Shown here: positions 1 to 64,000 of the stretch, one piece after another
Layout of the letters: each line of letters starts with the position of its first letter
How positions within the stretch are numbered: the stretch's first letter is position 1
NCBI RefSeq assembly: GCF_002854065.1
Contig: NZ_CP024147.1
DNA length: 64,000 nt
Source of the DNA: Escherichia coli
GTDB lineage: Bacteria; Pseudomonadota; Gammaproteobacteria; Enterobacterales; Enterobacteriaceae
Strand: one strand, 5' to 3'
Notes under the pieces: model-generated
Databases searched by the model: none
What the model saw: only the letters and a program-made list of their open reading frames with translations
What the model was told of the DNA's origin: nothing
Translations under genes and position numbers: made by a program

Positions 1-1
1 A

Positions 2-73
2 GGCATTTTTGAACGTGCGGACTGGGAAGCGTCTCTCCAGGGGCTGGAGCGTATTTTCCCGACAGTGTCATAA
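2..73 (+). CDS. fliI: 3' end of flagellar ATPase gene (partial; 5' part lies outside the window)
   Basis: Open frame from position 2 to TAA at 71-73 (…ERADWEASLQGLERIFPTVS), 18 bp upstream of fliJ; position fits the fliFGHIJK operon. Confidence 0.55.
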   Translation, partial: GIFERADWEASLQGLERIFPTVS

Positions 74-91
74 CCCAGGAGATAACGGCAG

Positions 92-535
92 ATGGCAGAA
101 CATGGCGCGCTGGCGACCCTGAAAGATCTGGCAGAAAAAGAGGTAGAGGATGCCGCGCGCCTGCTGGGTGAAATGCGTCGCGGGTGTCAGCAGGCGGAAG
201 AACAGCTCAAAATGCTGATCGATTATCAGAATGAATATCGCAATAACCTCAACAGCGATATGAGTGCCGGGATGACCAGCAACCGCTGGATCAACTATCA
301 GCAGTTTATCCAGACGCTGGAAAAAGCCATTACTCAGCATCGCCAGCAACTTAATCAGTGGACGCAGAAAGTTGACATTGCCCTGAACAGCTGGCGAGAA
401 AAGAAACAACGTTTGCAGGCCTGGCAGACACTGCAGGAACGGCAATCCACGGCGGCACTGCTTGCAGAAAACCGCCTCGATCAGAAAAAGATGGATGAGT
501 TCGCCCAGCGCGCCGCCATGAGGAAACCTGAATGA
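92..535 (+). CDS. fliJ: Flagellar export chaperone FliJ
   Basis: 147 aa ORF recognised as FliJ; overlaps fliK start by 4 bp (operon arrangement). Confidence 0.9.
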
Positions 536-1659
536 TTCGCTTAGCGCCCTTGATTACCGCCGACGTTGACACCACCACATTGCCTGGCGGCAAAGCCAGC
601 GATACTGCACAAGATTTTCTCGCGTTGTTGAGCGAAGCATTAGCAGGCGAGACAACTACCGACAAAGCGGCCCCCCAGGTGCTGGTGGCAACAGATAAAC
701 CCACGACAAAAGGCGAGCCGCTGATCAGCGATATTGTTTCCGACGCGCAACAAGCGGATTTACTGATCCCCGTGGATGAAACACTGCCTGTCATCAACGA
801 CGAACAATCCACATCAACACCGTTAACCACCGCTCAGACGATGACGTTGGCTGCGGTGGCTGACAAAAATACGACAAAAGACGAAAAAGCGGATGATCTG
901 AATGAAGACGTCACCGCAAGCCTGAGCGCCCTTTTTGCGATGTTGCCGGGTTTTGACAATACGCCCAAAGTGACTGATGTGCCGTCAACCGTGTTACCGG
1001 CAGAGAAACCAACGCTCTTCACTAAACTGACTTCTGCGCAACTCACAACAGCACAGCCTGATGACGCCCCCGGCACGCCAGCTCAGCCATTAACACCGCT
1101 GGTAGCAGAAGCCCAGAGTAAAGCGGAAGTCATCAGCACACCTTCACCGGTGACCGCTGCCGCCAGCCCGCTAATCACTCCACACCAGACACAGCCACTG
1201 CCCACCGTCGCCGCGCCTGTCTTGAGTGCACCGCTGGGTTCTCACGAATGGCAACAATCATTAAGCCAGCATATTTCGCTGTTCACCCGCCAGGGGCAAC
1301 AAAGTGCAGAGTTGCGTCTGCACCCGCAGGATTTAGGTGAAGTGCAAATCTCCCTCAAAGTGGATGATAACCAGGCGCAAATCCAGATGGTTTCACCGCA
1401 TCAGCACGTACGCGCCGCCCTGGAAGCAGCGCTGCCGGTACTGCGTACGCAGCTGGCCGAAAGTGGCATTCAGTTAGGGCAAAGCAACATCAGTGGCGAA
1501 AGCTTTAGTAGTCAGCAGCAGGCCGCTTCCCAACAACAGCAAAGCCAACGCACAGTAAACCGTGAACCTCTGGCGGGGGAAGACGACGATACGCTTCCGG
1601 TTCCCGTCTCTTTACAAGGGCGTGTAACAGGCAACAGCGGCGTTGATATTTTCGCCTAA
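532..1659 (+). CDS. fliK: Flagellar hook-length control protein FliK
   Basis: 375 aa Pro/Thr/Gln-rich ORF with conserved C-terminal domain, recognised as FliK. Confidence 0.9.
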
Positions 1660-1702
1660 CGTCAGAGGTAGCACCGTAATCCGCGTCTTTTCCCCGCTTT
1701 GT

Positions 1703-1734
1703 TGCGCTCAAGACGCAGGATAATTAGCCGATAA
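1703..1734 (+). promoter_or_regulatory. Putative sigma28 (FliA)-type promoter element upstream of fliL
   Basis: GCCGATAA at 1727-1734 matches the sigma28 -10 consensus, about 30 bp upstream of the fliL ATG; the -35 match is weak. Confidence 0.4.
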
Positions 1735-1763
1735 GCAGTAGCGACACAGGAAGACCGCAACAC

Positions 1764-2228
1764 ATGACTGATTACGCGATAAGCAAGAAAAGCAAGCGAT
1801 CGCTTTGGATCCCGATTCTGGTATTCATTACCCTCGCGGCCTGTGCCAGCGCAGGTTACAGCTACTGGCATTCGCATCAGGTTGCCGCTGACGACAAAGC
1901 GCAGCAACGCGTCGTGCCCTCACCGGTCTTCTACGCGCTGGATACCTTCACGGTCAATTTGGGCGATGCGGATCGCGTGCTTTATATCGGCATAACCCTG
2001 CGCCTGAAAGATGAAGCTACCCGCTCGCGGCTGAGTGAGTATTTGCCGGAAGTCCGTAGCCGTTTGCTGTTACTGTTTTCGCGTCAGGATGCTGCCGTAC
2101 TGGCGACAGAAGAAGGCAAGAAAAACCTGATTGCCGAGATTAAAACCACGCTTTCCACCCCGCTTGTTGCCGGGCAACCGAAACAGGATGTCACCGACGT
2201 GCTGTATACCGCTTTTATTCTGCGATAA
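1764..2228 (+). CDS. fliL: Flagellar basal-body-associated protein FliL
   Basis: 154 aa ORF with N-terminal transmembrane segment, recognised as FliL. Confidence 0.9.
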
Positions 2229-2232
2229 CGAC

Positions 2233-3237
2233 ATGGGCGATAGTATTCTTTCTCAAGCTGAAATTGATGCGCTGTTGAATGGCGACAGCGAAGTCAAAGA
2301 CGAACCGACAGCCAGTGTTAGCGGCGAAAGTGACATTCGTCCGTACGATCCGAATACCCAACGACGGGTTGTGCGCGAACGTTTGCAGGCGCTGGAAATC
2401 ATTAATGAGCGCTTTGCCCGCCATTTTCGTATGGGGCTGTTCAACCTGCTGCGTCGTAGCCCGGATATAACCGTCGGGGCCATCCGCATTCAGCCGTACC
2501 ATGAATTTGCCCGCAACCTGCCGGTGCCGACCAACCTGAACCTTATCCATCTGAAACCGCTGCGCGGCACAGGGCTGGTGGTGTTCTCGCCGAGTCTGGT
2601 GTTTATCGCCGTGGATAACCTGTTTGGCGGCGATGGACGCTTCCCGACCAAAGTGGAAGGTCGCGAGTTTACCCATACCGAACAGCGCGTCATCAACCGC
2701 ATGTTGAAACTGGCGCTTGAAGGCTATAGCGACGCATGGAAGGCGATTAATCCGCTGGAAGTTGAGTACGTGCGTTCGGAAATGCAGGTGAAATTTACCA
2801 ATATCACCACCTCGCCGAACGACATTGTGGTTAACACGCCGTTCCATGTGGAGATTGGCAACCTGACCGGCGAATTTAATATCTGCCTGCCTTTCAGCAT
2901 GATCGAGCCGCTACGGGAATTGTTGGTTAACCCGCCGCTGGAAAACTCGCGTAATGAAGATCAGAACTGGCGCGATAACCTGGTGCGCCAGGTGCAGCAT
3001 TCACAGCTGGAGCTGGTCGCCAACTTTGCCGATATCTCGCTACGCCTGTCGCAGATTTTAAAACTGAAACCCGGTGACGTCCTGCCGATAGAAAAACCCG
3101 ATCGCATCATCGCCCATGTTGACGGCGTCCCGGTGCTGACCAGTCAGTACGGCACCCTCAACGGTCAGTATGCGTTACGGATAGAACATTTGATTAACCC
3201 GATTTTAAATTCTCTGAACGAGGAACAGCCCAAATGA
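2233..3237 (+). CDS. fliM: Flagellar motor switch protein FliM
   Basis: Internal ATG (MGDSILSQAEIDALLNG…) gives the 334 aa FliM; the ORF track start at 2131 is an upstream extension overlapping fliL. Confidence 0.9.
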   Translation: MGDSILSQAEIDALLNGDSEVKDEPTASVSGESDIRPYDPNTQRRVVRERLQALEIINERFARHFRMGLFNLLRRSPDITVGAIRIQPYHEFARNLPVPTNLNLIHLKPLRGTGLVVFSPSLVFIAVDNLFGGDGRFPTKVEGREFTHTEQRVINRMLKLALEGYSDAWKAINPLEVEYVRSEMQVKFTNITTSPNDIVVNTPFHVEIGNLTGEFNICLPFSMIEPLRELLVNPPLENSRNEDQNWRDNLVRQVQHSQLELVANFADISLRLSQILKLKPGDVLPIEKPDRIIAHVDGVPVLTSQYGTLNGQYALRIEHLINPILNSLNEEQPK

Positions 3238-3647
3238 GTGACATGAATAATCCGGCCGATGACAACAACGGCGCAATGGACGATCTGTGGGCTGAAGCGT
3301 TGAGCGAACAAAAATCAACCAGCAGCAAAAGCGCTGCCGACTCGGTGTTCCAGCAATTTGGCGGTGGTGATGTCAGCGGAACGTTGCAGGATATCGACCT
3401 GATAATGGATATTCCGGTCAAGCTGACCGTCGAGCTGGGCCGTACGCGGATGACCATCAAAGAGCTGTTGCGTCTGACGCAAGGGTCCGTCGTGGCGCTG
3501 GACGGTCTGGCGGGCGAACCACTGGATATTCTGATCAACGGTTATTTAATCGCCCAGGGCGAAGTGGTGGTCGTTGCCGATAAATATGGCGTGCGGATCA
3601 CCGATATCATTACTCCGTCTGAGCGAATGCGCCGCCTGAGCCGTTAG
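3234..3647 (+). CDS. fliN: Flagellar motor switch protein FliN
   Basis: 137 aa ORF, 4-bp overlap with fliM stop, recognised as FliN. Confidence 0.9.
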   Translation: MSDMNNPADDNNGAMDDLWAEALSEQKSTSSKSAADSVFQQFGGGDVSGTLQDIDLIMDIPVKLTVELGRTRMTIKELLRLTQGSVVALDGLAGEPLDILINGYLIAQGEVVVVADKYGVRITDIITPSERMRRLSR

Positions 3648-4015
3648 TGATGAATAACCACGCTACTGTGCAATCTTCCGCGCCGGTTTCTGCTGCGCCA
3701 CTGCTGCAGGTGAGCGGCGCACTCATCGCCATTATTGCCCTGATCCTCGCTGCTGCCTGGCTGGTAAAACGGTTGGGATTTGCCCCTAAGCGCACAGGCG
3801 TTAACGGTCTGAAAATTAGCGCCAGTGCTTCGCTGGGCGCGCGTGAACGGGTTGTGGTGGTCGATGTGGATGATGCACGGCTGGTGCTCGGCGTTACCGC
3901 AGGGCAAATCAATCTGCTGCATAAACTTCCCCCTTCTGCACCAACGGAAGAGATACCGCAGACCGATTTTCAGTCGGTCATGAAAAATTTGCTTAAGCGT
4001 AGCGGGAGATCCTGA
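3647..4015 (+). CDS. fliO: Flagellar export apparatus protein FliO
   Basis: 122 aa ORF with one transmembrane helix, in operon position between fliN and fliP. Confidence 0.85.
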
Positions 4016-4752
4016 TGCGTCGTTTATTGTCTGTCGCACCTGTCCTTCTCTGGCTGATTACGCCCCTCGCCTTCGCGCAACTGCCGGGTATCACCAGCCA
4101 GCCGCTGCCTGGCGGTGGACAAAGCTGGTCGCTCCCGGTGCAGACGCTGGTGTTCATCACCTCGTTGACGTTTATTCCGGCAATTTTACTGATGATGACC
4201 AGTTTCACCCGCATCATCATTGTTTTTGGTTTATTGCGTAACGCGCTGGGAACACCCTCCGCGCCACCTAACCAGGTATTGCTGGGGCTGGCACTGTTTT
4301 TGACCTTTTTTATTATGTCACCGGTGATCGACAAAATTTATGTCGATGCGTACCAGCCATTCAGCGAAGAGAAAATATCAATGCAGGAGGCGCTGGAAAA
4401 AGGGGCGCAGCCGCTGCGTGAGTTTATGCTGCGTCAGACCCGTGAGGCAGATTTAGGGTTGTTTGCCAGACTGGCGAATACCGGCCCGTTGCAGGGACCT
4501 GAAGCCGTGCCGATGCGCATTTTGCTCCCGGCCTACGTGACCAGCGAGTTGAAAACCGCATTTCAGATAGGCTTCACGATTTTCATCCCTTTTTTGATTA
4601 TCGACCTGGTGATAGCCAGCGTGTTGATGGCATTGGGGATGATGATGGTTCCCCCCGCCACCATTGCTCTGCCCTTTAAACTGATGCTGTTTGTACTGGT
4701 GGATGGCTGGCAATTGCTTGTCGGTTCGCTGGCGCAGAGCTTTTACAGCTAG
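4015..4752 (+). CDS. fliP: Flagellar export apparatus protein FliP
   Basis: 245 aa polytopic membrane protein with signal peptide, recognised as FliP. Confidence 0.9.
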
Positions 4753-4761
4753 AGAGGCAAA

Positions 4762-5031
4762 ATGACACCTGAATCGGTCATGATGATGGGGACTGAAGCG
4801 ATGAAAGTCGCGCTGGCACTGGCTGCCCCGCTATTGTTGGTAGCGTTGGTCACGGGCCTTATCATCAGTATTTTGCAGGCCGCCACGCAGATTAACGAAA
4901 TGACGCTGTCGTTTATTCCGAAAATCATCGCCGTATTTATCGCCATTATTATTGCCGGACCGTGGATGCTCAATCTGTTGCTGGATTACGTCCGCACCTT
5001 GTTCACTAACCTGCCGTATATCATCGGGTAG
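4762..5031 (+). CDS. fliQ: Flagellar export apparatus protein FliQ
   Basis: 89 aa membrane protein, recognised as FliQ. Confidence 0.9.
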
Positions 5032-5038
5032 CCGTACT

Positions 5039-5824
5039 ATGTTGCAGGTGACAAGCGAACAATGGCTATCCTGGTTAAGCCTGTACTTCTGGCCGTTACT
5101 GCGCGTGCTGGCGCTGATCTCCACCGCACCAATTCTGAGCGAACGCAGCGTGCCGAAACGGGTAAAACTGGGGCTGGCAATGATGATCACGTTCGCCATT
5201 GCCCCATCATTACCTGCCAACGATGTTCCTGTTTTTTCGTTCTTTGCTCTGTGGCTGGCCGTACAGCAGATCCTGATCGGTATTGCGCTTGGTTTTACCA
5301 TGCAATTTGCCTTTGCCGCTGTGCGAACCGCTGGCGAAATTATCGGTCTGCAAATGGGGCTGTCATTTGCGACATTTGTCGATCCGGCCAGCCATCTTAA
5401 TATGCCCGTTTTAGCGCGTATCATGGATATGCTGGCGTTACTGCTGTTCCTGACATTTAACGGTCATTTATGGTTGATTTCACTGCTAGTCGATACCTTT
5501 CACACCCTGCCGATTGGTGGCGAACCGTTGAACAGCAATGCGTTTCTGGCACTCACCAAAGCAGGGAGTTTGATTTTCCTTAACGGGCTGATGCTGGCAT
5601 TACCGCTCATTACTCTGCTGCTGACCCTGAATCTGGCATTAGGCTTACTTAATCGTATGGCCCCGCAATTATCCATTTTTGTTATTGGATTTCCATTAAC
5701 TCTGACTGTCGGTATCTCTTTAATGGCGGCATTAATGCCGTTAATTGCGCCTTTTTGCGAACATTTATTCAGTGAAATTTTTAATTTGCTGGCTGATATT
5801 ATTAGTGAATTGCCATTAATATAA
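5039..5824 (+). CDS. fliR: Flagellar export apparatus protein FliR
   Basis: Internal ATG ([11 protein letters not shown]…) gives the 261 aa FliR; the ORF track start at 4952 overlaps fliQ and is rejected. Confidence 0.9.
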
Positions 5825-5849
5825 TTCCGTAACGTTTATCATGTTATCC

Positions 5850-5863
5850 TAAGGATTATCCGA
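5850..5863 (+). promoter_or_regulatory. Putative RcsAB box in the rcsA upstream region
   Basis: TAAGGATTATCCGA resembles the RcsAB box consensus (TaAGaatatTCctA), in the AT-rich region about 250 bp upstream of rcsA. Confidence 0.4.
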
Positions 5864-6113
5864 AAAATAATGCCTACGAACATCTTCCAGGATACTCCTG
5901 CAGCGAAATATTTGTTTTAAGCTCACTCACATATCGCAACATTTACTTTACTTTAAGACAATTCCAGGCAAATTATACAACACTTTACGGGATAGTAAGT
6001 CCGCCTGAAAAATCGCGAGAGTGGCGCATTAGGTGACCCATGTTGTTCCGTTTAGTCATGATGAAATATTCAGGTAAGGGGAATTATCGTTACGCATTGA
6101 GTGAGGGTATGCC

Positions 6114-6737
6114 ATGTCAACGATTATTATGGATTTATGTAGTTACACCCGACTAGGTTTAACCGGGTATCTGTTGAGTAGAGGGGTTAAAAAAAGAGAA
6201 ATCAACGACATTGAAACCGTTGATGACCTTGCCATAGCTTGTGATTCACAGCGCCCTTCAGTGGTGTTTATTAATGAGGACTGTTTCATCCATGATGCTT
6301 CTAACAGTCAGCACATCAAGCACATCATTAATCAACATCCCAATACGTTATTTATCGTTTTTATGGCAATTGCCAATGTTCATTTTGATGAATATCTATT
6401 GGTCAGAAAAAATTTATTGATCAGTTCTAAATCGATTAAACCGGAATCTCTCGACGATATCCTTGGCGATATTCTGAAAAAAGAGACAACGATAACCTCT
6501 TTTTTAAATATGCCGACGTTATCATTGAGCCGAACCGAATCGAGTATGTTGCGAATGTGGATGGCAGGTCAGGGAACCATTCAAATCTCTGACCAAATGA
6601 ATATCAAAGCCAAGACCGTTTCATCGCATAAAGGTAATATTAAACGTAAGATCAAAACGCATAATAAACAGGTTATCTACCATGTCGTCCGACTGACGGA
6701 TAATGTGACTAATGGTATTTTTGTCAACATGCGCTAA
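6114..6737 (+). CDS. rcsA: Capsule synthesis regulator RcsA (LuxR-type auxiliary regulator)
   Basis: 207 aa ORF recognised as RcsA. Confidence 0.9.
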
Positions 6738-6780
6738 CACATTCTGACTGGTGGTTTCCCACCAGTCAGGCTGAATAAGA

Positions 6781-7059
<279 letters not shown>

Positions 7060-7131
7060 CTATACTTAAAAGATGCCAGGCGGACTTAACGACTGGCGGC
7101 AACAACAGAGTAACGGTTGCGAGGAAAGATG

Positions 7132-7359
7132 ATGAAAACCGCAAAAGAGTACAGCGATACCGCAAAACGTGAGGTCAGCGTCGATGTCGATGCCCTGCTG
7201 GCGGCGATCAATGAAATTAGCGAAAGCGAAGTTCATCGCAGCCAGAACGATTCTGAACACGTTAGCGTCGATGGACGTGAATATCATACATGGCGTGAAT
7301 TGGCGGATGCCTTCGAACTGGATATTCATGACTTCAGCGTCTCTGAAGTGAATCGTTGA
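7132..7359 (+). CDS. yodD: Small stress-induced protein YodD
   Basis: 75 aa from internal ATG (MKTAKEYSDTAKREV…); SD GAGGAAAG lies upstream. Confidence 0.8.
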   Translation: MKTAKEYSDTAKREVSVDVDALLAAINEISESEVHRSQNDSEHVSVDGREYHTWRELADAFELDIHDFSVSEVNR

Positions 7360-7372
7360 ATGCACAATAAAA

Positions 7373-7459
7373 AAATCCCGACCCTGAGGGGGTCGGGATG
7401 AAACTTGCTTAAGCAAGAAGCACTTAAAAAATTCGTTACACCAGGAAATCTGATGTGTT
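7373..7459 (-). ncRNA. dsrA: DsrA small regulatory RNA (Hfq-dependent; activates rpoS translation, represses hns)
   Basis: Reverse complement reads AACACATCAGATTTCCTGGTGTAACGAATTTTTTAAGTGCTTCTTGCTTAAGCAAGTTTCATCCCGACCCCCTCAGGGTCGGGATTT, matching DsrA as I recall it, including the terminal GC hairpin plus U-tract. Confidence 0.9.
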
Positions 7460-7535
7460 CATCACCTTATCCGCAATTTTTTTCGCTGACAAGAAAATAT
7501 TCGCCATATGAATGATTAACGCTACTTATGAATAG

Positions 7536-10165
<2,630 letters not shown>

Positions 10166-10335
10166 CCTGACGACTCCCCACCTGCTTTTTTATGATTCTG
10201 GCATAACCTGGCGATAGCGTACCGCAAAACAGCGATAATTTTATAATGGTGGCATGATAAGACGCGACTATCATTCATTGCAGGCATTGGCACACCAGGC
10301 CGGATGTGATCCGGCCTGGTCTTAATGATACCCTT

Positions 10336-10518
10336 TCAAACTTCTTCCGCAGAACGACTCCCCTCCCCCGGAACAAGCTCGGTTTCATGAAAAGCTTCCC
10401 GCTTGACCCCGTAACCGTCATACCAACGACACTCAACCATACCGCTGGAGTATCCAGTGACAATCATCCGCGGGCCGCCCTCTTTAACCGTAACTTCCTC
10501 ACTAACCATAAAGCTCAT
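10336..10518 (-). CDS. yodC: Small protein YodC
   Basis: 60 aa ORF (MSFMVSEEVTVKEGGPRMIVTGY…), syntenic position. Confidence 0.7.
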   Translation of the reverse strand: MSFMVSEEVTVKEGGPRMIVTGYSSGMVECRWYDGYGVKREAFHETELVPGEGSRSAEEV

Positions 10519-10596
10519 ACTCGCCTCCTTTTTTCGAGTGAAACTTGTTCACCTTAGTTGAAGATGGCGAATTTTGCATAATAGCCTGTGCGAGTA

Positions 10597-11514
10597 TTAA
10601 TGTGCCTGACCGCGCATTTTCGCTACGGCTTTCACTCCCAGCACCACGATGCCGCCGATGATAAATCCAAGAATCAGATTTAAAACAGTCGGTAATATCA
10701 TCGCCACCACTGCACTTTGCTGCCCGGCGAAATGTTCAATGGCGTGATGCAGCGGCGCAATACCATGTACCACAATCCCGCCGCCGACGAGGAACATCGC
10801 CAGCGTGCCGACAATCGATAACGCTTTCATCAGCCAGGGCGCGATAATCAATAATCCTTTACCTAATGCCTGCATCAGCGCGCTGGATTTTTCCGCCAGC
10901 CAATACCCCAGGTCATCAATCTTAACGATAACCCCTACCAGACCGTAGACGCCCACGGTCACTACCAGCGCGATGCCTGAAAGCACCAGCACCTGATTAA
11001 GCAACGGCGCTTCGGCCACAATCCCCAGCGTGATGGCGACGATTTCGGCAGACAATATAAAATCGGTACGAATCGCCCCTTTTATTTTGTCCTTTTCAAA
11101 CTTCAGCGGATCCTGCGCCGCCAGCTTCTCCAGACGCTGCTGACTCTGCGCCGGATCTTCTTTATGTTTACGCGCCTCCAGCATATGCAGCACTTTCTCT
11201 ACCCCTTCAAAGCAGAGAAACGCGCCACCAATCATCAACAGAGGCGTAATCGCCCACGGGATAAACGCACTGATGATCAGCGCCAGTGGCACCAGAATCA
11301 CTTTATTAATCAGCGATCCTTTCGCCACGCCCCAGACCACGGGAAGTTCCCGGTTGGCCCGCACGCCTGAAACTTGTTGCGCATTGAGCGATAAGTCATC
11401 CCCTAATACACCGGCGGTTTTCTTCGCCGCCAGTTTGCCCATCACGGAGATATCGTCCAGCAGTGTGGCGATATCATCGAGCAACGTCAGTAAACTACTC
11501 CCGGCCAAAAGCAT
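10597..11514 (-). CDS. yedI: Inner membrane protein YedI (DUF808)
   Basis: 305 aa polytopic membrane ORF recognised as YedI. Confidence 0.85.
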
Positions 11515-11686
11515 TCCCTCTCATTTTTATTGTTGAAGGGTGTAAGTATGAAGCAAAAACGGCAGCTCTGATATTTGCTTCACAGGTCAACATTTTTTTA
11601 ACAATCAAGTGCAATTATATCTCTCGCCAGCAGAATGATTTTCACGTTTACTATGAACCACCTTTTTATTTCCACCGTGAGGGATT

Positions 11687-12607
11687 ATGCGTTTCCGCCA
11701 GTTATTACCGCTTTTTGGCGCGCTGTTTGCGTTGTATATCATTTGGGGCTCAACCTATTTTGTCATTCGGATTGGCGTGGAAAGCTGGCCTCCATTAATG
11801 ATGGCGGGCGTTCGATTCCTGGCAGCCGGTATTTTATTGCTGGCATTTTTGCTACTGCGCGGACACAAGCTCCCCCCGCTACGTCCGCTGCTCAATGCCG
11901 CGCTGATTGGCCTGTTATTGCTGGCTGTCGGTAATGGCATGGTGACGGTTGCCGAACATCAAAATGTTCCTTCCGGCATCGCCGCCGTAGTGGTTGCAAC
12001 CGTGCCCCTCTTTACCCTGTGCTTCAGCCGCCTGTTTGGCATTAAAACGCGCAAACTGGAATGGGTGGGTATTGCCATTGGGCTTGCCGGAATCATCATG
12101 CTCAATAGCGGTGGAAATTTAAGCGGCAATCCGTGGGGCGCGATTCTGATTTTAATCGGCTCGATTAGCTGGGCGTTTGGCTCAGTTTATGGCTCGCGCA
12201 TTACCTTACCTGTAGGGATGATGGCGGGTGCGATTGAGATGCTGGCGGCAGGCGTGGTGTTAATGATCGCGTCGATGATTGCGGGTGAAAAACTGACGGC
12301 GCTCCCTTCCCTTTCAGGCTTCCTTGCGGTCGGCTATCTGGCGCTGTTTGGTTCGATTATCGCCATTAACGCTTATATGTATTTAATCCGCAACGTCAGT
12401 CCGGCTCTCGCCACCAGTTACGCCTACGTTAACCCGGTGGTCGCGGTCTTGCTGGGTACGGGACTGGGCGGAGAAACGCTGTCGAAGATTGAATGGCTGG
12501 CGCTCGGCGTAATTGTCTTCGCGGTGGTACTGGTCACGTTGGGAAAATATCTCTTCCCGGCAAAACCCGTAGTTGCGCCAGTTATTCAGGACGCATCAAG
12601 CGAGTAA
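11687..12607 (+). CDS. yedA: EamA/DMT-family transporter YedA
   Basis: 306 aa ORF with about 10 transmembrane segments, recognised as YedA. Confidence 0.85.
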   Translation: MRFRQLLPLFGALFALYIIWGSTYFVIRIGVESWPPLMMAGVRFLAAGILLLAFLLLRGHKLPPLRPLLNAALIGLLLLAVGNGMVTVAEHQNVPSGIAAVVVATVPLFTLCFSRLFGIKTRKLEWVGIAIGLAGIIMLNSGGNLSGNPWGAILILIGSISWAFGSVYGSRITLPVGMMAGAIEMLAAGVVLMIASMIAGEKLTALPSLSGFLAVGYLALFGSIIAINAYMYLIRNVSPALATSYAYVNPVVAVLLGTGLGGETLSKIEWLALGVIVFAVVLVTLGKYLFPAKPVVAPVIQDASSE

Positions 12608-13066
12608 ATGAATCCCCTGCGTGTCGATCTGCGCGCTGGCACCTTCGCCGCAGATCCACTCTTCCAGACGCTCGCTAAGCGCTTCATCCGTCAGCTTCTC
12701 GCGCCCACGTAACGCGCACTCCCAGACAATCAATACGCGCCAGCCGAGTTCCTGCAAGCGACTGATATCGCGGCGATCGCGCTCAACATTTTTACCTATC
12801 TTCTCCAGCCAGAACTCGGTTCGAGTCGCAGGCACTTTAAACAGATAGCAGTGATGATGGTGCCAGAAGCAGCCGTGGGTAAATATCACGCAGCGATATT
12901 CATCAACGACAAAATCCGGGCGTCCGGGCAGACTGGCGTCCTGAACGCGAAACGCCAGGCCCTGCCCGGTTAACAGACTGGCGAGGCGCTTCTCAATCGC
13001 CGTATCACGCGTGGCAATCGCGCGCATATTTTTGCTGCGAGTGGCCTTATCGTGAACGTCGGCCAT
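12596..13066 (-). CDS. vsr: Very-short-patch repair endonuclease Vsr
   Basis: 156 aa from internal ATG ([18 protein letters not shown]…); its 5' end overlaps the 3' end of dcm by 20 bp in another frame, the arrangement known for dcm-vsr. Confidence 0.9.
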
Positions 13067-14465
13067 GTTGTGCCTCTTGCTGACGCAACGCCACCGCCTG
13101 TTTGATTTTTGGCTCAAGCAGTTTTGCCACCGCGGCAAAGACCGGCACGACCACCGAGTTACCGAACTGGCGATAGGCCTGAGTGTCCGAAACCGGAATG
13201 CGGAATTTCGCTTCTCCCGGCGCTTCAAAACCCATTAAGCGCGCGCATTCCCGAGGCGTTAACCGACGTGGACGATGTTGCTGATTCAGCGGATCGTCAA
13301 AGTCTTTTTCACCCGTGGCCATATCCCATCCGCGATCGATTAAAATTTCCGCGCCATCTTTGTAATAACGCGCAGACAGCGTACGGGTGACGCTTTGCGG
13401 ATTGTTCGGATAAACCATTCCATAACCGAAGCCGTTACCGCGCGCCTGATGTTTTTTCGCATATCGATAGAGGTACTTCCACAGTACCGGCGTCAGGATA
13501 TATTTCGCCTCGACCATCGGGTCCAGCAGCTGCGCCAGCGTCACTCGCTGCGCAGGGAAACATCCGCTGATATCACGCAGAGTAAAATCGGCTTTCAGAT
13601 TAAGATCGCGACGAAAACCCACCAGCACGATGCGTTCACGGTGCTGCGGCAGAAAATGTTTACCATCGATGATTTTCGGATCGTCCGGCCCGTTATCTTC
13701 TGCATCAGCCACGTCATAGCCCAGTTCGTCCAGCGTCTTCATGATGATGCGGAACGTTTTACCCTGGTCGTGGCTTTTCAGGTTTTTGACGTTTTCGAGC
13801 ACAAACATCGCCGGACGACGCGCGTCGATAATGCGCACCACATCAAAGAACAGCGTGCCCTGAGTATCGCAGGCAAAACCGTGCGCCCGCCCGAGCGAGT
13901 TCTTTTTCGATACGCCAGCCAGCGAAAATGGCTGACAAGGGAAACCGGCCAGTAAAACATCGTGTTCAGGAATGTGTTGACGAATATGTTCCGCCGCCGC
14001 CTCATCACTCACGCCTTCTTTATGGCTGAGGGTGATGTCGCGGATATCTTCATTAAAATGATGCGTCGCCGGGTCGCAATAATGGTTGGCTTTATAAGTG
14101 CGTACCGCATGTTTGTTCCATTCGCTGGTAAACACGCATTGTCCGCCAATCGATTCAAAACCGCGACGGATACCGCCAATTCCGGCAAATAGATCGATAA
14201 AGCGAAACGCATAATGCGGATGATGTGCCGGTGGTTTGGGTAACAACGTTTGCAGATGGGCGAACTCTTTCTCACTTAAACGGTGCCATGCCGAGTCATT
14301 CGTCAGCGCACGTTTTAAAATTGCCGCGCTCCAGTGATTCTCACCCACAACATTAAGCTGCGCCACCAGCGTTTTAACATCATAAATTTGCAGCAGTTTC
14401 TCCAGCATTGCCTGTGCGGCATTCCCGGTGCTGTATGAATCGGTTACTGATATATTTTCCTGCAT
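13047..14465 (-). CDS. dcm: DNA-cytosine C5 methyltransferase Dcm (CCWGG)
   Basis: 472 aa ORF with C5-MTase motifs (FAGIGG, PCQPFS, ENV), recognised as Dcm. Confidence 0.9.
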
Positions 14466-14531
14466 AGATTTAACCGGCCATCTGAGATGGTCGACAGGTT
14501 AACATAATTACAGCCATTTAGGGCCACGCGC

Positions 14532-15227
14532 TCAGCCCGCGGGTGAAAACGCATCTATCACCTTGTGATCGACACCTTCATTCTCCCCCGCCAGTTCGGC
14601 ACTGAGCTTCGCCATAAACTCGACTAAAAAATGCGCGTTGTGCTGCGCCAGCTGCTTGCCTCTTACGGTTTGCATGGTTTGCGGTAGCTTCAGCAACTTA
14701 GTCTGGAAATGATCCAGCGCGTAACGTTTATCATCAAGCGGGCGATGCTGTGCGAGCGGATCTTCGGCATCAAACAGCGCCACGCCCAATGCCCCTGAAA
14801 CGGCAAACACACGTGCCAGGCCAATCGCCCCCAGGGCTTCCAGCCGATCCGCATCCTGGACAATTTTAGCTTCCGTGGTTAAGGGGGCGATTTGCGCGCT
14901 GAAACTGTGAGCGGCAATGGCATGACAAACGGCCTCAATTTTCTCCGCCGGAAATTGCACGAACTCTTCACGGAGCAGGCGACGCGTCTCTTCTGCCGCC
15001 AGGATTGAAGAACGCTGCCGTTGCGGATGATTTTTCGCCAGGCTCACAATATCGTGGAAATAACAGGCTGTTAAAATCACCAGCATATCGACATCGTCAT
15101 CTGCCGCCAGCTTCTGTGCCGTAGCCCAGACGCGGCGAAAATGACACACGTCATGAGCCGCGTCCTGGTGCTGATGATGGTTTTTCAACCAGTTTTCGAA
15201 CTGTGCCTGCCAGTGTTGTAAGTCCAT
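14532..15227 (-). CDS. yedJ: HD-domain phosphohydrolase YedJ
   Basis: 231 aa ORF with an HD motif region, syntenic with dcm. Confidence 0.85.
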
Positions 15228-15266
15228 ACGCGCTCCGTTGCCAAAGAGTCGCCACCTTAGCAGTTT

Positions 15267-15650
15267 TTATTCATAGCGTCTGCTACGTGCGGGACGAGGT
15301 CGGGTGTACCAGGCAATGCTGCCTAACAATGCCCCGACCAGAGCCATAAATAAAAATCCGACCAGTGCCCCTAACCACTTTTCCGCGGTAGAGCCTAAAT
15401 CGCTTTCAAATCCCGACACGGGGGCATCGGGGATCCGGCTAATCACCCAGATGTAACGCGCCATTGCCCAGACGAAATAGCCACACCATGTATAGAAAGC
15501 CCACAAAGCCAGTTTGCCGCCAGGGCTGCGAGAGAGTCTCTCTTCCATCTTTGTCGAACCGTATTCCATTTTGAGATAACCCGGAAAATTCAGACTAAGC
15601 ACTATTATGTGATAAAAGTCACATTTTTCCACATTGAATGAGCCAGTCAA
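15267..15650 (-). CDS. yedR: Inner membrane protein YedR
   Basis: 127 aa ORF with two transmembrane helices; the exact start is uncertain (internal Met possible). Confidence 0.7.
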   Translation of the reverse strand: MTGSFNVEKCDFYHIIVLSLNFPGYLKMEYGSTKMEERLSRSPGGKLALWAFYTWCGYFVWAMARYIWVISRIPDAPVSGFESDLGSTAEKWLGALVGFLFMALVGALLGSIAWYTRPRPARSRRYE

Positions 15651-15860
15651 GACTCAATCATTTTTTGAACAAATAGATAAATTTTGCGCAACGGCAGTGA
15701 ATACAGGAAAAATCGTTTTGAGCGATTTTATTTATCTTTGATATCGGCTTTATTAATTCATTCAATCAATATATTAGCACTGATTACAATTATACCTTTT
15801 TATTATTCTGTGTCATGATGCCTCCGTTATTAGCCTTTTATCGTCTTGTTTATATTTTTT

Positions 15861-15890
15861 GGGCCGGCATGATGCCGGCTTTTTTTTATG
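15861..15890 (+). terminator. Orphan intrinsic-terminator-like hairpin (GGGCCGGCATGATGCCGGC plus T8)
   Basis: Perfect GC-rich stem followed by TTTTTTTT on the plus strand; no plus-strand gene is annotated upstream. Confidence 0.4.
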
Positions 15891-16199
15891 CCTTCATTAA
15901 TGTGCGCGTGATCACACCAGCCGTTTAGCGCATCAATCATTGATACCCCCTATCTTTCCGCTCAACTCATAACATATTGATATGCATTTATAATTTTCAT
16001 GAATATTTATATTTAGAATTCATAATTATGAATTATATTAAATAGATTAGAAACATTTTGAAATCTTTTAAATATATTTGTTACATGTAGTCCTTAAAAT
16101 AAAATGAACTTCATAGAATAGTATCCAAATGTGCTTTTTTTTTGGATAACGGCACTTATTGATATATTCATGAAGATTATAATCACAAGGGAATACATA

Positions 16200-17273
16200 A
16201 TGAAAAGAAAAGTTCTGGCAATGCTGGTCCCGGCGTTATTAGTTGCTGGCGCAGCAAATGCGGCTGAAATTTATAATAAAGATGGCAATAAAGTTGATTT
16301 CTACGGCAAGATGGTTGGCGAACGCATCTGGTCAAATACTGATGATAATAACAGCGAAAACGAAGATACCTCCTATGCTCGTTTCGGTGTTAAAGGTGAA
16401 ACCCAAATCACCAGCGAACTGACTGGTTTTGGTCAGTTTGAATACAACCTCGACGCCAGCAAGCCCGAAGGTGAAAACCAAGAAAAAACCCGTTTAACCT
16501 TCGCCGGTTTGAAATATAACGAGTTAGGATCATTTGACTATGGCCGTAACTACGGTGTTGCTTATGATGCCGCAGCTTATACCGATATGTTAGTTGAATG
16601 GGGTGGCGATTCCTGGGCTTCCGCTGACAACTTCATGAATGGTCGTACCAACGGTGTTGCAACCTACCGTAACTATGATTTCTTTGGCCTGGTTGATGGT
16701 CTTGATTTTGCGATTCAGTACCAAGGCAAAAACAGCAACCGTAGCACTAAGAAACAAAATGGTGACGGCTATGCGTTGTCTGTAGACTATAACATCAATG
16801 GTTTTGGTATCGTTGGTGCATATAGCAAATCTGATCGTACTAATGAACAAGCTAGTGACGGCTACGGTGATAACGCTGAAGTGTGGTCATTAGCAGCCAA
16901 GTATGATGCAAATAATATCTATGCAGCAATGATGTACGGTGAAACCCGCAACATGACCGTTTTGGCTAATGATCATTTTGCAAATAAAACCCAAAACTTT
17001 GAAGCTGTTGTACAGTATCAGTTCGACTTCGGTTTACGTCCGTCTTTAGGCTACGTATATTCCAAAGGCAAAGATCTTTATGCTCGTGATGGACATAAAG
17101 GTGTTGATGCTGACCGCGTAAATTATATCGAAGTTGGTACCTGGTACTACTTCAATAAGAACATGAACGTCTACACAGCATACAAATTCAACATGCTGGA
17201 TAAAGATGACGCCGCCATTACTGGCGCAGCAGCTGATGACCAGTTTGCAGTTGGTATCGTCTACCAGTTCTAA
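16200..17273 (+). CDS. yedS: OmpC/OmpF-family general porin, apparently intact YedS
   Basis: 358 aa from [21 protein letters not shown] (signal peptide), then [16 protein letters not shown]… and C-terminal …VGIVYQF typical of enterobacterial porins; SD AAGGGA upstream. Confidence 0.85.
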
Positions 17274-17315
17274 TCAGCCAACGCGCCGCGGCGTGTTACT
17301 GTAAAACTGAACACT

Positions 17316-17352
17316 AGCCTGAGTTCGTCCCTCATCGAACTCAGGCTTTTTT
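17316..17352 (+). terminator. Rho-independent terminator downstream of yedS
   Basis: AGCCTGAGTTCG…CGAACTCAGGCT hairpin followed by TTTTTTATT. Confidence 0.7.
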
Positions 17353-17864
17353 ATTGGCATTTCATCTCCATCTGCGGCACACGCAATTGCCGAAGCATAT
17401 CGATACAGCACCTTACCCTGCCCCTCCTGGCACAATAACATCAACCAGCTACTCTTCAAGCTAACACCCAAATGCATTTCTTTATAAATTAATCCGTAAC
17501 AAACACGCTTCCCATATAGAAATATTTGCAAAAATAGTGCATGAAATAAGCTTTTTCTCTACCAATCCGCGATATAAATATTCATCAGCACCACAATATT
17601 CCACAGCACTAAATCTCTCCCCGCCACCCCGTACCTCTGATAATGGTCTAAAATCATTGAGGCCACTTGCGACGACGTTACTCAATAAGGAAAATTTGGC
17701 GTGAATAATATTCAACACCAGTGCAGCATCATCATTACATACTTACACCCGCCGACTACCGCTTTCGATATATTGACTCAATTTTCCAGCCTGGTTAAAA
17801 ATAGCGACCAGCTCAGTCGCAAATATAGTGACTACCCTAACTAAGCAACAATAAGGAATACACT

Positions 17865-18716
17865 ATGACTGTTCAAACAAGTAAAAATCCGCAGGTCGAT
17901 ATTGCTGAAGATAATGCCTTCTTCCCTTCAGAATATTCGCTTAGCCAATATACCAGTCCTGTCTCTGATCTTGATGGCGTGGACTATCCAAAACCGTATC
18001 GCGGTAAACATAAAATTCTGGTGATCGCCGCGGACGAACGTTATTTGCCAACCGATAACGGAAAACTGTTCTCGACCGGTAACCATCCGATTGAAACGTT
18101 GCTGCCGTTGTATCATCTCCATGCTGCAGGTTTCGAATTCGAAGTGGCGACCATTTCCGGTCTGATGACCAAGTTTGAATACTGGGCTATGCCGCACAAA
18201 GATGAAAAAGTAATGCCATTCTTTGAGCAGCATAAATCGTTGTTCCGCAATCCGAAGAAACTCGCGGATGTTGTCGCCAGCCTCAACGCTGATAGCGAAT
18301 ATGCAGCAATCTTTGTTCCTGGTGGTCATGGCGCACTTATTGGTTTACCTGAAAGCCAGGACGTAGCTGCCGCTTTACAGTGGGCAATCAAAAATGACCG
18401 TTTTGTTATCTCCCTTTGCCACGGCCCGGCGGCTTTTCTGGCGCTTCGCCACGGCGATAACCCACTGAATGGTTATTCCATTTGCGCATTCCCAGACGCC
18501 GCAGACAAACAAACGCCAGAGATAGGCTATATGCCGGGTCATCTCACCTGGTACTTCGGCGAAGAGCTGAAGAAAATGGGCATGAACATCATTAATGACG
18601 ACATCACCGGGCGAGTACATAAGGACCGTAAAGTTCTCACCGGCGACAGTCCTTTCGCAGCGAATGCGTTGTGTAAACTGGCGGCGCAGGAAATGCTGGC
18701 AGCTTACGCGGGTTAA
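17865..18716 (+). CDS. hchA: Glyoxalase III / protein deglycase HchA (Hsp31)
   Basis: 283 aa ORF recognised as HchA (DJ-1/PfpI family). Confidence 0.9.
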   Translation: MTVQTSKNPQVDIAEDNAFFPSEYSLSQYTSPVSDLDGVDYPKPYRGKHKILVIAADERYLPTDNGKLFSTGNHPIETLLPLYHLHAAGFEFEVATISGLMTKFEYWAMPHKDEKVMPFFEQHKSLFRNPKKLADVVASLNADSEYAAIFVPGGHGALIGLPESQDVAAALQWAIKNDRFVISLCHGPAAFLALRHGDNPLNGYSICAFPDAADKQTPEIGYMPGHLTWYFGEELKKMGMNIINDDITGRVHKDRKVLTGDSPFAANALCKLAAQEMLAAYAG

Positions 18717-18822
18717 TCCCTGTTACGTTTGAATGTAAGCGCATAATCAATCGCAGCCGCGTTAGTACTCACGACGTGGCTGCGTTTTTCACGGTTAATT
18801 TATGGCGTACTGAAGCCCTATG

Positions 18823-20181
18823 TTAATTTCTTTGCGGTAACGTAATCCGGAACACATTATGCTTATTGAGATAGTGATACGTAGCACTTCCCCCATGCAA
18901 TTCGGCAATCGCTTTGACTAAAGAAAGGCCTAGTCCCTGACCTACGGAATGACGCGAATTATCTCCCCGCCAAAATCTACGGAAGAGTTTTTCAGGCTCA
19001 TTAATTTTCGTTCCAGGGCTGGCGATATCAATATTAAGAGATCCGTTGGTATCAAGAAAACTGGTTATATGAATACGCGATTTTTCTGGTGAATATCTAA
19101 TGGCATTAACAATAAGATTCGATAACATTCGTTGCAGTAAAATTTTATCCGCAAAGATTTGCTGATTGCACTCGACCTTAAAGCAAATCTCTTTCTCGTC
19201 TGAAAGATATTCAAGATAGTCCAACAAATTTTCGACTTCCTTATTGAGAGAAAGCGAGTCCAGTTTCACCAAAACATTGTTTTTATCTGCCCTGGCAAGA
19301 AACAGTATGTTCTCTGTTAACCGCGAAATATTTTCCAGCTCTTCAATGTTACCGGCAATTGTTTTTTGATATTCAGCGATACTTCTGGTTTGACTGAGCG
19401 TAACCTGATTCTGACCCAGTAATGCATTAATTGGCGTTCTAAGTTCATGAGCGAGATCGTCAGCAAACTGACTTAGACGCTCAAAATCTTTGACTAAAGC
19501 ATGATGCATTTTATTCAACGCCTGCCCAAGAGGTTTTAGTTCTCTCGGTAATGCGCTAACCTCAACAGGCTCTCGGCTATCGTTATAATTCAGCGCTTCC
19601 GTTACACCAATCAACTTTTTGATCTCTCGTAACCCCGTTTGGATTAACAGCGGACTTAATACTGAGCACAGTATAATGGCGACAATGCAAATTATAATGC
19701 TATTGATTTTATACTGTTCAAGCATGTTATGTCTGGCTGAAGCCAATTTAGCCACAGTAACCGTTAATGATGGCGAAACTTCATCAATATTAATTCGTAA
19801 AGCATCTATCTCTGTATCATTAATAATGCTTCTGTAAATACCAGCTGCACTGATTGTCTCACTAGCAGGTATGTTATTTAACATGCCATCACTGACATTT
19901 GTCCGGTTAACAATTTTATTGATGCTATCACCATGAATGATCAAGATATCCTGACTAACATCCATCATCCGGTTAAAGTATACAGGTAACGTATCTGGAT
20001 TTACCCCATCAATTAACAACTGCTTGATCTGCGCTGTCCGGTTAATGAGTGTTGTATCATCGCGCCATTTCAACTCACTTGCCAGGCCATTATAGAGAGT
20101 CCAGACAATTCCGGCGCCAGCAACAGACAGCAGCAATATAAAAAGCAAGGTTAAACGGACGGTTATAGATAATCTTTTCAT
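18823..20181 (-). CDS. hprS: Two-component sensor histidine kinase HprS (YedV)
   Basis: 452 aa ORF with two transmembrane segments, HAMP, HisKA (HELRTP) and HATPase domains. Confidence 0.9.
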   Translation of the reverse strand: MKRLSITVRLTLLFILLLSVAGAGIVWTLYNGLASELKWRDDTTLINRTAQIKQLLIDGVNPDTLPVYFNRMMDVSQDILIIHGDSINKIVNRTNVSDGMLNNIPASETISAAGIYRSIINDTEIDALRINIDEVSPSLTVTVAKLASARHNMLEQYKINSIIICIVAIILCSVLSPLLIQTGLREIKKLIGVTEALNYNDSREPVEVSALPRELKPLGQALNKMHHALVKDFERLSQFADDLAHELRTPINALLGQNQVTLSQTRSIAEYQKTIAGNIEELENISRLTENILFLARADKNNVLVKLDSLSLNKEVENLLDYLEYLSDEKEICFKVECNQQIFADKILLQRMLSNLIVNAIRYSPEKSRIHITSFLDTNGSLNIDIASPGTKINEPEKLFRRFWRGDNSRHSVGQGLGLSLVKAIAELHGGSATYHYLNKHNVFRITLPQRN

Positions 20182-20852
20182 TATTTTTTTACCGCTACGA
20201 ATGAATAGCCCATCCCCCGGATTGTAGCGATTAGCTTCTCAGGAAAAGGATCATCAACTTTTGCGCGGAGCCTGCGAATGGCAACATCCACCGTATTGGT
20301 ATCACTATCAAAGTTGATTCCCCAAATTTCACTCGCAATAACCGTTCTGGGTATAATTTCGCCAGCTCTGGAGGCCAGTAGCCAAAGTAACTGAAACTCC
20401 TTGCGCGTCAGTGTAATACTGATATTGTCCCTGCTCACACTTTGACTAACAGAGTCCATTCTTAAGCCGCTGATTTCTAATGTTGAATTCAAAGCGTGAT
20501 GTTGCCTTAATTGTGCCCGAACCCTTGCCAGCAACTCAGAAAATGAAAAAGGTTTTACCAGATAATCATTTGCTCCACTGTCCAGCCCTCTGACTCTGTC
20601 ATCGACAGAATCCCTTGCAGTAAGGCAAATAACAGGGGTTTGCTTTGCCGTTCTTAACGTTTGTAAGATCTGCCAGCCATCCATACCCGGAAGCATAATA
20701 TCCAGAATGATCAATGCATAATCATCCTTCAGCGCAAGATAAAGCCCATCTCTGCCATCAGAAACGGCATCAATGACATAACCCGCTTCGGAAAGCCCCT
20801 GCGTTACCCACTCCTGGGTCCTTTGATTATCTTCAATAAGTAAAATCTTCAT
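20181..20852 (-). CDS. hprR: OmpR-family response regulator HprR (YedW)
   Basis: 223 aa from internal ATG (MKILLIEDN…); receiver plus winged-helix domains; the ORF track start at 20963 is an extension. Confidence 0.9.
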   Translation of the reverse strand: MKILLIEDNQRTQEWVTQGLSEAGYVIDAVSDGRDGLYLALKDDYALIILDIMLPGMDGWQILQTLRTAKQTPVICLTARDSVDDRVRGLDSGANDYLVKPFSFSELLARVRAQLRQHHALNSTLEISGLRMDSVSQSVSRDNISITLTRKEFQLLWLLASRAGEIIPRTVIASEIWGINFDSDTNTVDVAIRRLRAKVDDPFPEKLIATIRGMGYSFVAVKK

Positions 20853-20897
20853 GAAAATAATATGCCATAAATTATATGTTATAGAAACAGCCTGGTT

Positions 20898-20915
20898 CAT
20901 TACAAAATTGTAATG
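20898..20915 (+). promoter_or_regulatory. Putative HprR/CusR-type box in the hprR-hiuH divergent region
   Basis: Inverted repeat CATTACAAAATTGTAATG (arms CATTAC/GTAATG) between the divergent hprR and hiuH genes. Confidence 0.5.
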
Positions 20916-20984
20916 CTGCTGTAAGGTTACCCTGGACGCTTTTTCGCTATCCTCAAAACTCATTCACATGACAAGGATATAAAC

Positions 20985-21398
20985 ATGTTAAAGCGTTATT
21001 TAGTACTCTCGGTAGCAACGGCAGCATTTTCATTACCTTCTTTGGTTAATGCCGCACAACAAAACATTCTTAGCGTGCACATTTTGAACCAGCAAACAGG
21101 AAAACCCGCTGCTGACGTGACAGTCACTCTTGAAAAGAAGGCGGATAACGGCTGGTTACAACTTAATACCGCCAAAACAGATAAGGATGGACGAATTAAG
21201 GCACTGTGGCCCGAGCAAACTGCAACTACGGGCGATTACCGTGTCGTATTTAAAACCGGGGACTATTTCAAGAAACAAAATCTTGAAAGTTTCTTCCCTG
21301 AGATCCCCGTTGAATTTCATATTAATAAAGTGAACGAGCATTATCATGTGCCTTTATTACTTAGCCAATATGGGTATTCAACCTATCGTGGCAGTTAA
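20985..21398 (+). CDS. hiuH: 5-hydroxyisourate hydrolase HiuH (YedX, transthyretin-like)
   Basis: 137 aa ORF with signal peptide and the C-terminal YRGS motif. Confidence 0.9.
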
Positions 21399-21500
21399 TG
21401 CATAAATATGTAAAAGCAGATCTCTGCTACTGTTAGGGAGGACACTCCCTGACAGATTAACAGTAAACGGCTCTTGCTGGCTAACGACAAAAAAGTGTGA

Positions 21501-22511
<1,011 letters not shown>

Positions 22512-23147
22512 ATGCGTCTGACAGCAAAACAGGTGACATGGCTGAAAGTTTGCCTGCATCTTGCCGGATTGTTGCCGTTTCTCTGGCTGGTCTGGGCGAT
22601 CAATCACGGTGGACTGGGTGCCGATCCGGTGAAAGATATTCAGCATTTTACCGGTCGCACTGCACTGAAATTTTTGCTGGCGACCTTGTTAATCACACCT
22701 CTGGCACGCTACGCAAAACAGCCGTTATTGATACGCACTCGCCGCCTGTTAGGCTTATGGTGCTTTGCCTGGGCGACACTGCATTTAACCAGTTACGCAT
22801 TGCTGGAGCTGGGCGTGAATAATCTGGCGTTATTAGGCAAGGAGTTAATTACCCGGCCTTATTTAACGTTAGGAATTATCAGCTGGGTTATTTTGCTTGC
22901 TTTAGCGTTTACTTCAACCCAGGCGATGCAGCGAAAACTCGGCAAGCACTGGCAACAGTTGCATAATTTCGTCTATCTTGTCGCGATCCTGGCCCCAATA
23001 CATTATCTGTGGTCGGTGAAGATTATTTCACCGCAGCCGCTCATCTACGCTGGGCTGGCTGTACTGCTTTTAGCCTTACGGTATAAGAAGTTGCGTTCCC
23101 TTTTTAACCGGTTACGCAAGCAGGTTCACAACAAATTATCTGTATAA
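22512..23147 (+). CDS. msrQ: Haem-binding membrane subunit MsrQ (YedZ)
   Basis: 211 aa polytopic membrane ORF immediately after msrP. Confidence 0.9.
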
Positions 23148-23180
23148 CTTCATATTGCCGACAAAGTACGCGTTATCCCT

Positions 23181-23214
23181 GCCGGATGTGGCGCGAGCGC
23201 CCTATCCGGCCTAC
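23181..23214. repeat. REP (repetitive extragenic palindromic) element
   Basis: GCCGGATGTGGCGCGAGCGCCCTATCCGGCCTAC matches the REP consensus; intergenic between msrQ and zinT. Confidence 0.6.
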
Positions 23215-23348
23215 GCAGATCACATCAGGTTATGTTTCGTTTGTCATCAACCTCAAATTATCAACATAATTCATTTTATTTCAATAAGATAGATAAGTAC
23301 ACCTGAGAAAACTATGCTCTCATCTCCTAAGAGTTGTTGCATTTTGTC

Positions 23349-23370
23349 ATATGTTACAATATAACATTAC
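23349..23370 (+). promoter_or_regulatory. Putative Zur box in the zinT promoter
   Basis: Near-palindrome ATGTTACAATATAACAT (TGTTA…TAACA arms) immediately upstream of zinT. Confidence 0.5.
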
Positions 23371-23403
23371 ACATCATATACAATGACTCTGGAGGAAACT
23401 GTT

Positions 23404-24054
23404 TTGGCGATTCGTCTTCACAAACTGGCTGTTGCTTTAGGTGTCTTTATTGTTAGCGTTCCTGCCTTTTCGCATGGTCATCACTCACACGGCAAACCCT
23501 TAACAGAGGTCGAACAAAAAGCTGCTAATGGTGTTTTTGATGATGCCAATGTACAAAACCGAACGCTCAGTGACTGGGATGGAGTCTGGCAATCCGTTTA
23601 TCCTTTACTGCAAAGTGGCAAACTTGACCCCGTCTTTCAGAAGAAAGCGGATGCAGATAAAACTAAAACATTTGCTGAAATTAAAGATTATTATCACAAA
23701 GGTTATGCAACAGATATCGAGATGATTGGCATTGAGGACGGCATTGTTGAATTCCATAGAAATAATGAAACAACATCCTGTAAATATGATTACGATGGAT
23801 ACAAAATACTCACCTATAAATCAGACAAGAAAGGCGTTCGTTACTTATTCGAATGTAAAGATCCTGAAAGCAAAGCCCCTAAATATATACAATTTAGCGA
23901 TCATATAATTGCACCACGAAAATCATCTCATTTTCACATTTTTATGGGTAATGATTCACAGCAATCTTTATTAAATGAAATGGAAAACTGGCCAACGTAT
24001 TATCCATATCAGTTGAGTAGCGAAGAAGTGGTCGAGGAAATGATGTCTCATTGA
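23404..24054 (+). CDS. zinT: Periplasmic zinc/cadmium-binding protein ZinT (YodA)
   Basis: Likely TTG start at 23404, preceded by GGAGG 8 nt upstream, giving a 216 aa product starting with signal peptide (M)[22 protein letters not shown] and the His-rich HGHHSHG; the ATG at 23383 is the alternative. Confidence 0.8.
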
Positions 24055-24396
24055 GTATTCTCATGATAACGCCTCGATGCCGCTTTAGTAAGTCATCATA
24101 ACTGCCTCTGGTCCATCCACAAACGCCACTGAACGCAAGCTAGCTACAGACACGCTCATCACTATGACGTGTCTGTATATTAATAAGCTAACCCGCATTG
24201 AGTTAACCAATAACGGATTCCATACACAATACGGCCAACAGAGAAAGATACCTGTGCTCACGCCATTGCTTATATTGGCTGGTTACAATGTGCACTATCA
24301 ATTTTTTAAATAACAAATTCTTAAAACCACATCTGTATAAGGAATTTTTAAGGTTCGTGGGATAGCTTGACTGTGAAAATTACAGGAGCTACAAAA

Positions 24397-24927
24397 ATGA
24401 ACCGATTCTCAAAAACTCAAATTTATTTACATTGGATAACGCTGCTTTTCGTTGCAATAACCTATGCCGCGATGGAACTCCGTGGCTGGTTTCCTAAAGG
24501 TAGTAGTACTTATCTGCTGATGCGAGAAACACATTACAATGCGGGTATATTCGTTTGGGTGTTAATGTTTTCACGCCTGATTATAAAACACCGTTATAGT
24601 GATCCTTCTATTGTGCCACCGCCACCTGCCTGGCAAATGAAAGCGGCTTCGCTAATGCACATCATGCTTTATATAACCTTCCTTGCACTTCCTCTGCTGG
24701 GGATTGCTTTGATGGCTTACAGTGGAAAATCGTGGAGTTTCCTTGGTTTCAATGTGTCTCCCTTTGTTACCCCAAACAGCGAAATTAAAGCACTGATAAA
24801 AAATATTCACGAAACCTGGGCAAATATAGGCTACTTTTTAATCGCAGCTCACGCTGGCGCAGCACTCTTTCATCACTACATTCAGAAAGATAATACTCTG
24901 TTACGAATGATGCCTCGCCGCAAATAA
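24397..24927 (+). CDS. yodB: Cytochrome b561-family protein YodB
   Basis: 176 aa from internal ATG (MNRFSKTQIYLHWITLL…), four transmembrane helices. Confidence 0.85.
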   Translation: MNRFSKTQIYLHWITLLFVAITYAAMELRGWFPKGSSTYLLMRETHYNAGIFVWVLMFSRLIIKHRYSDPSIVPPPPAWQMKAASLMHIMLYITFLALPLLGIALMAYSGKSWSFLGFNVSPFVTPNSEIKALIKNIHETWANIGYFLIAAHAGAALFHHYIQKDNTLLRMMPRRK

Positions 24928-25496
24928 GTCGATCCCCTGACAAGGAAATGTGAACCATGGACATCAACGCGTCATAAATGTTTACGCAAGTGCACAATGC
25001 ACCCTTTCCACTATCAACAAGGAGGAGCAGAAACTGTGTAAATCGTACAATGGTAAGACTTATCAAAAATACAGGTTAATTTTTGTATTTAAACCTTTTT
25101 TACTTGTTAGTATGATACAAAGGCTTTCAAAAAAGCTGGGAAATTCAACAACTCTTGGAAATTATGGACTTTGTCCCGCGGCTTTAATCTGACGGCCGCG
25201 TTACTTTTTTGACTCAATTATTGACCCCTTCTCTACGCAACTTCAGTTCCCACCACCAACTTTGCGGCAGTTTCATAGGATGAATGTCTAAAAGAATAAT
25301 GGTGAGCGATAAGAAAACGACTGAATAACTGCACATTTTCGCTCGAAAGCTTCCTGTCAGATCCATAGCGAATCAAGTGCTGAATGTCACAGTATCGAAC
25401 AGAAAACAGTGACGATCTACCCCTTCAAGAATATTCTACGATTGTTCTGTTTAGGAAAAGCAAGGCGGGAAGTCGGGAGATAAGTCATTGATAAAG

Positions 25497-25586
25497 TGGC
25501 GGAGAGAGGGGGATTTGAACCCCCGGTAGAGTTGCCCCTACTCCGGTTTTCGAGACCGGTCCGTTCAACCGCTCCGGCATCTCTCC
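25497..25586 (-). tRNA. serU: tRNA-Ser
   Basis: Reverse complement gives a 90-nt GGAGAGATGCCGGAGCGG…TTCAAATCCCCCTCTCTCCGCCA with long variable arm and encoded CCA. Confidence 0.9.
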
Positions 25587-25679
25587 GTTCAGATGGTTGC
25601 CATGATGCCAGGAAATTTGGCATTTTAACAGTCCCTGTCCGTGCAATTTTGTTCAAGTGACGAGTTTGCGAGCAAAACG

Positions 25680-26477
25680 ATGATTAAGTGGCCCTGGAAA
25701 GTACAAGAATCAGCACATCAAACTGCCCTTCCCTGGCAGGAAGCACTATCGATTCCTCTTTTAACGTGTCTGACAGAACAGGAACAAAGCAAATTAGCCA
25801 CTCTTGCCGAACGTTTTTTACAGCAAAAGCGGCTTGTTCCTTTACAGGGCTTTGAACTGGATTCATTAAGAAGCTGCCGGATAGCACTTCTATTTTGCCT
25901 GCCCGTTCTGGAGTTAGGACTGGAATGGCTGGATGGTTTTCATGAAGTCTTAATTTATCCTGCGCCATTTGTGGTCGATGATGAATGGGAAGACGATATC
26001 GGTCTGGTGCATAACCAACGTATTGTTCAGTCAGGTCAGAGCTGGCAGCAAGGGCCTATCGTTTTGAACTGGTTGGATATACAAGATTCTTTTGATGCTT
26101 CTGGTTTTAACCTGATTATTCATGAAGTCGCTCATAAGCTGGACACCCGTAACGGCGATCGCGCCAGCGGAGTTCCCTTTATTCCGTTGCGTGAGGTTGC
26201 TGGCTGGGAACACGATCTTCATGCTGCAATGAACAACATTCAGGAAGAAATCGAATTGGTTGGCGAGAATGCGGCGAGCATTGATGCTTATGCTGCCAGT
26301 GATCCTGCTGAATGTTTTGCCGTACTTTCTGAATATTTCTTTAGCGCCCCAGAACTTTTTGCTCCTCGTTTCCCTTCATTGTGGCAACGTTTCTGCCAAT
26401 TTTATCAACAAGATCCTTTGCAGAGACTGCATCACGCTAATGATACAGACTCGTTTTCGGCGACGAATGTTCATTAA
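25680..26477 (+). CDS. mtfA: Mlc titration factor MtfA (YeeI), zinc metallopeptidase-like
   Basis: 265 aa from internal ATG ([10 protein letters not shown]…) with an HEVAH motif. Confidence 0.85.
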
Positions 26478-26530
26478 TTAACAACTTTGCAGATTAATTA
26501 ACCAATTGAAATGACTTATGAAATTTAGTG

Positions 26531-26559
26531 TTGACAGACAAGGTACCGCTAAGTAATAT
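26531..26559 (+). promoter_or_regulatory. asnT promoter (sigma70 -35/-10)
   Basis: TTGACA, 17-bp spacer, TAATAT, then GC-rich discriminator GCGCCCC, about 20 bp upstream of the tRNA. Confidence 0.6.
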
Positions 26560-26577
26560 GCGCCCCGTTCACACGAT

Positions 26578-26653
26578 TCCTCTGTAGTTCAGTCGGTAGA
26601 ACGGCGGACTGTTAATCCGTATGTCACTGGTTCGAGTCCAGTCAGAGGAGCCA
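26578..26653 (+). tRNA. asnT: tRNA-Asn
   Basis: 76-nt TCCTCTGTAGTTCAGTCGGTAGAACGGCGGACTGTTAATCCGTATGTCACTGGTTCGAGTCCAGTCAGAGGAGCCA; anticodon GTT. Confidence 0.95.
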
Positions 26654-26740
26654 AATTCTAAAAATTCGCTTCTTAGCGCAATGTCACTGATCTTAGTTGA
26701 ACATTGTTTTTTAACGGATAGCGGGTTTTTAACATCTTAA

Positions 26741-26773
26741 GCGCCCTCGACCTTTATGGTTGAGGGCGTTTTG
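26741..26773 (+). terminator. Terminator hairpin downstream of asnT
   Basis: CGCCCTCGACC…GGTTGAGGGCG hairpin followed by TTTTG. Confidence 0.5.
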
Positions 26774-26965
26774 CTATGAACGCCATCACCATTTTCCCCT
26801 CGATTATAAAACTTGAGTTATTCAGTAGTCTCCCCTCTTGCAACTCACACCCAAAACTGCCTAACGAAAAGTTATTAATTTTCAATCATATTGCTATCAG
26901 GATTTACATTTTTTCGCTGTGCTAGAAAGGGCGCATTTATGTTAGCTCGTTCAGGGAAGGTAAGC

Positions 26966-34969
<8,004 letters not shown>

Positions 34970-34990
34970 TTTTTCGTTATAATTTCTTAA

Positions 34991-35020
34991 AGAGTGCTCC
35001 ATTCGGGGCACTCTTTTTTA
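34991..35020 (+). terminator. Rho-independent terminator downstream of yeeJ
   Basis: AGAGTGCTCC-ATTC-GGGGCACTCT hairpin followed by TTTTTT. Confidence 0.6.
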
Positions 35021-35230
35021 CATTCCCTCTATAGAGCTTGCTCTTCTCTCACCGAAAATGAATAAATAAAAATGCGATACCGCCAGATTCGCGTTCGGTG
35101 TGACTATGATCGTATCCGGTGAGTACAGCTTTGATCCAAAGGCTGGTTTTCTGTGATGATTGACCAGCCTCAGAGTATTGATGACACCACCGTTCATAAC
35201 AGATCGGCATTACTATGCATAAGTACTGTC

Positions 35231-36283
35231 TCATATTCTCGCCAAAACACTTTTTAATGCCTTTGCGAATTCATCCAGACTTATATTGTCAATTTTTTGC
35301 CCAACGACGACTGACTCCGAAACATCGGCCATTGCGGGCCATCGCGTTTTGTAATCAGCATAAATTGCAACAACGGGGGTATTATAGGCACTTGCCATAT
35401 GTAATATTGAGGTGTCAGGAGTTATTGCGATATAAGCATCTTTTATGATTGCTGCTGAACGTTTAATCGAGGGTGATAAGGATAAACGGTAGACATTATT
35501 ATAACAATCCACTAATACCCTGGCTTTATCTTCCCCTTTTGGTCCATGAACGATCACTATTGGTATATCTGTTTCACTTTGAATTTTTTCTATTAGATTT
35601 TCTGCAATCGATAGTGAAAATGTACGATCCTGCGAGCTACCTTCTAAATTAAGCGCAATGTAAGATCCTAACGATCGCATTTCCTCGCGCACCTCATCGA
35701 GTACATCCTCACTTAGTGGCAATTCATATATTGGCCTGACTGCTGGAAAACCCGCCTCACGCATCATAAATGCCCATGTCATGGGTACGGGAGCCCGGAG
35801 ATTCTGATCCATCCGGGACGCGTTCTTACACACAGGGGAATAGCACTTCATGGTTAAACCAACAACCTGAAAATTCGTTTTTGCTTTCAACTGACTGATA
35901 AATAACATCGTTTTCAGGTTCTTTTTACGCATCGCCTCTATACAAAGATCCGGAGTACCGTATTGCTGTGTTATGTTCTTCGCTAAATCTTTTATTTCTT
36001 TTAATGTTGCGTGATCCTGCATAGTCATTGTGACTAATGTTAATTTAGTCTGTTCAAGTTTGAGCGCATTAAAGACTTCTAAATTAATTATCGACGTAAC
36101 AATTAGTAGATGCTTAATTTTATGCAATTCAAGCGCCCGAATAACAGGAAAGATGGCCATAGCATCGCCAATCTGATCGGGAATATGGATGACAACAAAG
36201 TCTGTTTTTTCAATATTGAAATTATAAGCTTTATAATCGTAGTAACTAAATGCAATACGTCTCAACAATGATACTAAAAACAT
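35231..36283 (-). CDS. yeeL: Glycosyltransferase family 9 (heptosyltransferase-like) protein YeeL, apparently intact
   Basis: 351 aa from MFLVSLLRR…; strong SD GGGAGGCGAGG 6 nt upstream of this ATG; GT9 fold features. Confidence 0.75.
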   Translation of the reverse strand: MFLVSLLRRIAFSYYDYKAYNFNIEKTDFVVIHIPDQIGDAMAIFPVIRALELHKIKHLLIVTSIINLEVFNALKLEQTKLTLVTMTMQDHATLKEIKDLAKNITQQYGTPDLCIEAMRKKNLKTMLFISQLKAKTNFQVVGLTMKCYSPVCKNASRMDQNLRAPVPMTWAFMMREAGFPAVRPIYELPLSEDVLDEVREEMRSLGSYIALNLEGSSQDRTFSLSIAENLIEKIQSETDIPIVIVHGPKGEDKARVLVDCYNNVYRLSLSPSIKRSAAIIKDAYIAITPDTSILHMASAYNTPVVAIYADYKTRWPAMADVSESVVVGQKIDNISLDEFAKALKSVLARI

Positions 36284-36597
36284 AACTAACCTCGCCTCCC
36301 TACTGGTTATAATGCAATGCAGTCTATCAGAATCATCAGGGTGCAATTTTGTGCATATGCGGACTTTTATGTTTCATATCTCGAACCTGTGGGTCCTCTG
36401 CTTAATCCTTAAACAACACCAGCAACTCCCGCGCTTTCATCTTCCAGCGAATTTTTCATGTTGCCGCTAATCAGCCATAAAATCATTTGCAGATGCGCTC
36501 TGTCGAGGTAGTCTCATAAGGTTCGTTTATAGATCGACGGCAATGTGAGTTACCTTTTCCATACTAATTATAAAAAGACAGTACAAACAGGATCATT

Positions 36598-37914
36598 ATG
36601 GACTCCACGCTCATCTCCACTCGTCCCGATGAAAGGACGGTTTCGTTAAGTCGCGCCCGACGAGCTGCGTTAGGCAGTTTCGCTGGTGCCGTCGTCGACT
36701 GGTATGATTTTTTACTCTATGGCATCACCGCCGCACTGGTGTTTAATCGCGAGTTTTTCCCGCAAGTAAGCCCGGCGATGGGAACGCTCGCCGCATTTGC
36801 TACCTTTGGCGTCGGATTCCTTTTCCGTCCGCTCGGCGGTGTCATTTTCGGTCACTTTGGCGACCGACTGGGACGTAAGCGCATGTTAATGCTGACCGTC
36901 TGGATGATGGGCATCGCGACAGCCTTGATTGGTATTCTTCCTTCATTCTCGACCATTGGGTGGTGGGCACCTATTTTGCTGGTGACGCTGCGTGCCATTC
37001 AGGGATTTGCCGTCGGCGGCGAATGGGGAGGCGCGGCGTTGCTTTCCGTTGAAAGTGCACCGAAAAATAAAAAAGCCTTTTACAGTAGCGGTGTACAAGT
37101 TGGCTACGGTGTAGGTTTACTGCTTTCAACCGGACTGGTTTCATTGATCAGTATGATGACGACTGACGAACAGTTTTTAAGCTGGGGCTGGCGTATTCCT
37201 TTCCTGTTTAGCATCGTACTGGTACTGGGAGCATTGTGGGTGCGCAATGGCATGGAGGAGTCTGCGGAATTTGAACAACAGCAACATAATCAAGCGGCCG
37301 CGAAAAAACGCATCCCGGTTATCGAAGCGCTGTTACGACATCCCGGTGCTTTCCTGAAGATTATTGCGCTACGACTGTGCGAGTTGCTGACAATGTACAT
37401 CGTTACCGCGTTTGCACTTAATTATTCAACTCAGAATATGGGGTTACCGCGCGAACTTTTCCTTAATATTGGTTTGCTGGTAGGTGGATTAAGCTGCCTG
37501 ACAATTCCCTGTTTTGCCTGGCTTGCCGATCGTTTTGGTCGCCGCAGGGTTTATATCACAGGTGCGTTAATCGGAACGTTGAGCGCATTTCCTTTCTTTA
37601 TGGCGCTTGAAGCACAATCTATTTTCTGGATAGTTTTCTTCTCCATAATGCTGGCAAACATTGCGCATGACATGGTGGTGTGTGTGCAACAACCGATGTT
37701 TACCGAAATGTTTGGTGCCAGTTATCGCTATAGTGGCGCTGGAGTCGGTTATCAGGTTGCCAGTGTGGTTGGTGGTGGATTTACACCTTTTATTGCCGCT
37801 GCACTCATCACTTACTTTGCCGGGAACTGGCATAGCGTCGCCATTTATTTGCTGGCTGGATGCCTGATTTCCGCAATAACCGCTTTGTTGATGAAAGACA
37901 ATCAACGCGCTTGA
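36598..37914 (+). CDS. shiA: Shikimate:H+ symporter ShiA (MFS)
   Basis: 438 aa 12-TM MFS transporter recognised as ShiA. Confidence 0.9.
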   Translation: MDSTLISTRPDERTVSLSRARRAALGSFAGAVVDWYDFLLYGITAALVFNREFFPQVSPAMGTLAAFATFGVGFLFRPLGGVIFGHFGDRLGRKRMLMLTVWMMGIATALIGILPSFSTIGWWAPILLVTLRAIQGFAVGGEWGGAALLSVESAPKNKKAFYSSGVQVGYGVGLLLSTGLVSLISMMTTDEQFLSWGWRIPFLFSIVLVLGALWVRNGMEESAEFEQQQHNQAAAKKRIPVIEALLRHPGAFLKIIALRLCELLTMYIVTAFALNYSTQNMGLPRELFLNIGLLVGGLSCLTIPCFAWLADRFGRRRVYITGALIGTLSAFPFFMALEAQSIFWIVFFSIMLANIAHDMVVCVQQPMFTEMFGASYRYSGAGVGYQVASVVGGGFTPFIAAALITYFAGNWHSVAIYLLAGCLISAITALLMKDNQRA

Positions 37915-38015
37915 TAGTCTGGCGAAGATCATCCGATCTTCGCCTTGCACTTTTGTTTCACATTTCTGTGACATACTATCGGATGTGCGGTAATTGTATG
38001 GAACAGGAGACACAC

Positions 38016-39470
38016 ATGAATAATAAGGGCTCCGGTCTGACCCCAGCTCAGGCACTGGATAAACTCGACGCGCTGTATGAGCAATCTGTAGTCGCATTAC
38101 GCAACGCCATTGGCAACTATATTACAAGTGGCGAATTACCTGATGAAAACGCCCGCAAACAAGGTCTTTTTGTCTATCCATCTCTGACCGTAACCTGGGA
38201 CGGTAGCACAACCAATCCCCCTAAAACGCGCGCATTTGGTCGTTTTACTCACGCAGGCAGCTACACCACCACGATTACTCGCCCTACTCTCTTTCGTTCG
38301 TATCTCAATGAACAACTTACGTTGCTGTATCAGGATTATGGTGCGCATATCTCGGTGCAACCCTCGCAGCATGAAATCCCTTATCCTTATGTCATCGATG
38401 GCTCTGAATTGACACTTGATCGCTCAATGAGCGCTGGGTTAACTCGCTACTTCCCGACAACAGAACTGGCGCAAATTGGCGATGAAACTGCAGACGGCAT
38501 TTATCATCCAACTGAATTCTCCCCGCTATCGCATTTTGATGCGCGCCGCGTCGATTTTTCCCTCGCACGGTTGCGCCATTATACCGGTACGCCAGTTGAA
38601 CATTTTCAGCCGTTCGTCTTGTTTACCAACTACACACGTTATGTGGATGAATTCGTTCGTTGGGGATGCAGCCAGATCCTCGATCCTGATAGTCCCTACA
38701 TTGCCCTTTCTTGTGCTGGCGGGAACTGGATCACCGCCGAAACCGAAGCGCCAGAAGAAGCCATTTCCGACCTTGCATGGAAAAAACACCAGATGCCAGC
38801 ATGGCATTTAATTACCGCCGATGGTCAGGGTATTACTCTGGTGAATATTGGCGTGGGACCGTCAAATGCTAAAACCATCTGCGATCATCTGGCAGTGCTA
38901 CGCCCGGATGTCTGGTTGATGATTGGTCACTGTGGCGGATTACGTGAAAGTCAGGCCATTGGCGATTATGTACTTGCACACGCTTATTTACGCGATGACC
39001 ACGTTCTTGATGCGGTTCTGCCGCCCGATATTCCTATTCCGAGCATTGCTGAAGTGCAACGTGCGCTTTATGACGCCACCAAGCTGGTGAGCGGCAGGCC
39101 CGGTGAGGAAGTTAAACAGCGGCTACGTACTGGCACTGTAGTAACCACTGATGACAGGAACTGGGAATTACGTTACTCAGCTTCTGCACTTCGTTTTAAC
39201 TTAAGCCGGGCCGTAGCAATTGATATGGAAAGTGCAACCATTGCCGCGCAAGGATATCGTTTCCGCGTGCCATACGGGACACTACTGTGTGTTTCAGATA
39301 AACCGTTGCATGGCGAGATTAAACTTCCCGGCCAGGCTAACCGTTTTTATGAAGGTGCTATTTCCGAACACCTGCAAATTGGCATTAGGGCGATCGATTT
39401 GCTGCGCGCAGAAGGCGACCGACTGCATTCACGTAAATTACGAACCTTTAATGAGCCGCCGTTCCGATAA
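38016..39470 (+). CDS. amn: AMP nucleosidase
   Basis: 484 aa from internal ATG (MNNKGSGLTPAQALDKL…); the ORF track start at 37860 overlaps shiA. Confidence 0.9.
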   Translation: MNNKGSGLTPAQALDKLDALYEQSVVALRNAIGNYITSGELPDENARKQGLFVYPSLTVTWDGSTTNPPKTRAFGRFTHAGSYTTTITRPTLFRSYLNEQLTLLYQDYGAHISVQPSQHEIPYPYVIDGSELTLDRSMSAGLTRYFPTTELAQIGDETADGIYHPTEFSPLSHFDARRVDFSLARLRHYTGTPVEHFQPFVLFTNYTRYVDEFVRWGCSQILDPDSPYIALSCAGGNWITAETEAPEEAISDLAWKKHQMPAWHLITADGQGITLVNIGVGPSNAKTICDHLAVLRPDVWLMIGHCGGLRESQAIGDYVLAHAYLRDDHVLDAVLPPDIPIPSIAEVQRALYDATKLVSGRPGEEVKQRLRTGTVVTTDDRNWELRYSASALRFNLSRAVAIDMESATIAAQGYRFRVPYGTLLCVSDKPLHGEIKLPGQANRFYEGAISEHLQIGIRAIDLLRAEGDRLHSRKLRTFNEPPFR

Positions 39471-39812
39471 TAAGTTCTGAACCTTCTTATCAAAAATAGA
39501 TGTGAAGGATTAAGTAAGACATCTGGCAAATAGCCCGCAATAAACGCGGGCTGTTTGCTTCCTTGGGCGGATACGAGTTTTATTATCGTCTTAATGATTT
39601 CCACATATTAAAAGCAAGTATGCTTTCAAAACACAATTATAAAAAATCCCACCAACAATATAAGTTTTTATAAAATTAAATATAAGATTATGACTTTAGA
39701 ATATTTTTATTTCTAATAGACGAGATTTTTCCTGTTATGATATAATATGCCGAATTAACACATGTTAACGATTTACCAGTAATGTAAATAAATTTTCGAG
39801 GAGATCATTCCA

Positions 39813-40529
39813 GTGGGACGTAAATGGGCCAATATTGTTGCTAAAAAAACGGCTAAAGACGGTGCAACGTCTAAAATTTATGCAAAATTCGGTGTAGAAA
39901 TCTATGCTGCTGCTAAACAAGGTGAACCCGATCCAGAATTAAACACATCTTTAAAATTCGTTATTGAACGTGCAAAACAGGCACAAGTTCCAAAGCACGT
40001 TATTGATAAAGCAATTGATAAAGCCAAAGGCGGCGGAGATGAAACATTCGTGCAGGGCCGTTATGAAGGCTTTGGCCCTAATGGCTCAATGATTATCGCC
40101 GAGACATTGACTTCAAATGTTAACCGTACGATTGCTAACGTTCGCACAATTTTCAATAAAAAAGGCGGCAATATCGGAGCGGCAGGTTCTGTCAGCTATA
40201 TGTTTGACAATACGGGTGTGATTGTATTTAAAGGATCAGACCCTGACCATATTTTTGAAATTTTACTTGAAGCTGAAGTTGATGTTCGTGATGTGACTGA
40301 AGAAGAAGGTAACATTGTTATTTATACTGAACCTACTGACCTTCATAAAGGAATCGCGGCTCTAAAAGCAGCTGGAATCACTGAGTTCTCAACAACAGAA
40401 TTAGAAATGATTGCTCAATCTGAAGTTGAGCTTTCCCCAGAAGATTTAGAAATCTTTGAAGGGCTTGTTGATGCCCTTGAAGATGACGACGATGTACAAA
40501 AAGTTTATCATAACGTCGCAAATCTCTAA
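39813..40529 (+). CDS. yeeN: YebC/PmpR-family transcriptional regulator YeeN
   Basis: 238 aa, GTG start ([13 protein letters not shown]…); conspicuously AT-rich codon usage. Confidence 0.85.
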
Positions 40530-40649
40530 TTATATTTTAAAGAAATCTGTCTTTATGGCAGATTTCTTTAATCTCATATAATCCTTATAAAAAATATAAT
40601 GTTTAACTCGTCATATTGCTTATAAAAAATCCCCGGTAATGACTCCAAC

Positions 40650-41153
40650 TTATTGATAGTGTTTTATGTTCAGATAATGCCCGATGACTTTGTCATGCAG
40701 CTCCACCGATTTTGAGAACGACAGCGACTTCCGTCCCAGCCGTGCCAGGTGCTGCCTCAGATTCAGGTTATGCCGCTCAATTCGCTGCGTATATCGCTTG
40801 CTGATTACGTGCAGCTTTCCCTTCAGGCGGGATTCATACAGCGGCCAGCCATCCGTCATCCATATCACCACGTCAAAGGGTGACAGCAGGCTCATAAGAC
40901 GCCCCAGCGTCGCCATAGTGCGTTCACCGAATACGTGCGCAACAACCGTCTTCCGGAGCCTGTCATACGCGTAAAACAGCCAGCGCTGGCGCGATTTAGC
41001 CCCGACGTATCCCCACTGTTCGTCCATTTCCGCGCAGACGATGACGTCACTGCCCGGCTGTATGCGCGAGGTTACCGACTGCGGCCTGAGTTTTTTAAAT
41101 GGCGGAAAATCGTGTTGAGGCCAACGCCCATAATGCGGGCGGTTGCCCGGCAT
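40650..41153 (-). CDS. insB: IS1 InsB' (expressed as InsAB' transposase by -1 frameshift at the A6C motif)
   Basis: 167 aa ORF recognised as IS1 InsB; an AAAAAAC slippery site (reverse strand) lies in the insA/insB overlap near 41090. Confidence 0.9.
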
Positions 41154-41347
41154 CCAACGCCATTCATGGCCATATCAATGATTTTCTGGTGCGTACCGGG
41201 TTGAGAAGCGGTGTAAGTGAACTGCAGTTGCCATGTTTTACGGCAGTGAGAGCAGAGATAGCGCTGATGTCCGGCAGTGCTTTTGCCGTTACGCACCACC
41301 CCGTCAGTAGCTGAACAGGAGGGACAGCTGATAGAAACAGAAGCCAC
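41072..41347 (-). CDS. insA: IS1 InsA
   Basis: 91 aa ORF ([30 protein letters not shown]…) recognised as IS1 InsA. Confidence 0.9.
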
Positions 41348-41663
41348 TGGAGCACCTCAAAAACACCATCATACACTAAATCAGTAAGTTGGCAGCATCA
41401 CCAAAATCCCCGTTCTCAGAGAAATAATATTTATTAAAATGGCAGGTCTTCTTTTTCTGATTACCGAAGACAAAGTGGCAATTACGTATAGTTTCCCGAT
41501 AAAGACACGACAGCAACATCCCGCATAAGGCATTGTTCTCTTTATCTTTGTACGGTACTTCATGGAACAGAGATTTTGACCTTGCGAATCGTGATGTCTG
41601 TTGGGGGCAATTTGCTCACTGAAGCGTGAGACTCGATTAAACGCACGAAACACAGAAATCAAA

Positions 41664-41700
41664 AAACCCGGCCACTTTTTTACAAAGTGACCGGGTAAAA
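41664..41700 (-). terminator. Terminator hairpin downstream of asnW (bidirectional-looking)
   Basis: CCCGGTCACTTTG…AAAGTGGCCGGG hairpin followed by TTTTTT on the minus strand. Confidence 0.55.
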
Positions 41701-41757
41701 ATAATTTTTATTTTTTAACTGCCTTGAGACTCATAGAGATGTCTCAAAACTAAAATT

Positions 41758-41833
41758 TGGCTCCTCTGACTGGACTCGAACCAGTGACATACGGATTAAC
41801 AGTCCGCCGTTCTACCGACTGAACTACAGAGGA
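41758..41833 (-). tRNA. asnW: tRNA-Asn
   Basis: Reverse complement is identical to the 76-nt asnT sequence; TTGACA-17-TAATAT promoter on the minus strand at 41852-41880. Confidence 0.95.
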
Positions 41834-41933
41834 ATCGTGAGAACGAGGCGAATATTAGCGATGCCCACCCACAATGTCAAAGCCTGTTTTTTAAATTTGA
41901 AATCGTTTGCTGAAATAATCTGCATTTTGTCGT

Positions 41934-43421
41934 TTATTCCGACACAGCTGGCTTTTTTTCACACTTTTGCGGTTCGGGTCGAGGGTATTTCCACAGCCAA
42001 CGTCCAGTAACCATTCGCCAGTAAAACAGCACGGCCCGCACAGCCCAGTCGGCAAACATTCCCATCCAGACACCAACCACACCCCAGCCAAGCATGATGC
42101 CCAGCACATAACCGACGACAACCCGGCAACCCCACATGCTCAACATAGAAACCCACATAGCGTAACGGGCGTCACGAGCCCCCTTAAATCCAGCGGGTAG
42201 CACCCATGAAGCGGACCAAATAGGCATAAATAAAGCATTTAGCCAAACCAGAATCACAACGACATGTTTAACCTGTGGATCCTGGGTGTAAAACGATGCC
42301 ATAACCCCGGCAAAGGGAGCCGTTAGCCAGGCGATGGCCGTTAATCCAAGAGTGGAAAGCCAGAACACATGCCGCAACTGAATCTCTGCTTGCGCTATCT
42401 GCCCTACCCCCAACCTTCGGCCTGTAATGATCGTAGAAGCAGAGCCGAGCGCACTTCCGGGTAAGTTGATAAGAGCCGCAATTGAAAACGCGATAAAATT
42501 TCCGGCAATAACACTGGTCCCCATCCCGGCAACGAACATTTGGGTTAATAACCGACCACTGGTAAATAACACTGATTCGACACTCGCTGGAATACCAATC
42601 CCCATGACTTCCCAGATAATGCTAAAATTCAGCGGTTTAAAATAGCTCTTTAACGAAATCCTTAGCGCAGGATTAAAACCAATCGCCAACACCCACAAAA
42701 TTGCAACTGCGCCAATATAACGAGAAATGGTTAAACCCAACCCAGCCCCGACAAATCCCAGTCCCGGCCAGGAGAAAAGGCCGTAAATCAATATGCCGCT
42801 AATAATAATATTAAGAATATTCAGGCTACCGTTAATCAGTAGCGGTATTTTCGTATTCCCTGCACCACGAAGTGCCCCGCTACCAATTAGAGTGATGGCA
42901 GCTGCTGGATAACTGAGTACCGTCAGCTCCAGATAAGTCAACGCCAGTGCTTTAACTTCTGTCGTGGCATCACCCGCGACGAAATCAATAATTTGCTCGC
43001 CAAAATGATGAATAAGCGTTGCCAACAGTACGGCAAACAACGTCATGATCACCAATGACTGCCGCGTCGCCACCCTCGCTCGTCGTCGATCCCGCTTACC
43101 GAGACTAAATGCCACAACGACAGTAGTACCAAGATCGATAGCAGCAAAAAAAGCCATAATGACCATATTGAAGCTGTCCGCCAATCCCACGCCGGCCATC
43201 GCATCTTTTCCCAGCCAGCTGACCAGAAAAGTGCTCAGAACCCCCATCAACAGGACACAGGCATTCTCCATGAAGATAGGAACAGCAAGCGGGGTTATCT
43301 CGCGCCAGAACAACACTTTGTAGCTCTTGCGTTTAGCGTGCCAGCGAGTGCCGTGAACAACCTGGCGTAAAGCAGAGGAGATATTCAAAGCCGACCTTAA
43401 TTGCAGAAAGTGAAACCACAT
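41934..43421 (-). CDS. yeeO: MATE-family efflux transporter YeeO
   Basis: 495 aa from MWFHFLQLRS…; 12-TM MATE architecture; the ORF track extension to 43577 is probably not translated. Confidence 0.85.
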   Translation of the reverse strand: MWFHFLQLRSALNISSALRQVVHGTRWHAKRKSYKVLFWREITPLAVPIFMENACVLLMGVLSTFLVSWLGKDAMAGVGLADSFNMVIMAFFAAIDLGTTVVVAFSLGKRDRRRARVATRQSLVIMTLFAVLLATLIHHFGEQIIDFVAGDATTEVKALALTYLELTVLSYPAAAITLIGSGALRGAGNTKIPLLINGSLNILNIIISGILIYGLFSWPGLGFVGAGLGLTISRYIGAVAILWVLAIGFNPALRISLKSYFKPLNFSIIWEVMGIGIPASVESVLFTSGRLLTQMFVAGMGTSVIAGNFIAFSIAALINLPGSALGSASTIITGRRLGVGQIAQAEIQLRHVFWLSTLGLTAIAWLTAPFAGVMASFYTQDPQVKHVVVILVWLNALFMPIWSASWVLPAGFKGARDARYAMWVSMLSMWGCRVVVGYVLGIMLGWGVVGVWMGMFADWAVRAVLFYWRMVTGRWLWKYPRPEPQKCEKKPAVSE

Positions 43422-43537
43422 TTCAAATAATGAGGGAGAATCAGCAAAGCTGCAAAGATTTTCGCCAACAAATTGTCTGCAAATGCAACAAACTGTTGAT
43501 AGAAACGGCAAACAGTTGGGGAATTTAAAAATCGGGT

Positions 43538-43565
43538 TTGACAAAAGATTTTTCGCCGTTAAGAT
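43538..43565 (+). promoter_or_regulatory. asnU promoter (sigma70 -35/-10)
   Basis: TTGACA, 16-bp spacer, TAAGAT upstream of asnU. Confidence 0.55.
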
Positions 43566-43581
43566 GTGCCTCAACAACGAT

Positions 43582-43657
43582 TCCTCTGTAGTTCAGTCGG
43601 TAGAACGGCGGACTGTTAATCCGTATGTCACTGGTTCGAGTCCAGTCAGAGGAGCCA
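43582..43657 (+). tRNA. asnU: tRNA-Asn
   Basis: 76-nt sequence identical to asnT. Confidence 0.95.
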
Positions 43658-43666
43658 AATTCCTGA

Positions 43667-43695
43667 AAAGCCCGCTTTTATAGCGGGATTTTTGC
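43667..43695. terminator. Bidirectional terminator between asnU and cbl
   Basis: AAAAGCCCGCTTTTATAGCGGGATTTTTG: hairpin flanked by an A-run and a T-run. Confidence 0.6.
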
Positions 43696-44645
43696 TATAT
43701 CTGATAATCAATTTCCTCTTCACTGCTTTCCATCACCTGCCGCTTGATATCCTCAACTGACAGTCCTGCATTACAAAGTTCCAGAAAGCGCCAGACATAG
43801 TTACGCTGAAGTTGTCCTCGCTTCAGTCCCAACCAGACAGTATTAGCATCAAAAAGATGCCGCGTATCCAGGCGGATTAAATTCTCTTCCTCTTGTTCGC
43901 CACTGGATTGCTCGGCAACTAATCCGATCCCAAGCCCAAGAGCAACATAGGTTTTAATGACATCAGAATCCTGCGCACTTAATACAATATCTGCCAGCAA
44001 ACCTTTGCGGGCAAATGCGTCATCAATACGTGAGCGCCCCGTAATCCCCTGTCGGTAAGTGATTAACGGCCACTTCGCTATTGATTCCAGCGTCAATGGT
44101 GAAATTTGCGTCAAGGGATGATCGTGTGGAACAAGCAAACTATGGTGCCAACGAAACCACGGGAAGGCGACGAGCTGCGGGTCATTACTCAAACGCTCGC
44201 TGGCGATACCAATATCAGCTTCGCCATTTTGCAACAATGTCGCAATTTCCTGTGGCGTCCCCTGGATTAGCTCGAGCCGAACCTCCGGGAAAAGTTCGCG
44301 AAAAGCTTTAATGACCTCTGGCAAGCTATAACGTGCCTGAGTATGCGTCGTTGCAATAGTGAGAACGCCAGACGTATCGTTGGTAAACAGGTCTGCAAGC
44401 CGACGAACATTACTGGCTTCATTCAGAATACGTTCTGCAATGACCAGTAATGCTTTGCCCGGTTCAGTCATGCCCAGCAGTCGCTTACCTCGTCGAACAA
44501 ATATTTCGATGCCAAGTTCATCCTCCAGTTCCCGAATATGACGGCTGACGCCTGACTGTGAGGTAAAAAGCATATTCGCAACCTCTGTCAGGTTGTAATC
44601 CTGACGTGCAGCCTCGCGGATTATCTTTAGTTGTTGGAAATTCAC
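43695..44645 (-). CDS. cbl: LysR-family regulator Cbl (sulfonate/sulfur utilisation)
   Basis: 316 aa ORF (MNFQQLKIIREAARQDYNLTEVA…) recognised as Cbl. Confidence 0.9.
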   Translation of the reverse strand: MNFQQLKIIREAARQDYNLTEVANMLFTSQSGVSRHIRELEDELGIEIFVRRGKRLLGMTEPGKALLVIAERILNEASNVRRLADLFTNDTSGVLTIATTHTQARYSLPEVIKAFRELFPEVRLELIQGTPQEIATLLQNGEADIGIASERLSNDPQLVAFPWFRWHHSLLVPHDHPLTQISPLTLESIAKWPLITYRQGITGRSRIDDAFARKGLLADIVLSAQDSDVIKTYVALGLGIGLVAEQSSGEQEEENLIRLDTRHLFDANTVWLGLKRGQLQRNYVWRFLELCNAGLSVEDIKRQVMESSEEEIDYQI

Positions 44646-44746
44646 GGTAAACTCCGGGCAGTTCAGATTTCCCGTTATTGTTAAAGTCTAATGCCCGGCA
44701 TAACAAATAATAAAAACCCGCATCTTATTCCATCCCGATATAACAC

Positions 44747-45664
44747 TTAGCTCACCAATTGCCACTGCCTTTTTTCCATCACTGGAGAACTAATCACTGA
44801 CATTAACAACTCTTTCACTGCCTGTGCCTGTGGCGATAAGTTCGCTCTGGCGGGTAAATTTAATGACAAAGAGAGACTCATGGAAGGAGTGGTAATGCGT
44901 GACATCCACCCATTTACTGCGCCACATAACGAACGCGCGGCCGATTCGGGTAATACTGCAACGCCCATGCCGCTGGCAATCGCTGCGGTAAGCGTGGCAA
45001 TAGACTCAATTTCACCAATAACTTTTGCCGTGAGTCGCCGTAGGGAAAAAGCCTCATCAACACGAAGTCTAATAGCACTGTAATCACTGGGGAGAAAGAG
45101 GTTCATTTGCGCAATAGCATTCACATCAACGCTTTGCCCCGGGCAATCTTGAGTTCCTACCAGAAAAAGATCTTCTTTCAGCAAAGCCTGACTGGATACA
45201 CCAGCCACAGGGGAATGCTCATAAATCACCGCCATATCGAGTTGGTGATTTATCAATTTTTCGTTAAGCACTGCACCACTATTTTCATGAAGATAGATAA
45301 CGATCTCCGGAAATTCAGCGCGAACCGCCTGTAATAAGGGCATGGTGATGGATGACGCAGCGGTTCCTGGTGCAAAGCCAATCGAGACTTGCCCCGATAA
45401 TGCCTGACCAACGTTATGCACCGCCAGTTGGGCCTGTTCACACTGACGTAAAATGGCCCGCGCATGGGTATAGAGAATTTTTCCGGCGTCTGTTGGTGTA
45501 ACGCCCCGCTTTGTACGGATCAAAAGTTGTTGATTTAACTCACCTTCCAGTGTGGCAACCTGCTGGCTGAGCGCTGGTTGTGCGATATGCAATACTTCAG
45601 CAGCCTGGGTCAGGCTACCAATATCTACAATTTTTACGAAGTATTTCAGGCGTCTGAAGTTCAT
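44747..45664 (-). CDS. nac: LysR-family nitrogen assimilation control protein Nac
   Basis: 305 aa from internal ATG (MNFRRLKYFVKIVDIGSLTQAAE…). Confidence 0.9.
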   Translation of the reverse strand: MNFRRLKYFVKIVDIGSLTQAAEVLHIAQPALSQQVATLEGELNQQLLIRTKRGVTPTDAGKILYTHARAILRQCEQAQLAVHNVGQALSGQVSIGFAPGTAASSITMPLLQAVRAEFPEIVIYLHENSGAVLNEKLINHQLDMAVIYEHSPVAGVSSQALLKEDLFLVGTQDCPGQSVDVNAIAQMNLFLPSDYSAIRLRVDEAFSLRRLTAKVIGEIESIATLTAAIASGMGVAVLPESAARSLCGAVNGWMSRITTPSMSLSLSLNLPARANLSPQAQAVKELLMSVISSPVMEKRQWQLVS

Positions 45665-45943
45665 GTTGCCTCCGGTTTTTAAGAATCGGCCCAAGCGCCG
45701 CCATTACTTACAACCAGATTGCAAGATGCTTGCCAGTTTTATTTTGGTGTTGATGTACAAGCTAACCAACTGTCAAATAAGAGATTATGATAGATTCGTC
45801 ATTTGCTCCTTTAATCAGCTGTCGCGTTCCCCTGCCCTATAAAAGGAGGGTATGCACCACGATGGTTCATTACCCAATAAGATTGAAAGCTCACCACTTT
45901 GTTGAAATTGACAGCAAACAAACAAAAAAATGCATTTCACCCT

Positions 45944-45972
45944 TTGACATCACCATGCACTGCCATTAATAT
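45944..45972 (+). promoter_or_regulatory. asnV promoter (sigma70 -35/-10)
   Basis: TTGACA, 17-bp spacer, TAATAT, then GCGCCCC discriminator. Confidence 0.6.
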
Positions 45973-45990
45973 GCGCCCCGTTCACACGAT

Positions 45991-46066
45991 TCCTCTGTAG
46001 TTCAGTCGGTAGAACGGCGGACTGTTAATCCGTATGTCACTGGTTCGAGTCCAGTCAGAGGAGCCA
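45991..46066 (+). tRNA. asnV: tRNA-Asn
   Basis: 76-nt sequence identical to asnT. Confidence 0.95.
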
Positions 46067-46071
46067 AATTC

Positions 46072-46101
46072 AAAAAAGCCTGCTTTCTAGCAGGCTTTTT
46101 G
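46072..46101. terminator. Bidirectional terminator between asnV and ldtA
   Basis: AAAAAAGCCTGCTTTCTAGCAGGCTTTTTG. Confidence 0.6.
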
Positions 46102-46121
46102 CTTTCTAATTACCAACGCTC

Positions 46122-47054
46122 TTAAAACATCTGTCTTGAACCAGAACTAATTTGCACAGGCATTCCCGATCGACGTTGCAACGCAGCATTTGCGCGATTT
46201 ACATCAACTTCTTGCCCGTTGATAAACGCCCGCAAAGATGGGGTTACCGGCAATGGCACTTTTCGGTCAGACTCATATTCTGCACGATTGCGCGACAACG
46301 GCTCATGAACTTCCAGCCAGTTCGAGCCATCTGGTTCAGTGGTGTATTTTACTGGCTGGTCGATAATTTGCACACGCGTCCCAACAGGAACATTATCAAA
46401 CAGATATTTGATATCGTCATTGCGCAGACGAATACAGCCCTGACTTACCCGGAGCCCAATACCAAAATTGGCATTGGTACCATGGATGGCATACAACCTG
46501 CCAATATAAATCGCGTACAGCCCCATGGGATTATCGGGGCCCGCAGGAACAAATGCGGGCAAACTCTCCCCTCGTTTCGCATATTCGCGCCGAGTGTTCG
46601 GCGTTGGCGTCCAGGTTGGAGCTTCTTGTTTACGTTCAACGGTAGTCACCCAGTTACGCGGGGTTTCTCGCCCAGCCTGGCCGATACCAATAGGAAAGAC
46701 TTCCACAGTATTACTGTCTGGTGGGTAGTAATAAAGACGCATCTCAGCGACGTTAACAACAATCCCTTTACGAACAGTGTCGGGCAAAATCAGTTGCTGC
46801 GGAATGGTGAGTTGCGAGCCAGACTTCGGCAAAAAAACATCAGCGCCCGGGTTCGCTTCCAGCATGTTACTTAACCCTTGCCCGTATTGTGCGGCAAAAG
46901 TCTCCAGCGGCTGGGTATTGTGATCAGGAACAGTTACAGTAAACGACTGCCCCACTAAACGGCTACCCTCTGGAGGTAATGGATAAGTTACCGCCAGGCT
47001 AGTATGGCTGGCAAAAAGCAGAGCAAATGAGCAAAGAATATTTACACGACGCAT
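46122..47054 (-). CDS. ldtA: L,D-transpeptidase LdtA (ErfK)
   Basis: About 310 aa with signal peptide and YkuD-type catalytic domain, recognised as ErfK/LdtA. Confidence 0.85.
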
Positions 47055-47118
47055 CATGTCCCTTTCCTATGTCGCGAAAGCTATCCGTTAAGTATAGCTT
47101 TTATCAGACTTTTCGTTT

Positions 47119-48198
47119 TTAACTGTTCAAATCAGAAGTCGTATTCCCCGGTAGAACAATATTACTGGCAGCAAGTTCGCCCATGTTGTTGTATATCGCA
47201 CAGGCAGCTTCGATGATGGGCATCGCCAGAGCTGCGCCACTCCCCTCACCTAAACGCATCTCCATATTGAGATAAGGCTCCAGCCCCAAATGCGAGAGCG
47301 CTATACGCGCGCCTTTTTCTGCCGACAGGTGAGAAGGAATGAGATACGGTTTTATCGCAGGAGACATCTGGCAGGCTGCGAGCGCAGCAGCATAAGAAAG
47401 AAATCCATCCAGCAACACGGGTAAACCGCAGGAAGCAGCACCTAACATCACTCCAGCTATTCCGACCAAATCAAATCCACCCACTTTTGCCAGGACATCA
47501 ACACCATCCTGAGGATTTGGTTGATTCAACGTAATCGCCCGACGCACAACATCAATTTTATTAGCCAGTTTATCTGTCGGCAGGTTTGCGCCAATCCCAA
47601 CCACTTCTTCAGGATCCCGGCCAGTGATTGTGCTGACTATTGCTGCTGCCGGTGTCGTGTTTGCCATCCCCAGTTCACCTACACCAAACAGCGTGACACC
47701 GTTTTTTGCCAGCTCCTGCGTATAACATATGACGTCCAAAAGCAACTTTTCAGCCTGACGGCGACTCATTGCCGGAGCTGAAGCAATATTGCTGCTACCT
47801 CGTGCGACACGCATGTTGATAAGCCCGGGGATAGGCTCAGCAGTATCAATACCAACATCAATTACGTGGACGTTAGCGCCCGCTTGTTCTGCCAGCACAC
47901 ACACGCCGGTTGTTCCACGGGTCATATTTTCAGCCTGTATGGCTGTCACTTCTTTTGGAGAAATAGCGACCCCTTCCTCCCAGACGCCGTGATCGGCACA
48001 CATAACCAGTACCGCTTTTTTGCCCACATGCGGTATGCCATTCAACCCCGGCATTCCTGCCAGTTGTATGGCAAGCACCTCCAGCTTTCCCAGGCTACCA
48101 ACAGGTTTGAGTAACCCGTCAATATGCCGTTGTGCACGCGACATAGCGGTAGAATCGATGGCTGGGATCGTATTCAGTAAATCGGCAAGTATTTGCAT
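47119..48198 (-). CDS. cobT: Nicotinate-nucleotide:dimethylbenzimidazole phosphoribosyltransferase CobT
   Basis: 359 aa ORF recognised as CobT. Confidence 0.9.
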
Positions 48199-48209
48199 CT
48201 CACGTCTCT

Positions 48210-48953
48210 TTATAGCAGTGCCAGCAGGAAGACCAGTTCACCAAGCTCTATGGCTGCTCCCAGCGTATCGCCCGTTTGCCCGCCCAGCGTACGTTTGAGA
48301 AGCTGACCGAGGATGAAAATCGCCACCATCGTCACCACCATAGCAGCCACACCATGCATACCCGGCAATAATACGGCAGCAAAAATAGCGGCTAAGCCGA
48401 GTGTGACGCAGGTTTGTCGCCCATCAATTTTGCCAATGAACACATTGCCAAGCCCTTCTTCCCGCGCATAACGATGACGATACATCAATAATGCGGCAGT
48501 CCCGCGGCTGACCGCACATGCTGCCGCCAGCGATGCAAGGATCGATTCGCCACGCAGAGCCAACTCGCTTAACACCAGAATCTTTGCCAGTACCACAAAA
48601 ATCAATGCCAGACCGCCGTGGGTGCCTAAACGGCTATCACGCATGATTTCCAACATGCGATCGCGGCTACGTGCAGAAAATACGCCATCACAGGTATCAG
48701 CGAGGCCGTCCAGATGGAATCCCCCGGTCATCAGCACCAGCACAAGTACGCTAAACAGTGCCGCCAGTGGTGCGCCACACCATGCCTGCAGCACCATGAA
48801 GACCAGCCCGCTAATCGCGCCAAGCAATAATCCAATCAAAGGAAAAGTAATAATACCGCGAGAATAATGCTCGAAATCCAGTCCCTGGGACCAGCGACGC
48901 GGTACAGGCAGACGCGTAATAAATGAGAGCATCGCCCAAAATAATTTACTCAT
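48210..48953 (-). CDS. cobS: Cobalamin-5'-phosphate synthase CobS
   Basis: 247 aa from internal ATG ([18 protein letters not shown]…); overlaps the cobU stop by 4 bp. Confidence 0.9.
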
Positions 48954-49495
48954 TTGATTTTTACTCCAATACCCGAAACCACCAGCCATACTTCATTTGC
49001 CGCAGCGGCCAACTGCTGATTTACCCGCCCGGCAATATCACGAAAATGTCGTGCCAGACGACTCTCCGGCACAATCCCCATTCCCACTTCGTTAGTCACT
49101 AATACAACCTTTGCGGGGCAACGTTGGCAGGCAGCAATCAACGACTGAATCTCAGCATTAATCGCCTGTTCCATCGCCTGATAATCCCATTCATCAGGGT
49201 CTTTATCGCCGCCATAATCAAACAACAGATTAGTCACCATTGTGGTAACGCATTCAAGCAACACAACCTCATTCGGGTTAATGTCTGCATGAATTAATTC
49301 ATCAAGATGTTGCCAGCGCTCCACTGTGCGCCAGTGCTCCGGGCGGCCTTGCCGATGATGTTCTATCCGTGCAGCCATCTCATCATCAAGGATTTGCGAG
49401 GTAGCGATATACAGAACCTGTGAAGAGTCCCCAATAAGCGCCTCTGCGTGGCGACTCTTCCCGCTCCGTGCGCCCCCCGTCACCAAAATCATCAT
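48950..49495 (-). CDS. cobU: Adenosylcobinamide kinase / adenosylcobinamide-phosphate guanylyltransferase CobU
   Basis: 181 aa ORF with P-loop GGARSGKS. Confidence 0.9.
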
Positions 49496-50520
49496 ACCGA
49501 CTCCTGATTCAAATGTATGATGGTATTCATTGAACAGAACAATGGATCCCCCACCGTTGCTGACCGCAAAACATTTACGCGATTAATACTGCGCGTAATA
49601 TAATTAAAAATCCAGCATTCTCAATCCATTACGAAATAAGATGGCATTACGGAATAGCCAGACTTTCTCGTGTTAACGTCCGACAAAATGCGTCATTGAC
49701 AGCGGTTTCTGTGGATTGACACATTTCATTCAGATAATGAATTAATGCTACTGCCGGAACAACCAGCAAACGGGCATTGTGTTCTGAAATCCAGGCTATT
49801 GATTCAACGTCAGCGACAGATCTGCGCTGTAAAAGAACTTGTAAAACAACGTAATAGAATTATCCGGAATGGTGGCGACTATGCACTAGAACACCACAAT
49901 TTCGCTCTCTCGGTAAGGCACTGTCACAGCATTCAACAGAATGTGACTTGCCAGATTTATTAGCGCCACCAGATGTTTAACCGGGTAACCACGACCCAGT
50001 CGGGGATATATTCCATCTTCTCGCTGACATCATCAAGAATAAAAAGGTTTATCACACTCAGAGCAACGTTCTTCAGCAGGCGGGATAATTCTTCAACATT
50101 TAGAAGATGTGTTATTAAAGGCATACAAACTGGACGTATTGTATTTTCTTTTGGTGGTTGACCTAAGGTAGCAGTTTATCCTGATGCGCTGAGATTTCTG
50201 TAATATCTACGTCAACATTCTCCTCGAATAGAAAATGCAGCCCCGGCAAGTGATTCACATTTTTTAACAAAACGTTGTTAGCGTGCCATTTTCAGAAGCT
50301 CTCCAAGAAAGCGAATTCTTTTCTCAAATTCTGCATTCTCAGACACAGCTTTCTACTCCATGGTAATGGCCCAAATACGAAGTTGCTCAGGATCATTAGT
50401 GGTGCTGAGAAGTTAAATAACCATGCGGAGTACCACTCGTCATCACGTATTTATATATCATGAAGCTATTGTTGTGTTTTGTACATCAGTAGATATATTC
50501 TGATATACTCCTTTTGCTAG

Positions 50521-51715
<1,195 letters not shown>

Positions 51716-51819
51716 CTAATTTCGATAGGTTCTCAGATGAGAATGATGACGGTGATACACAGATAAGAATCAATGAGCAATGAGGGTTGCCGGGCAACCC
51801 TCATTGAATAAAACAGGAA

Positions 51820-52149
51820 TTACTTCGCTTCGCCGTTTTTCATTTCGCCCATAGCTTTCAGCTTTTTGGAGATATCGCGGCGTTCTTTGGAGAGCTCGGC
51901 ATTTTTGATGATGTAATCGTCAACGCGATCTTCATAGTCACCTTTCATGCTGGCGATGATGCCCTGGATTGCTTCAACGCTCATCCCGGGCTTGATGTAA
52001 TCGCTCAGGTTGTCCAGCAACAGGACGCGCTTCTGGTTGTCACGGATCTTTTTCTCAACGTCCTGAATTTCACGTTGCAGTTTGTTCTTACGACGGAACA
52101 GACGAACAAATTCCAGTACGTCCTGGAATGAAGGCTTGGTAGTTTCCAT
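51820..52149 (-). CDS. yeeX: UPF0265 / DUF496 protein YeeX
   Basis: 109 aa from [30 protein letters not shown]…. Confidence 0.85.
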
Positions 52150-52320
52150 TTTTATACCCCTGATAATGTGAGAGTCGGATTCGTTTAAGCAACCGCTATT
52201 CGTTAGGGCCAACATTACTCATAGCTGCCGCAGATGACAATGCTTTTATCCCTTTTCACTATCATACCCTTTATCCTTGCTGAATCGAAGCAGCAGCAAG
52301 ATGATTCTGAAGTTCAGGAA

Positions 52321-53379
52321 TTATTTGCGCAAGGCCCGGCAAATCAGATTCGATAGCAACTCAAGCTGATGTGCCGTTTCCATGTTCAGCCACACATAAC
52401 CATAGATTGGTGTTTCCACAACCTTCAGGTCATGGTGGTTATTCAGCAACTGACGCAGCTCTTCCACAGCATCGTTCAATTTTTCCGTATTGGCAAAAAC
52501 CGGCTGCGGATTACCTTCGTACAGCGCATGAACAAGGCTCAGCAGTATTTGCTGCATCATGTGCTGGGTATCACGAAGTTTTTGCGCGTTCAATAACACG
52601 AAATGGCTGGGGCGCGTGGCCCAGTATGCATTGATTTGCAACTCCAGCATACAAACCAGATTGCGGTTAATGGTCTGGATACCTTCATATATCGATTTTG
52701 GAATTCGAGTTTCTTTGCTGGCGGGCGCAATCAGCCCACGCATTTTCACGGCATCGGTCAGGAGTTTTTGTAGATGGCTTTCCAGACGTGGGCGTTCGAG
52801 TAAGTTTGGTGAGAATGCAGATTGATAAACCCGATTATACTCGGTCAGACTTTTCGCCAGTTGAATGCGCCAGTGGATGAACGCCCGTTGTGGCCAGATA
52901 CCGGTAAACAACATTGCCAGTAAAGAGCCGAGGATCACATCGCCGCTTCGCCATAACGCCGTATCAATTTCACCTGTCGGGGAACCCACAACAATTGCCA
53001 GCGTCACCCCAATCAATAATCCTTGATACGGTTTCTTGCCCAGTGCCAGCCAACCGCAAAGAAACATAGCCGCCGCGCACCAGACTAACATCAGCGGTAA
53101 CGAAATTAACTCCAGTTGCAGAGCGATAAGACCTAAAATCGAACCCAACACCGTACCGCCAATACGTTCGAAGGCGCGAGGAACAACGTTACCCCAGAAC
53201 GAGATTGGCCCCATAATCACCACCATGGTGACCAGCGGCCAGGTGCTTTCAGGGATAGTAAACAGGCGGATAATGAGAAAAGTGAGCAGGAATGCCAGCG
53301 CGACCCGAGTACCATGCACAATGCGGTAATGGCGGTATACCCGGATTTCAAACGGGCTTAATGACTTATCGGCACGCAC
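52321..53379 (-). CDS. yeeA: Inner membrane protein YeeA (FUSC-like putative transporter)
   Basis: 352 aa polytopic membrane ORF recognised as YeeA. Confidence 0.85.
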   Translation of the reverse strand: MRADKSLSPFEIRVYRHYRIVHGTRVALAFLLTFLIIRLFTIPESTWPLVTMVVIMGPISFWGNVVPRAFERIGGTVLGSILGLIALQLELISLPLMLVWCAAAMFLCGWLALGKKPYQGLLIGVTLAIVVGSPTGEIDTALWRSGDVILGSLLAMLFTGIWPQRAFIHWRIQLAKSLTEYNRVYQSAFSPNLLERPRLESHLQKLLTDAVKMRGLIAPASKETRIPKSIYEGIQTINRNLVCMLELQINAYWATRPSHFVLLNAQKLRDTQHMMQQILLSLVHALYEGNPQPVFANTEKLNDAVEELRQLLNNHHDLKVVETPIYGYVWLNMETAHQLELLSNLICRALRK

Positions 53380-53576
53380 GCAAAAACTCCGTAATGAAGA
53401 TTAAAAGCGCTCATAACTCATCTGTCGGCCAGAAGGCGCGCCTCTGAATTATCCGACGGACAAACCGGGAACAGTGTAATTTCCCGGCAGGAGCGAAAAA
53501 ATTGAAAGGCGCATCTTACTCTTTTCGCTTTCAAAAAAAGAGTGGTCATCGCGTTAACACACCGCCCTGAGATGAA

Positions 53577-54041
53577 TTAGTGATGTTTTGGCTGCACCGC
53601 AACATACATTTCGATATCCCAGTACCCATCTTCCGCGCCATTGTTCAAATAAACCTCGAAGCAGGGCTTTGGTAACATTTCATAAGCACTGTCCTGCAAG
53701 AGGCTATTAAAGAACTGATACCAGGGTTTAGCAAAATCATCACCGACTACACGAGCCACCGCCACCGCATACTGACCACCTGAAATTTCTGTCAGAATGA
53801 CGCCCTCACTGTTTTCGGGAAGCGTAAAGTTATTCGGTACCGTCACAACGGTGTCGCAGCGTAATTTTTCGGCGGGTCTTTCATCTGGATTGTCGTAATA
53901 GACAGCAACCCACTCAATATTTTTGTTATCTACCCACATCATCAACTGCTCAAAGCCTTTCTTTACCGTCTGTTCCCACGGGCCAACGAGATGGAAACCT
54001 GCAACGGTACGTTTCTCTTCCTGCTTAATCTCGTAGTTCAT
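53577..54041 (-). CDS. sbmC: DNA gyrase inhibitor SbmC (GyrI)
   Basis: 154 aa ORF ([24 protein letters not shown]…) recognised as SbmC. Confidence 0.9.
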
Positions 54042-54159
54042 GACGCCTCCATTAACACTGTTTTTATATACAGTATAGTTGCAAAATTAAAACCACAAGG
54101 AATGAGTGTTGATTATGCGAGCAGACTCGCACTCCTGCCAGTCTGCTGCAAAAGAAAGG

Positions 54160-55332
54160 TCAGGCCTTATGGTGGAAATAATCACTCAGGCGGGAAAACA
54201 TGCCGCCTTCCCCGACAGATTCCAGGGTAACCAGCGGCCAGTGCGCCACCTGTTTATCACGGTCGTAAAGTTCAATTTCCCCTACCCGCTGATGGGCGCT
54301 AATTGGCGCGGTGAGCTCTTTACCATCAAGGGTATATTTGGCTTTGATATGTGGAATTTCGGCTTTCGGTAGCACCATCCAGAACTCTTGTTCCGTTCCC
54401 AGGTCGATATTTTCTTTATCGCCATACCAGATGCGTTCCGTTCCGACCTTTTTCCCACGGTGCAAAATTTGCACCGTAGTAAAGTTTTGTTGCCCCCAAC
54501 GCAGTAATTTTCTTGCCTCTTCCTCACGACCTTTTGCACTGTCAGCCCCCATTACCACTGCAATGAGACGACGCTGCCCATCTACAGCCGAAGCAATGAG
54601 ATTAAACCCGGCACCAGAAGTATGACCCGTTTTCAGGCCGTCAACATTCATGGTTTTATCCCACAACAACCCGTTACGGTTTTGCTGGGTGATACCGTTC
54701 CAGGTGAGACTTTTCTCACTGTACATATGATAAAACTCGGGCTCGCCGTGGATGATAGCGCGAGAAAGCACAGCTAAATCATAAGCCGAGCTATGCTGGC
54801 CAGGTGCATCCAGACCATGCACTGTTTCAAAATGCGTATCCTTGAGATGCAGCTTCTCGGCATAGTTGTTCATCATTTCAACAAACTGCCGTTGCCCACC
54901 GGCAATATAGTCAGCCAGAGCAACACAAGCGTCATTTCCGGAATCCACAATTAAACCACGGCTTAAATCACGTACCGATACGCGATCGCCCTCTTTCAAA
55001 AACATCAGTGAAGAACCGACAAACACCGGATTATCTTTCGCCCACGCATCGCGCCCCACGGTGACAATATCGTCTGGCGTAATGCGATGACTATCGATAG
55101 CGCGATCCACGACATAACCCGTCATCAGCTTTGTCAGGCTGGCGGGATTGCGCTGTTGATGCTCATTACCCGCGGTGAGGATCTGTCCGGTGGTGTAATC
55201 CATCAGTACCCAGGACCCGGCTTGAATCTGTGGAGGCTGAGGTGAAAAAGGAATGTTTTCCGCCGCAAAACCAGACGATAAGTTAAAAACGAACAAAGAA
55301 GCAGCAATAATAAGACGGCGTTTCAACAGCAA
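54160..55332 (-). CDS. dacD: D-alanyl-D-alanine carboxypeptidase DacD (PBP6b)
   Basis: 390 aa with signal peptide and S11 peptidase motifs (SxxK: ASLTK; SGN). Confidence 0.9.
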   Translation of the reverse strand: MLLKRRLIIAASLFVFNLSSGFAAENIPFSPQPPQIQAGSWVLMDYTTGQILTAGNEHQQRNPASLTKLMTGYVVDRAIDSHRITPDDIVTVGRDAWAKDNPVFVGSSLMFLKEGDRVSVRDLSRGLIVDSGNDACVALADYIAGGQRQFVEMMNNYAEKLHLKDTHFETVHGLDAPGQHSSAYDLAVLSRAIIHGEPEFYHMYSEKSLTWNGITQQNRNGLLWDKTMNVDGLKTGHTSGAGFNLIASAVDGQRRLIAVVMGADSAKGREEEARKLLRWGQQNFTTVQILHRGKKVGTERIWYGDKENIDLGTEQEFWMVLPKAEIPHIKAKYTLDGKELTAPISAHQRVGEIELYDRDKQVAHWPLVTLESVGEGGMFSRLSDYFHHKA

Positions 55333-56045
55333 ACCCTCAGGAGTTTCAAATAGCTGTTCTTTTTACGGAAATACTTATGAACTGGCTGGAATAAAGTGCA
55401 AGAAAATGTGACTACCCTAGCATTTTTATCTGACATGATCTGTTGCCACTCGCTGCCAAATTGTGGCGCTAAAGCTGATTAGCACGGTGATATTTGATAC
55501 TCTGGCAGACAGCAGAAATAACGGATTTAACCTAATGATGAATGACGGTAAGCAACAATCTACCTTTTTGTTTCACGATTACGCGCAACACCCCTGAGAA
55601 CCGCCATGAATAAGGGTTTCATGATTTGTGATTTTAGTTTGGTACGCAATTTGGTACACAACACAATTTTCACTTCAGCGGGTAGTCATCAAACTCACCA
55701 TAACGAGCATCGTTGATGATGTATGTGATCACCACAAATATCACATCTGGACTAGTTCCGTCTTCATGCGCAGGTATCTGTTCACGCCTCCCTTTCTGCA
55801 AATCCTAAAGATGAGATTTTGGGGTTTTGGGATATCTTTTTATCCTCAGTTCTCTATCCATTCTACAAAGCAGTAATGAACCATCACTATGTGATAGTGA
55901 GGCATCCGCTACATTAAGCGCAGAGAAATGATGCAGTGGTGGTCGGACTGGATTGATGAAAAGGTGTGATCGGTTAGCGCAAGACGAATCACCACCCTCG
56001 CCAGTTTTGAGTTGTTTTGCGCTAATTTTTTACCCCACCTCTGCC

Positions 56046-56076
56046 CCATCAAAAGAAAACCCGCTCTAGCGGGTTC
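56046..56076 (-). terminator. Terminator hairpin immediately downstream of the acyltransferase gene
   Basis: On the minus strand, AACCCGCTAGAGCGGGTT hairpin followed by TTCTTTTG, right after the stop at 56082. Confidence 0.5.
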
Positions 56077-56081
56077 ATGTC

Positions 56082-57152
56082 TCAGGCCTCTTTGCCCTTC
56101 TCTATCGCTGAGGGCTTGTCAGGAAGCAATGCGCTTATACGTCCCTTAAGGTACTTGTACATTCTGACGTCGATGAATGCTGCGTATAAATACGCTAGCA
56201 CTATCGAGACAGCAATCATTTTTACCGCCCCCATAAATGGATCTCCCTCAACAATACCGGTAATCATCACAGGGAAATGGAGAAGGTACAGAGGGAAGCT
56301 GATAAACCCTAAAAACTGGACTGGTGCAGAGTAAAGGAACCGTTTAACCAGGGACTCATCATTCATGTAATCGACAGTTAGCAGGGGAAGAAATGCCACC
56401 ATGTAGAAATAATCCATCCTGTTGGTATGCGAAGGTTGAGCATAGAGCCCGGCAAAGCATACAAACAGACACATAGCCAAAAAAACATTCTTTTGAGGTA
56501 GTTTAGTGAAACTCTCGTACCATTTTAATTTTATGATCGAGTACATACCCGATCCCATCAAAAGACATGATGATGCAAAAACAAAATTGTACATCCCGAA
56601 AAGCTCTGGACTACCGAGCCCTCTGGCAGAAACAACAGCCAGATAAATAAATGCCAAAATAGAAATACATAACCTTGAAAGCGGCCCCATTCTCAAGAAC
56701 AGAACTGGAATCAACATGGACGCCCAAAATTCTATGCTGACACTCCACGAAGGTTCATTTATCAAATTGAATGATAATGGGGTAGACCCATGTATAAATG
56801 CTAAATTCGCTACCCATGTCCTGATACTAAATACGTAATCACCTGGCACATAACCACCATTAAGGCTATTTACGTAGTAAATGATTACCATTATCACTGA
56901 TGATATAAAGGTAAGAGGCCACAGTCTTGCCAGTCTATTCAAAAAATATGACGGGATAGACGCCCCATTTCTTACTGAGTGGGTAAGCACAAATCCCGAT
57001 ATGATGAAAAAATATGCAACAGCCAAGTGAGGGCCGTTGAATGGCCCATCATTTTTCCAACCAGTAACAGCATTGATGGCGTGATTTAGGAGCACTGCGC
57101 ATGCAAAAAGGCCGCGCAAACCATCAACAGCATAGAAGCGTTTAATTTCCAT
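56082..57152 (-). CDS. Acyltransferase family 3 integral membrane protein (OafA/Oac-like; candidate surface-polysaccharide O-acetyltransferase)
   Basis: 356 aa, about 10 transmembrane segments, N-terminal AVDGLRG…H motif typical of acyltransferase_3; lies downstream of tail-fibre genes where phage conversion genes commonly sit. Confidence 0.7.
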   Translation of the reverse strand: MEIKRFYAVDGLRGLFACAVLLNHAINAVTGWKNDGPFNGPHLAVAYFFIISGFVLTHSVRNGASIPSYFLNRLARLWPLTFISSVIMVIIYYVNSLNGGYVPGDYVFSIRTWVANLAFIHGSTPLSFNLINEPSWSVSIEFWASMLIPVLFLRMGPLSRLCISILAFIYLAVVSARGLGSPELFGMYNFVFASSCLLMGSGMYSIIKLKWYESFTKLPQKNVFLAMCLFVCFAGLYAQPSHTNRMDYFYMVAFLPLLTVDYMNDESLVKRFLYSAPVQFLGFISFPLYLLHFPVMITGIVEGDPFMGAVKMIAVSIVLAYLYAAFIDVRMYKYLKGRISALLPDKPSAIEKGKEA

Positions 57153-57271
57153 AACAATTTATTTAAAAAAAGAAAAATTATACTAGAAATATATCATCAA
57201 CATCTATGCCATTGATGATTAAGTGATGGTTGTCACGGTTTTGTGTTTCTGGCTGGAATGCTGGCAGTGCT

Positions 57272-57460
57272 TTACTCGCTTGACTCAGGATCGGTGAATA
57301 CTCCATCTTCATAAATCCATCCAATTCTGCATGGTATTCCGTCTATTTTAACAACCTGATAATCATCAAAAATATGCCCCTCACCATCCCATATAACAAT
57401 ATTTACAACTATTCCATCTGTAATTAATGCATATCTCATGCAAACTCCTCCACAAGACAA
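57272..57460 (-). CDS. Hypothetical small protein downstream of the tail fibre (possible tail-fibre-associated protein)
   Basis: 62 aa ORF overlapping the 3' end of the tail-fibre gene by 25 bp; no recognisable family. Confidence 0.3.
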
Positions 57461-58362
57461 ATACCATCAGCACCTTCACCACCATAAAAACGCGTGGAGA
57501 AGACCTGCGTGTCATATGCGCCAGCGCCGCCACCGCCAGGGACTAATGCTTTCGCAATTCTCGGTGAATATACAGTACACTGCCCCGCTCTTCGGCTGCC
57601 ACCCCAAAAGCTTGAACCGCCGTACCCATTAAGGAACCTAGTATTATTTTGGCCATCTCCGCCATCTCCGCCGGCTAGATTTACATCACCACCAGACCCG
57701 GCAACTCCAACGCCGCCTGATGCATATACAGTGGAAGCAGTGGACGGGTTTCCGCCTGTGGCAACCATCCCACTAAATGTTGAGTTACCGCCTTTTGTTG
57801 CCTCAGTTCCGCCAGCACCGATAACCACGGCAAAGTTTGTGATGTCAGCAATATTGAACCATTTGATACCTGTAGCGCCTGCAGCCCCCCCAGCACCGGA
57901 AAAGTTATCGGTTGGGGAACCACTATTAAAAGCGCCACCTCCGCCACCACCCCCTCCCGTTAGAGTTACTTTGATGCGCTTCGTCAGCGGGTTTAGCGTT
58001 ACTGTTTTTGATGAGGTGATCCACTGCTCGGCAATCTTCCTACCTACGTATCCGTTGGTATCTCCCAAATCAAGGTTTGCGAGAGCCGTTTTCACCGTGC
58101 CATCCGATTTGATATCGCCAAACGGATTCTTGCGGCTTAACAGCAGAGCACGAAGCGCGGTAAGCAACTGGTCGTGCCGCGCCTTCTCCAGACTGGCACC
58201 AGATGCCTCAACAACGCTACAAAGTTCTTCCTGCAACATGTCAAAGTAGTCATCATCCAGATCGGTGGCAGGCGTGCCAGTCTGGGGGTTACCACGGGTA
58301 AAACCGTTCTTACCCGCGCCGAACTTATCCTTCTGCGCGGTTTTCGTGTCTATACGATGCAT
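57436..58362 (-). CDS. Phage tail fibre protein (Gly-rich)
   Basis: 308 aa; conserved phage-fibre-like N-terminus then Gly-rich repeats including GGGGGGGG, at the fibre position of the module. Confidence 0.65.
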
Positions 58363-58365
58363 GGA

Positions 58366-58950
58366 TTACTCCGGATATTTAAAAATTACGTAGGTATGCG
58401 ACGGGCAGAGTTTGTTAAGCACACACTCGACAACGGTGTCGCCCCAGATACGCAGTGCGGAATCACAGGGATCGCCACATGTCATCCAGGTGGTGTTGGT
58501 GGTGGTTGGCATGTTGACATGCCAGTAATACCGCCATTCCGGCGCATTCACCGCGTCAGTACAGGCCGATGAGCAGGTGAACGTGCTTTTGTCGTATCGC
58601 GTGATGGTGGCATCTGGTCTGCCCAGGGCAGCAAGCTGTGCAAGATAAAAATCCTCGTTGATGCCGCCCGCCAGGTTAACCTTCGCATCCAGCCGTTGCT
58701 GACGCTGGCGAAGGGTCTGCGTTCCCGCCGGAATACATTCATCCGGCAGACCGCACAGACGCTCCCAGCGGTTTATCAGTTCAGTGGTGGTGCGCGGATC
58801 CAGCTCCCGCATCAGGGCATCCGCACGCTGATGAACACGGGTTAATGACGGTGCCGCACCGGCAATCGCCGGATCGCTGGCTGACCACGCCGGACCGGGC
58901 GGCAACAGTGCCGATAACAGGCGGATGTAATCATCGTTTGTCACGTCCAT
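58366..58950 (-). CDS. Phage tail protein, YmfQ / Mu gp48-like (DUF2313)
   Basis: 194 aa ([22 protein letters not shown]…), positioned between the baseplate J gene and the fibre gene. Confidence 0.6.
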
Positions 58951-59999
58951 GAAATCGTCCCCAGTACCGCCAGTTCGTTTTTCGCAATGGAGATATTGTC
59001 CACCGGTGCAAGCAACTGATGGCTGTATTCCCCGTTCGCACCGGAAATCGCCTCACTGATACGCGACACCTTCAGTTCTCCCTGCGGATAACCATCACGC
59101 AGCAGGAACGAACGCAACTCCGCGGTGATGGCAGCCCGTATTTCCGGTGTATCCGGCGTCACGCGGATATGAAAATCCACCGTATGTGCCACCGGCCTGA
59201 ACACATACAAGTCAGAACCTGCCACCGGGGCCAGTGGCCCGATATGTTGTATTGCCGCCGTTTCCGTTGATTCTTCCGGAATGGGATTAATCAGGTCACT
59301 GCTGGCAATCATCACACCGACAGTTCCCGTTCCCATCCAGTGACGGTATGTCCATGCGCGGGTAATGCCGGGCACTTCTTTAGCCCAGACGACATAGTCC
59401 CCGTCAGCCCCGCCCTGCGGCGTCCAGTAATACCGCTCAATGACGCGGGCGCGCCACGTTTCCAGATCTTCAGTATCGAATCCGCCAGTCAGGGTATCTG
59501 CAACACCGGAAGACGGCAGACCATTCACCGGCGTGACTAGGATTAATGCCGTACCGTCGTCAGCGTTACCGACCGCGCCTGCATTTGAGCAAGTGATCGG
59601 CACACGCAGGACACCACCGGAGCTGGTTGCATCGGCAGTTGCCGTGTACTGAACCAGGTCATCGCGCTGAATCACGCTCCCGGCAGTCACCTTCAGGCCA
59701 TCGCTGACACCTTCCCAGCGCATATACCCGCTGGCAGCCGTGGCCCCCTTGCGCGGACACCGTTTCATCGCAGCATGTCGCGCCAGCCAGGACTCATCGC
59801 ACAGGTCAGGCAGCATATTCATTGCCAGATAATCGATGTACCCGTAGACCGTATGCAGCGCCGCCGCATACACCTTTGCCCGCACGTCTTCATCCATGCG
59901 CCGGAGCGTGTTGCTGACGTCCAGCCTGGCGAATAAATCGTTACGGAGCATACTGATATTTTCTGCCAGCGTCGGGCGCTGAAATTCACTGTCCGCCAT
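58941..59999 (-). CDS. Baseplate J-like protein (Mu gp47-like)
   Basis: 352 aa with baseplate_J family features; overlaps neighbouring genes. Confidence 0.7.
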
Positions 60000-60414
60000 G
60001 CGTTATCGCACTCCACAGATCATCAAAAGAAATCATTACCGGTCCGTCACGACGCCAGAGAGTGATACTGTTACCCAGTTCATTAATCCCGGTACGGCGG
60101 ATATCCAGATCAATACGGGACACCACGCCGTCATCAATCATCCATTGCAGGCATTCGCGGATATATCCCCTTACCGTCTGCACCAGCTGATTGGTCAGTT
60201 TGCTGCGCTGAAGCAGCCACAGTCGGGAGCCGTAACGGTCATTCTGTACCGCAGGCCAGGTATCCCCCCACCATCCCATCGGGACGTCGGCGTTGTCATC
60301 AGGCTCCGCCCGCCGCCAGGTAAACAGGGAAATCACCACGGCGCGGGTCAGCGGATCCAGCGGTGCGCTGGCGCAGGTGCGTTTACCGTTCACCGTCAGC
60401 CACAGTTCCATCAT
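59986..60414 (-). CDS. Phage GP46-family baseplate protein (Mu gp46-like)
   Basis: 142 aa, position and size as for Mu gp46. Confidence 0.55.
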   Translation of the reverse strand: MMELWLTVNGKRTCASAPLDPLTRAVVISLFTWRRAEPDDNADVPMGWWGDTWPAVQNDRYGSRLWLLQRSKLTNQLVQTVRGYIRECLQWMIDDGVVSRIDLDIRRTGINELGNSITLWRRDGPVMISFDDLWSAITHGGQ

Positions 60415-60959
60415 GCCTCCATCGCTTTATCAGGTTTGTCGGTGTTACTGCCCTGACCGTTCTCTCTGTGACGATGCCCGTTATAGGCAAGCCGCATCGC
60501 TGACATGGTGGTGCCGCCGGAGTCGCACAGGTCTTTCACCTGTCCGGTCACTTCCAGGTCCATTTCAAAACGTGCTTTAGGTGAATTGCGAAACGTGATC
60601 GTTTTACCTGCACCGTCCACCACGATCCCCTCCCGGGTCAGCGTCACGGACTGCCCCTGATCGTCATAGACAGCCACCTCACCCGTCTGCAGCCCTTTCA
60701 GGCGGTAGCGCCGGTCCGACACCGTAACAACCACCGCATGAGAACGGTCGCCATCCGGAAACAACACCACCGCTTCCGCACCGCTGTTTGCCCTTGCGGT
60801 AAAACCGTAGGGTTCAAGATGTTCAACCCCGGCTTTGGGTTCACCGGCAATCAGGGACACATCCACGGTCTGACATTTCGTGGCGGCACTGATGCTTTTC
60901 ACCACGGCCCGCCCAATCAGGCCGAGGAGTTGTCGCTGCATGGCTTCAATCGTCCTCAT
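60411..60959 (-). CDS. Baseplate assembly protein V / spike (Mu gp45-like)
   Basis: 182 aa; gpV-type OB-fold N-terminus; 4-bp overlap with the downstream gene. Confidence 0.6.
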   Translation of the reverse strand: MRTIEAMQRQLLGLIGRAVVKSISAATKCQTVDVSLIAGEPKAGVEHLEPYGFTARANSGAEAVVLFPDGDRSHAVVVTVSDRRYRLKGLQTGEVAVYDDQGQSVTLTREGIVVDGAGKTITFRNSPKARFEMDLEVTGQVKDLCDSGGTTMSAMRLAYNGHRHRENGQGSNTDKPDKAMEA

Positions 60960-62038
60960 CAGAACGGGTCCTCCTGTACTCTGGCTTTTTTCTTTTTCCG
61001 CGCGCCGGGGGCTTCGGGTTCAGGCAGATAAGCATCAGGTGGGCCGACACGGATTTCCGTCAGGGTGCCGTTCTGGTCCTGAGTAAACGTGACTTCCGAA
61101 ACAAGCAGTTCGGTATTGTCGAAACCACAGACCGGATCAAAGACAATCACCCGCTGGTTGGGCTGCCACAGCGTACCGTTACACTGTCGCCAGCCCTGCA
61201 CCACATAGGTGGTTTCATCCGTCCGCGCCGCCCGTTGTCTGGCTTCAAAGTCCGCACGGGCAATACAGCCTGCCCCCGTAGCCTGCCCTGTCTGCCTGAT
61301 ATACATCGGACGGTAACGGGCAATAAATGCGTCCTCTGTGCGGGCCCGCAGCGCGGTGGTGGTGGCCTCACCGAAATCATCGTCGTTTCCGGCACGCTGC
61401 CCCGCCACCTGGTAAACAGAAAACCGCTCCCGGATACTCTTCTCCGTATCGCAGGAAAGGATGTTTTCCCCGAGTACCAGCGCAGTATGTGCCCGAGTTG
61501 AGCCAATACCGCCAATCACCAGCCTGCCGTGCGGGTCGTCGTAAGCCAGTGCCTGCTGCTGACCGAGTATTTTGTTGATTACCTCAATCACCGTTTCACC
61601 GTGATCAGGCTGAACATCAGGAATAACACCCGACGGCGCACCGCTGTTCACCACCTCAATGCCGAAAGGCGCAGCAAGCGCCTGCGCAATCTGCACCAGC
61701 GAGCGTCCGTTAAACTGTGTCGGTTCGGCTGCACAGTCAATCAGGTCAGCCGTCAGACTACGTCCGACAATACCGGTGCTGACCGAACGGGAATCGTAAC
61801 GAACGGGCGTCGCCTCCACCCAGCCGGTGATCACCAGCTCATCACCAATCAGCACTTCCACTTTTGAACCGTTTTTAATGCGCGGCTGAAGCGTGGTGAT
61901 ACCCTCATCTCCCGGCCACTGGCGGGTGATCTCCACACTGAAATCCCGCGCCAGCCGTTCAATACCGGCACCGATGCGCACCGATGTCCAGCCATTCCAC
62001 TCCCGGCCATTTACCCGTAGCGTGACATTGTCGTTCAT
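60959..62038 (-). CDS. Mu P-like tail/baseplate hub protein (Mu gp44-like)
   Basis: 359 aa (MNDNVTLRVNGREWNGW…), position and length as for Mu P. Confidence 0.6.
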   Translation of the reverse strand: MNDNVTLRVNGREWNGWTSVRIGAGIERLARDFSVEITRQWPGDEGITTLQPRIKNGSKVEVLIGDELVITGWVEATPVRYDSRSVSTGIVGRSLTADLIDCAAEPTQFNGRSLVQIAQALAAPFGIEVVNSGAPSGVIPDVQPDHGETVIEVINKILGQQQALAYDDPHGRLVIGGIGSTRAHTALVLGENILSCDTEKSIRERFSVYQVAGQRAGNDDDFGEATTTALRARTEDAFIARYRPMYIRQTGQATGAGCIARADFEARQRAARTDETTYVVQGWRQCNGTLWQPNQRVIVFDPVCGFDNTELLVSEVTFTQDQNGTLTEIRVGPPDAYLPEPEAPGARKKKKARVQEDPF

Positions 62039-63375
62039 TGCACTGGCACCTTCAGAGGGATCACCGGCACAAAGCCGGGATGCGTAATGGCATTACGCCG
62101 GATAATGTCCGCGTCACGCGCCGCGTTATCAAACCAGGTCGCCGCCAGCACCAGCGCGGGTAAAACCTCATCCGGTGTGCGCTGAATGATCCGTGCAGAC
62201 TGTTCAAGGCGCGTGTTGATATCCGCATTCAGATCTGCTTTCACCCGGCGCAGCGCCAGAAACAGCGCATCACTGGTTGTACGGGACAACTCCTTATCAA
62301 TTGCCGTATTCAGTGTGTCGCGAATGTCAGTCAGTTCTTCCCACGTCGGCAGGTCAACCGTGTTTTTCACCGCCGGTGCATTGTTCAGTGCCGGATGCGT
62401 GACGGAAGGCCAGCCAGTGCTCTGCGCGGGTGTTGTTGCCTGCCCCACTGCGGCATTCTGCATCACCGCGGAAGTTGTTGGCGCAGGCAATCGGGTGACG
62501 GCATACGCCGCTTCGCTGATTGCGGTCGTACGAAGGGTGCTGGCAACCACGTTACGCTGCTGCGTCGCCGTGGCGGTGGTTTTACTGTCCGTTTTCCAGA
62601 CGCCGCGCGGTTGCAGATCGCTGCCGAGGCTGACACCGGAAAGCGTTTTGATCATGGTGACCAGGTCGCTGGCGTTACCATAAAGGCGTTTCCCGGTACG
62701 CCACATTTTCTGCACCTGCTCAACGAAATTTTTGCCTGACGATGGCGGCGGCAGAAGTACCGAGATATCCCCCTGCAACAGCCTGGCGGCATCCGATACG
62801 GCAGAATCCACCACTTTCATCGCATCAGAAACATACCCCAGCATTATGCTGGCATTACCGATAACGTCGTTCTGCACGAAATCCGCAACACCATCGATAC
62901 TGAAACCGCTGAAGCTGTCACTGATGCAGTCATCCAGTGCAGAACAGGATGACATCAGCGTCTGCGCCGTCGCCGCACCTGATGTGGGGTAAGAGAGTTC
63001 TCCTGCTTCGACAAACTTCAGGTCAAAGCGGACAATACGCCCTTCACTTTTCGATGTGCTGACCCGAACTTCCCCGTCAACACAGACTTTCAGCTCACCA
63101 TATGTCGGGTGGACAAGCGTGCCTGGACCGGGTTTATTCAGCGCGTCAATCAGGCGATCGCGCTGGTCAAAGCAGTCATCTCCCACCACATAAGCTGTGA
63201 TGGACGGGCGGAAAGTGATTTTCCCCAGGTCTTCGGTATAGGGTTTGTCGCGGTTTGGGTATTCATGCGTTTCAACCCGACGTCCTACCGGGGCCCCTTC
63301 ATCTTCTACCTTGAACGGAACGCCGCGAAACGACGCTTCAACCAGTCTGTCTTTCCACGCCATTGTCTGCACCAA
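62035..63375 (-). CDS. DNA circulation protein N-like tail protein (Mu gp43-like)
   Basis: About 440 aa with conserved N-terminal …ASFRGVPFKVE…; start is ATG at 63363 or upstream TTG/GTG at 63375/63372. Confidence 0.6.
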   Translation of the reverse strand: MVQTMAWKDRLVEASFRGVPFKVEDEGAPVGRRVETHEYPNRDKPYTEDLGKITFRPSITAYVVGDDCFDQRDRLIDALNKPGPGTLVHPTYGELKVCVDGEVRVSTSKSEGRIVRFDLKFVEAGELSYPTSGAATAQTLMSSCSALDDCISDSFSGFSIDGVADFVQNDVIGNASIMLGYVSDAMKVVDSAVSDAARLLQGDISVLLPPPSSGKNFVEQVQKMWRTGKRLYGNASDLVTMIKTLSGVSLGSDLQPRGVWKTDSKTTATATQQRNVVASTLRTTAISEAAYAVTRLPAPTTSAVMQNAAVGQATTPAQSTGWPSVTHPALNNAPAVKNTVDLPTWEELTDIRDTLNTAIDKELSRTTSDALFLALRRVKADLNADINTRLEQSARIIQRTPDEVLPALVLAATWFDNAARDADIIRRNAITHPGFVPVIPLKVPVQ

Positions 63376-63465
63376 TATGATTTGTTATAAGCTACTCTGT
63401 TTCAGACGCTTCTTTCGAAGCGCCAGAGAACATTTACCTTTAAGGAGAGGTATAAATGGAAATGT

Positions 63466-63523
63466 TTTTGCCGTTAATACTGGGTTTGTTGCTAGCCGTT
63501 TTCATAGGACGGTGGGCTTGGTA
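63466..63523 (+). pseudogene. 5' fragment of a plus-strand gene interrupted by IS1 (hydrophobic N-terminus MEMFLPLILGLLLAVFIGRWAW)
   Basis: Strong SD AAGGAGAGG 6 nt upstream of the ATG at 63466; the frame runs into the IS1 end where TAA is created at the junction. Confidence 0.35.
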
Positions 63524-64000
63524 ATGACTCCAACTTATTGATAGTGTTTTATGTTCAGATAATGCCCGATGACTTTGTCATGCAGCTCCACCGATTTTGA
63601 GAACGACAGCGACTTCCGTCCCAGCCGTGCCAGGTGCTGCCTCAGATTCAGGTTATGCCGCTCAATTCGCTGCGTATATCGCTTGCTGATTACGTGCAGC
63701 TTTCCCTTCAGGCGGGATTCATACAGCGGCCAGCCATCCGTCATCCATATCACCACGTCAAAGGGTGACAGCAGGCTCATAAGACGCCCCAGCGTCGCCA
63801 TAGTGCGTTCACCGAATACGTGCGCAACAACCGTCTTCCGGAGCCTGTCATACGCATAAAACAGCCAGCGCTGGCGCGATTTAGCCCCGACATAGCCCCA
63901 CTGTTCGTCCATTTCCGCGCAGACGATGACGTCACTGCCCGGCTGTATGCGCGAGGTTACCGACTGCGGCCTGAGTTTTTTAAGTGACGTAAAATCGTGT
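63521..64000 (-). mobile_element. IS1 insertion sequence (partial; continues past the window end), same orientation as the IS1 at 40635
   Basis: Starts with GGTAATGACTCCAACTTATTGAT and is near-identical to 40635-41114 over the visible 480 bp; encodes the InsB' C-terminal portion (63535-63912 ORF). Confidence 0.9.

Follow-up and report, generated by a model that had tools for sequence, protein, structure and literature searches.

The window, a 64,000-nucleotide stretch of the Escherichia coli chromosome, carries two IS1 copies, IS1-left and IS1-right, which lie on the minus strand and bracket an interval of 22,117 bp (Table 1). The repeat finder matched them as a direct repeat of 300 nt, 100% identical, between 40635-40934 and 63520-63819, with a start-to-start spacing of 22,885 bp. 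Two same-orientation copies around about 22 kb, as the preliminary description of this locus had it, are therefore present. Mapping to K-12 and to CUWW06, an annotated genome nearly identical to the present one, recovered all the genes listed in that description. Three of the four tRNA-Asn loci are inside the interval and asnT is outside, again as had been noted.

The interval was colinear with K-12 except at IS5/CP4-44. There, the IS5-like element occupies the spot of about 10.9 kb of CP4-44 in K-12, and the tetranucleotides flanking it are unequal (CTAG and CTAA). The interior was contiguous at the same locus in 4,499 other genomes, and the cbl-nac pair was kept in 5,409 of the 5,426 complete genomes, at one place per genome. 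The interval is native, syntenic chromosome followed by the end of a prophage, and not cargo. The last 7.9 kb, next to dacD, had been called a phage remnant. Their prophage nature was borne out, but the status of remnant was not, the window holding only one end of the prophage.

Table 1. Features of the IS1-bracketed segment and its surroundings (window coordinates)
Feature	Position	Strand	Remarks
tRNA-Asn(GUU), asnT position	26578-26653	+	sole Asn tRNA gene outside the interval
Target-site duplication of IS1-left, left copy	40626-40634		9 bp, AAAATCCCC
IS1-left	40635-41402	-	complete, 768 bp; at the same site CUWW06 is annotated with an IS1 family transposase with programmed frameshift
insB' frame of IS1-left	40650-41153	-	open, ending ...HYLNIKHYQ
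insA of IS1-left	41072-41347	-	91 codons
Interval between the IS1 copies	41403-63519		22,117 bp; chromosome 41403-55583, prophage end 55584-63519
Target-site duplication of IS1-left, right copy	41403-41411		9 bp, AAAATCCCC
tRNA-Asn(GUU), asnW position	41758-41833	-	
yeeO	41934-43421	-	MATE efflux transporter
tRNA-Asn(GUU), asnU position	43582-43657	+	
cbl, nac	43695-45664	-	LysR-type regulators; cbl 43695-44645, nac 44747-45664
tRNA-Asn(GUU), asnV position	45991-46066	+	
ldtA, cobT, cobS, cobU	46122-49495	-	ldtA 46122-47057, cobT 47119-48198, cobS 48210-48953, cobU 48950-49495
IS5-like element	50517-51719	-	transposase 50667-51647
tmaR/yeeX	51820-52149	-	
yeeA	52321-53379	-	
sbmC	53577-54041	-	154 codons
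dacD	54160-55326	-	
Prophage tail/baseplate end	55584-63519	-	7.9 kb, next to dacD
Prophage acyltransferase	56082-57152	-	
Prophage tail fibre	57436-58362	-	
Prophage Mu-like baseplate	58366-62038	-	
Prophage DNA-circularization protein	62035-63363	-	
Prophage gene interrupted by IS1-right	63457-63519	+	first 21 of 145 codons; no assigned function
IS1-right	63520-64000	-	first 481 bp (of about 768), the window stopping here; IRR end, open insB' frame, frameshift motif

Anatomy of the two IS1 copies

IS1-left has the length, the inverted repeats, the insA/insB' frameshift arrangement and the 9-bp duplication (8-11 bp being typical) of an IS1 element. The frameshift motif A6C (TTAAAAAACTC), at position 304 of the element, joins insA and insB' by a -1 frameshift. 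The terminal inverted repeats, for which about 23-35 bp is usual in IS1, are imperfect (GGTAATGACTCCAACTTATTGATAG and GGTGATGCTGCCAACTTACTGATTT, with 22 of the first 35 positions matching) and the IRR at the outer end is intact. The presence of AAAATCCCC on both of its own sides identifies IS1-left as a simple, stand-alone insertion. Its site is the AT-rich spacer that separates yeeN from the convergent asnW, and in CUWW06 it is inserted at the identical base. The spacer is a recurrent IS1 target, with 194 other genomes having an IS1 about 85 bp off.

The visible part of IS1-right fixes its orientation. The reservation that this second copy might prove to be inverted is settled by these 481 bp, which run on the same strand as IS1-left. 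The insertion point lies just before an A-rich run, and such runs are typical of IS1 targets. At least three other strains have an IS1 within about 240 bp of this prophage site, which is thus also a recurrent target. CUWW06 lacks IS1-right and its prophage is uninterrupted at that position. A megablast search found no match spanning the junction among 5,426 complete E. coli genomes, and the exact junction pattern had no match in genome, viral or metagenome contig collections. Searches for identical copies of two prophage proteins, the acyltransferase and the DNA-circularization protein, led to a draft contig (L023, GCA_035821435.1) with the identical junction, ending 74 bp into the IS1 and aligning with 99.992% identity over 11,950 bp.

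The two copies differ by six mismatches in the 481 visible base pairs (98.75% identity), and their longest identical run, at the start, is 336 bp. Neither IS1 in the matching region of CUWW06 is identical to IS1-right (98.75%). These differences, together with the lack of an identical IS1 in that region of CUWW06, indicate that IS1-right did not arise as a fresh copy of IS1-left. As far as sequence can tell, the two are independent insertions of different variants.

Origin of the pair

CUWW06 is near-clonal with the strain analysed here (100% identity over positions 1-25000 and 99.99% over 36286-49744). Within 34 kb, it has two additional elements, an IS1 (9-bp overlap at 49736-49744) and an IS5 (4-bp overlap at 36286-36289), which indicates that IS transposition is active in the lineage. 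At least 40 places in CUWW06 match IS1. By our own arithmetic, 40 copies on 4.65 Mb, a lower-bound figure for the lineage, are expected to give about seven pairs of neighbours no more than 22.9 kb apart, of which about half would be direct. A same-orientation pair at such a spacing is a chance expectation in an IS1-rich genome; IS1 is a known element, so its identification is not a matter of chance.

The pair very probably results from two independent and ordinary IS1 insertions in an IS1-rich lineage, which by chance share an orientation 22.9 kb apart and form a functionless, passive pair. In the proposed history, IS1-left would have entered the yeeN-asnW spacer in a first event, and IS1-right, a different variant, would have entered the small prophage gene near dacD in a later one. 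A simple insertion of IS1-right predicts a duplicate GGTGGGCTT, then ATAAAAAAG, on the far side of the element. The remaining 287 bp or so of IS1 would end in ...GTTGGCAGCATCACC, followed by GGTGGGCTTATAAAAAAGAAAAGACC, with the prophage continuing, and the far end of the IS1 would be expected to run into GGTGGGCTTATAAAAAAGAAAAG.

Another history, which we regard as unlikely although it deserves to be weighed, makes IS1-right the edge of a past rearrangement, either an IS1-mediated adjacent deletion or a recombination between IS1 copies. The rest of the prophage would then have been removed or moved, leaving a true remnant, and the DNA beyond IS1-right would be something other than the tape-measure side of the phage. 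Of the prophage, the window does hold no more than the tail/baseplate end, the lineage has at least 40 IS1 copies (as counted in CUWW06), and large IS1-mediated deletions are on record (PMC10569738; PMC4173774). The IS5 in the interval resembles such a scar, given its unequal CTAG/CTAA flanks and the absence of the roughly 10.9 kb of K-12 DNA. The products of 113, 151 and 152 aa predicted for the truncated gene in the case of a simple insertion had no match from GCA_035821435.1, a weak argument whose outcome hinges on the gene caller and on the contig ends. Against this stand the closest complete relative, CUWW06, with the whole prophage in place, the position of the insertion beside an A-rich run of the kind IS1 targets, and a window that contains nothing contrary to simple insertion.

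The preliminary description had also suggested that the segment could behave as a composite element. As an IS1 transposon resembling Tn9 or the r-determinant, it would move as a unit via the outer IS1 ends. The two same-orientation copies do enclose DNA roughly as long as the r-determinant between its IS1 copies, and IS1-left has an intact insA, frameshift site, insB' and outer IRR; the outer end of IS1-right lies beyond the window. We reject this origin as scarcely credible on account of the target duplication of IS1-left and of synteny. The target duplication is not confined to the outer sides of the unit as a whole, AAAATCCCC being on both the inner and the outer side of IS1-left, which therefore inserted alone. 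The interior has the native K-12 order, contiguous in the 4,499 other genomes. CUWW06 has IS1-left without IS1-right, cbl-nac is at a single place per genome, and no unit inserted as a whole or at several locations was found, the right junction occurring in none of the 5,426 complete genomes. Assemblies often go wrong at IS copies, and a repeat misplaced at the prophage would account for the junction being missing from all complete genomes searched, but such an artefact is rejected as extremely improbable, since an independent draft joins 74 bp of IS1 at the identical base and the six differing positions indicate that the copies were resolved and not collapsed.

Recombination potential of the pair

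We infer from the anatomy of the pair of independent insertions that recombination is possible between them. The two copies face the same way, match at 98.75% across the 481 bp in view and share 336 bp without a mismatch, and so offer the direct repeat required for RecA-dependent exchange. The identical run exceeds the minimal length for efficient RecA-dependent recombination. The pair would be a legitimate but purely potential and passive substrate for deletion or duplication by this textbook mechanism. In an unequal RecA-dependent crossing-over, the 22.1-kb interval would be lost with one hybrid IS1 remaining, and the reciprocal product would carry two tandem copies of it joined by an IS1. 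The claim that the pair is a substrate for deletion or amplification stands as to its premises, such events being documented for direct IS1 repeats and the 336-bp identity being present, but no deletion or duplication junction was detected in the genomes and contigs searched, where one other assembly has the IS1-right junction. This reading is generic and fits any same-orientation IS pair.

A deletion of the interval had been thought to be constrained by the tRNA-Asn genes. This is plausible, as three of the four are inside, cbl-nac is near-universal, and the reduction of multi-copy tRNA genes to a single copy caused a growth loss of about 25% in rich medium (bioRxiv 10.1101/2022.06.16.495782). 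One genome, FHI_NMBU_03, seemed to be a natural deletion of the interval, with asnW to cobU missing. The sequence record of this strain starts and stops at just that point: it begins with an IS3 fragment and wzxC, and yeeN lies 79 bp before its end. On a reading as a deletion, his, gnd and the O-antigen region would be absent too, and with the record ending at this place we treat the case as a probable assembly gap and not as evidence.

Several known systems resemble the pair in part. In E. coli B, chromosomal IS1 copies (IS1-18 and upstream IS1 copies) bracket native genes as they do here, and recombination between these direct repeats amplifies the arn operon in tandem, giving unstable copy-number variants (PMC11253626). 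That amplification was observed, selected by polymyxin and dependent on one IS1, and the segment was roughly 90 kb or more (PMC11253626); here, the segment is of about 23 kb, no amplification was observed and there is no known selectable benefit. The r-determinant of R100/NR1 is flanked by direct IS1 repeats around about 20 kb, as here, and recA-dependent recombination either amplifies it or releases it as a circle that keeps a single IS1 (PMC7986276). It is, however, a plasmid-borne, recognised composite with resistance cargo (PMC7986276), whereas the present interval is native chromosome and IS1-left inserted alone.

In the long-term evolution experiment, same-orientation IS1 copies, newly inserted ones included, deleted the intervening DNA, with recorded losses of 8-23 kb, and IS-IS recombination made up about 70% of the rearrangements (PMC4173774). 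Those events were seen in evolved REL606 clones, whereas the pair described here is unrecombined and belongs to a different natural lineage. For nfsB in nitrofurantoin heteroresistance, an IS1-associated loss of tens of kilobases is reported in clinical E. coli, with both the phenotype and the deletion junctions documented (PMC10569738). The present IS1 pair comes with neither.

Gene content alone prompts the idea of copy-number heterogeneity, by likeness to the IS1-driven arn amplification of E. coli B. In that case, the interval might act as a standing source of copy-number variation, in which unstable tandem copies would increase the dose of sbmC, yeeO, ldtA/dacD and the three tRNA-Asn genes and might give a selectable subpopulation. 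We consider this very improbable. If it were true, amplification might confer, for example, tolerance of gyrase poisons; sbmC stands for a gyrase inhibitor, yeeO for efflux and ldtA/dacD for cell wall functions.

The passive pair of independent insertions brings nothing new in mechanism, element or biology, and pairs of this kind are commonplace in strains rich in IS1. It is of use as strain annotation, the segment from yeeN to the prophage being a predictable site for IS1-mediated deletion or duplication. Breaks in short-read assemblies are to be expected at 40635, 50517 and 63520, and the related draft assembly is an example. The lesson is a familiar one: in IS1-rich E. coli, the positions of the IS copies set which chromosomal segments can vary in copy number.

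The two IS1 copies and the DNA between them

A repeat finder detected in the window a direct repeat of 300 nt, 100% identical (40635–40934 and 63520–63819), with a start-to-start distance of 22,885 bp. The two arms open the left copy (IS1-left) and the right copy (IS1-right) of IS1, which enclose 22,117 bp (41403–63519). Sequence dissection revealed imperfect terminal inverted repeats at the ends of IS1-left, which carries insA (91 codons), the frameshift motif TTAAAAAACTC and an insB' frame open to ...HYLNIKHYQ. The sequence AAAATCCCC on either side of it (40626–40634 and 41403–41411) corresponds to the target duplication. The visible 481 bp of IS1-right retain an open insB' frame together with the frameshift motif. 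Over this length 6 mismatches separate the copies (98.75% identity), none of them within the first 336 bp. The same orientation claimed in the preliminary description was borne out, as the visible part of IS1-right fixes its orientation and excludes the opposite one. IS1-right cuts a 145-codon prophage gene after codon 21, and the PHROGs matches of this gene are exclusively families of unknown function.

The window was mapped onto the annotated chromosome of the complete E. coli genome CUWW06 and onto K-12 MG1655, and tRNAs were located with ARAGORN, confirming the gene list previously proposed for the interval. Judged by nucleotide identity (100.0% over 1–25000, 100% over 30286–36289 and 99.993% over 36286–49744), the window is a near-clone of CUWW06.

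Features of the IS1-bounded interval and its surroundings
Feature	Coordinates	Strand	Remarks
asnT	26578–26653		outside the interval
IS1-left	40635–41402	- (transposase genes)	complete, 768 bp
asnW	41758–41833	-
yeeO	41934–43421	-
asnU	43582–43657	+
cbl, nac	43695–45664	-
asnV	45991–46066	+
ldtA, cobT, cobS, cobU	46122–49495	-
IS5-like element	50517–51719	-
tmaR/yeeX, yeeA, sbmC, dacD	51820–55326	-
Prophage end	55584–63519	-	acyltransferase, tail fibre, Mu-like baseplate genes, DNA-circularization protein
IS1-right	63520–64000 (visible)	as IS1-left	begins with the same IRR end; 481 of ~768 bp inside the window

The IS5-like element occupies the exact position of approximately 10.9 kb of the K-12 CP4-44 region (positions 13944–24883 of the K-12 locus, L013), a stretch holding yoeA fragments, IS2, agn43/flu, yeeR–yeeW, cbeA/cbtA and an EutP/PduV-like gene. 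The tetranucleotides bordering the element do not match (CTAG left, CTAA right); it therefore lacks a clean 4-bp target duplication, which fits a past IS5-associated deletion or IS5–IS5 recombination inside the interval. K-12's own IS5, to which that of the window is 96.2% identical, lies at another site (window 49886–49889). The 635 bp at 49886–50520, annotated in CUWW06 as an IS4-family transposase fragment and a small hypothetical gene, are 100% identical to K-12, the flanking core DNA being 99.4% and 98.6% identical. Of the 198 differences from CUWW06 over 49736–63519, the acyltransferase and the tip of the tail fibre (56000–58000) account for 180. They form an exchanged cassette at the end of the prophage, the genomes being otherwise near-clonal; the window version matches four draft genomes (L003, L017, L018 and L020) at 99.9%. 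The sbmC gene (53577–54041) has 154 codons in the window and in contig L023 of a draft assembly, and 157 in CUWW06, K-12 and most relatives, the difference being a 9-bp in-frame deletion near 53914. At 30001–32800, tandem repeats with a period of 609 bp (63–96% identical) within an approximately 8-kb gene for an Ig-like-domain protein are repeated Ig-like domains of a yeeJ-type inverse autotransporter region.

Origin of the pair

The pair consists of two independent insertions, IS1-left a simple one and IS1-right probably so, and is not a unit that moved: IS1-left bears the target duplication on both its own sides, the left and right copies represent distinct sequence variants, the closest relative CUWW06 possesses IS1-left without IS1-right, and the DNA between them is native chromosome. 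Outside the surroundings of IS5 this DNA is colinear with K-12, and 4,499 complete genomes have it as one contiguous stretch at this locus.

IS1-left is found at exactly the same base in CUWW06, the sole case among 5,426 complete genomes. The yeeN–asnW spacer (40530–41757) contains an IS1 in 195 of these, and in 194 of the 195, including WCHEC005237, it lies approximately 85 bp from the IS1-left site in the same orientation, an insertion independent of IS1-left, as shown for WCHEC005237. The IS1-right junction was present in none of the 5,426 genomes, and was not found in species-representative genomes, viral contigs or metagenome contigs. One draft assembly, GCA_035821435.1, possesses it: its 11,950 bp contig L023 corresponds to window 51644–63593 with a single mismatch, crossing the identical junction to terminate 74 bp within IS1 at one end and 76 bp within IS5 at the other. 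Being present there and absent from the other genomes searched, the junction is real and belongs to a small sub-lineage.

IS1-right is unlikely to be the boundary of a past deletion or inversion, a reading under which the prophage piece would be a true remnant. CUWW06 has no IS1 at this site, and its prophage continues past this point with genes for the tape measure, tube, sheath and head. Under a simple insertion, GGTGGGCTT and after it ATAAAAAAGAAAAG would be expected to follow the end of IS1; the exact gene products predicted on this basis had no match from GCA_035821435.1, an uninformative result. The composite element of the preliminary description is contradicted as to origin by the IS1-left duplication, the variant difference and the native interior, and the composite-transposon reading also fails on the contiguity of that interior and on the single copy in CUWW06. 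An assembly artefact at IS1-right is excluded by the same junction in an independent draft assembly.

IS elements have been active in this lineage: a further IS1 (9-bp overlap, 49736–49744) and a further IS5 (4-bp overlap, 36286–36289) distinguish CUWW06 from the window within a stretch of 34 kb. Separate IS1 insertions within approximately 240 bp of the IS1-right site were observed in other strains, namely L021 (63399/63400, orientation as IS1-right), L022 (about 89 bp to the right, opposite orientation) and PEC122. The segment 63399–63640, between the DNA-circularization gene and the divergent 145-codon gene, has received IS1 independently in at least four lineages; the copies differ in insertion base, and both orientations occur. 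It is a local IS1 hot spot beside an A-rich run, and both IS1 sites are recurrent IS1 targets adjoining A/T-rich runs. With N(1 - exp(-Nd/L)), a 4.65 Mb chromosome and about 40 copies (approximate, as taken from the at least 40 IS1-matching places in CUWW06), some 7 pairs of neighbours no more than 22.9 kb apart are expected, roughly half in direct orientation. A same-orientation pair at such spacing is no more than expected by chance.

Recombination potential and constraint

An identical direct run of 336 bp is ample for RecA-dependent recombination, and the pair should be able to recombine into a deletion or a duplication. Unequal sister-chromosome exchange would give a tandem duplication with IS1 at the joint (63519–IS1–41403), and reciprocal or intramolecular exchange a deletion leaving one hybrid IS1. 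Such pairs are a known kind of recombination substrate: in E. coli B, one particular IS1 copy is required for the arn region to amplify (PMC11253626), IS–IS recombination produced approximately 70% of the large rearrangements seen in the long-term evolution experiment, including deletions between same-orientation IS1 (PMC4173774), and the IS1-flanked r-determinant of R100/NR1 is excised in a recA-dependent manner (PMC7986276). The proposal of deletion or amplification thus stands as a textbook mechanism documented for IS1; it is generic, the literature is not specific to this pair, and no product of it was found in the genomes and contigs searched.

As previously stated, three of the four tRNA-Asn(GUU) genes predicted by ARAGORN lie inside the interval. 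A deletion study found that, when a single copy of multi-copy tRNA genes remains, the growth rate in rich medium is approximately 0.75 of wild type, and that the asn copies are not equivalent to one another (bioRxiv 10.1101/2022.06.16.495782). The cbl–nac segment is kept in 5,409 of 5,426 complete genomes (coverage of at least 80%), nearly always once per genome; loss or duplication of the interval core is not commonly fixed in nature. The apparent loss in FHI_NMBU_03 coincides with the record opening point, would also remove his, gnd and O-antigen genes, and is regarded as an assembly gap. Four of the 5,428 places matching the cbl–nac query (43695–45664) are on records classed as plasmids.

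The four tRNA-Asn genes are themselves embedded in repeat blocks of 104–111 nt, 84–99% identical (26554–26664, 41751–41857, 43558–43668 and 45967–46077). Those of asnT and asnV are direct repeats with 99% identity, 19.4 kb apart, and asnW is inverted relative to the other three. These blocks constitute further, shorter recombination substrates overlapping the IS1-bounded interval.

Follow-up and report, generated by a model that had tools for sequence, protein, structure and literature searches.

The protein considered here has its closest described relatives in the YeeO/EmmdR subfamily of MATE transporters, represented by the equivalog model NF007562. We analyzed a stretch of Escherichia coli DNA of 64,000 nucleotides, called the window below, in which the core of the yeeO product does not differ in any way from that subfamily and is matched by the model from end to end. 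The score is 908.9 bits (cut-off, 465 bits), and the alignment pairs positions 2-469 of the 470 in the profile with residues 67-534 of the 547-aa form of the protein. On the same numbering, the Pfam MatE domain (PF01554, E = 1.1e-55) is found in two stretches, the first being residues 100-260, and TIGR00797 covers residues 100-504. The K-12 record names the product an FMN/FAD exporter, and we take the activity from this name and from the literature cited with it. The records differ solely in their annotated N-terminus, which yields proteins of 547, 495 or 484 aa, and the family model favours the shortest of these; all three versions of the exact window protein have been deposited publicly.

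On the regulatory side, the closest described elements are the operators of the IclR-type regulators PlaR (YiaJ) and KdgR. Shimada et al. published the PlaR box as ATnTGAAACnnnGTT[T]CAnTT, and the yiaK-plaR operator overlaps the yiaK promoter (PMC6958661). In the same publication, in vitro gSELEX with PlaR gave a high peak 'between yeeO and asnU', while its Northern-blot section does not report a result for yeeO (PMC6958661). Furthermore, yeeO was predicted to be a member of the KdgR regulon by Rodionov et al. 2004, as cited in PMC6127512.

Two other known situations are relevant to the choice of a start codon at this locus. Leaderless mRNAs, such as that of lambda cI, are translated from a 5'-terminal AUG. 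Over-extended calls of the longest ORF are a common start-site error, and yeeO likewise presents a stop-free in-frame run, headed by a chance Shine-Dalgarno-like motif and lying over the promoter of a neighbouring gene. It departs from the usual over-extended call in that even the 'corrected' start chosen by PGAP seems to be off by 11 codons, because an ATG within a conserved operator happens to lie in frame.

The window shows the K-12 gene order (NC_000913.3), asnW-yeeO-asnU-cbl-nac. ARAGORN identified tRNA-Asn genes at 41758-41833 (minus strand), 43582-43657 (plus strand) and 45991-46066 (plus strand). The second of these, asnU (tRNA-Asn(GUU); Rfam tRNA model, 72.6 bits), is divergent from yeeO. 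The longest yeeO ORF in a mechanical list of open reading frames runs from 41934 to 43577 on the minus strand, starts with TTG and encodes 547 aa. The original prediction was thus right that the frame stays open to 43577 and comes within 5 bp of asnU: the gap between the two is 4 bp (43578-43581). An in-frame ATG (43421-43419, minus strand), which opens the sequence MWFHFLQ, lies 52 codons 3' of TTG 43577, and the frame upstream of this ATG is open for 57 codons, that is, into the antisense of asnU. The ambiguity as to the start, also noted in that prediction, is a real feature of public records. In NC_000913.3, b1985 is annotated at 2058203..2059846, which is the 547-aa form, and UniProt P76352 presumably holds the same form. 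PGAP annotates a 1488-nt (495-aa) CDS from ATG 43421 in both other strains that we examined.

To compare start sites we fetched 80 orthologous loci, ranging from Escherichia to Pectobacterium, and counted 78 species-level sequences. The conserved start of yeeO is most likely neither of the two annotated codons but the TTG at 43388-43386 (minus strand), on the evidence of sequence conservation. The proposed CDS (41934-43388, minus strand, with its stop at 41936-41934) encodes a MATE-family transporter of 484 aa that begins MNISSALRQ. TTG occupies this position in 77 of the 78 species and in all 76 full-length genes, and in 39 species it is the sole in-frame ATG, GTG or TTG of the open frame. 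For control we took 32 other conserved leucine columns of the alignment (leucine at least 95% conserved). There, TTG accounts for 0-24% of codons, and the commonest codon, whichever it is, for 28-80%. TTG seldom serves as a start codon and is a weak one, which counts against the assignment. The sequence TAAGG, which resembles a Shine-Dalgarno motif, lies 6 nt upstream of it (43399-43395, minus strand). TAAGG with the same 6-nt spacer was found in 48 of 77 species, and TAAGG, AAGG or AGG at 6-7 nt in 17 more; this motif accounts for an apparent conservation of the amino acids 'LRS' just 5' of the TTG.

The signature of a coding sequence sets in at the same codon. Downstream of TTG 43388, variability at the three codon positions is 0.59/0.41/1.29, and the alignment is free of insertions and deletions. 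In support of this start, NF007562 begins within about 2 residues of it, since, on the 547-aa numbering, profile position 2 falls on residue 67 and the TTG on residue 64. Alignments to solved MATE structures place query residues 92-99 opposite residues 4-37 of the structures themselves; an N-terminal tail of 28-35 residues fits these alignments and a tail of 91-98 residues does not. In addition, KPN_02447 of Klebsiella pneumoniae MGH78578 is annotated at 1437 nt, exactly the length expected of the form that starts at the TTG. Nothing on yeeO appears in the TRAINSPOTTER, Cappable-seq or ROSE supplements. A paper on cloning of the Klebsiella yeeO gene was considered as well and set aside as uninformative, as it reports no phenotype and its construct spans both candidate starts.

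The sequence immediately upstream of this start is also conserved, in the manner of a protein-binding site. The stretch ATGTGGTTTCA is conserved as DNA and belongs to a 21-bp palindrome, ATTTGAAATGTGGTTTCACTT (43428-43408, minus strand), which contains ATG 43421 and follows the published PlaR box pattern; we regard it as an IclR-type (PlaR/KdgR) operator. In common with known operators of PlaR and KdgR, its 21 bp form a palindrome in exact agreement with ATnTGAAAYnnnGTTTCAnTT, and, as at yiaK-plaR, the site overlaps a promoter, here a predicted one, together with its predicted +1. It differs at box position 9, which is T at yeeO and C in the published consensus. The 64 kb of the window contain no other match to the PlaR box, and this one has 0 mismatches; by chance, 0.16 matches with at most 2 mismatches would be expected, and 12 of 100 shuffled sequences had at least one. 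Of the 78 species, 68 retain the core, TGAAA-N5-TTTCA, with no more than 1 mismatch. Spacing between operator and TTG ranges over 33-37 nt among species and is therefore not kept to multiples of three.

Overlapping the upstream end of the palindrome is a putative sigma-70 promoter for yeeO (43455-43427, minus strand), made of TTGCAG (43455-43450), a 17-nt spacer and CATTAT (43432-43427). Among 68 species compared, 66 retain TTGCAG, 62 CAT[C/T]AT and 61 the 17-nt spacer, whose sequence varies. Two conserved hexamers separated by a variable spacer of 17 nt are the pattern of a -35 and a -10 element, and would place the start of transcription at about 43421-43419. In E. coli, the hexamers match 7 of 12 consensus positions, which explains why our promoter scan did not call this element. 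A sigma-54 promoter (TGGC...TTGCA, about 43467-43451) was considered in the same region and rejected: in an alignment inspected by eye, the GG is not positionally conserved, and GG-to-GC spacing is 13 in E. coli.

These observations lead us to a model that we consider likely, in which yeeO and asnU are transcribed divergently from a control region of about 190 bp (43389-43581) that the K-12 annotation counts as coding. On the plus strand, a strong promoter of tRNA type, TTGACA-16-TAAGAT (43538-43565), drives asnU. On the minus strand, the conserved and weak promoter-like element TTGCAG-17-CATTAT would begin the yeeO mRNA at about 43421-43419, that is, within the palindrome, so that a repressor bound to the latter (43428-43408) could block transcription initiation and thereby repress yeeO. 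The leader of this mRNA would measure about 33 nt and include the TAAGG Shine-Dalgarno motif, and translation in E. coli would begin 6 nt past this motif, at TTG 43388, to produce the 484-aa transporter. Several parts of this picture are already available in databases or in the literature, namely the 484-aa form, the KdgR prediction and the binding of PlaR. The model gives the earlier predictions for the KdgR and PlaR regulons a defined operator, placed where yeeO transcription would begin. It also gives room to the PlaR gSELEX peak, which was described as lying 'in the spacer'; under the K-12 annotation this spacer measures 4 bp.

An alternative is that translation starts at ATG 43421, as PGAP has it, and produces 495 aa, with the ATG serving either as the main start in E. 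coli or as a second, leaderless or near-leaderless start beside the TTG. We find this doubtful. PGAP picked this codon in the two strains examined, and all four E. coli sequences compared (the window and three others, L001-L003) keep the ATG open and in frame with the gene. With a +1 predicted at 43421-43419, its A could be the very 5' end of the mRNA. However, only 25 of the 78 species have the ATG open and in frame; in most, it lies in another frame or runs into a stop, and the gene nevertheless stays intact. It reads ATG-TGA or ATG-TAG in Kosakonia, Superficieibacter and some Enterobacter. Indels of 1-2 nt just 3' of the ATG put it out of frame in Escherichia albertii, several Citrobacter, S. 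arizonae, Buttiauxella, Cedecea and others. In E. albertii, for example, a net -1 indel separates the ATG from the reading frame, and the 484-aa gene from the TTG is intact and 91% identical. In a single 'E. coli' sequence, the species representative L008, a stop interrupts the ATG form at its seventh codon. We did not rely on it: its allele is present in 0 of 5,426 complete genomes and its C-terminus is shorter as well.

The 33 nt between the two codons (43421-43389, minus strand), which form codons 1-11 of the 495-aa form and the predicted short leader of yeeO, contain indels and in-frame stops in many genera, and their entropy is flat across codon positions (1.21/1.21/1.19). When only sequences that have the ATG are considered, the third-position signature is still lacking (0.75/0.55/0.67), although with 10 codons this comparison has low power. 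Conservation of the ATG itself is accounted for by the operator half-site TGAAAT-G of which it is part, and no Shine-Dalgarno motif precedes it, because the bases at that place are those of the -10 element. The suggestion in the original prediction that MWFHFLQ is where the conserved MATE protein starts therefore does not hold: this codon lies in an operator, and conservation of the protein begins at TTG 43388. The PGAP records probably carry 11 spurious residues. It should be noted that the case against the ATG is a cross-species one; as the frame between ATG and TTG is intact in E. coli, data from E. coli alone cannot separate the two codons.

Support for the ATG also comes from Klebsiella. 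A phosphoproteome of K. pneumoniae NTUH-K2044 includes the phospho-His peptide MLFQH(0.78)FSLR, assigned to YeeO (PMC5445275). The ATG is in frame in this organism, and the peptide corresponds to the N-terminus of the ATG-type form; as the residue preceding it is Glu, it is not a product of tryptic cleavage. This is a single phospho-His identification, in a membrane protein of low abundance. If it is correct, the ATG is used at least in Klebsiella, and a leaderless mRNA may be the means, given that the ATG stands at the predicted +1.

We may also hypothesize, as an unlikely variant of our model, that yeeO has a dual start. Where the operator-embedded ATG is in frame (E. coli, Klebsiella and some Citrobacter), a leaderless mRNA would begin with this codon, which would act beside the TTG and its Shine-Dalgarno motif; in lineages with ATG-TGA or ATG-TAG, the transcript would instead bear a minimal start-stop element at its 5' end. 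Two YeeO isoforms, 11 N-terminal residues apart, would result. The likeness to lambda cI is that ATG 43421 would also stand at +1, a position that is predicted only. The differences from known leaderless mRNAs are that the yeeO ATG is not conserved in frame and that a canonical Shine-Dalgarno motif with a TTG is found 33 nt downstream.

Compared with TTG 43388 and even with ATG 43421, the K-12 reference form, in which 547 aa are translated from TTG 43577 on an mRNA that starts inside or beyond the asnU antisense, appears very improbable. It agrees with an open frame and with the annotation of NC_000913.3. Furthermore, a GAGGA motif lies 4 nt upstream of TTG 43577; this motif, however, is the antisense of the 5' end of the tRNA. 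Kim et al. 2012 mapped a 5' end at U00096.2 position 2057895 (minus strand), equivalent to position 43602 (minus strand) of the window, and attributed this end to yeeO, giving the gene 25 nt of leader, in agreement with its location 25 nt upstream of TTG 43577. We rejected this end as weak support. It comprises 7 reads, lies inside the asnU antisense and is not preceded by a promoter-like motif; in addition, it was assigned relative to the existing 547-aa annotation and is thus not independent evidence.

The 52-codon extension itself (43577-43422, minus strand) has the properties of non-coding divergent intergenic DNA. A frame at least 52 codons long stays open in 9% of dinucleotide-preserving shuffles of this stretch (39% GC), so that the open run is not statistically remarkable; at least 45 codons separate the upstream stop from the first ATG in 5 of the 33 long frames of the window. 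A divergent tRNA-Asn gene about 160 nt upstream of yeeO is present in 26 of 34 sampled ortholog loci, but in spite of this conserved layout and spacing, stops close the 547-aa frame in most genera, and a start at least 60 codons upstream of the anchor is available in only 15 of 78 species. Coding periodicity is absent: for the 12 species with an open long frame, entropy by codon position in the extension is 0.41/0.37/0.40, compared with 0.34/0.19/0.82 inside the gene in the same species. TTG 43577, which sits between the asnU -10 element and the tRNA, is replaced by CTG in three other Escherichia lineages. Finally, neither NF007562 nor the solved MATE structures leave room for 63 residues beyond the form starting at TTG 43388.

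Conservation in the extension is of another kind. The blocks conserved across genera are the reverse complement of the -35 and -10 elements of asnU, whose promoter (TTGACA-16-TAAGAT, 10 of 12 consensus positions) lies inside the extension on the opposite strand and is the only promoter-like match that the scan returned between 43250 and 43750. Regions upstream of asnU, asnV and asnW are paralogous, as their alignment shows: they share TTTGACA, a spacer of 16-17 nt, TAAnAT and a GC-rich discriminator, and the similarity extends to about 100 nt upstream. Most of the extension thus matches DNA that is plainly non-coding at the sister tRNA genes. The same scan reported a terminator-like hairpin at 43580-43553 (minus strand); with 4 GC pairs of 12 and an overlap with the asnU promoter, it was taken as a chance occurrence.

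We conclude with high confidence that the 52-codon extension is non-coding and not translated, as initially proposed, and the 63 N-terminal residues specific to the K-12 reference YeeO are almost certainly never made. The proposal that the extension is a 5' untranslated region is right as to translation and needs correction as to the region: this is a divergent asnU/yeeO promoter region, and most of it is probably absent from the yeeO mRNA. Analyses that treat 43389-43581 as coding will miss the asnU/yeeO control region, and the annotated start affects expression constructs, tagged clones and predictions of topology or structure. The case is an ordinary start-site mis-annotation built from known parts; it helps the curation of b1985 and does not reveal a new kind of biology.

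A true start further downstream and nearer the first transmembrane helix, at GTG 43316, TTG 43313 or ATG 43274, is as improbable as the K-12 reference form. All three could serve as starts in the E. coli frame, and neither the Pfam nor the TIGR MatE domain sets in before residue 100 on the 547-aa numbering. However, the codons are not conserved as starts (GTG or TTG is present in a minority of species only), and the 26 codons that separate them from TTG 43388 already show amino-acid conservation and third-position periodicity and are spanned by the NCBIfam equivalog model.

A last observation concerns the short leader that would precede TTG 43388. Rfam matches were to tRNA only, and the leader thus showed neither a riboswitch nor any other known RNA element. 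Together with the initiation region, it folds less stably than 197 of 200 shuffled sequences (z = +1.64).

The TTG at 43577, the start of the 547-aa reading of the MATE transporter gene yeeO, is preceded on the minus strand by GAGGA (within CAGAGGAATCG, window 43578-43587). This motif resembles a Shine-Dalgarno sequence and is the antisense of the 5' end of a tRNA-Asn, that of the divergent gene asnU; it must likewise be antisense to all other asn tRNA copies. The resemblance probably contributed to the gene finders' choice of the 547-aa start. A 5' end supported by seven reads, at window 43602 on the minus strand, lies antisense within asnU and was assigned to yeeO by Kim et al. 2012. No promoter-like motif was found upstream of it in a promoter scan of 43250-43750, and the end could stem from antisense transcription at a low level or from cbl read-through, or be an artefact.

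In other genera, the ortholog alignment reveals that the ATG embedded in the IclR-type operator is directly followed by TGA or TAG at loci from Superficieibacter, Kosakonia, a soil Proteobacteria MAG and an Enterobacteriaceae MAG (L024, L025, L028-L031, L041 and L074). The two codons make up a minimal start-stop where the yeeO transcript is predicted to begin, some 36 nt ahead of the conserved TTG, the proposed yeeO start. In E. coli SCPM-O-B-8794 (L008), codon 7 of the yeeO ATG form, the 495-aa reading from the operator ATG, is a stop. Counted from the TTG, the protein has 474 aa in this strain and 480 aa in Escherichia sp. MOD1-EC7003 (L007), versus 484 aa here, which makes both C-terminal length variants.

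Three tRNA-Asn(GUU) genes (41758-41833 on the minus strand, 43582-43657 and 45991-46066 on the plus strand) fall inside 4.3 kb, flanking yeeO and cbl-nac, and an alignment shows paralogy among their promoters and the regions upstream. Among sampled ortholog loci, 20 of 34 have a tRNA-Asn on both sides of yeeO. The yeeO-asnU intergenic region contains a 13-bp palindrome, CAACA-N3-TGTTG (CAACAGTTTGTTG, window 43486-43498, minus strand), which is kept across genera and reads CAACAATTTGTTG in many of them; part of it also occurs upstream of the sister genes asnV and asnW. The palindrome may be an upstream activator site of asn-tRNA promoters or a second regulator site for yeeO. As a guess, Fis is one candidate for the activator. 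The asnU-cbl interval holds a GC-rich hairpin (CCCGCTTTTATAGCGGG, window 43671-43687, plus strand) bordered on each strand by T-runs; it is probably a bidirectional terminator serving asnU (plus strand) and cbl (minus strand).

Follow-up and report, generated by a model that had tools for sequence, protein, structure and literature searches.

What occupies the kilobase upstream of cobU? In the window, the 64,000-nt stretch of Escherichia coli DNA analyzed here, cobU starts at 49495 on the minus strand, and an IS5 begins at 50521 with the terminal repeat GGAAGGTGCG. The 1025 nt between them, 49496-50520, were described in an initial annotation as about 1 kb of AT-rich DNA without a convincing coding sequence. 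Both parts of this description agree with our measurements. The GC content of the interval is 0.408 (40.8%), compared to 0.518 (51.8%) in cobUST and 0.487 in the whole window. The ORFs in it are 34-72 aa long; the three largest on the plus strand have 72, 62 and 62 aa, and the largest on the minus strand has 54 aa. From stop to stop, the longest frame spans 87 codons, compared to 80 ± 18 codons in mononucleotide shuffles, of which 30% equaled or exceeded the observed value. The frame length is within the range of the shuffles, and the ORFs are therefore at chance level. A Pfam search of all six frames of the interval with stops masked found no match.

Our analysis indicates that the interval is very probably a non-coding evolutionary scar made of relics of four minus-strand genes, and that its sole likely present function is to provide the promoter and leader of cobUST. 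The relics are as follows.

49496-49700 (upper limit approximate, 49695-49715), minus strand: 3' end of cbiP in a decayed state, roughly its final 60 codons, from collinear nucleotide alignment.
49701-49798, minus strand: fragment of cbiG, N-terminal part, about 33 codons, from tblastn and a PGAP pseudogene at 49647-49790.
49799-49987, minus strand: internal fragment of an IS4-family transposase gene, 189 nt, 63 codons with one stop, from homology and PGAP.
49981-50424, minus strand: 5' third of the tnpC gene of an IS66-family element, comprising codons 1-151 and several in-frame stops, from tblastn.
50425-50520, minus strand: relic of the 3' end of an IS66-family tnpB and the tnpB-tnpC spacer, from nucleotide matches overlapping plasmid tnpB.

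The relics adjoin each other and leave no gap in the kilobase unexplained. A degraded remnant of an earlier neighbor had been proposed for the interval, and the cbiP, cbiG, IS4-family and IS66-family relics support that proposal.

The same DNA is present in E. coli K-12. The interval is 100% identical in nucleotide sequence to MG1655 over all 1025 nt, on both sides of the K-12 IS5H, which is inserted at window-equivalent 49886-49889. Two pseudogenes are annotated there in K-12.

Window 49799-49885: yeeH (b4639), K-12 pseudogene.
Window 49892-50424: yoeG (b4640), K-12 pseudogene.

The cobU-yoeG region of K-12 shares with the window identical relics and the sequence of the cobUST promoter. However, the CP4-44 island, with flu, cbtA/cbeA and others, is complete in K-12, whereas the window lacks an IS5 at 49886-49889, has one at 50521 instead, and has lost the island. 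PGAP annotation of other genomes has two pseudogenes here, a partial ‘cobalamin biosynthesis protein’ at 49647-49790 and a partial ‘IS4 family transposase’ at 49799-49987. In a megablast search, some part of the interval was found in 5403 of 5426 complete E. coli genomes, and at least 80% of it in 3160 of the 5426, nearly always as one copy per chromosome.

The initial annotation had called for a similarity search of the interval and had named alignment to a well-annotated intergenic region or pseudogene without transcription as the outcome that would count against it. The interval does align with annotated pseudogenes of reference genomes; the finding is therefore an ordinary one, though not a wrong one. 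The region is already known, being annotated in reference genomes with its promoter catalogued, and a false lead is thereby cleared: the ‘empty’ kilobase consists of annotated pseudogene fragments and a catalogued promoter. The fine breakdown into a cbiG'::cbiP' fusion and two IS fragments may be unwritten anywhere, yet it is an expected kind of result. Our search of the literature on yoeG and yeeH found use of the locus name and no functional study. In the engineering of K-12, the locus is in use as a neutral site for integration (bioRxiv 10.64898/2026.06.05.730297).

The relic closest to cobU was analyzed by comparison with cobU loci from 80 species. In Citrobacter, Salmonella, Klebsiella and many further genera in this set, cbiP ends at or over the start of cobU. 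The window aligns collinearly over about 190 columns with the 3' ends of cbiP from four genera, Citrobacter, Salmonella and Klebsiella among them. Blocks in this alignment include CGTAA.GG, CTGGAT, TACGCGCAGTAT.AA, ACCATCAT and GGAG.C.GTATGATG. The blastn homology to Citrobacter, Salmonella and Klebsiella extends 30 nt beyond the start of cobU. At the protein level, residues 465-489 of Citrobacter CbiP match the window in tblastn with an E value of 0.012 in a tiny search space. An HMM of the CbiP C-terminus matches at the collinear position with E values of 0.0007-0.014 in four Escherichia lineages and 0.12 in a fifth (L082). The assignment to cbiP comes mainly from collinearity and the nucleotide alignment, the protein-level signal being weak alone.

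Both the homology and the synteny in the window are those of a cbiP 3' end that abuts or overlaps the start of cobU, and an intact CbiP (cobyric acid synthase, an ORF of about 506 aa with catalytic domains) is absent from it. The relic carries stops, frameshifts and a 10-nt insertion. It forms the present 5' leader of cobU, including the cobU Shine-Dalgarno sequence AGGAG. The cob operon of Salmonella, Citrobacter and Klebsiella (cbiA-P, cobUST) has the same overlap of the cbiP 3' end with the start of cobU, alignable with the window base by base. Unlike that operon, the window retains no more of cbiP than about 60 decayed codons and no more of cbiG than about 33. It contains no intact cbi gene, and therefore corrin-ring synthesis is not possible.

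The cbiG relic was identified through longer relatives. An ORF of 144-154 aa is located directly upstream of cobU in L005, a divergent genome labeled E. coli, and in L007, E. whittamii. The 144-aa ORF of L005 matches the window in tblastn with 43% identity (E value 1e-14). It also matches positions 1-126 of the 351 in NCBIfam NF004463 (cobalt-precorrin-5A hydrolase, CbiG), with an E value of 6.9e-23. Its score of 81 bits is below the family cut-off of 546, and the ORF is not a full-length CbiG (about 351 aa); homology of the window to the CbiG N-terminus is established via this ortholog. Pfam searches of the 144-aa Escherichia ORF and of a 47-aa fragment found no match. Homologs of the 144-aa ORF in a large protein database are confined to Escherichia and Shigella, and where named they are called, for example, ‘cobalamin biosynthesis protein’.

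The tail of the 144-aa ORF aligns to cbiP. The ORF begins as CbiG and ends in cbiP sequence, which identifies it as a cbiG'::cbiP' fusion that a deletion has left behind. The window retains just the last 33 or so CbiG codons of this fusion, and its nucleotide homology to other Escherichia lineages stops at 49785-49798. The cbiG/cbiP junction is placed at about 49695-49715 by nucleotide alignment and is ambiguous by protein alignments alone. The cbiP relic is closer to cobU than the cbiG part of the PGAP fragment, and it also supplies the tail of the fusion ORF.

A different assignment of the PGAP ‘cobalamin biosynthesis protein’ fragment, as the C-terminus of CbiP, was considered and rejected. 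The C-termini of CbiP from about 60 genera end differently, and the full-length ortholog of the fragment is a CbiG N-terminus.

The cobU-distal part of the interval is derived from transposase genes. The IS4 relic aligns with residues 178-240 of a 440-aa IS4-family ORF on plasmid pEC404/03-1 (L090), with 75% amino acid identity (E value 2e-26) and 79% nucleotide identity, and it matches NCBIfam NF033592 with an E value of 1.3e-4. It has sharp breaks at 49799 and 49987. The homology is that of an IS4-family transposase; a full DDE transposase and the ends of the element are missing. The IS66 relic was identified with the TnpC of pESBL3171-IncF (L085), residues 1-151 of 511, which match the window in tblastn with 47% identity over 152 aa (E value 3e-26). 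Its nucleotide identity to IS66-family elements on plasmids is about 72% and runs on into the tail of tnpB, where the match of the TnpB C-terminus in the window is weak (E value 0.032). In MEI4BO-21 (L004), homology to the L085 element runs 19 nt further than the junction in the window. No match to tnpA was found in the window, and there is no complete tnpA-tnpB-tnpC set with an uninterrupted transposase gene. Compared to the plasmid IS66- and IS4-family elements, the window has nothing but fragments; these contain in-frame stops and lack DDE catalytic regions and identifiable element ends.

Could one of the short ORFs encode a genuine small protein? Two were considered, the 54-aa ORF on the minus strand (49960-50124) and the 72-aa ORF on the plus strand (49745-49963). 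Both are intact in the window, and the former is a CDS in some PGAP annotations, as the ‘hypothetical protein’ WP_001128468.1. However, the 54-aa ORF is in frame with residues ~100-151 of the IS66 TnpC, and the stops that bound it interrupt that alignment. The 72-aa ORF runs antisense to the IS4 relic; judged by eye, a similar open frame is also found in antisense direction in the intact L090 element. In K-12, the 72-aa ORF is broken by IS5H with no known consequence. The chance-level lengths and the lack of a family match also speak against a protein, which we consider highly improbable for either ORF.

The segment 49799-50520 could instead be a functional end of a CP4-44-type island, such as an attachment site or a transposase regulatory region needed for mobility. 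It is present wherever the island haplotype is present, and the K-12 annotation places the left boundary of the cryptic prophage CP4-44 inside the interval, at window-equivalent ~49751. However, this segment is built from transposase fragments of two unrelated IS families, cut short and riddled with stops. Moreover, the island is gone from the window while the segment stays, and its loss is explained by IS5 and not by site-specific excision. A functional island end is exceedingly improbable, and we regard the segment as debris.

How did relics of such different origins come together? The Escherichia ancestor had a gene order of the Salmonella/Citrobacter type, with pocR, a B12 riboswitch and the cbi genes followed by cobUST. 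The cbiG'::cbiP' fusion directly upstream of cobU then arose by a deletion that extended from around codon 120 of cbiG to around codon 455 of cbiP. In cryptic Escherichia lineages and E. whittamii, the fusion can still be read as one open frame of 144 aa. Debris of mobile elements replaced everything after about codon 85 of cbiG' in the main E. coli haplotype. This debris comprises the internal fragment of the IS4-family transposase gene abutting the 5' third of the IS66-family tnpC, and forms the left edge of the CP4-44-type island.

L005 and L007 share with the window the same fusion relic and 81-86% nucleotide identity from cobU to ~49785. They keep the open 144-154-aa frame, the riboswitch, pocR, pduF and pduA/B, whereas the window has IS debris instead. 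The gene order in these two genomes is pduB, pduA, pduF, pocR, a cobalamin riboswitch (111 bits), cbiG'::cbiP' and cobUST. At 4047-6546 of L005, and also in L007, pocR, the riboswitch (5050-5224), the open 144-aa fusion ORF and cobUST are found, and cbiA-F are absent. Between pduF and pocR, on the minus strand at 3903-3986 of L005, there is a match to the Rfam small RNA STnc230 with 68 bits, above the gathering score.

At least three E. coli haplotypes exist beyond the L005/L007 form. One is the full debris form found in the window. The other two lack the island. In H7 (L088 20001-20870), a 119-aa cbiG' ORF abuts a fragment of pduV next to tmaR; the 836 genomes of the 90-95% identity band probably share this form. 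In the last (L089 3001-3460), 188 nt upstream of cobU are joined straight to pduV', next to tmaR. This set of haplotypes in E. coli and Escherichia shows that loss of the cbi genes came first and loss of pdu followed, by independent deletions. The relics provide base-level evidence that cbi was lost by an internal deletion of a Salmonella-type operon and pdu later in separate events.

The haplotype of the window also showed an uneven divergence from other strains. Between window 46122-50520 and the corresponding DNA of ABU 83972 and ATCC 11775 (L091, L001), cobS, cobU and the relic differ by 0-1%, compared to 8-10% at third-codon positions of ldtA. The contrast points to a recent recombinational spread of the cobSU-relic haplotype, which may have hitch-hiked with the island next to it.

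The interval had also been proposed to contain the promoter region of cobUST. Two promoter-like sites are found in it.

49624-49597, minus strand: sigma-70 promoter-like site TTGAGA-16-TATATT, 10 of 12 consensus matches in a consensus scan.
50485-50457, minus strand: second promoter-like site TGTACA-17-CATGAT, upstream of the dead tnpC (yoeG), read in the window sequence.

The sequence of the first is the one given for cobUST as a constitutive RpoD (sigma-70) promoter from genomic SELEX with the RpoD holoenzyme (Shimada et al., 2014; PMC3946193), in line with the proposal. Based on the consensus match and the published in vitro RNA-polymerase binding, TTGAGA-16-TATATT is the probable cobUST promoter. 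Transcription would start near 49590, giving a leader of about 95 nt. The position of this promoter (49597-49624) is useful to engineers who integrate at the locus.

The promoter-like site is located within the cbiP relic. Its -35 hexamer is invariant in five Escherichia lineages. Conservation of the segment that bears it across Escherichia is just mildly above that of the neighboring relic, and because the gradient is mild we do not claim strong purifying selection. AT-enriching decay of cbiP codons of the GGG CTG GCG CCG CTG GAT type could have made the promoter hexamers. The second site, TGTACA-17-CATGAT, is given for yoeG as a constitutive RpoD promoter in the same study (Shimada et al., 2014; PMC3946193), and it could drive transcription across the relics toward cobU. 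Most likely, the ~130 nt nearest to cobU serve as promoter and leader for cobUST transcription, and the remaining ~800 nt would be inert debris.

A structured regulatory RNA would give the region a different role, either as a residual B12 riboswitch or leader for cobUST or as an independent small RNA. In related Escherichia lineages, a cobalamin riboswitch does precede the cbiG' relic, and two RNA-polymerase binding regions have been reported in the K-12 spacer (PMC3946193). However, the homology to the lineages with the riboswitch ends at ~49798, well short of the place where it would be expected. A search of window 48500-52500 against Rfam families, with E values up to 1, found only a chance match to a eukaryotic IRES inside IS5. 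No cobalamin riboswitch (RF00174) was found in that range, and the L005 riboswitch served as the positive control with its 111 bits. Such an RNA is thus very unlikely. The cobUST genes would now be transcribed from TTGAGA-16-TATATT in the decayed cbiP without riboswitch control.

At the other end of the interval, an IS5-associated rearrangement had been suspected. The junction has the following features.

50517-50520: CTAG, left flank of IS5 and deletion junction; in L004 the sequence continues past CTAG uninterrupted.
50521-51715, minus strand: IS5, 1195 bp, with an intact 326-aa transposase ORF.
51716-51719: CTAA, right flank of IS5, unlike the left flank; the IS5 of L004 has CTAA on both sides.

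MEI4BO-21 (L004) has an IS5 at the same place next to tmaR, without a single mismatch to that of the window in 1195 positions, and there it is surrounded by a perfect CTAA/CTAA duplication. A simple insertion would leave an identical 4-bp target-site duplication; in the window, the flanks are CTAG and CTAA. Beyond CTAG, L004 has 6579 bp that are missing from the window, with further IS relics, yeeS, yeeT, cbeA, cbtA, yeeW and a pduV fragment. From the unequal flanks and the 6579 bp present in L004 but not in the window, we conclude that the window is the product of an IS5-associated adjacent deletion, as had been suspected. Compared to IS-mediated adjacent deletions in general, the window likewise keeps one original flank, CTAA, and has CTAG, a new site of the YTAR type, as the other; the 6579 bp in between are gone and the IS copy is identical.

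We infer that an IS5 at the stop codon of pduV', next to tmaR, caused the 6579-bp deletion in the lineage of this strain. This IS5 may have transposed intramolecularly into CTAG at 50517-50520, or it may have recombined with a second IS5 copy at that site. Either event would have removed the island and placed IS5 against the IS66 relic. The junction in the window is common to just 2 of the 5426 complete genomes. The relics are much older than the IS5 event because they are found in thousands of genomes without this junction. By position, CTAA at 51716-51719 matches the place where the pduV fragment of H7 (L088) has its stop codon; if so, the window retains no pdu sequence.

With middling confidence, we propose that the promoter and leader of cobUST arose from decayed cbiP after a riboswitch-controlled cob operon was dismantled, and that living lineages keep successive stages of this process. 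The first stage would be pdu, pocR, the riboswitch, cbiG'::cbiP' and cobUST. In the second, cbiG' is joined to pduV'. In the third, IS debris and the island lie between them, and the fourth is the IS5-trimmed form in the window. If true, the locus provides a datable, stepwise record of the change from a regulated 20-gene operon to a constitutive 3-gene salvage operon. The evidence from the relics fits a loss scenario that was reportedly put forward by Lawrence and Roth in the 1990s.

A separate case was observed in Escherichia sp. MOD1-EC7003, which has two cobU loci. One (L029) is Klebsiella-like, with 81% identity and an intact cbiP upstream. At the native Escherichia-type locus (L082), cobU matches only residues 55-181. 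It looks as if a complete cob operon has been re-acquired in this strain while the native copy is decaying.

Follow-up and report, generated by a model that had tools for sequence, protein, structure and literature searches.

A prophage attachment junction of the 2851/Sf101 type at the start of sbcB, beside dacD, in Escherichia coli

The start of sbcB is an already documented insertion site of temperate phages. The attP of Sf101, a serotype-converting phage of Shigella flexneri, and of the Stx2c phage 2851 has been published as 5'-CGTAATCGTGAAA-3' (PMC4159516), and a second paper gives sbcB as a recognised Stx-prophage site in O157 (PMC8309913). Records of individual phages mark the same place, as the core carries the label 'prophage attachment site (type 2851)' in the annotation of mEp234, and the same 13 bp are described as a 'duplication due to insertion' in that of the Stx2 phage 1717. 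Here, we present an analysis of a short interval within a 64,000-nucleotide stretch of E. coli DNA (the window, to which all coordinates refer unless another sequence is named), and identify this interval as the junction of a temperate phage inserted at the start of sbcB, at a site of the 2851/Sf101 type. Since the 2851-type sbcB site is documented, the junction is an ordinary one, though real, and adds no new biology in itself.

The interval, 55333-56081, is bordered on its left by the dacD ORF (54160-55332, minus strand), and the first real gene to its right is a membrane acyltransferase gene that starts at 56082, likewise on the minus strand. GC content is about 0.41 in the interval, lower than the value of about 0.50 in dacD. 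An earlier note on this DNA had described these roughly 750 bp as lacking convincing genes, and the list of open reading frames agrees, as it contains short ORFs and no intact gene here; the 82-aa ORF mentioned in that note is present at 55628-55876 and is judged spurious below. The interval does, however, hold gene-derived pieces, namely the start of sbcB, a humD pseudogene and the 3' end of an intS-type gene.

When the segment 55200-56200 was used as a megablast query against 5,426 complete E. coli genomes, nearly all of them were matched, with K-12-type genomes aligning only to query positions 1-384, i.e. up to window position 55583, and with dacD and sbcB as the features beneath the alignment. 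The dacD-sbcB intergenic region (55333-55534) is core sequence that includes the native upstream region of sbcB; nearly all of the 5,426 genomes match it, and in a three-way alignment it differs from W3110 at two adjacent positions only (55425-55426). The sbcB coding sequence, which starts at position 1836 of the W3110 segment (L002), begins at window position 55535, and apart from the two mismatches the window equals W3110 through ATGATGAATGACGGTAAGCAACAATCTACCTTTTTGTTTCACGATTACG, beyond which divergence is complete. The breakpoint between core genome and foreign DNA is at 55583/55584, because identity to W3110 ends there and divergence is total after it. The expectation that K-12-like sequence would end somewhere inside the interval was correct, since the interval does not align continuously with the core reference: 55333-55583 aligns and the remainder does not. 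The comparison with the K-12 dacD-sbcB intergenic region that had been proposed for locating the breakpoint did find the exact position, but this position is not intergenic and sits 49 bases inside the sbcB coding sequence. With this, the left end of the prophage is fixed to the base, and sbcB is split by the element rather than merely adjoining it. What remains is an orphaned 5' fragment of 16 codons and one base (55535-55583, plus strand), which now runs into phage DNA to give a 20-aa ORF, MMNDGKQQSTFLFHDYAQHP, with its stop codon at 55595-55597.

The last 13 bases common to the window and K-12, TTTCACGATTACG (55571-55583), form the attachment core, or crossover region. On the plus strand they are the exact reverse complement of the published attP sequence, and they coincide with the annotated site in the phage records, so that the attachment site that the earlier note thought might be retained is indeed there. 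A direct repeat shared with the distal end of the element had also been suggested; a search of the whole 64-kb window for a second copy of the core found none, leaving the single exact copy at the junction, but the repeat is seen in two related genomes, CUWW06 and strain 100416. Three features of a 2851-type junction were found together at this position: the identity of the core, its location in the 5' part of sbcB with chromosome on one side only, and the homology of the other side to the arms of phage attP sites.

That other side is a phage attachment arm extending from 55584 to approximately 55960. It is 93.5-99.2% identical to mEp234, Sf101, 2851, 1717, Stx2a_F349 and three E. coli prophages, and 93.5-98.4% identical if only the free phages (mEp234, Sf101, 2851, 1717 and F349) are considered. 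Of the 5,426 complete E. coli genomes, 482 (about 9%) carry at least 80% of the arm, and the module is common to otherwise unrelated lambdoid phages, with mEp234 and other phages parting from the window after about 55957-55966. In mEp234 this arm is on the side tail fibre side of the core and int is on the opposite side. With int across the core there and the side tail fibre gene beyond the arm, the junction in the window is the integrase-distal, tail-gene-side one, which corresponds to attR in the lambda convention. The arm is without a living gene. A promoter scan gave fewer sites than shuffled sequences and none in the phage arm, and an Rfam scan of 55200-56300 returned only a match to rsmX at 19 bits, below the gathering score of 56, which we treated as chance.

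A search for direct repeats found two tandem 12-nt repeats in the arm, TTTGGTACGCAA and TTTGGTACACAA (55638-55661, plus strand), both carrying TTTGGTACRCAA. In mEp234, a region of 5.4 kb around attP has five copies of TGGTACRC, none of them more than 205 bp from the core; three are beside int and two in the arm of the type seen in the window. For this clustering 0.30 copies were expected by chance, and none of 200 shuffles reached five. The same three copies beside int are present at the far junction of CUWW06, and the cognate 392-aa integrase has a PF13356 arm-binding domain. The TTTGGTACRCAA repeats are likely to represent arm-type integrase sites, putatively bound by the N-terminal domain of the integrase.

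A gene of the O-antigen-modification type begins 120 bases past the arm, which places such a gene directly beside the attachment site. It encodes a 356-aa membrane acyltransferase (56082-57152, minus strand), an O-acetyltransferase-like cargo protein at the end of the prophage that matches PF01757 (Acyl_transf_3, E 5e-23) and phrog_3333 ('O-acetyltransferase', E 2e-34), and it is followed, five bases after its stop codon, by an intrinsic terminator with an 8-pair GC-rich stem and a T-rich tail (56057-56076, minus strand). Its GC content is about 0.40, compared to about 0.57 for the adjacent tail genes. Similarity to OacB of Sf101 is weak (28% over 102 aa), and with the opposite orientation of the two genes this led us to dismiss an identification of the cargo gene as oacB. 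No relative with more than 30% amino-acid identity was found among 50,697 phage records. A version of the gene with 89% nucleotide identity occurs in 2 of the 5,426 complete E. coli genomes, and the exact protein is indexed in 64 blocks of an assembly collection of draft genomes and metagenomes, adjoining dacD in all eight places among the matches listed. Similarity at the family level suggests that the enzyme may acetylate the O antigen. Of modest value is the link between this rare O-acetyltransferase-like cargo and an SfV-like phage with sbcB as its integration site.

The prophage continues with tail-fibre and Mu-like baseplate genes of an SfV-like phage (57436-63375, minus strand), recognised by PHROG matches and by identity to phages. 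A 308-aa ORF matches tail-fibre PHROGs, and the baseplate and tail genes of SfV, SfI, SfII and SfIV match 58061-63363 with 97% identity. Further, the window is colinear with CUWW06 from 50000 to 63519 at 98.5% identity. From 63520 to the end of the window at 64000 the prophage is interrupted by an IS1 (99% identical to IS1 insA regions), which sits just past the DNA-circularisation gene (62035-63375, minus strand). Relatives without the IS1 run on into phage genes, several draft contigs with the identical acyltransferase break off at the IS1 point, 63520, and in strain 100416 an IS1-bounded deletion comprises everything between the acyltransferase and a partial int, and with it almost the whole prophage.

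On the chromosomal side, an IS5 transposase gene (50667-51647, minus strand) lies to the left of tmaR/yeeX, and at the same place in CUWW06. In the draft genome L015 a gat-type PTS operon lies beyond this IS5, which suggests IS5-mediated rearrangement in some relatives; that the window shares the L015 junction was considered and rejected, as the window diverges from L015 to the left of 50521 and follows CUWW06. The sbmC ORF (53577-54041, minus strand) encodes 154 aa here and in L018 and 157 aa in CUWW06, strain 100416 and several draft contigs, a difference that may be one of start-codon choice only.

The integrase, the second copy of the core and the rest of sbcB lie beyond the window, which ends in the IS1, and their pairing with this junction is seen in relatives only. 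In CUWW06 the prophage is complete, with a length of about 38 kb, and ends with a 2851-type integrase and the same core; its sbcB starts with the phage-supplied ATGACAGACGCAGATAAACAACCTACCTTCCTCTTTCACGATTACG and continues as host sequence. Both CUWW06 and strain 100416 combine this left junction with a 2851-type integrase, the same core at the other end and a rebuilt sbcB of 474 aa. That form of SbcB occurs in 223 indexed blocks of the assembly collection and has an integrase gene directly upstream in nine of ten places among the matches listed, in a 392-aa form with PF13356 or in a 298-aa form, the tenth place being strain 100416 with its partial int. As observed in CUWW06 (L006, 17893-19317), lysogeny swaps the first 16 SbcB codons, MMNDGKQQSTFLFHDY, for 15 phage-encoded codons, MTDADKQPTFLFHDY, and places sbcB under phage-borne upstream sequence.

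We hold with high confidence that the junction was formed by integration of a phage into the start of sbcB in the manner of 2851, mEp234 and Sf101, with strand exchange within the 13-bp core, and we count against this reading that neither the integrase nor the second core nor the remainder of sbcB falls inside the window, their pairing with the junction being seen in relatives only. In such an integration, the integrase would have recombined the phage attP site-specifically with the 13 bp that the start of sbcB has in common with it, the strands being exchanged within TTTCACGATTACG at 55571-55583. Left of the core, the chromosome is unaltered, with dacD, the intergenic region, the upstream region of sbcB and its 16 orphaned codons, and right of the core follow the phage arm, the cargo acyltransferase and the SfV-like tail genes. 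Apart from the tandem repeats, the arm is passenger debris, comprising a dead humD, the last 17 codons of an intS-type gene and a terminator hairpin. At the other junction, beyond the window, the phage would provide sbcB with a new start, MTDADKQPTFLFHDY, and would thus leave it intact; by bringing a replacement for the promoter-proximal start of its target, the phage would allow the target gene to survive. Beyond 64000 a second TTTCACGATTACG is expected, followed by sbcB in the form GAAACCTTTGGC. Transcription from the native sbcB upstream region would, we infer, encounter the hairpin on the plus strand first and the acyltransferase gene, which is convergent, only afterwards.

The first relic in the arm is the C-terminal two-thirds of humD, a phage umuD-like gene of the S24 peptidases, lying on the minus strand at about 55670-55921. 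This minus-strand frame matches the NCBIfam profile NF051876 (HumD) with E 4.1e-27 over profile positions 46-128 of 129, includes an internal stop, and scores 94.7, less than the cut-off of 120. The relic shares 53% amino-acid identity with the intact 129-aa S24 peptidase of GN05064, and in other genomes PGAP marks a pseudogene of the S24/HumD type at this arm. The internal stop is common to every relative in which the frame is kept, and four relatives have an extra frameshift. A full-length HumD/UmuD-like ORF of about 129 aa is not present, as the N-terminal part is absent, and the piece is an old, dead gene fragment. The homology surfaced only with the NCBIfam profile; a Pfam search of the humD frame gave no match, and neither did a tblastn search of the interval with E. 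coli UmuD. A 47-aa ORF at 55909-56052 (minus strand) was considered as the missing HumD N-terminus and rejected, being without a family match; read on the plus strand, this stretch is a homologue of the intS 3' end and the hairpin downstream of it.

Antisense to the humD relic lies the longest ORF of the interval, the 82-aa ORF with a GTG start (55628-55876, plus strand), which could be taken as a functional small protein, a phage accessory gene annotated as orf17 in Sf101. Its frame is open in the window and in four of the eight relatives compared, and the annotations of Sf101 and of some E. coli genomes list it as a hypothetical protein. Pfam and PHROG searches of the ORF gave no match to any family, however, the scan found no promoter-like site for it, a 1-bp deletion at 55837 shifts its frame near the C-terminal end in four of nine homologous arms, and substitutions across the compared arms are mostly non-synonymous, while the HumD homology on the opposite strand (E 4e-27) explains how a long antisense ORF could survive by chance. 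That the interval encodes a functional small protein is very improbable; the ORF is spurious, because it is antisense to the humD relic and frameshifted in four of nine arms, and with it a spurious 82-aa gene call is removed.

Two further alternatives concern the junction as a whole. IS1 and IS5 copies are near in the window and the arm is pieced together from fragments of genes, which might suggest that the breakpoint is the scar of a rearrangement that was not site-specific, such as an IS-mediated deletion or illegitimate recombination; but there is no IS end at the breakpoint, the boundary equals the published 13-bp att core to the base, and hundreds of genomes and the attP sites of free phages show this same junction. 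These observations already contradict a rearrangement scar, to which we assign the lowest probability of all the alternatives, one that is close to negligible. The other alternative is compatible with the same origin by integration and concerns what became of the prophage: the junction could now be a fossil, the prophage being defective or truncated by IS1, its integrase end lost or separated, and excision no longer occurring. With an IS1 at 63520, inside the tail module, this copy of the prophage is possibly truncated and its junction possibly unable to recombine any longer, and the same direction is indicated by the draft contigs with the identical acyltransferase that break at the IS1 point, by strain 100416, where IS1 removed everything between the acyltransferase and the partial int, and by the Sf101 paper, in which sbcB prophages in Shigella genomes are reported as disrupted by IS elements (PMC4159516). 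On the other hand, the core is intact, as are both arm repeats, with 98-99% identity to their counterparts in the viable phage mEp234, insertion of an IS1 does not by itself entail loss of the far end, and CUWW06 holds a complete, colinear 38-kb prophage. We regard the chances for and against a fossil junction as evenly balanced.

Integration at the sbcB core remains the preferred reading of how the junction arose, and the right part of the arm carries traces of what preceded it. The second relic (55907-55960, plus strand) comprises the last 17 codons of an IntS-type integrase gene, KRREMMQWWSDWIDEKV, with the stop codon, and was recognised by alignment to the intS ends of L009 and PK13; many E. 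coli genomes have annotated intS genes whose 3' end matches it over 46-50 bp at about 96% identity. A complete IntS-type integrase CDS is not present, and these 17 codons and the downstream hairpin are all that is left. The hairpin, found by folding and as inverted repeat I1, is long, ends in a run of six T and is terminator-like (55972-56033, plus strand), with a minimum free energy of -26.5 kcal/mol and a z-score of -6.6 for 55972-56027. In PK13, the homologue of window 55974-56051 begins at most 5 bases past the end of an intact intS CDS, which lies beside tRNA-Arg (argW), and among the homologues of the hairpin the stem is conserved and the loop variable. The hairpin is predicted from its sequence to be the terminator of an older IntS-type integrase gene. 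The phages mEp234, 2851, 1717 and Sf101 keep the 17-codon relic without the hairpin and diverge from the window at about 55957-55966.

The same hairpin and T-run recur at boundaries of prophage modules (window 55972-56033; L021 2001-2078; L020 2501-2579), and in GN05064 the hairpin adjoins the intact humD-like S24 peptidase at the ydfJ-side prophage end. The hairpin may have two roles, those of a terminator and of a recombination linker. Together, the intS relic and the hairpin fit a past swap of integration modules. As a tentative proposal, to which we give somewhat less than even chances, the interval would be the scar of such a swap, in which an SfV-like, O-antigen-modifying phage exchanged an IntS-type module (of the kind that integrates at argW in PK13) for a 2851-type, sbcB-targeting one, the swap point falling within the final 17 codons of the former integrase gene; the integrase 3' end with its hairpin may be a recurrent linker at which lambdoid phages trade integration modules and retain the neighbouring cargo gene. 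The arm records earlier module exchanges in the form of its humD and intS relics, which is again of modest value.

Compared to known systems, the locus has the same 13-bp core and the same target in the 5' part of sbcB as the sbcB phages 2851, 1717, mEp234 and HK544, and its arm is 93-98% identical to the integrase-distal arm of 2851-type phages. The phage bodies differ, as the window has an SfV-like myovirus tail and the acyltransferase, whereas 2851-type phages have Stx-phage or HK97-like late genes, and the window keeps about 90 bases more of the sequence downstream of intS, including the hairpin, than these phages do. With Sf101, which carries oacB and integrates at sbcB, the window shares the core, the arm and the position of an O-acyltransferase-family gene directly beside the attachment arm; Sf101, however, is a P22/Sf6-like podovirus, in contrast to the SfV-like tail module of the window, and its OacB is encoded on the opposite strand and has about 28% identity to the window enzyme over 102 residues. 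The O-antigen-modifying phages SfV, SfI, SfII and SfIV have baseplate and tail genes that are 97% identical to those in the window, and they likewise have a gene of the O-antigen-modification type at the prophage end, but unlike this family the window keeps only the last 17 IntS-type codons and is integrated at sbcB. Finally, the attP of lambda and that of the type found here both feature a short core, clustered direct repeats on two arms and an integrase with an N-terminal arm-binding domain, and they differ in the sequence of the repeats, their spacing and the target.

Follow-up and report, generated by a model that had tools for sequence, protein, structure and literature searches.

In temperate phages of the SfV/e14 type, lambdoid regulation is found together with an HK97-type head and a contractile tail of the Mu type. 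Of the named phages considered here, SfV, SfI and SfII use a tRNA-thrW attP core (PMC3636060), and 2851 and Sf101 integrate in the 5' end of sbcB using the attP core CGTAATCGTGAAA (PMC4159516). According to their records, 2851 is an Stx2c-converting phage and Sf101 is a Lederbergvirus with a tailspike.

The window is the whole 64,000-nucleotide stretch of Escherichia coli DNA that was analysed, and it shows no sign of poor assembly quality. Prophage DNA occupies 55584-63519, bounded by attR in the 5' end of sbcB and by an IS1 at 63520, and the element is the right-hand (attR-proximal) end of an SfV/e14-type temperate prophage in sbcB. From attR, the order is AT3 acyltransferase, 55-aa ORF, Gly-rich fibre, gp48, J, gp46, gp45, gp44, N and then IS1. 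This kind of element is already well known in E. coli and Shigella, and the locus is a case of ordinary genome decay. It was read as a defective, IS1-cut remnant, whose head and tail genes would have been lost in an IS1-associated deletion (probability approximately 0.85). The features were as follows.

55535..55583, plus strand: orphan 5' end of sbcB (MMNDGKQQSTFLFHDY), read directly from the sequence and terminating in the att core.
55571-55583: 13-bp att core TTTCACGATTACG, the attR junction, read directly from the sequence.
55584..55966, unstranded: attachment-site arm (P' side) with two TTTGGTAC(G/A)C direct repeats, assigned by identity to sbcB phages.
55628-55876, plus strand: 82-aa ORF overlapping the att arm, 89% identical to Sf101_0017.
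56082..57152, minus strand: AT3 acyltransferase, 356 aa, membrane protein (PF01757 Acyl_transf_3 on an identical protein; phrog_3333 'O-acetyltransferase', 2e-34).
57272..57439, minus strand: 55-aa ORF from the ORF list, overlapping the fibre stop by 4 nt.
57436..58362, minus strand: Gly-rich tail fibre, 308 aa (phrog_863, 3.9e-64, and several other tail-fibre PHROGs).
58366..58950, minus strand: Mu gp48/YmfQ-type baseplate wedge (PF10076 Phage_Mu_Gp48; phrog_203, 3e-84).
58941..59999, minus strand: baseplate J/Mu gp47-type wedge protein (PF04865, PF26078, PF26079; phrog_6, 3e-88).
59986..60414, minus strand: GP46 (Mu gp46-type) baseplate protein (PF07409; phrog_180, 1e-55).
60411..60959, minus strand: Mu gp45-type central spike, or puncturing device (Pfam Phage_Mu_Gp45, 1.5e-24).
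60959..62038, minus strand: Mu gp44/P-type baseplate hub (GpP-like/Gp44-like Pfam; phrog_177, 7e-172).
62035..63363, minus strand: Mu N/gp43-type 'DNA circularization' tail protein (PF07157 DNA_circ_N on an identical protein; phrog_184, 7e-144).
63457..63519, plus strand: first 21 of 145 codons of a membrane-anchored moron ORF, cut by IS1, with the frame taken from uninterrupted relatives.
63520..64000, minus strand: IS1, IRR end and part of insB, 481 of 768 bp (IRR and InsB frame); the window ends inside it.

On its left, the prophage is bounded by a genuine attR within sbcB. The dacD gene lies at 54160-55332, and an earlier sequence-only reading of this DNA had named sbcB as its neighbour in K-12; this was correct, and the first 16 codons of sbcB remain at 55535-55582. 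The match between the window and genomes with an uninterrupted sbcB ends at 55583, and the core TTTCACGATTACG is the reverse complement of the 2851/Sf101 attP core. In CUWW06, a relative at the same site, the int-sbcB junction has an identical core, and ahead of this core the phage supplies a replacement for the sbcB 5' end. Over 55600-55966, the arm was 98.6% identical in DNA to mEp234, 95.6% to Sf101 and 93% to Stx phages 1717 and 2851. The integrase of the 2851/Sf101 module was seen in CUWW06, where it is 98% identical to the Sf101 integrase (the relative's copy, not the window's). The TTTGGTAC(G/A)C repeats are present on both att arms and are candidate integrase arm sites. The 82-aa ORF is probably not a real gene; Sf101_0017 sits between int/attP and oacB in Sf101.

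The co-directional minus-strand ORFs listed in the sequence-only reading all exist, and the overlapping stop and start codons it described are real, measuring 1-14 nt across N to gp48 (N/P 4 nt, P/gp45 1 nt, gp45/GP46 4 nt, GP46/J 14 nt, J/gp48 10 nt); gp48 and the fibre gene are separated by a 3-nt gap. The ATG start of N is at 63363, and a TTG at 63375 yields a longer ORF. The identities given to N, P, GP46, J, gp48 and the fibre agreed with Pfam, PHROGs and PDB matches, and the family check that had been proposed returned phage families for all baseplate and fibre ORFs. Pfam assignments were mostly precomputed on identical or near-identical proteins, with Phage_Mu_Gp45 and Gly_rich_2 run directly, and the PHROGs baseplate hub, wedge and fibre families were matched at E values of 1e-55 to 1e-172. 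PDB matches were 1wru (Mu gp44, 1.8e-49) and 3cdd (MuSo2, 7.8e-52) for gp44/P, and 9ki1 chain V ('baseplate puncturing device gp45', 1.8e-14) for gp45. The latter had been called a 'V-like spike': the spike part stood, but the Phage_base_V family did not, with a score of only 0.22 in the Pfam run. At gp48, 190/194 residues are identical to K-12 YmfQ. None of the nine visible prophage ORFs is disrupted, which fits a recent deletion but equally a complete prophage. The 64-kb window contains no gene for sheath, tube, tape measure, capsid, integrase or lysis, as the same reading had stated for the block.

In the fibre gene, the DNA match with SfV-type phages and e14 stfP breaks off at 58061. Residues 37-135 weakly matched Mu fibre protein S, and residues 120-304 matched Pfam Gly_rich_2 (1.1e-08). 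The first ~100 aa form the conserved part that attaches to the baseplate, and the Gly-rich C-terminal domain is exchanged among relatives. The 55-aa ORF, which was absent from the sequence-only reading, is called as a gene in all relatives with the same fibre, matches PHROGs of unknown function only, and co-occurs with the fibre and the acyltransferase in E. coli and Enterobacter roggenkampii. It is translationally coupled to the fibre gene and may encode a fibre accessory protein or chaperone.

The acyltransferase had been described as cargo, correctly given its low GC (39-45% vs 57-59% in the tail genes) and its slot adjoining att, which holds gtrABC in strain ET120 and oacB in Sf101. It is a PF01757 membrane protein within the ~330-390 aa range, encoded beside a phage att. 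A terminator-like hairpin was placed 3' of the gene at 56076-56057 by a terminator scan, and no strong sigma-70 consensus promoter was found in its upstream region. The gene is a candidate surface-polysaccharide O-acetyltransferase of lysogenic conversion. It is a low-GC moron that has its own terminator; it is probably still expressed and probably O-acetylates a surface polysaccharide. Orthology to Oac/OacB was considered and rejected: there was no tblastn match to Sf6 or Sf101 at E<=1e-5, and identity to OacB was 28% over 102 aa.

At the other end, the IS1 inverted repeat GGTAATGACTCC begins at 63520, followed by an InsB fragment at 63535-63912, and the partial IS1 shares 98.75% identity with the full-length copy at 40635-41402. 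Uninterrupted relatives read ...GGTGGGCTT|ATAAAAAAG... across the IS1 site, so that the moron ORF has 145 aa; its neighbours in intact relatives are N on one side and the tape-measure gene on the other. The moron ORF had no NCBIfam or PADLOC match and matched PHROGs of unknown function only. The same IS1 junction was found in one other assembly only, the draft GCA_035821435.1.

Near-identical E. coli prophages at the same site without IS1 have tape measure, tube, sheath, HK97 head, terminase, lysis, lambdoid early genes and integrase. In three of these loci (L003, L006, L012), identity to window 53500-63519 is 99.85-99.87%, and the sequence runs on into tape measure, tube, sheath, capsid and portal genes. 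In CUWW06, another ~50 CDS follow, starting with the moron ORF, passing the tape measure and ending with an integrase beside sbcB. Contig L041 and similar sister contigs begin at an IS1 IRL end, resume the moron ORF from nt 104, and then run from tape measure to terminase, with the IS1 in the same orientation and 99.85-99.97% identity to the lineage; IS1 insertion without gene loss thus does occur at the moron ORF spot. Two complete genomes carry remnants at the locus. In strain ET120, gtrABC through N is preserved and directly adjoins nin-region and integrase fragments, with sbcB next; strain 100416 keeps the acyltransferase alone, followed by IS1 and sbcB.

Truncation beyond base 64000 was assessed from protein accession numbering and exact-sequence look-ups, not from read DNA. 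The AUJ accession series was used, as this genome is the sole carrier of the window's SbmC variant (154 aa, AUJ96509.1). In gene order, the numbers are acyltransferase 96512, fibre 96513, gp48 96514, J 96515, P 96518, SbcB 96528, PlaP 96531 and YeeZ 96532. Nine protein accessions therefore lie between P (AUJ96518) and SbcB (AUJ96528), vs ~50 CDS in the complete relative; pseudogenes get no accession, and a frameshifted stretch of genes would escape this count. Exact copies of the tape measure, tail assembly chaperone (TAC), sheath, 168-aa protein, capsid and portal were sought in the AUJ genome, and none of the six was found. Among related loci with a 95-aa TAC, this protein is identical in 16/16 (the form in L036 and L040 is 89 aa long), and the tape measure is identical in 12/16. 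From the accession spacing and the exact-protein look-ups, we infer that the head and tail genes are absent beyond the window and that the IS1 at 63520 marks a deletion junction in the prophage. With few accessions between P and SbcB and the genes that should follow missing, the element is therefore best read as a defective remnant. This favours the first of the two alternatives left by the sequence-only reading, a decaying prophage cut by IS1, over the visible end of a larger element.

A complete prophage, with IS1 simply inserted into the moron ORF and the remaining genes located just past the window, either intact or with only the baseplate genes blocked by IS1 polarity, is improbable. It would agree with the completeness of every relative without IS1, with the L041-type contigs that run from the IS1 IRL into tape measure-terminase, and with visible ORFs that are free of decay, but it is opposed by the nine accessions and by the missing exact copies of all six conserved head and tail proteins in the genome with the window's SbmC variant. 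Furthermore, it predicts a simple-insertion junction (IS1 IRL, GGTGGGCTT and ATAAAAAAG), and no contig with this junction was found via the products it would encode. Less probable still is that the truncation is an assembly artefact, with two IS1 copies collapsed or mis-joined and a full prophage in the real chromosome. IS1 copies are classic misassembly points, the element is multicopy in the lineage (related complete genomes have at least 40 IS1 pieces), and the independent draft L031 supports the left junction only. Against this, the window holds one IS1 in full, flanked by a clean 9-bp duplication, and an entire IS5, suggesting a long-read or finished assembly, and similar remnants stand at the same locus in two independent complete genomes (ET120 and 100416).

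The intact and translationally coupled ORFs would also suit a functional stand-alone or domesticated device, i.e. a tailocin or a selected module, although this is the least credible reading of the block. A contractile particle requires a sheath, a tube, a tape measure and a lysis cassette; these are absent from the window and none is indicated beyond it, and the block was accordingly not classed as an R-type tailocin. Its proteins match those of complete phages exactly, showing a recent origin and not long-term maintenance, the junction recurs in a single other assembly, and IS1 probably separates the block from the upstream late genes that would transcribe it in relatives.

For the IS1-cut remnant, the following course is proposed. 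An SfV/e14-type temperate phage integrated at the 13-bp core in the sbcB 5' end via a 2851/Sf101-type integrase, and IS1 now sits in the small moron ORF just upstream of N. An IS1-associated deletion, either an adjacent deletion from the IS1 end or recombination between two IS1 copies, would have removed the tape measure, tail assembly chaperone, tube, sheath, head, terminase, lysis and most of the early region. Beyond IS1, approximately nine protein-coding genes and the phage-repaired sbcB would remain. At the other end of the prophage, the sbcB fusion (attL) has survived, which makes the loss internal, as in e14, and the integrase end may also be present. It is proposed that the baseplate and fibre genes are still intact because the deletion was recent. 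Such a remnant is incapable of producing phage particles or a tailocin.

Within ~250 bp of the moron ORF, near-identical backgrounds show at least four distinct IS1 junctions as well as one with IS5. A doubtful but possible explanation is that the moron ORF is a recurrent IS target since selection favours grounding the prophage or silencing the moron, with stepwise IS1 erosion sparing the acyltransferase. If true, a surface-modification gene would be in the course of domestication while the phage is discarded. Pointers to stepwise erosion are strain 100416, with acyltransferase, IS1 and sbcB only, and the ET120 remnant, with gtrABC in the same slot.

Compared with known systems, the gene order and folds match the Mu baseplate, gp43-gp49 (gp44 hub 1wru/9ki1, 1.8e-49; gp45 spike 9ki1, 1.8e-14; gp46-gp48 families), but the sequence relationship is distant and the parent phage of the element was not transposable. 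With 2851 (Stx2c), Sf101 and mEp234, the element shares the 13-bp att core and an att arm at 93-98.6% identity, and the integrase of its relatives is 98% identical to that of Sf101. Sf101 also carries the acyltransferase gene oacB between attP and a tail gene, a slot similar to that in the window; neither 2851 nor Sf101 shares the Mu-type baseplate block in DNA. The Mu/e14 affinity proposed from the sequence was upheld by the PDB matches to Mu gp44 and gp45 and by e14 of K-12, where jayE-ymfQ-stfP is 97% identical to window 58061-59728 (the 3' part of J at 58941-59728, gp48 and the fibre 5' end). According to its annotation, e14 is likewise a remnant that kept baseplate and fibre genes and lost head, sheath and tube, and, as in cryptic e14-like prophages, an att junction (here attR, read directly) is combined with a probable loss of particle-essential genes. 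However, e14 sits in icd, its deletion fuses a portal fragment to J, and it has an invertible fibre segment with pinE, plus mcrA and lit; the window element is broken at IS1 upstream of N and still has N, P, gp45 and gp46.

Judged by DNA identity, the closest named relatives are the myoviruses SfV, SfI, SfII and SfIV. In these and in SKA5, 5.3 kb (window 58061-63363) is 96.7-97.7% identical in the same order, from N through the first ~100 fibre codons, and the operon order N, gp44, gp45, gp46, gp47 (J), gp48 and fibre is that of SfV-like phages. SfV-type phages and the relatives of the window element have a common plan of HK97-type head, Mu-type tail and lambdoid early genes (PMC3636060), and a polysaccharide-modification gene stands beside att in both SfV-type phages and the window element. 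SfV, SfI and SfII carry gtrABC, whereas the window element has the AT3 acyltransferase and a Gly-rich fibre tip, both absent from the phage collection searched, and it lies in sbcB, unlike SfV, SfI and SfII with their tRNA-thrW core. The lambdoid early region and integrase are present in CUWW06, and at most nine proteins are left in the source genome. Unlike SfV-type phages, the window copy is truncated: the sheath, tube, tape measure and HK97-type head of SfV-like phages are missing from it in the window and, by the look-ups, apparently also beyond. This copy is a remnant of an SfV-like member, not a functional member.

Nine minus-strand ORFs lie between 56082 and 63363, comprising those claimed by the sequence-only reading and one extra, of 55 aa.

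Genes of the baseplate, fibre and cargo block in the window
56082-57152, minus strand, acyltransferase ORF with Acyl_transf_3 (PF01757)
57272-57439, minus strand, 55-aa ORF, absent from the sequence-only list, matching PHROGs of unknown function only
57436-58362, minus strand, Gly-rich tail fibre (Gly_rich_2, PHROGs)
58366-58950, minus strand, gp48/YmfQ (Phage_Mu_Gp48)
58941-59999, minus strand, baseplate J (Baseplate_J)
59986-60414, minus strand, GP46 (GP46)
60411-60959, minus strand, gp45 spike (Phage_Mu_Gp45)
60959-62038, minus strand, gp44/P (GpP/Gp44-like)
62035-63363, minus strand, N (DNA_circ_N)

From N to the 55-aa ORF, neighbouring genes overlap by 1-14 nt or sit 3 nt apart, and the acyltransferase is preceded by a 119-nt AT-rich gap; GC content is 57-59% for the tail genes vs. 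39-45% for the acyltransferase. Families were assigned by four routes: Pfam domains on record, Pfam run on the spike and fibre, PHROGs, and a PDB sequence search. The recorded Pfam domains of identical or near-identical proteins (DNA_circ_N, GpP/Gp44-like, Phage_Mu_Gp45, GP46, Baseplate_J, Phage_Mu_Gp48, Gly_rich_2 and Acyl_transf_3) bore out the proposed phage families. For the spike, called V-like, the assignment as a spike held by Pfam (Mu gp45 type), but the match to the Phage_base_V family was not significant. Baseplate and fibre families were matched in PHROGs, and in the PDB the hub gp44 (1.8e-49) and the puncturing device gp45 (1.8e-14) of Mu were matched, with a weak match to its fibre protein S. 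Translation of the 55-aa ORF is coupled to that of the Gly-rich fibre; the ORF is kept alongside the fibre gene in E. coli and Enterobacter roggenkampii, and may be a candidate fibre accessory protein. Several GenBank records name this fibre 'carbohydrate kinase', which looks like a misannotation, and its gene is broken or uncalled in some drafts and in CUWW06, an E. coli relative.

The first 16 codons of sbcB are retained at 55535-55582, and in genomes with uninterrupted sbcB the match to the window ends at 55583. The retained part ends in a 13-base att core, TTTCACGATTACG (55571-55583), whose reverse complement is the published attP core of phages 2851 and Sf101; both integrate at the sbcB 5′ end (PMC4159516). 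The ∼380 bp beyond the core form an att arm that shares 98.6% identity with mEp234, 95.6% with Sf101 and 93% with Stx phages 1717 and 2851; TTTGGTAC repeats occur in this arm and, in a relative, on the other arm too. Because of the sbcB core, the phage-like identity of the arm and the repeats common to both arms, the left boundary is a genuine attR. The phage brings its own version of the ∼16 first sbcB codons and upstream region (L021, a compared locus, 11650-11960 vs. window 55550-55583); the SbcB of lysogens therefore has 474 aa, differs slightly at the N-terminus and is expressed from upstream DNA of phage origin.

Identity to SfV, SfI, SfII, SfIV and SKA5 was 96.7-97.7% at the DNA level across 58061-63363, and 58061-59728 was 97% identical to jayE-ymfQ-stfP of K-12 e14. 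SfI, SfV and e14 are close relatives with lambdoid features and myovirus morphology (PMC3636060). CUWW06 shares the chromosomal backbone, at 99.7% identity around dacD, which set aside a Shigella origin, and has such a prophage in complete form at this site. It runs from attR through acyltransferase, fibre (pseudogene), baseplate, N, a 145-aa ORF, tape measure, chaperone, tube and sheath, and on through HK97-type head, portal, terminase, lysis, Q, nin, replication, immunity and recombination genes to the integrase (98% identical to that of Sf101) and a full-length sbcB whose first codons are phage-supplied. The draft loci L003, L006 and L012 match 53500-63519 at 99.85-99.87% identity, have no IS1 and run on into tail and head genes. 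By these matches, the parent phage is a mosaic of SfV-type morphogenesis genes and a 2851/Sf101-type integration module. The distal part (55967-58060: fibre tip, 55-aa ORF and acyltransferase) had no match in the phage collection; it was found in only two of 5,426 complete E. coli genomes (89-91% identity). Dozens of draft assemblies carry it, and its proteins recur at ≥90% identity in Enterobacter roggenkampii and Kluyvera.

On the right, an IS1 inverted repeat starts at 63520 and cuts a plus-strand ORF after 21 codons; 481 bp of the IS1 fall inside the window before it ends. Uninterrupted relatives read GGTGGGCTT followed directly by ATAAAAAAG across the junction, and the ORF there encodes a membrane-anchored protein of 145 aa and unknown function, its gene lying between N and the tape-measure gene. 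Neither this ORF nor the acyltransferase had a PADLOC match, and a defence function was set aside for both. A draft contig, L031 (GCA_035821435.1), is 99.992% identical to 51644-63593 with the same IS1 junction, so the junction is real and clonal. Neither it nor two sister junctions were found in any complete RefSeq E. coli genome, and the exact junction was in none of the species-representative genomes or IMG/VR. Nearly identical prophages have at least four distinct IS1 junctions and one IS5 junction inside a stretch of ∼250 bp, in or just before the 145-aa ORF.

Insertion junctions in or just before the 145-aa ORF
Window and L031: IS1 junction at ORF nt 63, within the window 63399-63519 region
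L029: the IS1 end seen in the window, shifted 120 bp towards N, to window 63399
L030: IS1 in inverted orientation at ORF nt 152, 89 bp deeper in the ORF than the window junction
L041 and five similar contigs: opposite IS1 end in the window's orientation, at ORF nt 104, then intact tape measure-to-terminase genes
L040: IS5 in the same ORF, at about nt 43

The cluster could reflect a hot spot, nested IS1 deletions or selection, and the clustered independent junctions together with repeated survival of the cargo could reflect selection and not target preference. Among products expected of a simple insertion, searches with a 113-aa internal-start product, a truncated product prefixed by IS1 sequence and the 38-aa N-terminal fragment of an insertion at nt 104-112 returned nothing useful. 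A 78-aa remainder product was rejected as proof of one right junction, as the gene caller picks that start even with the upstream sequence present (L044). Matches H9-H25 were not accepted as the same arrangement; the one inspected (H13) was a different SfV-like prophage that sits at argW and has its IS1 on the opposite side.

Elsewhere in the window, yeeN and a tRNA-Asn gene are separated by a complete IS1 (40635-41402) with the 9-bp target duplication AAAATCCCC, and CUWW06 also has an IS1 there; 6 of 481 positions distinguish the window's complete copy from the partial IS1 at 63520. An IS5 (50667-51647) adjoins tmaR (window 49500-51650). The low-GC stretch from cobU to tmaR is only ∼1 kb, a layout shared by CUWW06 and strain 100416; the CP4-44 prophage region, which occupies this place in K-12, seems to be missing. 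The 2,692-aa plus-strand ORF at 26891-34969, upstream of shiA, is presumably a yeeJ-type adhesin, by position.

The sequence-only reading had left open whether the headless block was a decaying prophage cut by IS1 or the visible end of a larger element. The window SbmC (53577-54041, minus strand) is a 154-aa form that lacks three residues, VPK, of the 157-aa K-12 protein; the SbmC of L031 is also 154 aa long. By exact-sequence look-up the window variant is on record only as AUJ96509.1 (WP_101969434.1), from a single 4,639,454-bp contig. Accessions in this source genome run SbmC 96509, acyltransferase 96512, fibre 96513, gp48 96514, J 96515, P 96518, SbcB 96528, PlaP 96531 and YeeZ 96532. Because they run in gene order, only nine protein accessions lie from P to SbcB vs. 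∼50 CDS in CUWW06; pseudogenes get no accession. The N protein is out of series in both numberings (AUJ98233, WP_101969569), with its neighbours consecutive and the gene count unaffected. No AUJ accession was found for the lineage's exact tape measure, tail assembly chaperone, sheath, 168-aa protein, capsid or portal; among 16 related loci with the 95-aa chaperone, all shared an identical chaperone and 12 an identical tape measure. Both prophage halves occur together in assemblies such as EFB96... and EIZ12.... The phage-repaired SbcB allele, AUJ96528, is identical to that of CUWW06 and was kept in the source genome though most of the prophage is probably gone. The accession record thus points to a source genome that very probably lacks the head, sheath, tube, tape-measure, lysis and most early genes, with the deletion ending at the IS1 and the attL-sbcB fusion kept (probability about 0.85). 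Misassembly across IS1 copies in the source genome is a possible rival. A tailocin was rejected and a functional phage judged improbable; the block is most likely a defective SfV/e14-family remnant in sbcB.

A temperate phage would have integrated at sbcB, supplying a substitute 5′ end for the gene; IS1 would then have entered the 145-aa ORF, and the far-side DNA would have been lost either by an adjacent deletion that IS1 mediated or by recombination between it and another IS1 copy. The remnant is unable to build a tail, and its baseplate genes would still be intact only because the loss was recent. At the same locus ET120 (L035, NZ_CP101001.1) has no IS1; the acyltransferase slot there holds gtrA, gtrB and a glucosyltransferase, and the fibre-to-N block runs straight into nin-region fragments, then a truncated integrase and sbcB. 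The complete genome of strain 100416 (L049, CM128593.1, 6890-10000) keeps only a diverged acyltransferase allele and most of the 55-aa ORF, followed by an IS1 (inverted relative to that of the window), ∼1 kb and sbcB, and is a more eroded stage of the same prophage kind. The dacD-sbcB locus is a natural series of IS1-driven decay, from complete prophage to baseplate half to cargo gene only.

The cargo belongs to the AT3 family (PF01757), matched the PHROG 'O-acetyltransferase' at 2e-34 and is followed by its own terminator-like hairpin. Its slot holds gtrABC or oacB in relatives, and O-antigen modification genes always adjoin attP (PMC3636060). Comparison with both Oac and OacB ruled out orthology to either. 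The enzyme likely O-acetylates a surface polysaccharide. As a phage-borne AT3 acyltransferase that the strain has probably retained, it could change a surface antigen, and with it serotype or phage susceptibility. For annotation, the block should be labelled a defective SfV/e14-family prophage remnant in sbcB; beyond that it has little importance.

The element descends from, and works like, the SfV, SfI and e14 family, uses the integration site of 2851 and Sf101, and is, like e14, a cryptic remnant. It is not new in kind; its particular mosaic and cargo add a further member to a known kind.

Follow-up and report, generated by a model that had tools for sequence, protein, structure and literature searches.

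The reading frame at 56082-57152 (minus strand) of the window, a 64,000-nt stretch of Escherichia coli DNA, encodes an inner-membrane O-acyltransferase that consists of an acyltransferase-3 (AT3) domain alone and is most likely an O-acetyltransferase. Judged from sequence comparisons, the protein is probably a lysogenic-conversion O-acetyltransferase for O52-type polysaccharide, the acceptor to which its co-distribution points. Serotype conversion by AT3 O-acetyltransferases of prophages is textbook knowledge, so a gene of this kind comes as no surprise, and the one described here is a further example of this familiar phage-borne class. Newly seen are a cassette in common with Enterobacter, the dN/dS of the gene, an IS1 deletion in strain 100416 that spared it, and its co-distribution with O52-type clusters. 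A sequence-only reading had listed the gene as a candidate for lysogenic conversion; the comparative evidence supports that proposal, points to an O-antigen acceptor and would narrow it to the O52 type. Neither a missing acyltransferase_3 match nor a composition like that of the neighbouring genes, which would have counted against the proposal, was observed.

Family assignment, composition and constraint

The 356-aa frame was intact and belonged to the AT3 family, as had been proposed from its architecture: a search against Pfam gave Acyl_transf_3 (PF01757) with E 6.4e-23 over residues 7-322 (model positions 2-323 of 326), and a search against PHROG gave family 3333, ‘O-acetyltransferase’, with E 2e-34. 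Translation begins at an ATG, and the same start (M-E/K-I/V-K/S-R-F-Y-A-V-D-G-L-R-G) was found in all close homologues. The N-terminal AVDGLRG…NH motif noticed earlier proved to be R13-X10-H24 of TMH1, in which R13 and H24 are each at least 90% conserved in an alignment of 48 sequences. Further motifs are FFIISG (48-53), R73-x-x-R76, W136-S-x-x-x-E141 and G200; the motif residues are invariant or nearly so in this alignment, which includes Sf6 Oac, and FFIISG, R73, R76 and G200 are invariant throughout. H24, F48, G53 and G200 are the counterparts of the four residues that are invariant across 31 characterised AT3 acetyltransferases (PMC7448272), and OafB and Oac depend on the same R-X10-H and RXXR motifs that are present here (PMC9833829; R/K-X10-H as defined in PMC9833829 and PMC7448272).

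The AF2 model was all-helical (pLDDT 91.9, pTM 0.91) with a short low-confidence tail at 347-356, and its top structural matches in AFDB50 were all Acyltransferase 3 proteins (TM 0.7-0.96). By a rough count the protein has about 10-11 hydrophobic segments, in agreement with the ten-helix AT3 fold. Pfam returned Acyl_transf_3 only, with no SGNH domain, and at this length the protein probably lacks the 11th helix of AT3-SGNH proteins. Because it is AT3-only, 356 aa long and without an SGNH domain, the protein is Oac-like rather than OafA-like; of the earlier ‘OafA/Oac-type’ label the Oac part therefore stands, at only 20% identity to Sf6 Oac, and the OafA part falls. NCBIfam contained no equivalog and, at E <= 0.001, gave only a weak SucT match (19 bits against a cut-off of 1275) from a library that may not cover WecH or OpgC. 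PADLOC gave no defence-system match for the acyltransferase, the adjacent 55-aa ORF or the fibre, a sequence search of solved structures with the acyltransferase gave chance matches only, and Rfam gave nothing within 55300-58500 at E <= 0.1.

GC content was 42.4% for the acyltransferase gene, 56.8% for 57436-63375 and 48.3% for neighbouring host genes, and the RSCU of the gene correlated at 0.03 with that of host genes and at -0.16 with that of baseplate genes, compared with 0.68 between host and baseplate genes. The gene is thus AT-richer than the baseplate genes, as the sequence-only reading had it. Since 13% of 1071-nt segments in the 64 kb equal or exceed it in AT-richness, it is foreign to its neighbours and not an extreme outlier.

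An intrinsic-terminator-like hairpin followed by a T tract was found by scan at 56047-56076 (minus strand), directly after the stop codon. The stem-loop at 56076-56057, GAACCCGCTAGAGCGGGTTT, has 8 pairs, 5 of them G-C, and a loop of 4, and is followed by TCTTTTGATG; it matches the terminator previously placed at 56046-56076 and falls within the block common to Enterobacter roggenkampii. On the other side of the gene, a candidate -10 hexamer, TATAAT, was read from the sequence at 57177-57182 (minus strand), 24 nt upstream of the ATG. This hexamer and the preceding TTGATGAT are kept in E. coli, Enterobacter and Cedecea, the Cedecea region being 73% identical overall, and TATAAT at 57182-57177 is a putative promoter element of the acyltransferase gene. 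No recognisable -35 element and no Shine-Dalgarno sequence were seen near it, and a consensus scan called no canonical sigma-70 promoter ahead of the gene: its sole match was inside the coding sequence, and TATAAT was not called. Expression in the lysogen is accordingly a presumption. With its place in a prophage outside the core modules, its foreign composition, its own terminator and the conserved TATAAT, the gene has the features of a phage moron, as far as these can be read from sequence.

The full-length reading frame was present in dozens of assemblies, and dN/dS between acyltransferase alleles was 0.06-0.10 at dS up to 0.57. The low dN/dS and the survival of an intact gene in the prophage relics of strain 100416 and Cedecea suggest functional constraint. 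An inert passenger or decaying remnant that survived beside IS elements by chance would agree with the interruption of the prophage by IS1, with the lack of both a canonical promoter and a Shine-Dalgarno sequence, and with the splitting of a paralogue into two ORFs in the NCTC O52 strain. Such a remnant is nevertheless very improbable in view of the dN/dS at this divergence, the intact state of all catalytic residues, and the persistence of the full frame across so many assemblies and in two independent relic contexts.

Prophage setting and the mobile cassette

A lambdoid prophage whose tail is Mu-like occupies the 5′ end of sbcB and carries the acyltransferase gene close to its right end; the gene order is tail fibre (57436-58362), 55-aa ORF, acyltransferase, humD/S24 relic and native sbcB 5′ end. 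It had been assigned to the end of the tail module; this is accurate in that the gene follows the tail fibre and the 55-aa ORF, and needs amendment in that the humD/S24 relic and the sbcB end lie beyond it. At the right attachment junction the first 16 codons of native sbcB (55535-55583, plus strand) translate to MMNDGKQQSTFLFHDY, after which the sequence diverges, and in lysogens the intact sbcB adjoining the integrase begins with a different, phage-supplied 5′ end, MTDADKQPTFLFHDYETFG. Mu-type transposition as the cause of the sbcB disruption was ruled out by this junction, which is that of a site-specific integration leaving 16 native codons and supplying a new 5′ end. The humD/S24-peptidase relic between the acyltransferase and the junction (about 55670-55920, minus strand) was placed from annotation at the equivalent position in other strains, where 100416 and AST19 have a frameshifted S24 peptidase/HumD pseudogene; the region is matched at 98% in many E. 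coli carrying other prophages at the sbcB site.

The Mu-like baseplate module (58366-63375, minus strand) comprises homologues of gp48, gp47, gp46, gp45 and gp44 and a DNA-circularisation/hub protein, assigned by PHROG baseplate families (E 1e-42 to 1e-172) and by Pfam Phage_Mu_Gp48, Baseplate_J, GP46, Phage_Mu_Gp45 and DNA_circ_N. Upstream of this module the prophage is interrupted by a copy of IS1 (63519-64000), which runs off the end of the window, contains an InsB-like ORF at 63535-63912 and matches at 98.8% the IS1 of CUWW06, an O52 lysogen whose prophage is apparently complete; prophage homology stops at 63519. Several assemblies end contigs at the IS1 point of the prophage. In E. coli strain 100416, IS1 deleted everything between the acyltransferase gene and a truncated integrase and left the acyltransferase intact, and in the Cedecea relic only IS3, the 55-aa ORF and the acyltransferase are left. 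The earlier suggestion that the gene may have outlived the rest of its prophage thus has its examples in these two genomes rather than in the window, which stops within IS1. Across four different prophage backbones, the acyltransferase follows a fibre or a chaperone.

The tail fibre (57436-58362, minus strand; 308 aa), identified by PHROG tail-fibre families and Pfam Gly_rich_2, has an N-terminal baseplate-attachment domain and a glycine-rich C-terminal part (about 57436-58040) that is swapped together with the acyltransferase as one block; only the C-terminal ~205 aa are in common with the Enterobacter fibre. The 55-aa ORF (57272-57439, minus strand), whose start codon and the stop codon of the fibre overlap (ATGA), was called at this same length in every related locus, differs from the Enterobacter copy at 1 of 55 residues, is kept in the Cedecea relic and gave PHROG matches of unknown function only. 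A Caudo_TAP chaperone occupies its slot in the Yersinia and paralogue prophages. This ORF is unlikely to be a partner protein of the AT3 enzyme, given the removal of its start by IS1 in strain 100416 and the filling of its slot by the chaperone elsewhere.

Nucleotide comparison delimited a mobile cassette of fibre tip, 55-aa ORF, acyltransferase and terminator (55919-58040, minus strand). It is 95.2% identical over 2106 nt to E. roggenkampii contig L013, from a prophage otherwise built differently, and 73% identical to Cedecea over 57664-55974.

Co-distribution with O52-type clusters and the proposed acceptor

Every named close homologue of the acyltransferase (55-99% identity) was in a genome with an O52-type O-antigen cluster, in E. 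coli, E. roggenkampii, Cedecea, Yersinia frederiksenii and Izhakiella. The identical protein AUJ96512.1 and the O52 glycosyltransferase WbrW (AUJ96545.1) are encoded in one genome. In E. roggenkampii the acyltransferase is 99% identical, the O cluster is 98.97% identical over 16.4 kb to the E. coli O52 cluster, and the two were found paired in two strains. Identities of the acyltransferase and WbrW are 75% and 71% in Cedecea (both in the same genome), 68% and 68% in Y. frederiksenii (same sequencing sample, ERR024932), and 55% and 69% in Izhakiella (paired by a shared locus-tag prefix). Co-occurrence with the cognate O-antigen cluster thus extends, as same-genome pairs, across independent lineages. 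The NCTC O52 strain has an acyltransferase paralogue of 48-51% identity, broken there into two ORFs, and the paralogue also accompanies WbrW in a second isolate; the 48% paralogue was absent from all complete E. coli genomes searched. Distant homologues (40-45% identity, in Sodalis, Acetobacter, Klebsiella and Shimwellia) had no named WbrW partner.

Among complete E. coli genomes (n = 5426), the acyltransferase was present in 2, both of them among the 4 with O52 wzm/wzt, and in 0 of the 5422 others; these are raw counts, which ignore kinship and phage host range. The window backbone is 100.0% identical to the two carriers, and the complete-genome carriers represent one event because all are one clone. 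Two O52 genomes of this clone, EC24 and MEI4BO-21, are without the acyltransferase gene and have an empty sbcB attachment site, and natural gene-positive and gene-negative strains are thus available within a single E. coli clone.

The O52 gene cluster encodes no acetyltransferase, and the O52 antigen is reportedly partially O-acetylated. A literature search found no publication joining E. coli O52 and an acyltransferase; the gene described here is a named candidate for the O-acetylase of this antigen. By analogy with Oac/OafB and the HGSNAT structures, acetyl-CoA would enter the pore from the cytoplasm and be held by R13 and R73/R76, its thioester would reach H24 close to the periplasmic side, and acetyl would be transferred onto the hydroxyl of a sugar in an exported polysaccharide linked to undecaprenyl. 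The co-distribution suggests that this acceptor may be the E. coli O52-type O polysaccharide, a D-Fucf/6-deoxy-D-manno-heptose polymer of the Wzm/Wzt pathway, which would be modified in the periplasm after export, before or around ligation; such timing would fit non-stoichiometric acetylation. The biological role would be lysogenic conversion, as suggested by the movement of the acyltransferase together with a receptor-binding fibre tip: the receptor of the phage itself may be altered, leading to superinfection exclusion, and the O-antigen epitope may be changed.

A working AT3 acyltransferase could instead have another acceptor (enterobacterial common antigen, LPS core, peptidoglycan, osmoregulated periplasmic glucans or capsule), with the O52 link arising only from phage host range. 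The AT3 family modifies many non-O-antigen glycans (PMC9558356), no sequence feature identifies the acceptor, and the acyltransferase is physically linked to a fibre tip that is possibly O52-specific itself; if that tip binds O52-type antigen, the same co-distribution would be expected of any cargo gene. We regard this account as unlikely, since the O52 association spans three unrelated fibre types (Gly_rich_2, a P2-type fibre with Caudo_TAP, and a 229-aa fibre with TAP) and is also found in the phage-less relics of 100416 and Cedecea. Moreover, the identities of the acyltransferase and WbrW drop roughly in parallel across genera, NCBIfam gives no more than the weak SucT match from a library that may not cover WecH and OpgC, and the O52 antigen, if acetylated as reported, needs an acetylase that is absent from its own cluster. 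Besides a terminal methyl group, no non-sugar substituent other than O-acetyl is known for the O52 antigen, which argues against transfer of another acyl group (for example succinyl, as by OpgC and IcaC, or a longer chain) to the O52-type polymer or another glycan. The phage-borne AT3-only enzymes characterised to date, Oac, OacB, OacC and OacD, are likewise acetyltransferases (PMC4206707; PMC9558356). This alternative is improbable, even though the conserved motifs do not disclose donor specificity and AT3 proteins include succinyl- and other acyltransferases (PMC9558356).

With O-acetylation of O52-type polysaccharide as the preferred reading, a broader proposal can be put forward tentatively, at somewhat short of even chances. 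The fibre tip, 55-aa ORF and acyltransferase may form a portable ‘recognise receptor, then modify’ cassette dedicated to a single heteropolysaccharide of the ABC-transporter pathway, the O52 type, tracking its cluster across Escherichia, Enterobacter, Cedecea and possibly Kluyvera while being grafted onto phages of unrelated build; the O52 acetylase that the cluster lacks would then be this acyltransferase, and the two alleles (dS 0.57 in one E. coli clone) would reflect repeated reacquisition. E. coli and E. roggenkampii have in common a complete O-antigen cluster (99%, 16.4 kb) and the matching fibre-plus-modifier cassette (about 95%), which illustrate phage receptor-recognition and receptor-modification genes travelling with their glycan target. 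If the assignment is true, the protein would be a further AT3-only enzyme acting on a polymer of the ABC-transporter pathway, and would be relevant to the way in which such enzymes gain access to their acceptors when they have no SGNH partner domain.

Comparison with known O-acetyltransferases

Sf6 Oac (OacA) is also AT3-only and of similar size (333 aa, compared with 356 aa here), its FFxISG, R73/R76 and W-x-x-x-x-E motifs align residue for residue, and its gene, too, neighbours that of the tail protein that binds the receptor, close to the integrase/attachment end of a temperate phage genome; oac has its own annotated promoter and terminator. Sf6 Oac confers serotype conversion and superinfection immunity (PMC9558356). 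At 20% identity (pairwise E 3e-4), the protein described here is not its orthologue. Sf6, a P22-like podovirus, has a tailspike, whereas the genes here specify a Mu-like contractile tail with a fibre, and Oac acts on a Wzx/Wzy-made, rhamnose-containing O unit, whereas the proposed acceptor here would be a product of the ABC-transporter pathway containing Fucf and 6d-manHep.

OacC of S. flexneri serotype 6, a relative of OacB, had its function proven by deletion and complementation. It too is AT3-only, and its gene comes directly behind the tail module of an SfII-like prophage, Mu-like in its tail, partly degraded and IS-flanked (PMC4206707). It differs in chromosomal context, with IS630/IS629 upstream, and its nearest non-Shigella relatives are from Pseudomonas, Dechloromonas and Flavobacterium at 28-39% identity (PMC4206707). 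At E <= 1e-5, a tblastn search of phage GenBank records returned no Shigella phage; its only matches, at 24-29% identity, were records of Caulobacter and Halomonas phages and of one unclassified phage. No S. flexneri protein was among the 49 acyltransferase homologues found. Identity with oacC or oacD, suspected because the tail module is SfII-like and IS elements are numerous, was rejected: the oacC context differs, the phage set reaches at most 29% identity, and the window is the chromosome of an E. coli O52 clone. The protein was thus not closely related to the characterised Shigella Oac, OacB, OacC or OacD in a comparison made by sequence for Sf6 Oac and by description only for OacB and OacC.

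Salmonella OafA and OafB (GtrC family II) have in common with the protein an AT3 domain with R-X10-H and RXXR, act in O-antigen acetylation and, in the case of OafB, are prophage-borne (BTP1) (PMC7448272, PMC9558356). They differ in being AT3-SGNH fusions of at least 600 aa that also have an 11th helix; their SGNH domain is periplasmic and does the final transfer, whereas the protein here ends after AT3. The nearest solved fold is that of human HGSNAT (PDB 8vlv, 8vli and 8jkv; Foldseek probability 1.0, TM 0.44-0.48), a transmembrane enzyme for which acetyl-CoA is on one side of the membrane and the glycan is acetylated on the other. HGSNAT is 13-14% identical, about 200 residues longer, eukaryotic and lysosomal, and N-acetylates the glucosamine of heparan sulfate.

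The acyltransferase and its expression signals

The ORF at 56082-57152 (minus strand) was called intact at 356 aa. In a Pfam search it matched Acyl_transf_3 (PF01757, E 6.4e-23, nearly the whole model covered), the family proposed in the sequence-only reading, and PHROG 3333 'O-acetyltransferase' was matched at E 2e-34; the NCBIfam search gave no equivalog. The R/H motif noticed earlier proved to be the TMH1 motif R13-X10-H24, and further motifs were FFIISG (48-53), R73-x-x-R76, W136-S-x-x-x-E141 and G200. In an alignment of 48 sequences that included Oac of Shigella phage Sf6, F48, F49, S52, G53, R73, R76, W136, E141 and G200 were invariant, and R13 and H24 were conserved in at least 90%. They are the residues that the literature gives as essential to AT3 acetyltransferases or invariant in them, among them R-X10-H and RXXR (PMC9833829, PMC7448272) and the invariant H25, F41, G46 and G202 in OafA numbering (PMC7448272). 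The AlphaFold2 model was confident (pLDDT 91.9, pTM 0.91) and all-helical, and its AFDB50 structural neighbours were AT3 proteins throughout (TM 0.7-0.96). Among solved structures the closest, with probability 1.0 and TM about 0.48, was that of human HGSNAT, a transmembrane acetyltransferase that depends on acetyl-CoA. The protein is a member of the AT3 family with an intact catalytic motif set and the AT3 fold. No SGNH domain was found in it, so it has the AT3-only architecture of Oac and not that of OafA; of the earlier OafA/Oac-type assignment, the Oac half is retained.

GC content was 42.4% in the gene, 56.8% in the tail genes (57436-63375) and 48.3% in adjacent host genes, which upholds the AT-richer composition first judged by eye; GC3 was 44%, against 61-64% in the baseplate genes. 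In RSCU, host and baseplate genes correlated with each other at 0.68, whereas the values for the gene were 0.03 against the host set and -0.16 against the baseplate set. As AT-rich a composition was seen in 13% of equal-sized windows, and the gene is thus no extreme outlier within the window. Its position and composition are those of a moron. The gene also has the terminator of its own that had been proposed, a hairpin and T tract at 56076-56047 (minus strand) directly 3′ of the stop codon. The 5′ part of the coding sequence contains three more hairpins of terminator type, each with a T run, at 57039-57017 and 56968-56951 (minus strand) and 57031-57047 (plus strand); these probably arose by chance, because the region has 4 in all and shuffled sequence is expected to give 2.7 ± 1.6, a range that includes this count.

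Scanning upstream of the gene gave no canonical sigma-70 promoter, and no Shine-Dalgarno sequence preceded the ATG. A perfect TATAAT at 57182-57177 (minus strand), 24 nt before the ATG, is kept in E. coli, Enterobacter and a 73%-identical Cedecea locus. With these signals, the lysogen may plausibly express the gene.

Prophage context, alleles and mobility

The window is E. coli chromosome, in which yeeX(tmaR)-yeeA-sbmC-dacD is followed by the native first 16 codons of sbcB (MMNDGKQQSTFLFHDY, 55535-55583, plus strand) and then by prophage DNA. Insertion occurred after codon 16, leaving the native promoter and these codons as a cut-off remnant beside dacD; in lysogens an intact sbcB adjoins the phage integrase with a different, phage-supplied 5′ end, MTDADKQPTFLFHDYETFG... 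(compared at position 15893 onward of comparison locus L002). In relatives lacking the prophage (EC24, MEI4BO-21), sbcB abuts dacD. Inward from the junction lie a humD/S24-peptidase (UmuD-like) pseudogene relic (about 55670-55920, or about 55600-55967, minus strand), the acyltransferase gene, a 55-aa ORF, a 308-aa tail fibre whose C-terminal domain is rich in glycine, Mu gp48/47/46/45/44-like baseplate genes and a DNA-circularisation/hub gene. The same relic stands beside dacD in many E. coli with quite different prophages at the site, such as a P22-like one in AST19, and appears to be either a right arm that has been conserved or what remains of an older resident. CUWW06 holds the same prophage complete, with lambdoid early genes, an HK97-type head, a Mu-like contractile tail and the integrase beside sbcB. 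In the window the prophage is interrupted by an IS1 copy (63519-64000), inside which the window ends. The cut is 144 nt from the DNA-circularisation gene, on its upstream side. Contigs also end at this position in several draft assemblies that encode the identical acyltransferase, which suggests that this insertion is a lineage marker.

On the far side of the host genes, an IS5 copy (50667-51647, minus strand) is found directly upstream of yeeX(tmaR); the adjoining 1.2 kb upstream of this IS5 (about 49500-50700) has a low GC content of 39-43%. Related O52 strains carry annotated IS1, IS4 and cobalamin-gene fragments between cobU and IS5, EC24 and MEI4BO-21 have a CP4-44-like island on the far side of IS5, and the IS5/yeeX locus is heavily rearranged by IS elements. 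The lowest GC in the window, 34.8% over 1071 nt at about 39601-40700, overlaps ORFs 39813-40529 (plus strand) and 40650-41153 (minus strand).

The identical acyltransferase protein was found in dozens of E. coli assemblies, all with the same context. A second allele, in CUWW06 and E. coli 100416, shares 87.5% nucleotide and 91% amino-acid identity; the surrounding prophages are otherwise 97-99% identical, with divergence limited to about 56000-57400. dN/dS was 0.08 between the two E. coli alleles (dS 0.57) and 0.06 against the E. roggenkampii gene, which is 97.9% identical to the window allele in nucleotides. The gene is under purifying selection. That it is an inert remnant is a minor alternative and scarcely credible, being contradicted by dN/dS and by the intact motifs. 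The earlier suggestion that it outlived the rest of its prophage holds for the relative 100416, in which IS1 deleted everything from the small-ORF start to a truncated integrase and left the acyltransferase intact, but is not demonstrable in the window. The window allele is nearer the E. roggenkampii gene than the other E. coli allele, and the two alleles occur in chromosomes 100.0% identical over 22 kb; the pair arose either when one allele was replaced locally or when sister phages lysogenised on two separate occasions.

A block at 58040-55919 (minus strand), comprising the roughly 205 C-terminal aa of the fibre, the 55-aa ORF, the acyltransferase gene and its terminator, recurs at about 95% identity in E. 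roggenkampii prophages whose chassis differs, with Arc and P22-type antirepressor genes and another fibre N-terminus. The acyltransferase was co-transferred with the fibre tip. The start of the 55-aa ORF (57272-57439, minus strand) and the stop codon of the fibre gene overlap as ATGA. In the E. roggenkampii copy 1 of the 55 residues is different. The ORF matched PHROG families of unknown function only; it may encode a small fibre chaperone, since Caudo_TAP fills the same slot in other prophages. In Yersinia frederiksenii a 68%-identical acyltransferase lies downstream of a fibre and a Caudo_TAP chaperone in a P2-like prophage, and an E. coli paralogue (48-51%) is in the same position in a related prophage at yfdC that has a Mu-like tail. 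The Cedecea gene (75%) is accompanied only by IS3 and a small ORF, beside thrS; the 55-aa ORF is kept in this phage-less relic with an altered C-terminus.

Co-distribution with O52-type O-antigen clusters

The acyltransferase gene was present in 2 of 5426 complete E. coli genomes, and both carriers are among the only 4 with O52 wzm/wzt genes. The remaining two, EC24 and MEI4BO-21, are of the same lineage and have an empty attachment site. The window backbone (30000-52000) is 100.0% identical to both carriers and at most 98.3% to other genomes among the matches listed; one complete genome encodes both the identical acyltransferase (AUJ96512.1) and the O52 glycosyltransferase WbrW (AUJ96545.1).

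Of 5.8 billion clusters searched with WbrW as the probe, 104 matched at E ≤ 1e-20; the family is rare, and its named matches reproduce the odd host list of the acyltransferase. Identities of WbrW and acyltransferase were at least 90% and 99% in two E. roggenkampii strains (WCF41942.1/WCF42151.1 on CP116249.1; MGU0198046.1/MGU0198188.1), 71% and 75% in Cedecea sp. FDAARGOS_727 (both on CP050966.1), 68% and 68% in Y. frederiksenii (both in sample ERR024932) and 69% and 55% in Izhakiella australiensis (both locus-tag prefix BTJ39). Kluyvera gave a WbrW cluster of at least 90% and acyltransferase fragments only, in different species and not the same genome; Methylobacterium matches were distant for both (33-36% and 25-28%) and likewise not from one genome. 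The O-antigen cluster of E. roggenkampii (L037, CP116249.1, 1609518-1630846) has the gene order of E. coli O52 and, across 16.4 kb, shares 98.97% identity with the cluster in E. coli 100416 (L020), which indicates recent inter-genus transfer of the locus.

An NCTC strain with the O52 cluster (L034, GCA_900449015.1, UGBN01000001.1, 3313770-3330504) carries the 48-51% paralogue in the related prophage at yfdC, called in that assembly as two ORFs of 244 and 126 aa, either because the frame is truly shifted or because the long-read assembly is in error. The split matters if this is the strain whose O52 structure was determined, as it may be. Another isolate pairs the paralogue with WbrW (ELU5593314.1/ELU5593273.1).

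The acyltransferase is thus co-distributed with O52-type clusters. The O52 cluster has genes for sugar-nucleotide pathways, glycosyltransferases, Wzm/Wzt and a methyltransferase, and none for an acetyltransferase. Feng et al. 2004 are said to have found the O52 O unit (D-Fucf and 6-deoxy-D-manno-heptose) partially O-acetylated. On the combined evidence, the most economical reading is that this AT3 subfamily acetylates O52-type polysaccharide. The main alternative, considered unlikely, has another envelope glycan as the acceptor, with nothing more than phage host range behind the O52 association; against it, prophages with three unrelated fibre types and phage-less relics all show the association, and acyltransferase and WbrW identities drop roughly in parallel across genera.

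Proposed role and comparison with known systems

By analogy with Oac/OafB modelling (PMC9833829, PMC9558356) and HGSNAT structures, cytoplasmic acetyl-CoA would enter a pore lined by R13 and R73/R76, and the acetyl group would reach H24 near the periplasmic face for transfer to the acceptor; a donor other than acetyl is a minor alternative and improbable. O52 is made by the ABC-transporter route, and the acceptor would therefore be the finished, exported, lipid-linked O52 polymer, an order of events that would fit non-stoichiometric modification. The physical coupling of the acyltransferase to the receptor-binding fibre tip suggests that the phage uses the same O52-type polymer as its receptor. 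Conjecturally, the enzyme might shield lysogens against superinfection in the manner of Sf6 Oac (PMC9558356).

The phage GenBank set contained no close relative of the acyltransferase, and none of the papers in the library searched linked O52 to an acyltransferase. A phage-borne AT3 O-acetylase is unsurprising as a gene class; the concrete predicted substrate, O52-type polysaccharide, is the addition. The O52 assignment, the cross-genus cassette of fibre plus modifier and the natural positive and negative strains in one clone make a ready-made testable case. The acyltransferase is 20% identical to Sf6 Oac and is not its orthologue. By analogy it would work like Oac, OacB, OacC and OacD, which are AT3-only, phage-associated O-antigen acetylases encoded beside tail genes, and its locus mirrors the SfII-like tail module and IS-mediated decay of oacC (PMC4206707).

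Follow-up and report, generated by a model that had tools for sequence, protein, structure and literature searches.

What is the small open reading frame that faces away from the tail genes of a prophage and runs straight into an IS1 element, and was it that element that gave the neighbouring tail module its abrupt start? These questions arise at one edge of a 64,000-nucleotide stretch of Escherichia coli DNA (contig NZ_CP024147.1; the window, in what follows), which ends inside the IS1. The prophage in the window is of the SfV/SfI type; it has an HK97-like head and a Mu-like contractile tail, and it is integrated next to dacD. Its tail genes have the order T - N (DNA_circ_N) - P (gp44) - gp45 - gp46 - gp47 (J) - gp48, with T, the tape-measure gene, lying beyond the window, and the Pfam families of these genes are recorded on identical genes in the loci L009-L018. 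The tail module shares about 97% nucleotide identity with those of SfI, SfV, SfII, SfIV and SKA5 over 5.3 kb. Taken as a whole, the evidence makes it very likely that the small reading frame is the 5' remnant of a cargo gene, or moron, in the prophage, inactivated by IS1.

A reading frame that ends in IS1

The features of the boundary, in the order in which they lie in the window, are these:

62035-63363, minus strand: N-like tail gene ('DNA circularization protein', 442 aa, Pfam DNA_circ_N), from the list of open reading frames
63364-63455, plus strand: leader and putative promoter region of the cargo cassette, 92 bp, between the ATG of N and the plus-strand ATG at 63456
63407-63422, no strand assigned: inverted repeat CGCTTC-TTTC-GAAGCG, read from the sequence
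63442-63450, plus strand: Shine-Dalgarno sequence AAGGAGAGG, five bases 5' of the ATG, read from the sequence
63456-63524, plus strand: chimeric 22-codon open reading frame encoding MEMFLPLILGLLLAVFIGRWAW, from the sequence and the list of open reading frames
63456-63519, plus strand: native remnant, codons 1-21 and the first base of codon 22 of a gene for a 145-aa protein
63511-63519: the 9 bp GGTGGGCTT directly to the left of the IS1 end, a duplicate of which is expected on the far side if the event was a simple transposition
63520-64000, minus strand: IS1 with its right-end inverted repeat inward, cut by the end of the window; 27-nt exact end match to the IS1 at 40635

On the near side of the cargo slot the tail genes begin with this N-like gene. 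It starts at an ATG complementary to 63361-63363, and an in-frame TTG at 63375 would lengthen the protein by four residues. The annotation of the protein comes from RefSeq, on identical or near-identical copies, and from Pfam PF07157 on the identical protein.

An earlier note on this DNA had described a strong Shine-Dalgarno sequence ahead of a small opposite-strand reading frame with its ATG at 63466, upstream of N across a 90-bp gap. The reading frame is real and the Shine-Dalgarno sequence is present where we list it, with a GAGG core that is invariant in five aligned orthologous loci; the start codon, however, is at 63456 and the gap is 92 bp. The native part of the frame is identical to the 5' end of the genes for WP_061350224.1 and covers most of the first transmembrane helix of their product (residues 5-24 form helix 1 in an AF2 model). 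At 63520 the right-end inverted repeat of IS1, GGTAATGACTCCAACTTATTGATAG, begins, and the frame does run into it and take its stop codon from it, as had been proposed: the last Trp codon (TGG, 63519-63521) is made of one native base and two IS1 bases, and the TAA at 63522-63524 is wholly IS1 sequence. Codon 22 of the intact gene is Tyr (TAT).

The transposase frames of this IS1 lie on the minus strand, in the direction of the tail genes, with an InsB-like open reading frame at 63535-63912 (minus strand). Over 63520-64000 the element differs at 6 of 481 positions from the complete IS1 at 40635-41402. That complete copy has the same orientation as the partial one, is bounded by a 9-bp target duplication, AAAATCCCC, and sits in the chromosomal yeeO/amn region. 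The chromosomal part of the window also holds a 2692-aa open reading frame (26891-34969, plus strand), which, going by the K-12 map, is presumably a yeeJ-type inverse-autotransporter adhesin. The site of the partial IS1 lies just 5' of an A-rich run, the next 40 bp being 65% AT, and an A/T-rich neighbourhood of this kind fits the target preference of IS1.

Uninterrupted alleles and selection on the intact gene

The 144 bp upstream of IS1 are found in 5 of 5426 complete E. coli genomes (megablast; only uninterrupted alleles), and the N gene in about 1090 of them. All five have an intact 145-aa open reading frame, encoding WP_061350224.1 or a two-residue variant, on the opposite strand between N and T, and in intact relatives the stop codon of T lies 14 bp past that of the 145-aa frame. 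Among the matches listed for the identical N protein, ten contigs out of ten carry the intact gene beside N with the same 21 first codons; prophages with this identical N protein occupy at least four different chromosomal sites. The exact 145-aa protein occurs on 292 contigs, with close variants in Citrobacter, and is named 'hypothetical protein' in every source.

One draft assembly, GCA_031685045.1 (L010), carries this prophage too, integrated at the same site beside dacD. Against positions 55001-63519 of the window it shows 2 mismatches in 8519 (99.98% identity), and it runs through the insertion point into the intact 145-aa gene, where the window has IS1. Its sequence at that point is GGTGGGCTT followed directly by ATAAAAAAGAAAAG..., and all 16 relatives that were checked have GGTGGGCTT followed by ATAAAAAAG, one of them (L019) with an extra A in the run. 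L010 is effectively the pre-insertion allele, and because of this we accept the suggestion that IS1 has disrupted a plus-strand gene: the intact 145-aa frame spans the site in the relatives, L010 among them. The expectation that N follows the tape-measure gene holds for SfI and YD786, where the two are separated by a gap of 45-60 bp; in the prophage lineage of the window a native cargo gene on the opposite strand comes between them. On this comparison of alleles, the abrupt start of the tail module is the native cargo slot plus an IS1 insertion, and was not created by IS1 itself.

Orthologues with 63-70% identity, from Buttiauxella izardii and several metagenome contigs, occupy the same T-N slot in more diverged tails; without exception they are on the opposite strand and encode 145 aa. 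When these orthologues are compared, synonymous sites are saturated (pS 0.63-0.87) and pN is 0.16-0.23, and by these values the 145-aa gene is a real one under strong purifying selection. It is disrupted by a frameshift or by IS1 in several strains. An A6 run at codons 22-24 lies directly 3' of the IS1 site of the window, and a run of A7 in its place, which puts the gene out of frame, is present in at least two independent assemblies (L019:5967-5975, GCA_004745385.1; protein P0013); the A7 alleles could be recurrent slippage or sequencing error. Other insertion sequences were seen at the tape-measure gene: in strain 102651 an IS3-family element abuts it, with non-phage genes beyond (L001:6533-9464), and in strain ET5 an IS66-family element lies inside it (L002:6715-10764).

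A variable cargo slot between T and N

Homology between the window and SfV, SfI, SfII and SfIV ends exactly at the ATG of N, window position 63363. At this junction the intact relatives have a cassette of about 545 bp, low in GC and oriented on the opposite strand, that is made up of the 92-bp leader, the 438-bp open reading frame and a hairpin overlapping the stop codon of T. Its GC content is about 40% (0.395-0.43), against about 54% in the flanks (N 0.52-0.64; just inside T about 0.55). A moron is defined as an extra transcription unit in a phage genome (PMC3594210), and features of the cassette fit that definition: it is found in some close relatives and is absent from others, at a precise junction of conserved genes, and its base composition deviates from that of its surroundings. 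By these features the 145-aa gene fits the description of a moron, carried in a slot of SfV/SfI-type tails whose content varies; the possession of a promoter and a terminator of its own is weakly supported.

Other members of this phage group have nothing in the slot, or something else:

L008:3465-3524 and L023:7919-7963 (SfI and YD786, in no stated order): slot empty, T-N gap of 45-60 bp
L007:3591-4043, opposite strand: 150-aa membrane-anchored OB-fold (tRNA_anti-like) protein, in PE15 and about seven close relatives
L024:7994-8506, same direction as the tail genes: signal-peptide protein of 170 aa, in phage SKA5

The OB-fold protein, WP_032281336.1, matches PF12869 with E = 7e-19. This cargo gene has been hit independently by IS1 in CX12 (L022:2645-3430) and also in CX08, with an 8-9 bp target duplication, GGATTTTT, and there too the site lies in an AT-rich stretch that encodes an N-terminal hydrophobic segment. 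Elsewhere in the prophage of the window, at the end next to dacD, is a 356-aa Acyl_transf_3 open reading frame (56082-57152, minus strand; Pfam hit recorded in L010), which looks like lysogenic-conversion cargo of the O-antigen acetylase type.

The hairpin of the 145-aa cassette, AATGGGAGG-N5-CCTCCCATT, spans the stop codon of T and carries that codon in its loop (L001:6523-6545), and in L001 its T-run is on the strand of the tail genes, not on that of the cargo gene. A similar GC-rich hairpin lies over the T stop codon in the OB-fold cassette (L007:4050-4072), and GGGAGGG/CCCTCCC is common to both cassettes; phages in which the slot is empty have a different hairpin and T-run between T and N. 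The hairpins at the T-N junction look like terminators within the late operon, which are presumably overridden by antitermination. That the cargo cassette is an independent transcription unit is plausible.

The leader of the cassette

The leader has a -10-like TATAAG at 63386-63391 and a possible -35 element, TTGTCT, at 63363-63368; an alternative match from the scan is TTTCCA-18-TATGAT at 63352-63381. A promoter scan of the identical sequence in L001 returned one weak sigma-70-like site, which did not rise above shuffled sequences. Across four diverged orthologous loci a block of the type TATA(A/G/T)(G/T) is the only well-aligned motif in the leader. From these elements we infer that the leader has promoter activity. 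It has no match in Rfam.

The inverted repeat at 63407-63422 had been called an imperfect palindrome. The repeat is there, but its 6-bp arms are perfect, and they extend imperfectly to 11 nt. On a rough estimate, about 0.1 stems of 6 bp are expected by chance in 90 bp, and the palindrome is not demonstrably above that level; the region is rich in indels and is not conserved in the alignment of orthologous loci, and the fold of the leader RNA is modest (z = -2.0). Roles as an operator or a terminator were rejected as unsupported, given this lack of conservation, the lack of an Rfam match and the modest fold z-score. A second, longer inverted repeat is formed by 63429-63442 and 63453-63466 (14 nt, 86% complementary); its arms lie on either side of the Shine-Dalgarno sequence, the truncated gene's start codon is among the paired bases, and the repeat could be a translational control hairpin. 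We assign a function to neither of the two repeats.

The intact protein and its family

In the AF2 model of the 145-aa product (pLDDT 89), helices at residues 5-24 and 28-54 are followed by a C-terminal α2β4 domain of about 90 residues. The two transmembrane helices are joined by a basic loop, YKKEKTKPRKI, which by the positive-inside rule would be cytoplasmic, with the C-terminal domain in the periplasm. The hydrophobic helices, the basic loop and the pLDDT of the model predict a location in the inner membrane, as would be expected of an exclusion protein.

The C-terminal domain carries a sharply conserved motif, SMNDPDS...FRGKNxFGG. A profile search found it in 5172 representative clusters (50% identity), where it stands C-terminal either to another anchor, signal or transmembrane, or to a zinc ribbon and the transmembrane segment behind it. 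It corresponds to PHROG 3403, a family without known function: residues 75-135 of the query match it with E = 2.6e-7, and each of the 24 aligned homologues matches as well, the best with an E-value of 2e-27. Two cysteines, C78 and C98, occur together in all 11 enterobacterial orthologues and are both absent from all 13 distant homologues; the pair is compatible with a periplasmic disulfide.

Searches of Pfam, NCBIfam and PADLOC gave no significant family, the sub-threshold noise coming mostly from the transmembrane helices. One PADLOC defence candidate, PDC-M38B, was rejected (6 of 24 homologues matched; best E-value 0.0044). The domain profile had no match in a sequence search of the PDB, Foldseek with the full model returned nothing from the PDB below E = 0.05, and comparison of folds gave only generic NTF2-like, cystatin-like and VirB8-like matches (Z <= 6.6). 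Matches in BFVD are unnamed phage lipoproteins or membrane proteins. Two homologues in other phages occupy lysogeny or cargo positions: that of Aeromonas phage LPM4 has the repressor gene on one side and the integrase gene on the other, and that of Vibrio phage VHML follows gene D.

What the gene may do

The reading that we prefer, tentatively, is that the intact protein serves in superinfection exclusion. The gene would be expressed in the lysogen from its own promoter, like other envelope-protein morons in tail operons, and its product would act at the inner membrane or in the periplasm against incoming phages, excluding them at the step of DNA entry; this function would then have been lost in the strain of the window. 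We favour exclusion because there is a precedent in HK97 gp15, because the slot holds three types of envelope-targeted cargo and because the gene is dispensable. Gene 15 of HK97 (Juhala et al. 2000; Cumby et al. 2012; both as summarised in PMC3594210) is a moron that adjoins the tape-measure gene within the tail operon, and it encodes a small inner-membrane protein that blocks entry of the phage genome (PMC3594210). The 145-aa protein has no similarity, in sequence or in structure, to characterised superinfection-exclusion proteins (e.g. HK97 gp15, T4 Imm, P22 SieA); since this test of homology to the known exclusion families failed, we say that it may work like them and not that it is a member of them.

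Other roles in the envelope or in host fitness are about equally likely. The locus may be built just as we describe, and the gene may yet encode a lysogenic-conversion protein that modifies the envelope or benefits the host, or an accessory of phage lysis or tail assembly; we regard this as a serious contender, if somewhat short of an even chance. The domain family is very large and lies mostly outside recognisable phage contexts (the 5172 clusters), the PADLOC matches are marginal (best E-value 0.0044), NTF2-like and cystatin-like folds serve many binding roles, and the same prophage has another surface-modifying cargo gene in the 356-aa Acyl_transf_3 frame. The part of this alternative that concerns virion assembly fares poorly: the gene is absent from most members of the family, including the plaque-forming SfI, SfV, SfII and SfIV, and a frameshift or IS1 has inactivated it in several strains. 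A bolder version of the exclusion reading is that the 145-aa protein is the first recognisable prophage member of a large unnamed family, that it represents a new kind of periplasmic or inner-membrane exclusion, and that the T-N junction is a slot for swappable envelope defences; we think this unlikely.

Simple insertion or rearrangement

Whatever the gene does, IS1 landed after its codon 21, giving the 22-codon frame whose last codon and stop come from the element, and the IS1 boundary is probably a simple insertion. In that case the window sequence would be continued by 287 more bases of IS1, ending ...GGCAGCATCACC, then by GGTGGGCTT and then by ATAAAAAAGAAAAGACCAAGCCC...; in terms of genes, GGTGGGCTT would be followed by ATAAAAAAGAAAAGACC..., by the remaining 374 bp of the cargo frame and by the tape-measure gene. 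T would be expected about 1.15 kb beyond 63519, because its stop codon lies so close past that of the cargo gene in the relatives.

There is a smaller, though real, chance that the boundary is instead the scar of an adjacent deletion, of an inversion or of IS1-IS1 recombination, and that the rest of the cargo gene, T and perhaps the head genes have been lost or relocated. The IS1 junction is absent from all of the collections searched: exact scans did not find the near-side junction in genome_contigs, viral_contigs or metagenome_contigs, megablast of the 5426 E. coli genomes returned uninterrupted alleles only, and the predicted far-side junction was not found in an exact scan of viral_contigs. 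A 113-aa product would be expected of the 3' fragment, and looking it up gave no IS1 junction but only the frameshift allele L019 and two contigs that begin at that ATG. The remainder of the 145-aa frame is nowhere else in the window, which contains at least two copies of IS1, and IS-mediated decay is common in this region of the prophage, having affected two of the five complete genomes in which the cargo gene is present. Rearrangement has to contend, however, with the 99.98% identity that the window keeps, as far as the junction itself, to an uninterrupted allele; this near-identity to L010 suggests that the event was very recent, and a single transposition is the simplest account of it. Moreover, the other IS1 of the window and the IS1 in the slot cargo of CX12 are both simple insertions with target duplications, and the insertion adjoins an A/T-rich run, in keeping with the preference of the element. 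A truncated homologue on a 4.6-Mb contig, P0014, was considered as an IS1 allele and rejected; neighbouring phage genes in that assembly are fragmented as well.

It is very improbable that the 22-codon frame is a functional gene for a small hydrophobic peptide in its own right, or a chance open reading frame: although its Shine-Dalgarno sequence, its ATG and the putative promoter are intact and a 22-residue membrane peptide could still be made, its stop codon belongs to IS1, the gene is 145 aa long and under purifying selection in every relative, the junction is in none of the collections searched, with no sign of an allele that has spread or been maintained, and chance is excluded by the orthologues, which show the frame to be the beginning of a conserved gene.

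Consequences for the prophage and its annotation

The 22-codon frame should be annotated as a pseudogene fragment rather than a gene. Because IS1 lies in the late operon between T and N, the prophage may be impaired, and in lytic growth the element may exert polarity on the N-P-baseplate genes. In the wider group of SfV/SfI-type serotype-converting phages, the T-N junction emerges as a variable slot that has received at least three unrelated small envelope proteins, and one of these draws attention to a widespread extracytoplasmic domain, lacking a Pfam model, that is a candidate for a part in phage exclusion. The case is otherwise one of ordinary prophage decay that will not surprise a phage biologist; the domain family and the variable T-N slot alone are mildly novel.

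Comparison with known systems

As in classical insertional inactivation by IS1, a terminal inverted repeat abuts a broken reading frame, an A/T-rich stretch lies alongside and a pre-insertion allele is available for comparison; the difference is that only one end of the IS1 is visible in the window. With the PHROG 3403 or SMNDPDS family the 145-aa protein shares a domain that lies C-terminal to a membrane anchor or signal sequence in every architecture seen, whereas the enterobacterial prophage clade is set apart from the wider family by its own two-helix anchor and its clade-specific cysteine pair.

The other cargo genes of the slot are a further close parallel. Like the 145-aa gene, the OB-fold and SKA5 genes lie between T and N, have their left boundary at the start codon of N and encode small envelope-targeted proteins, and the OB-fold gene is also on the opposite strand; the SKA5 gene, in contrast, has the opposite orientation to the 145-aa gene, and both proteins are unrelated to the 145-aa protein. 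The gp15 protein of HK97 is YebO-like and resembles the 145-aa protein neither in sequence nor in fold, the latter being predicted to consist of a two-helix anchor and an α2β4 periplasmic domain. The settings of the genes differ too: gene 15 belongs to a siphovirus tail, where it is flanked by the chaperone and tape-measure genes, and the 145-aa gene to a Mu-like contractile tail, where it sits between T and N on the opposite strand. What the two have in common is that each is extra DNA beside a tape-measure gene, deviating in base composition from its surroundings, dispensable, and encoding a small protein of the inner membrane, a location that is predicted in the case of the 145-aa product.
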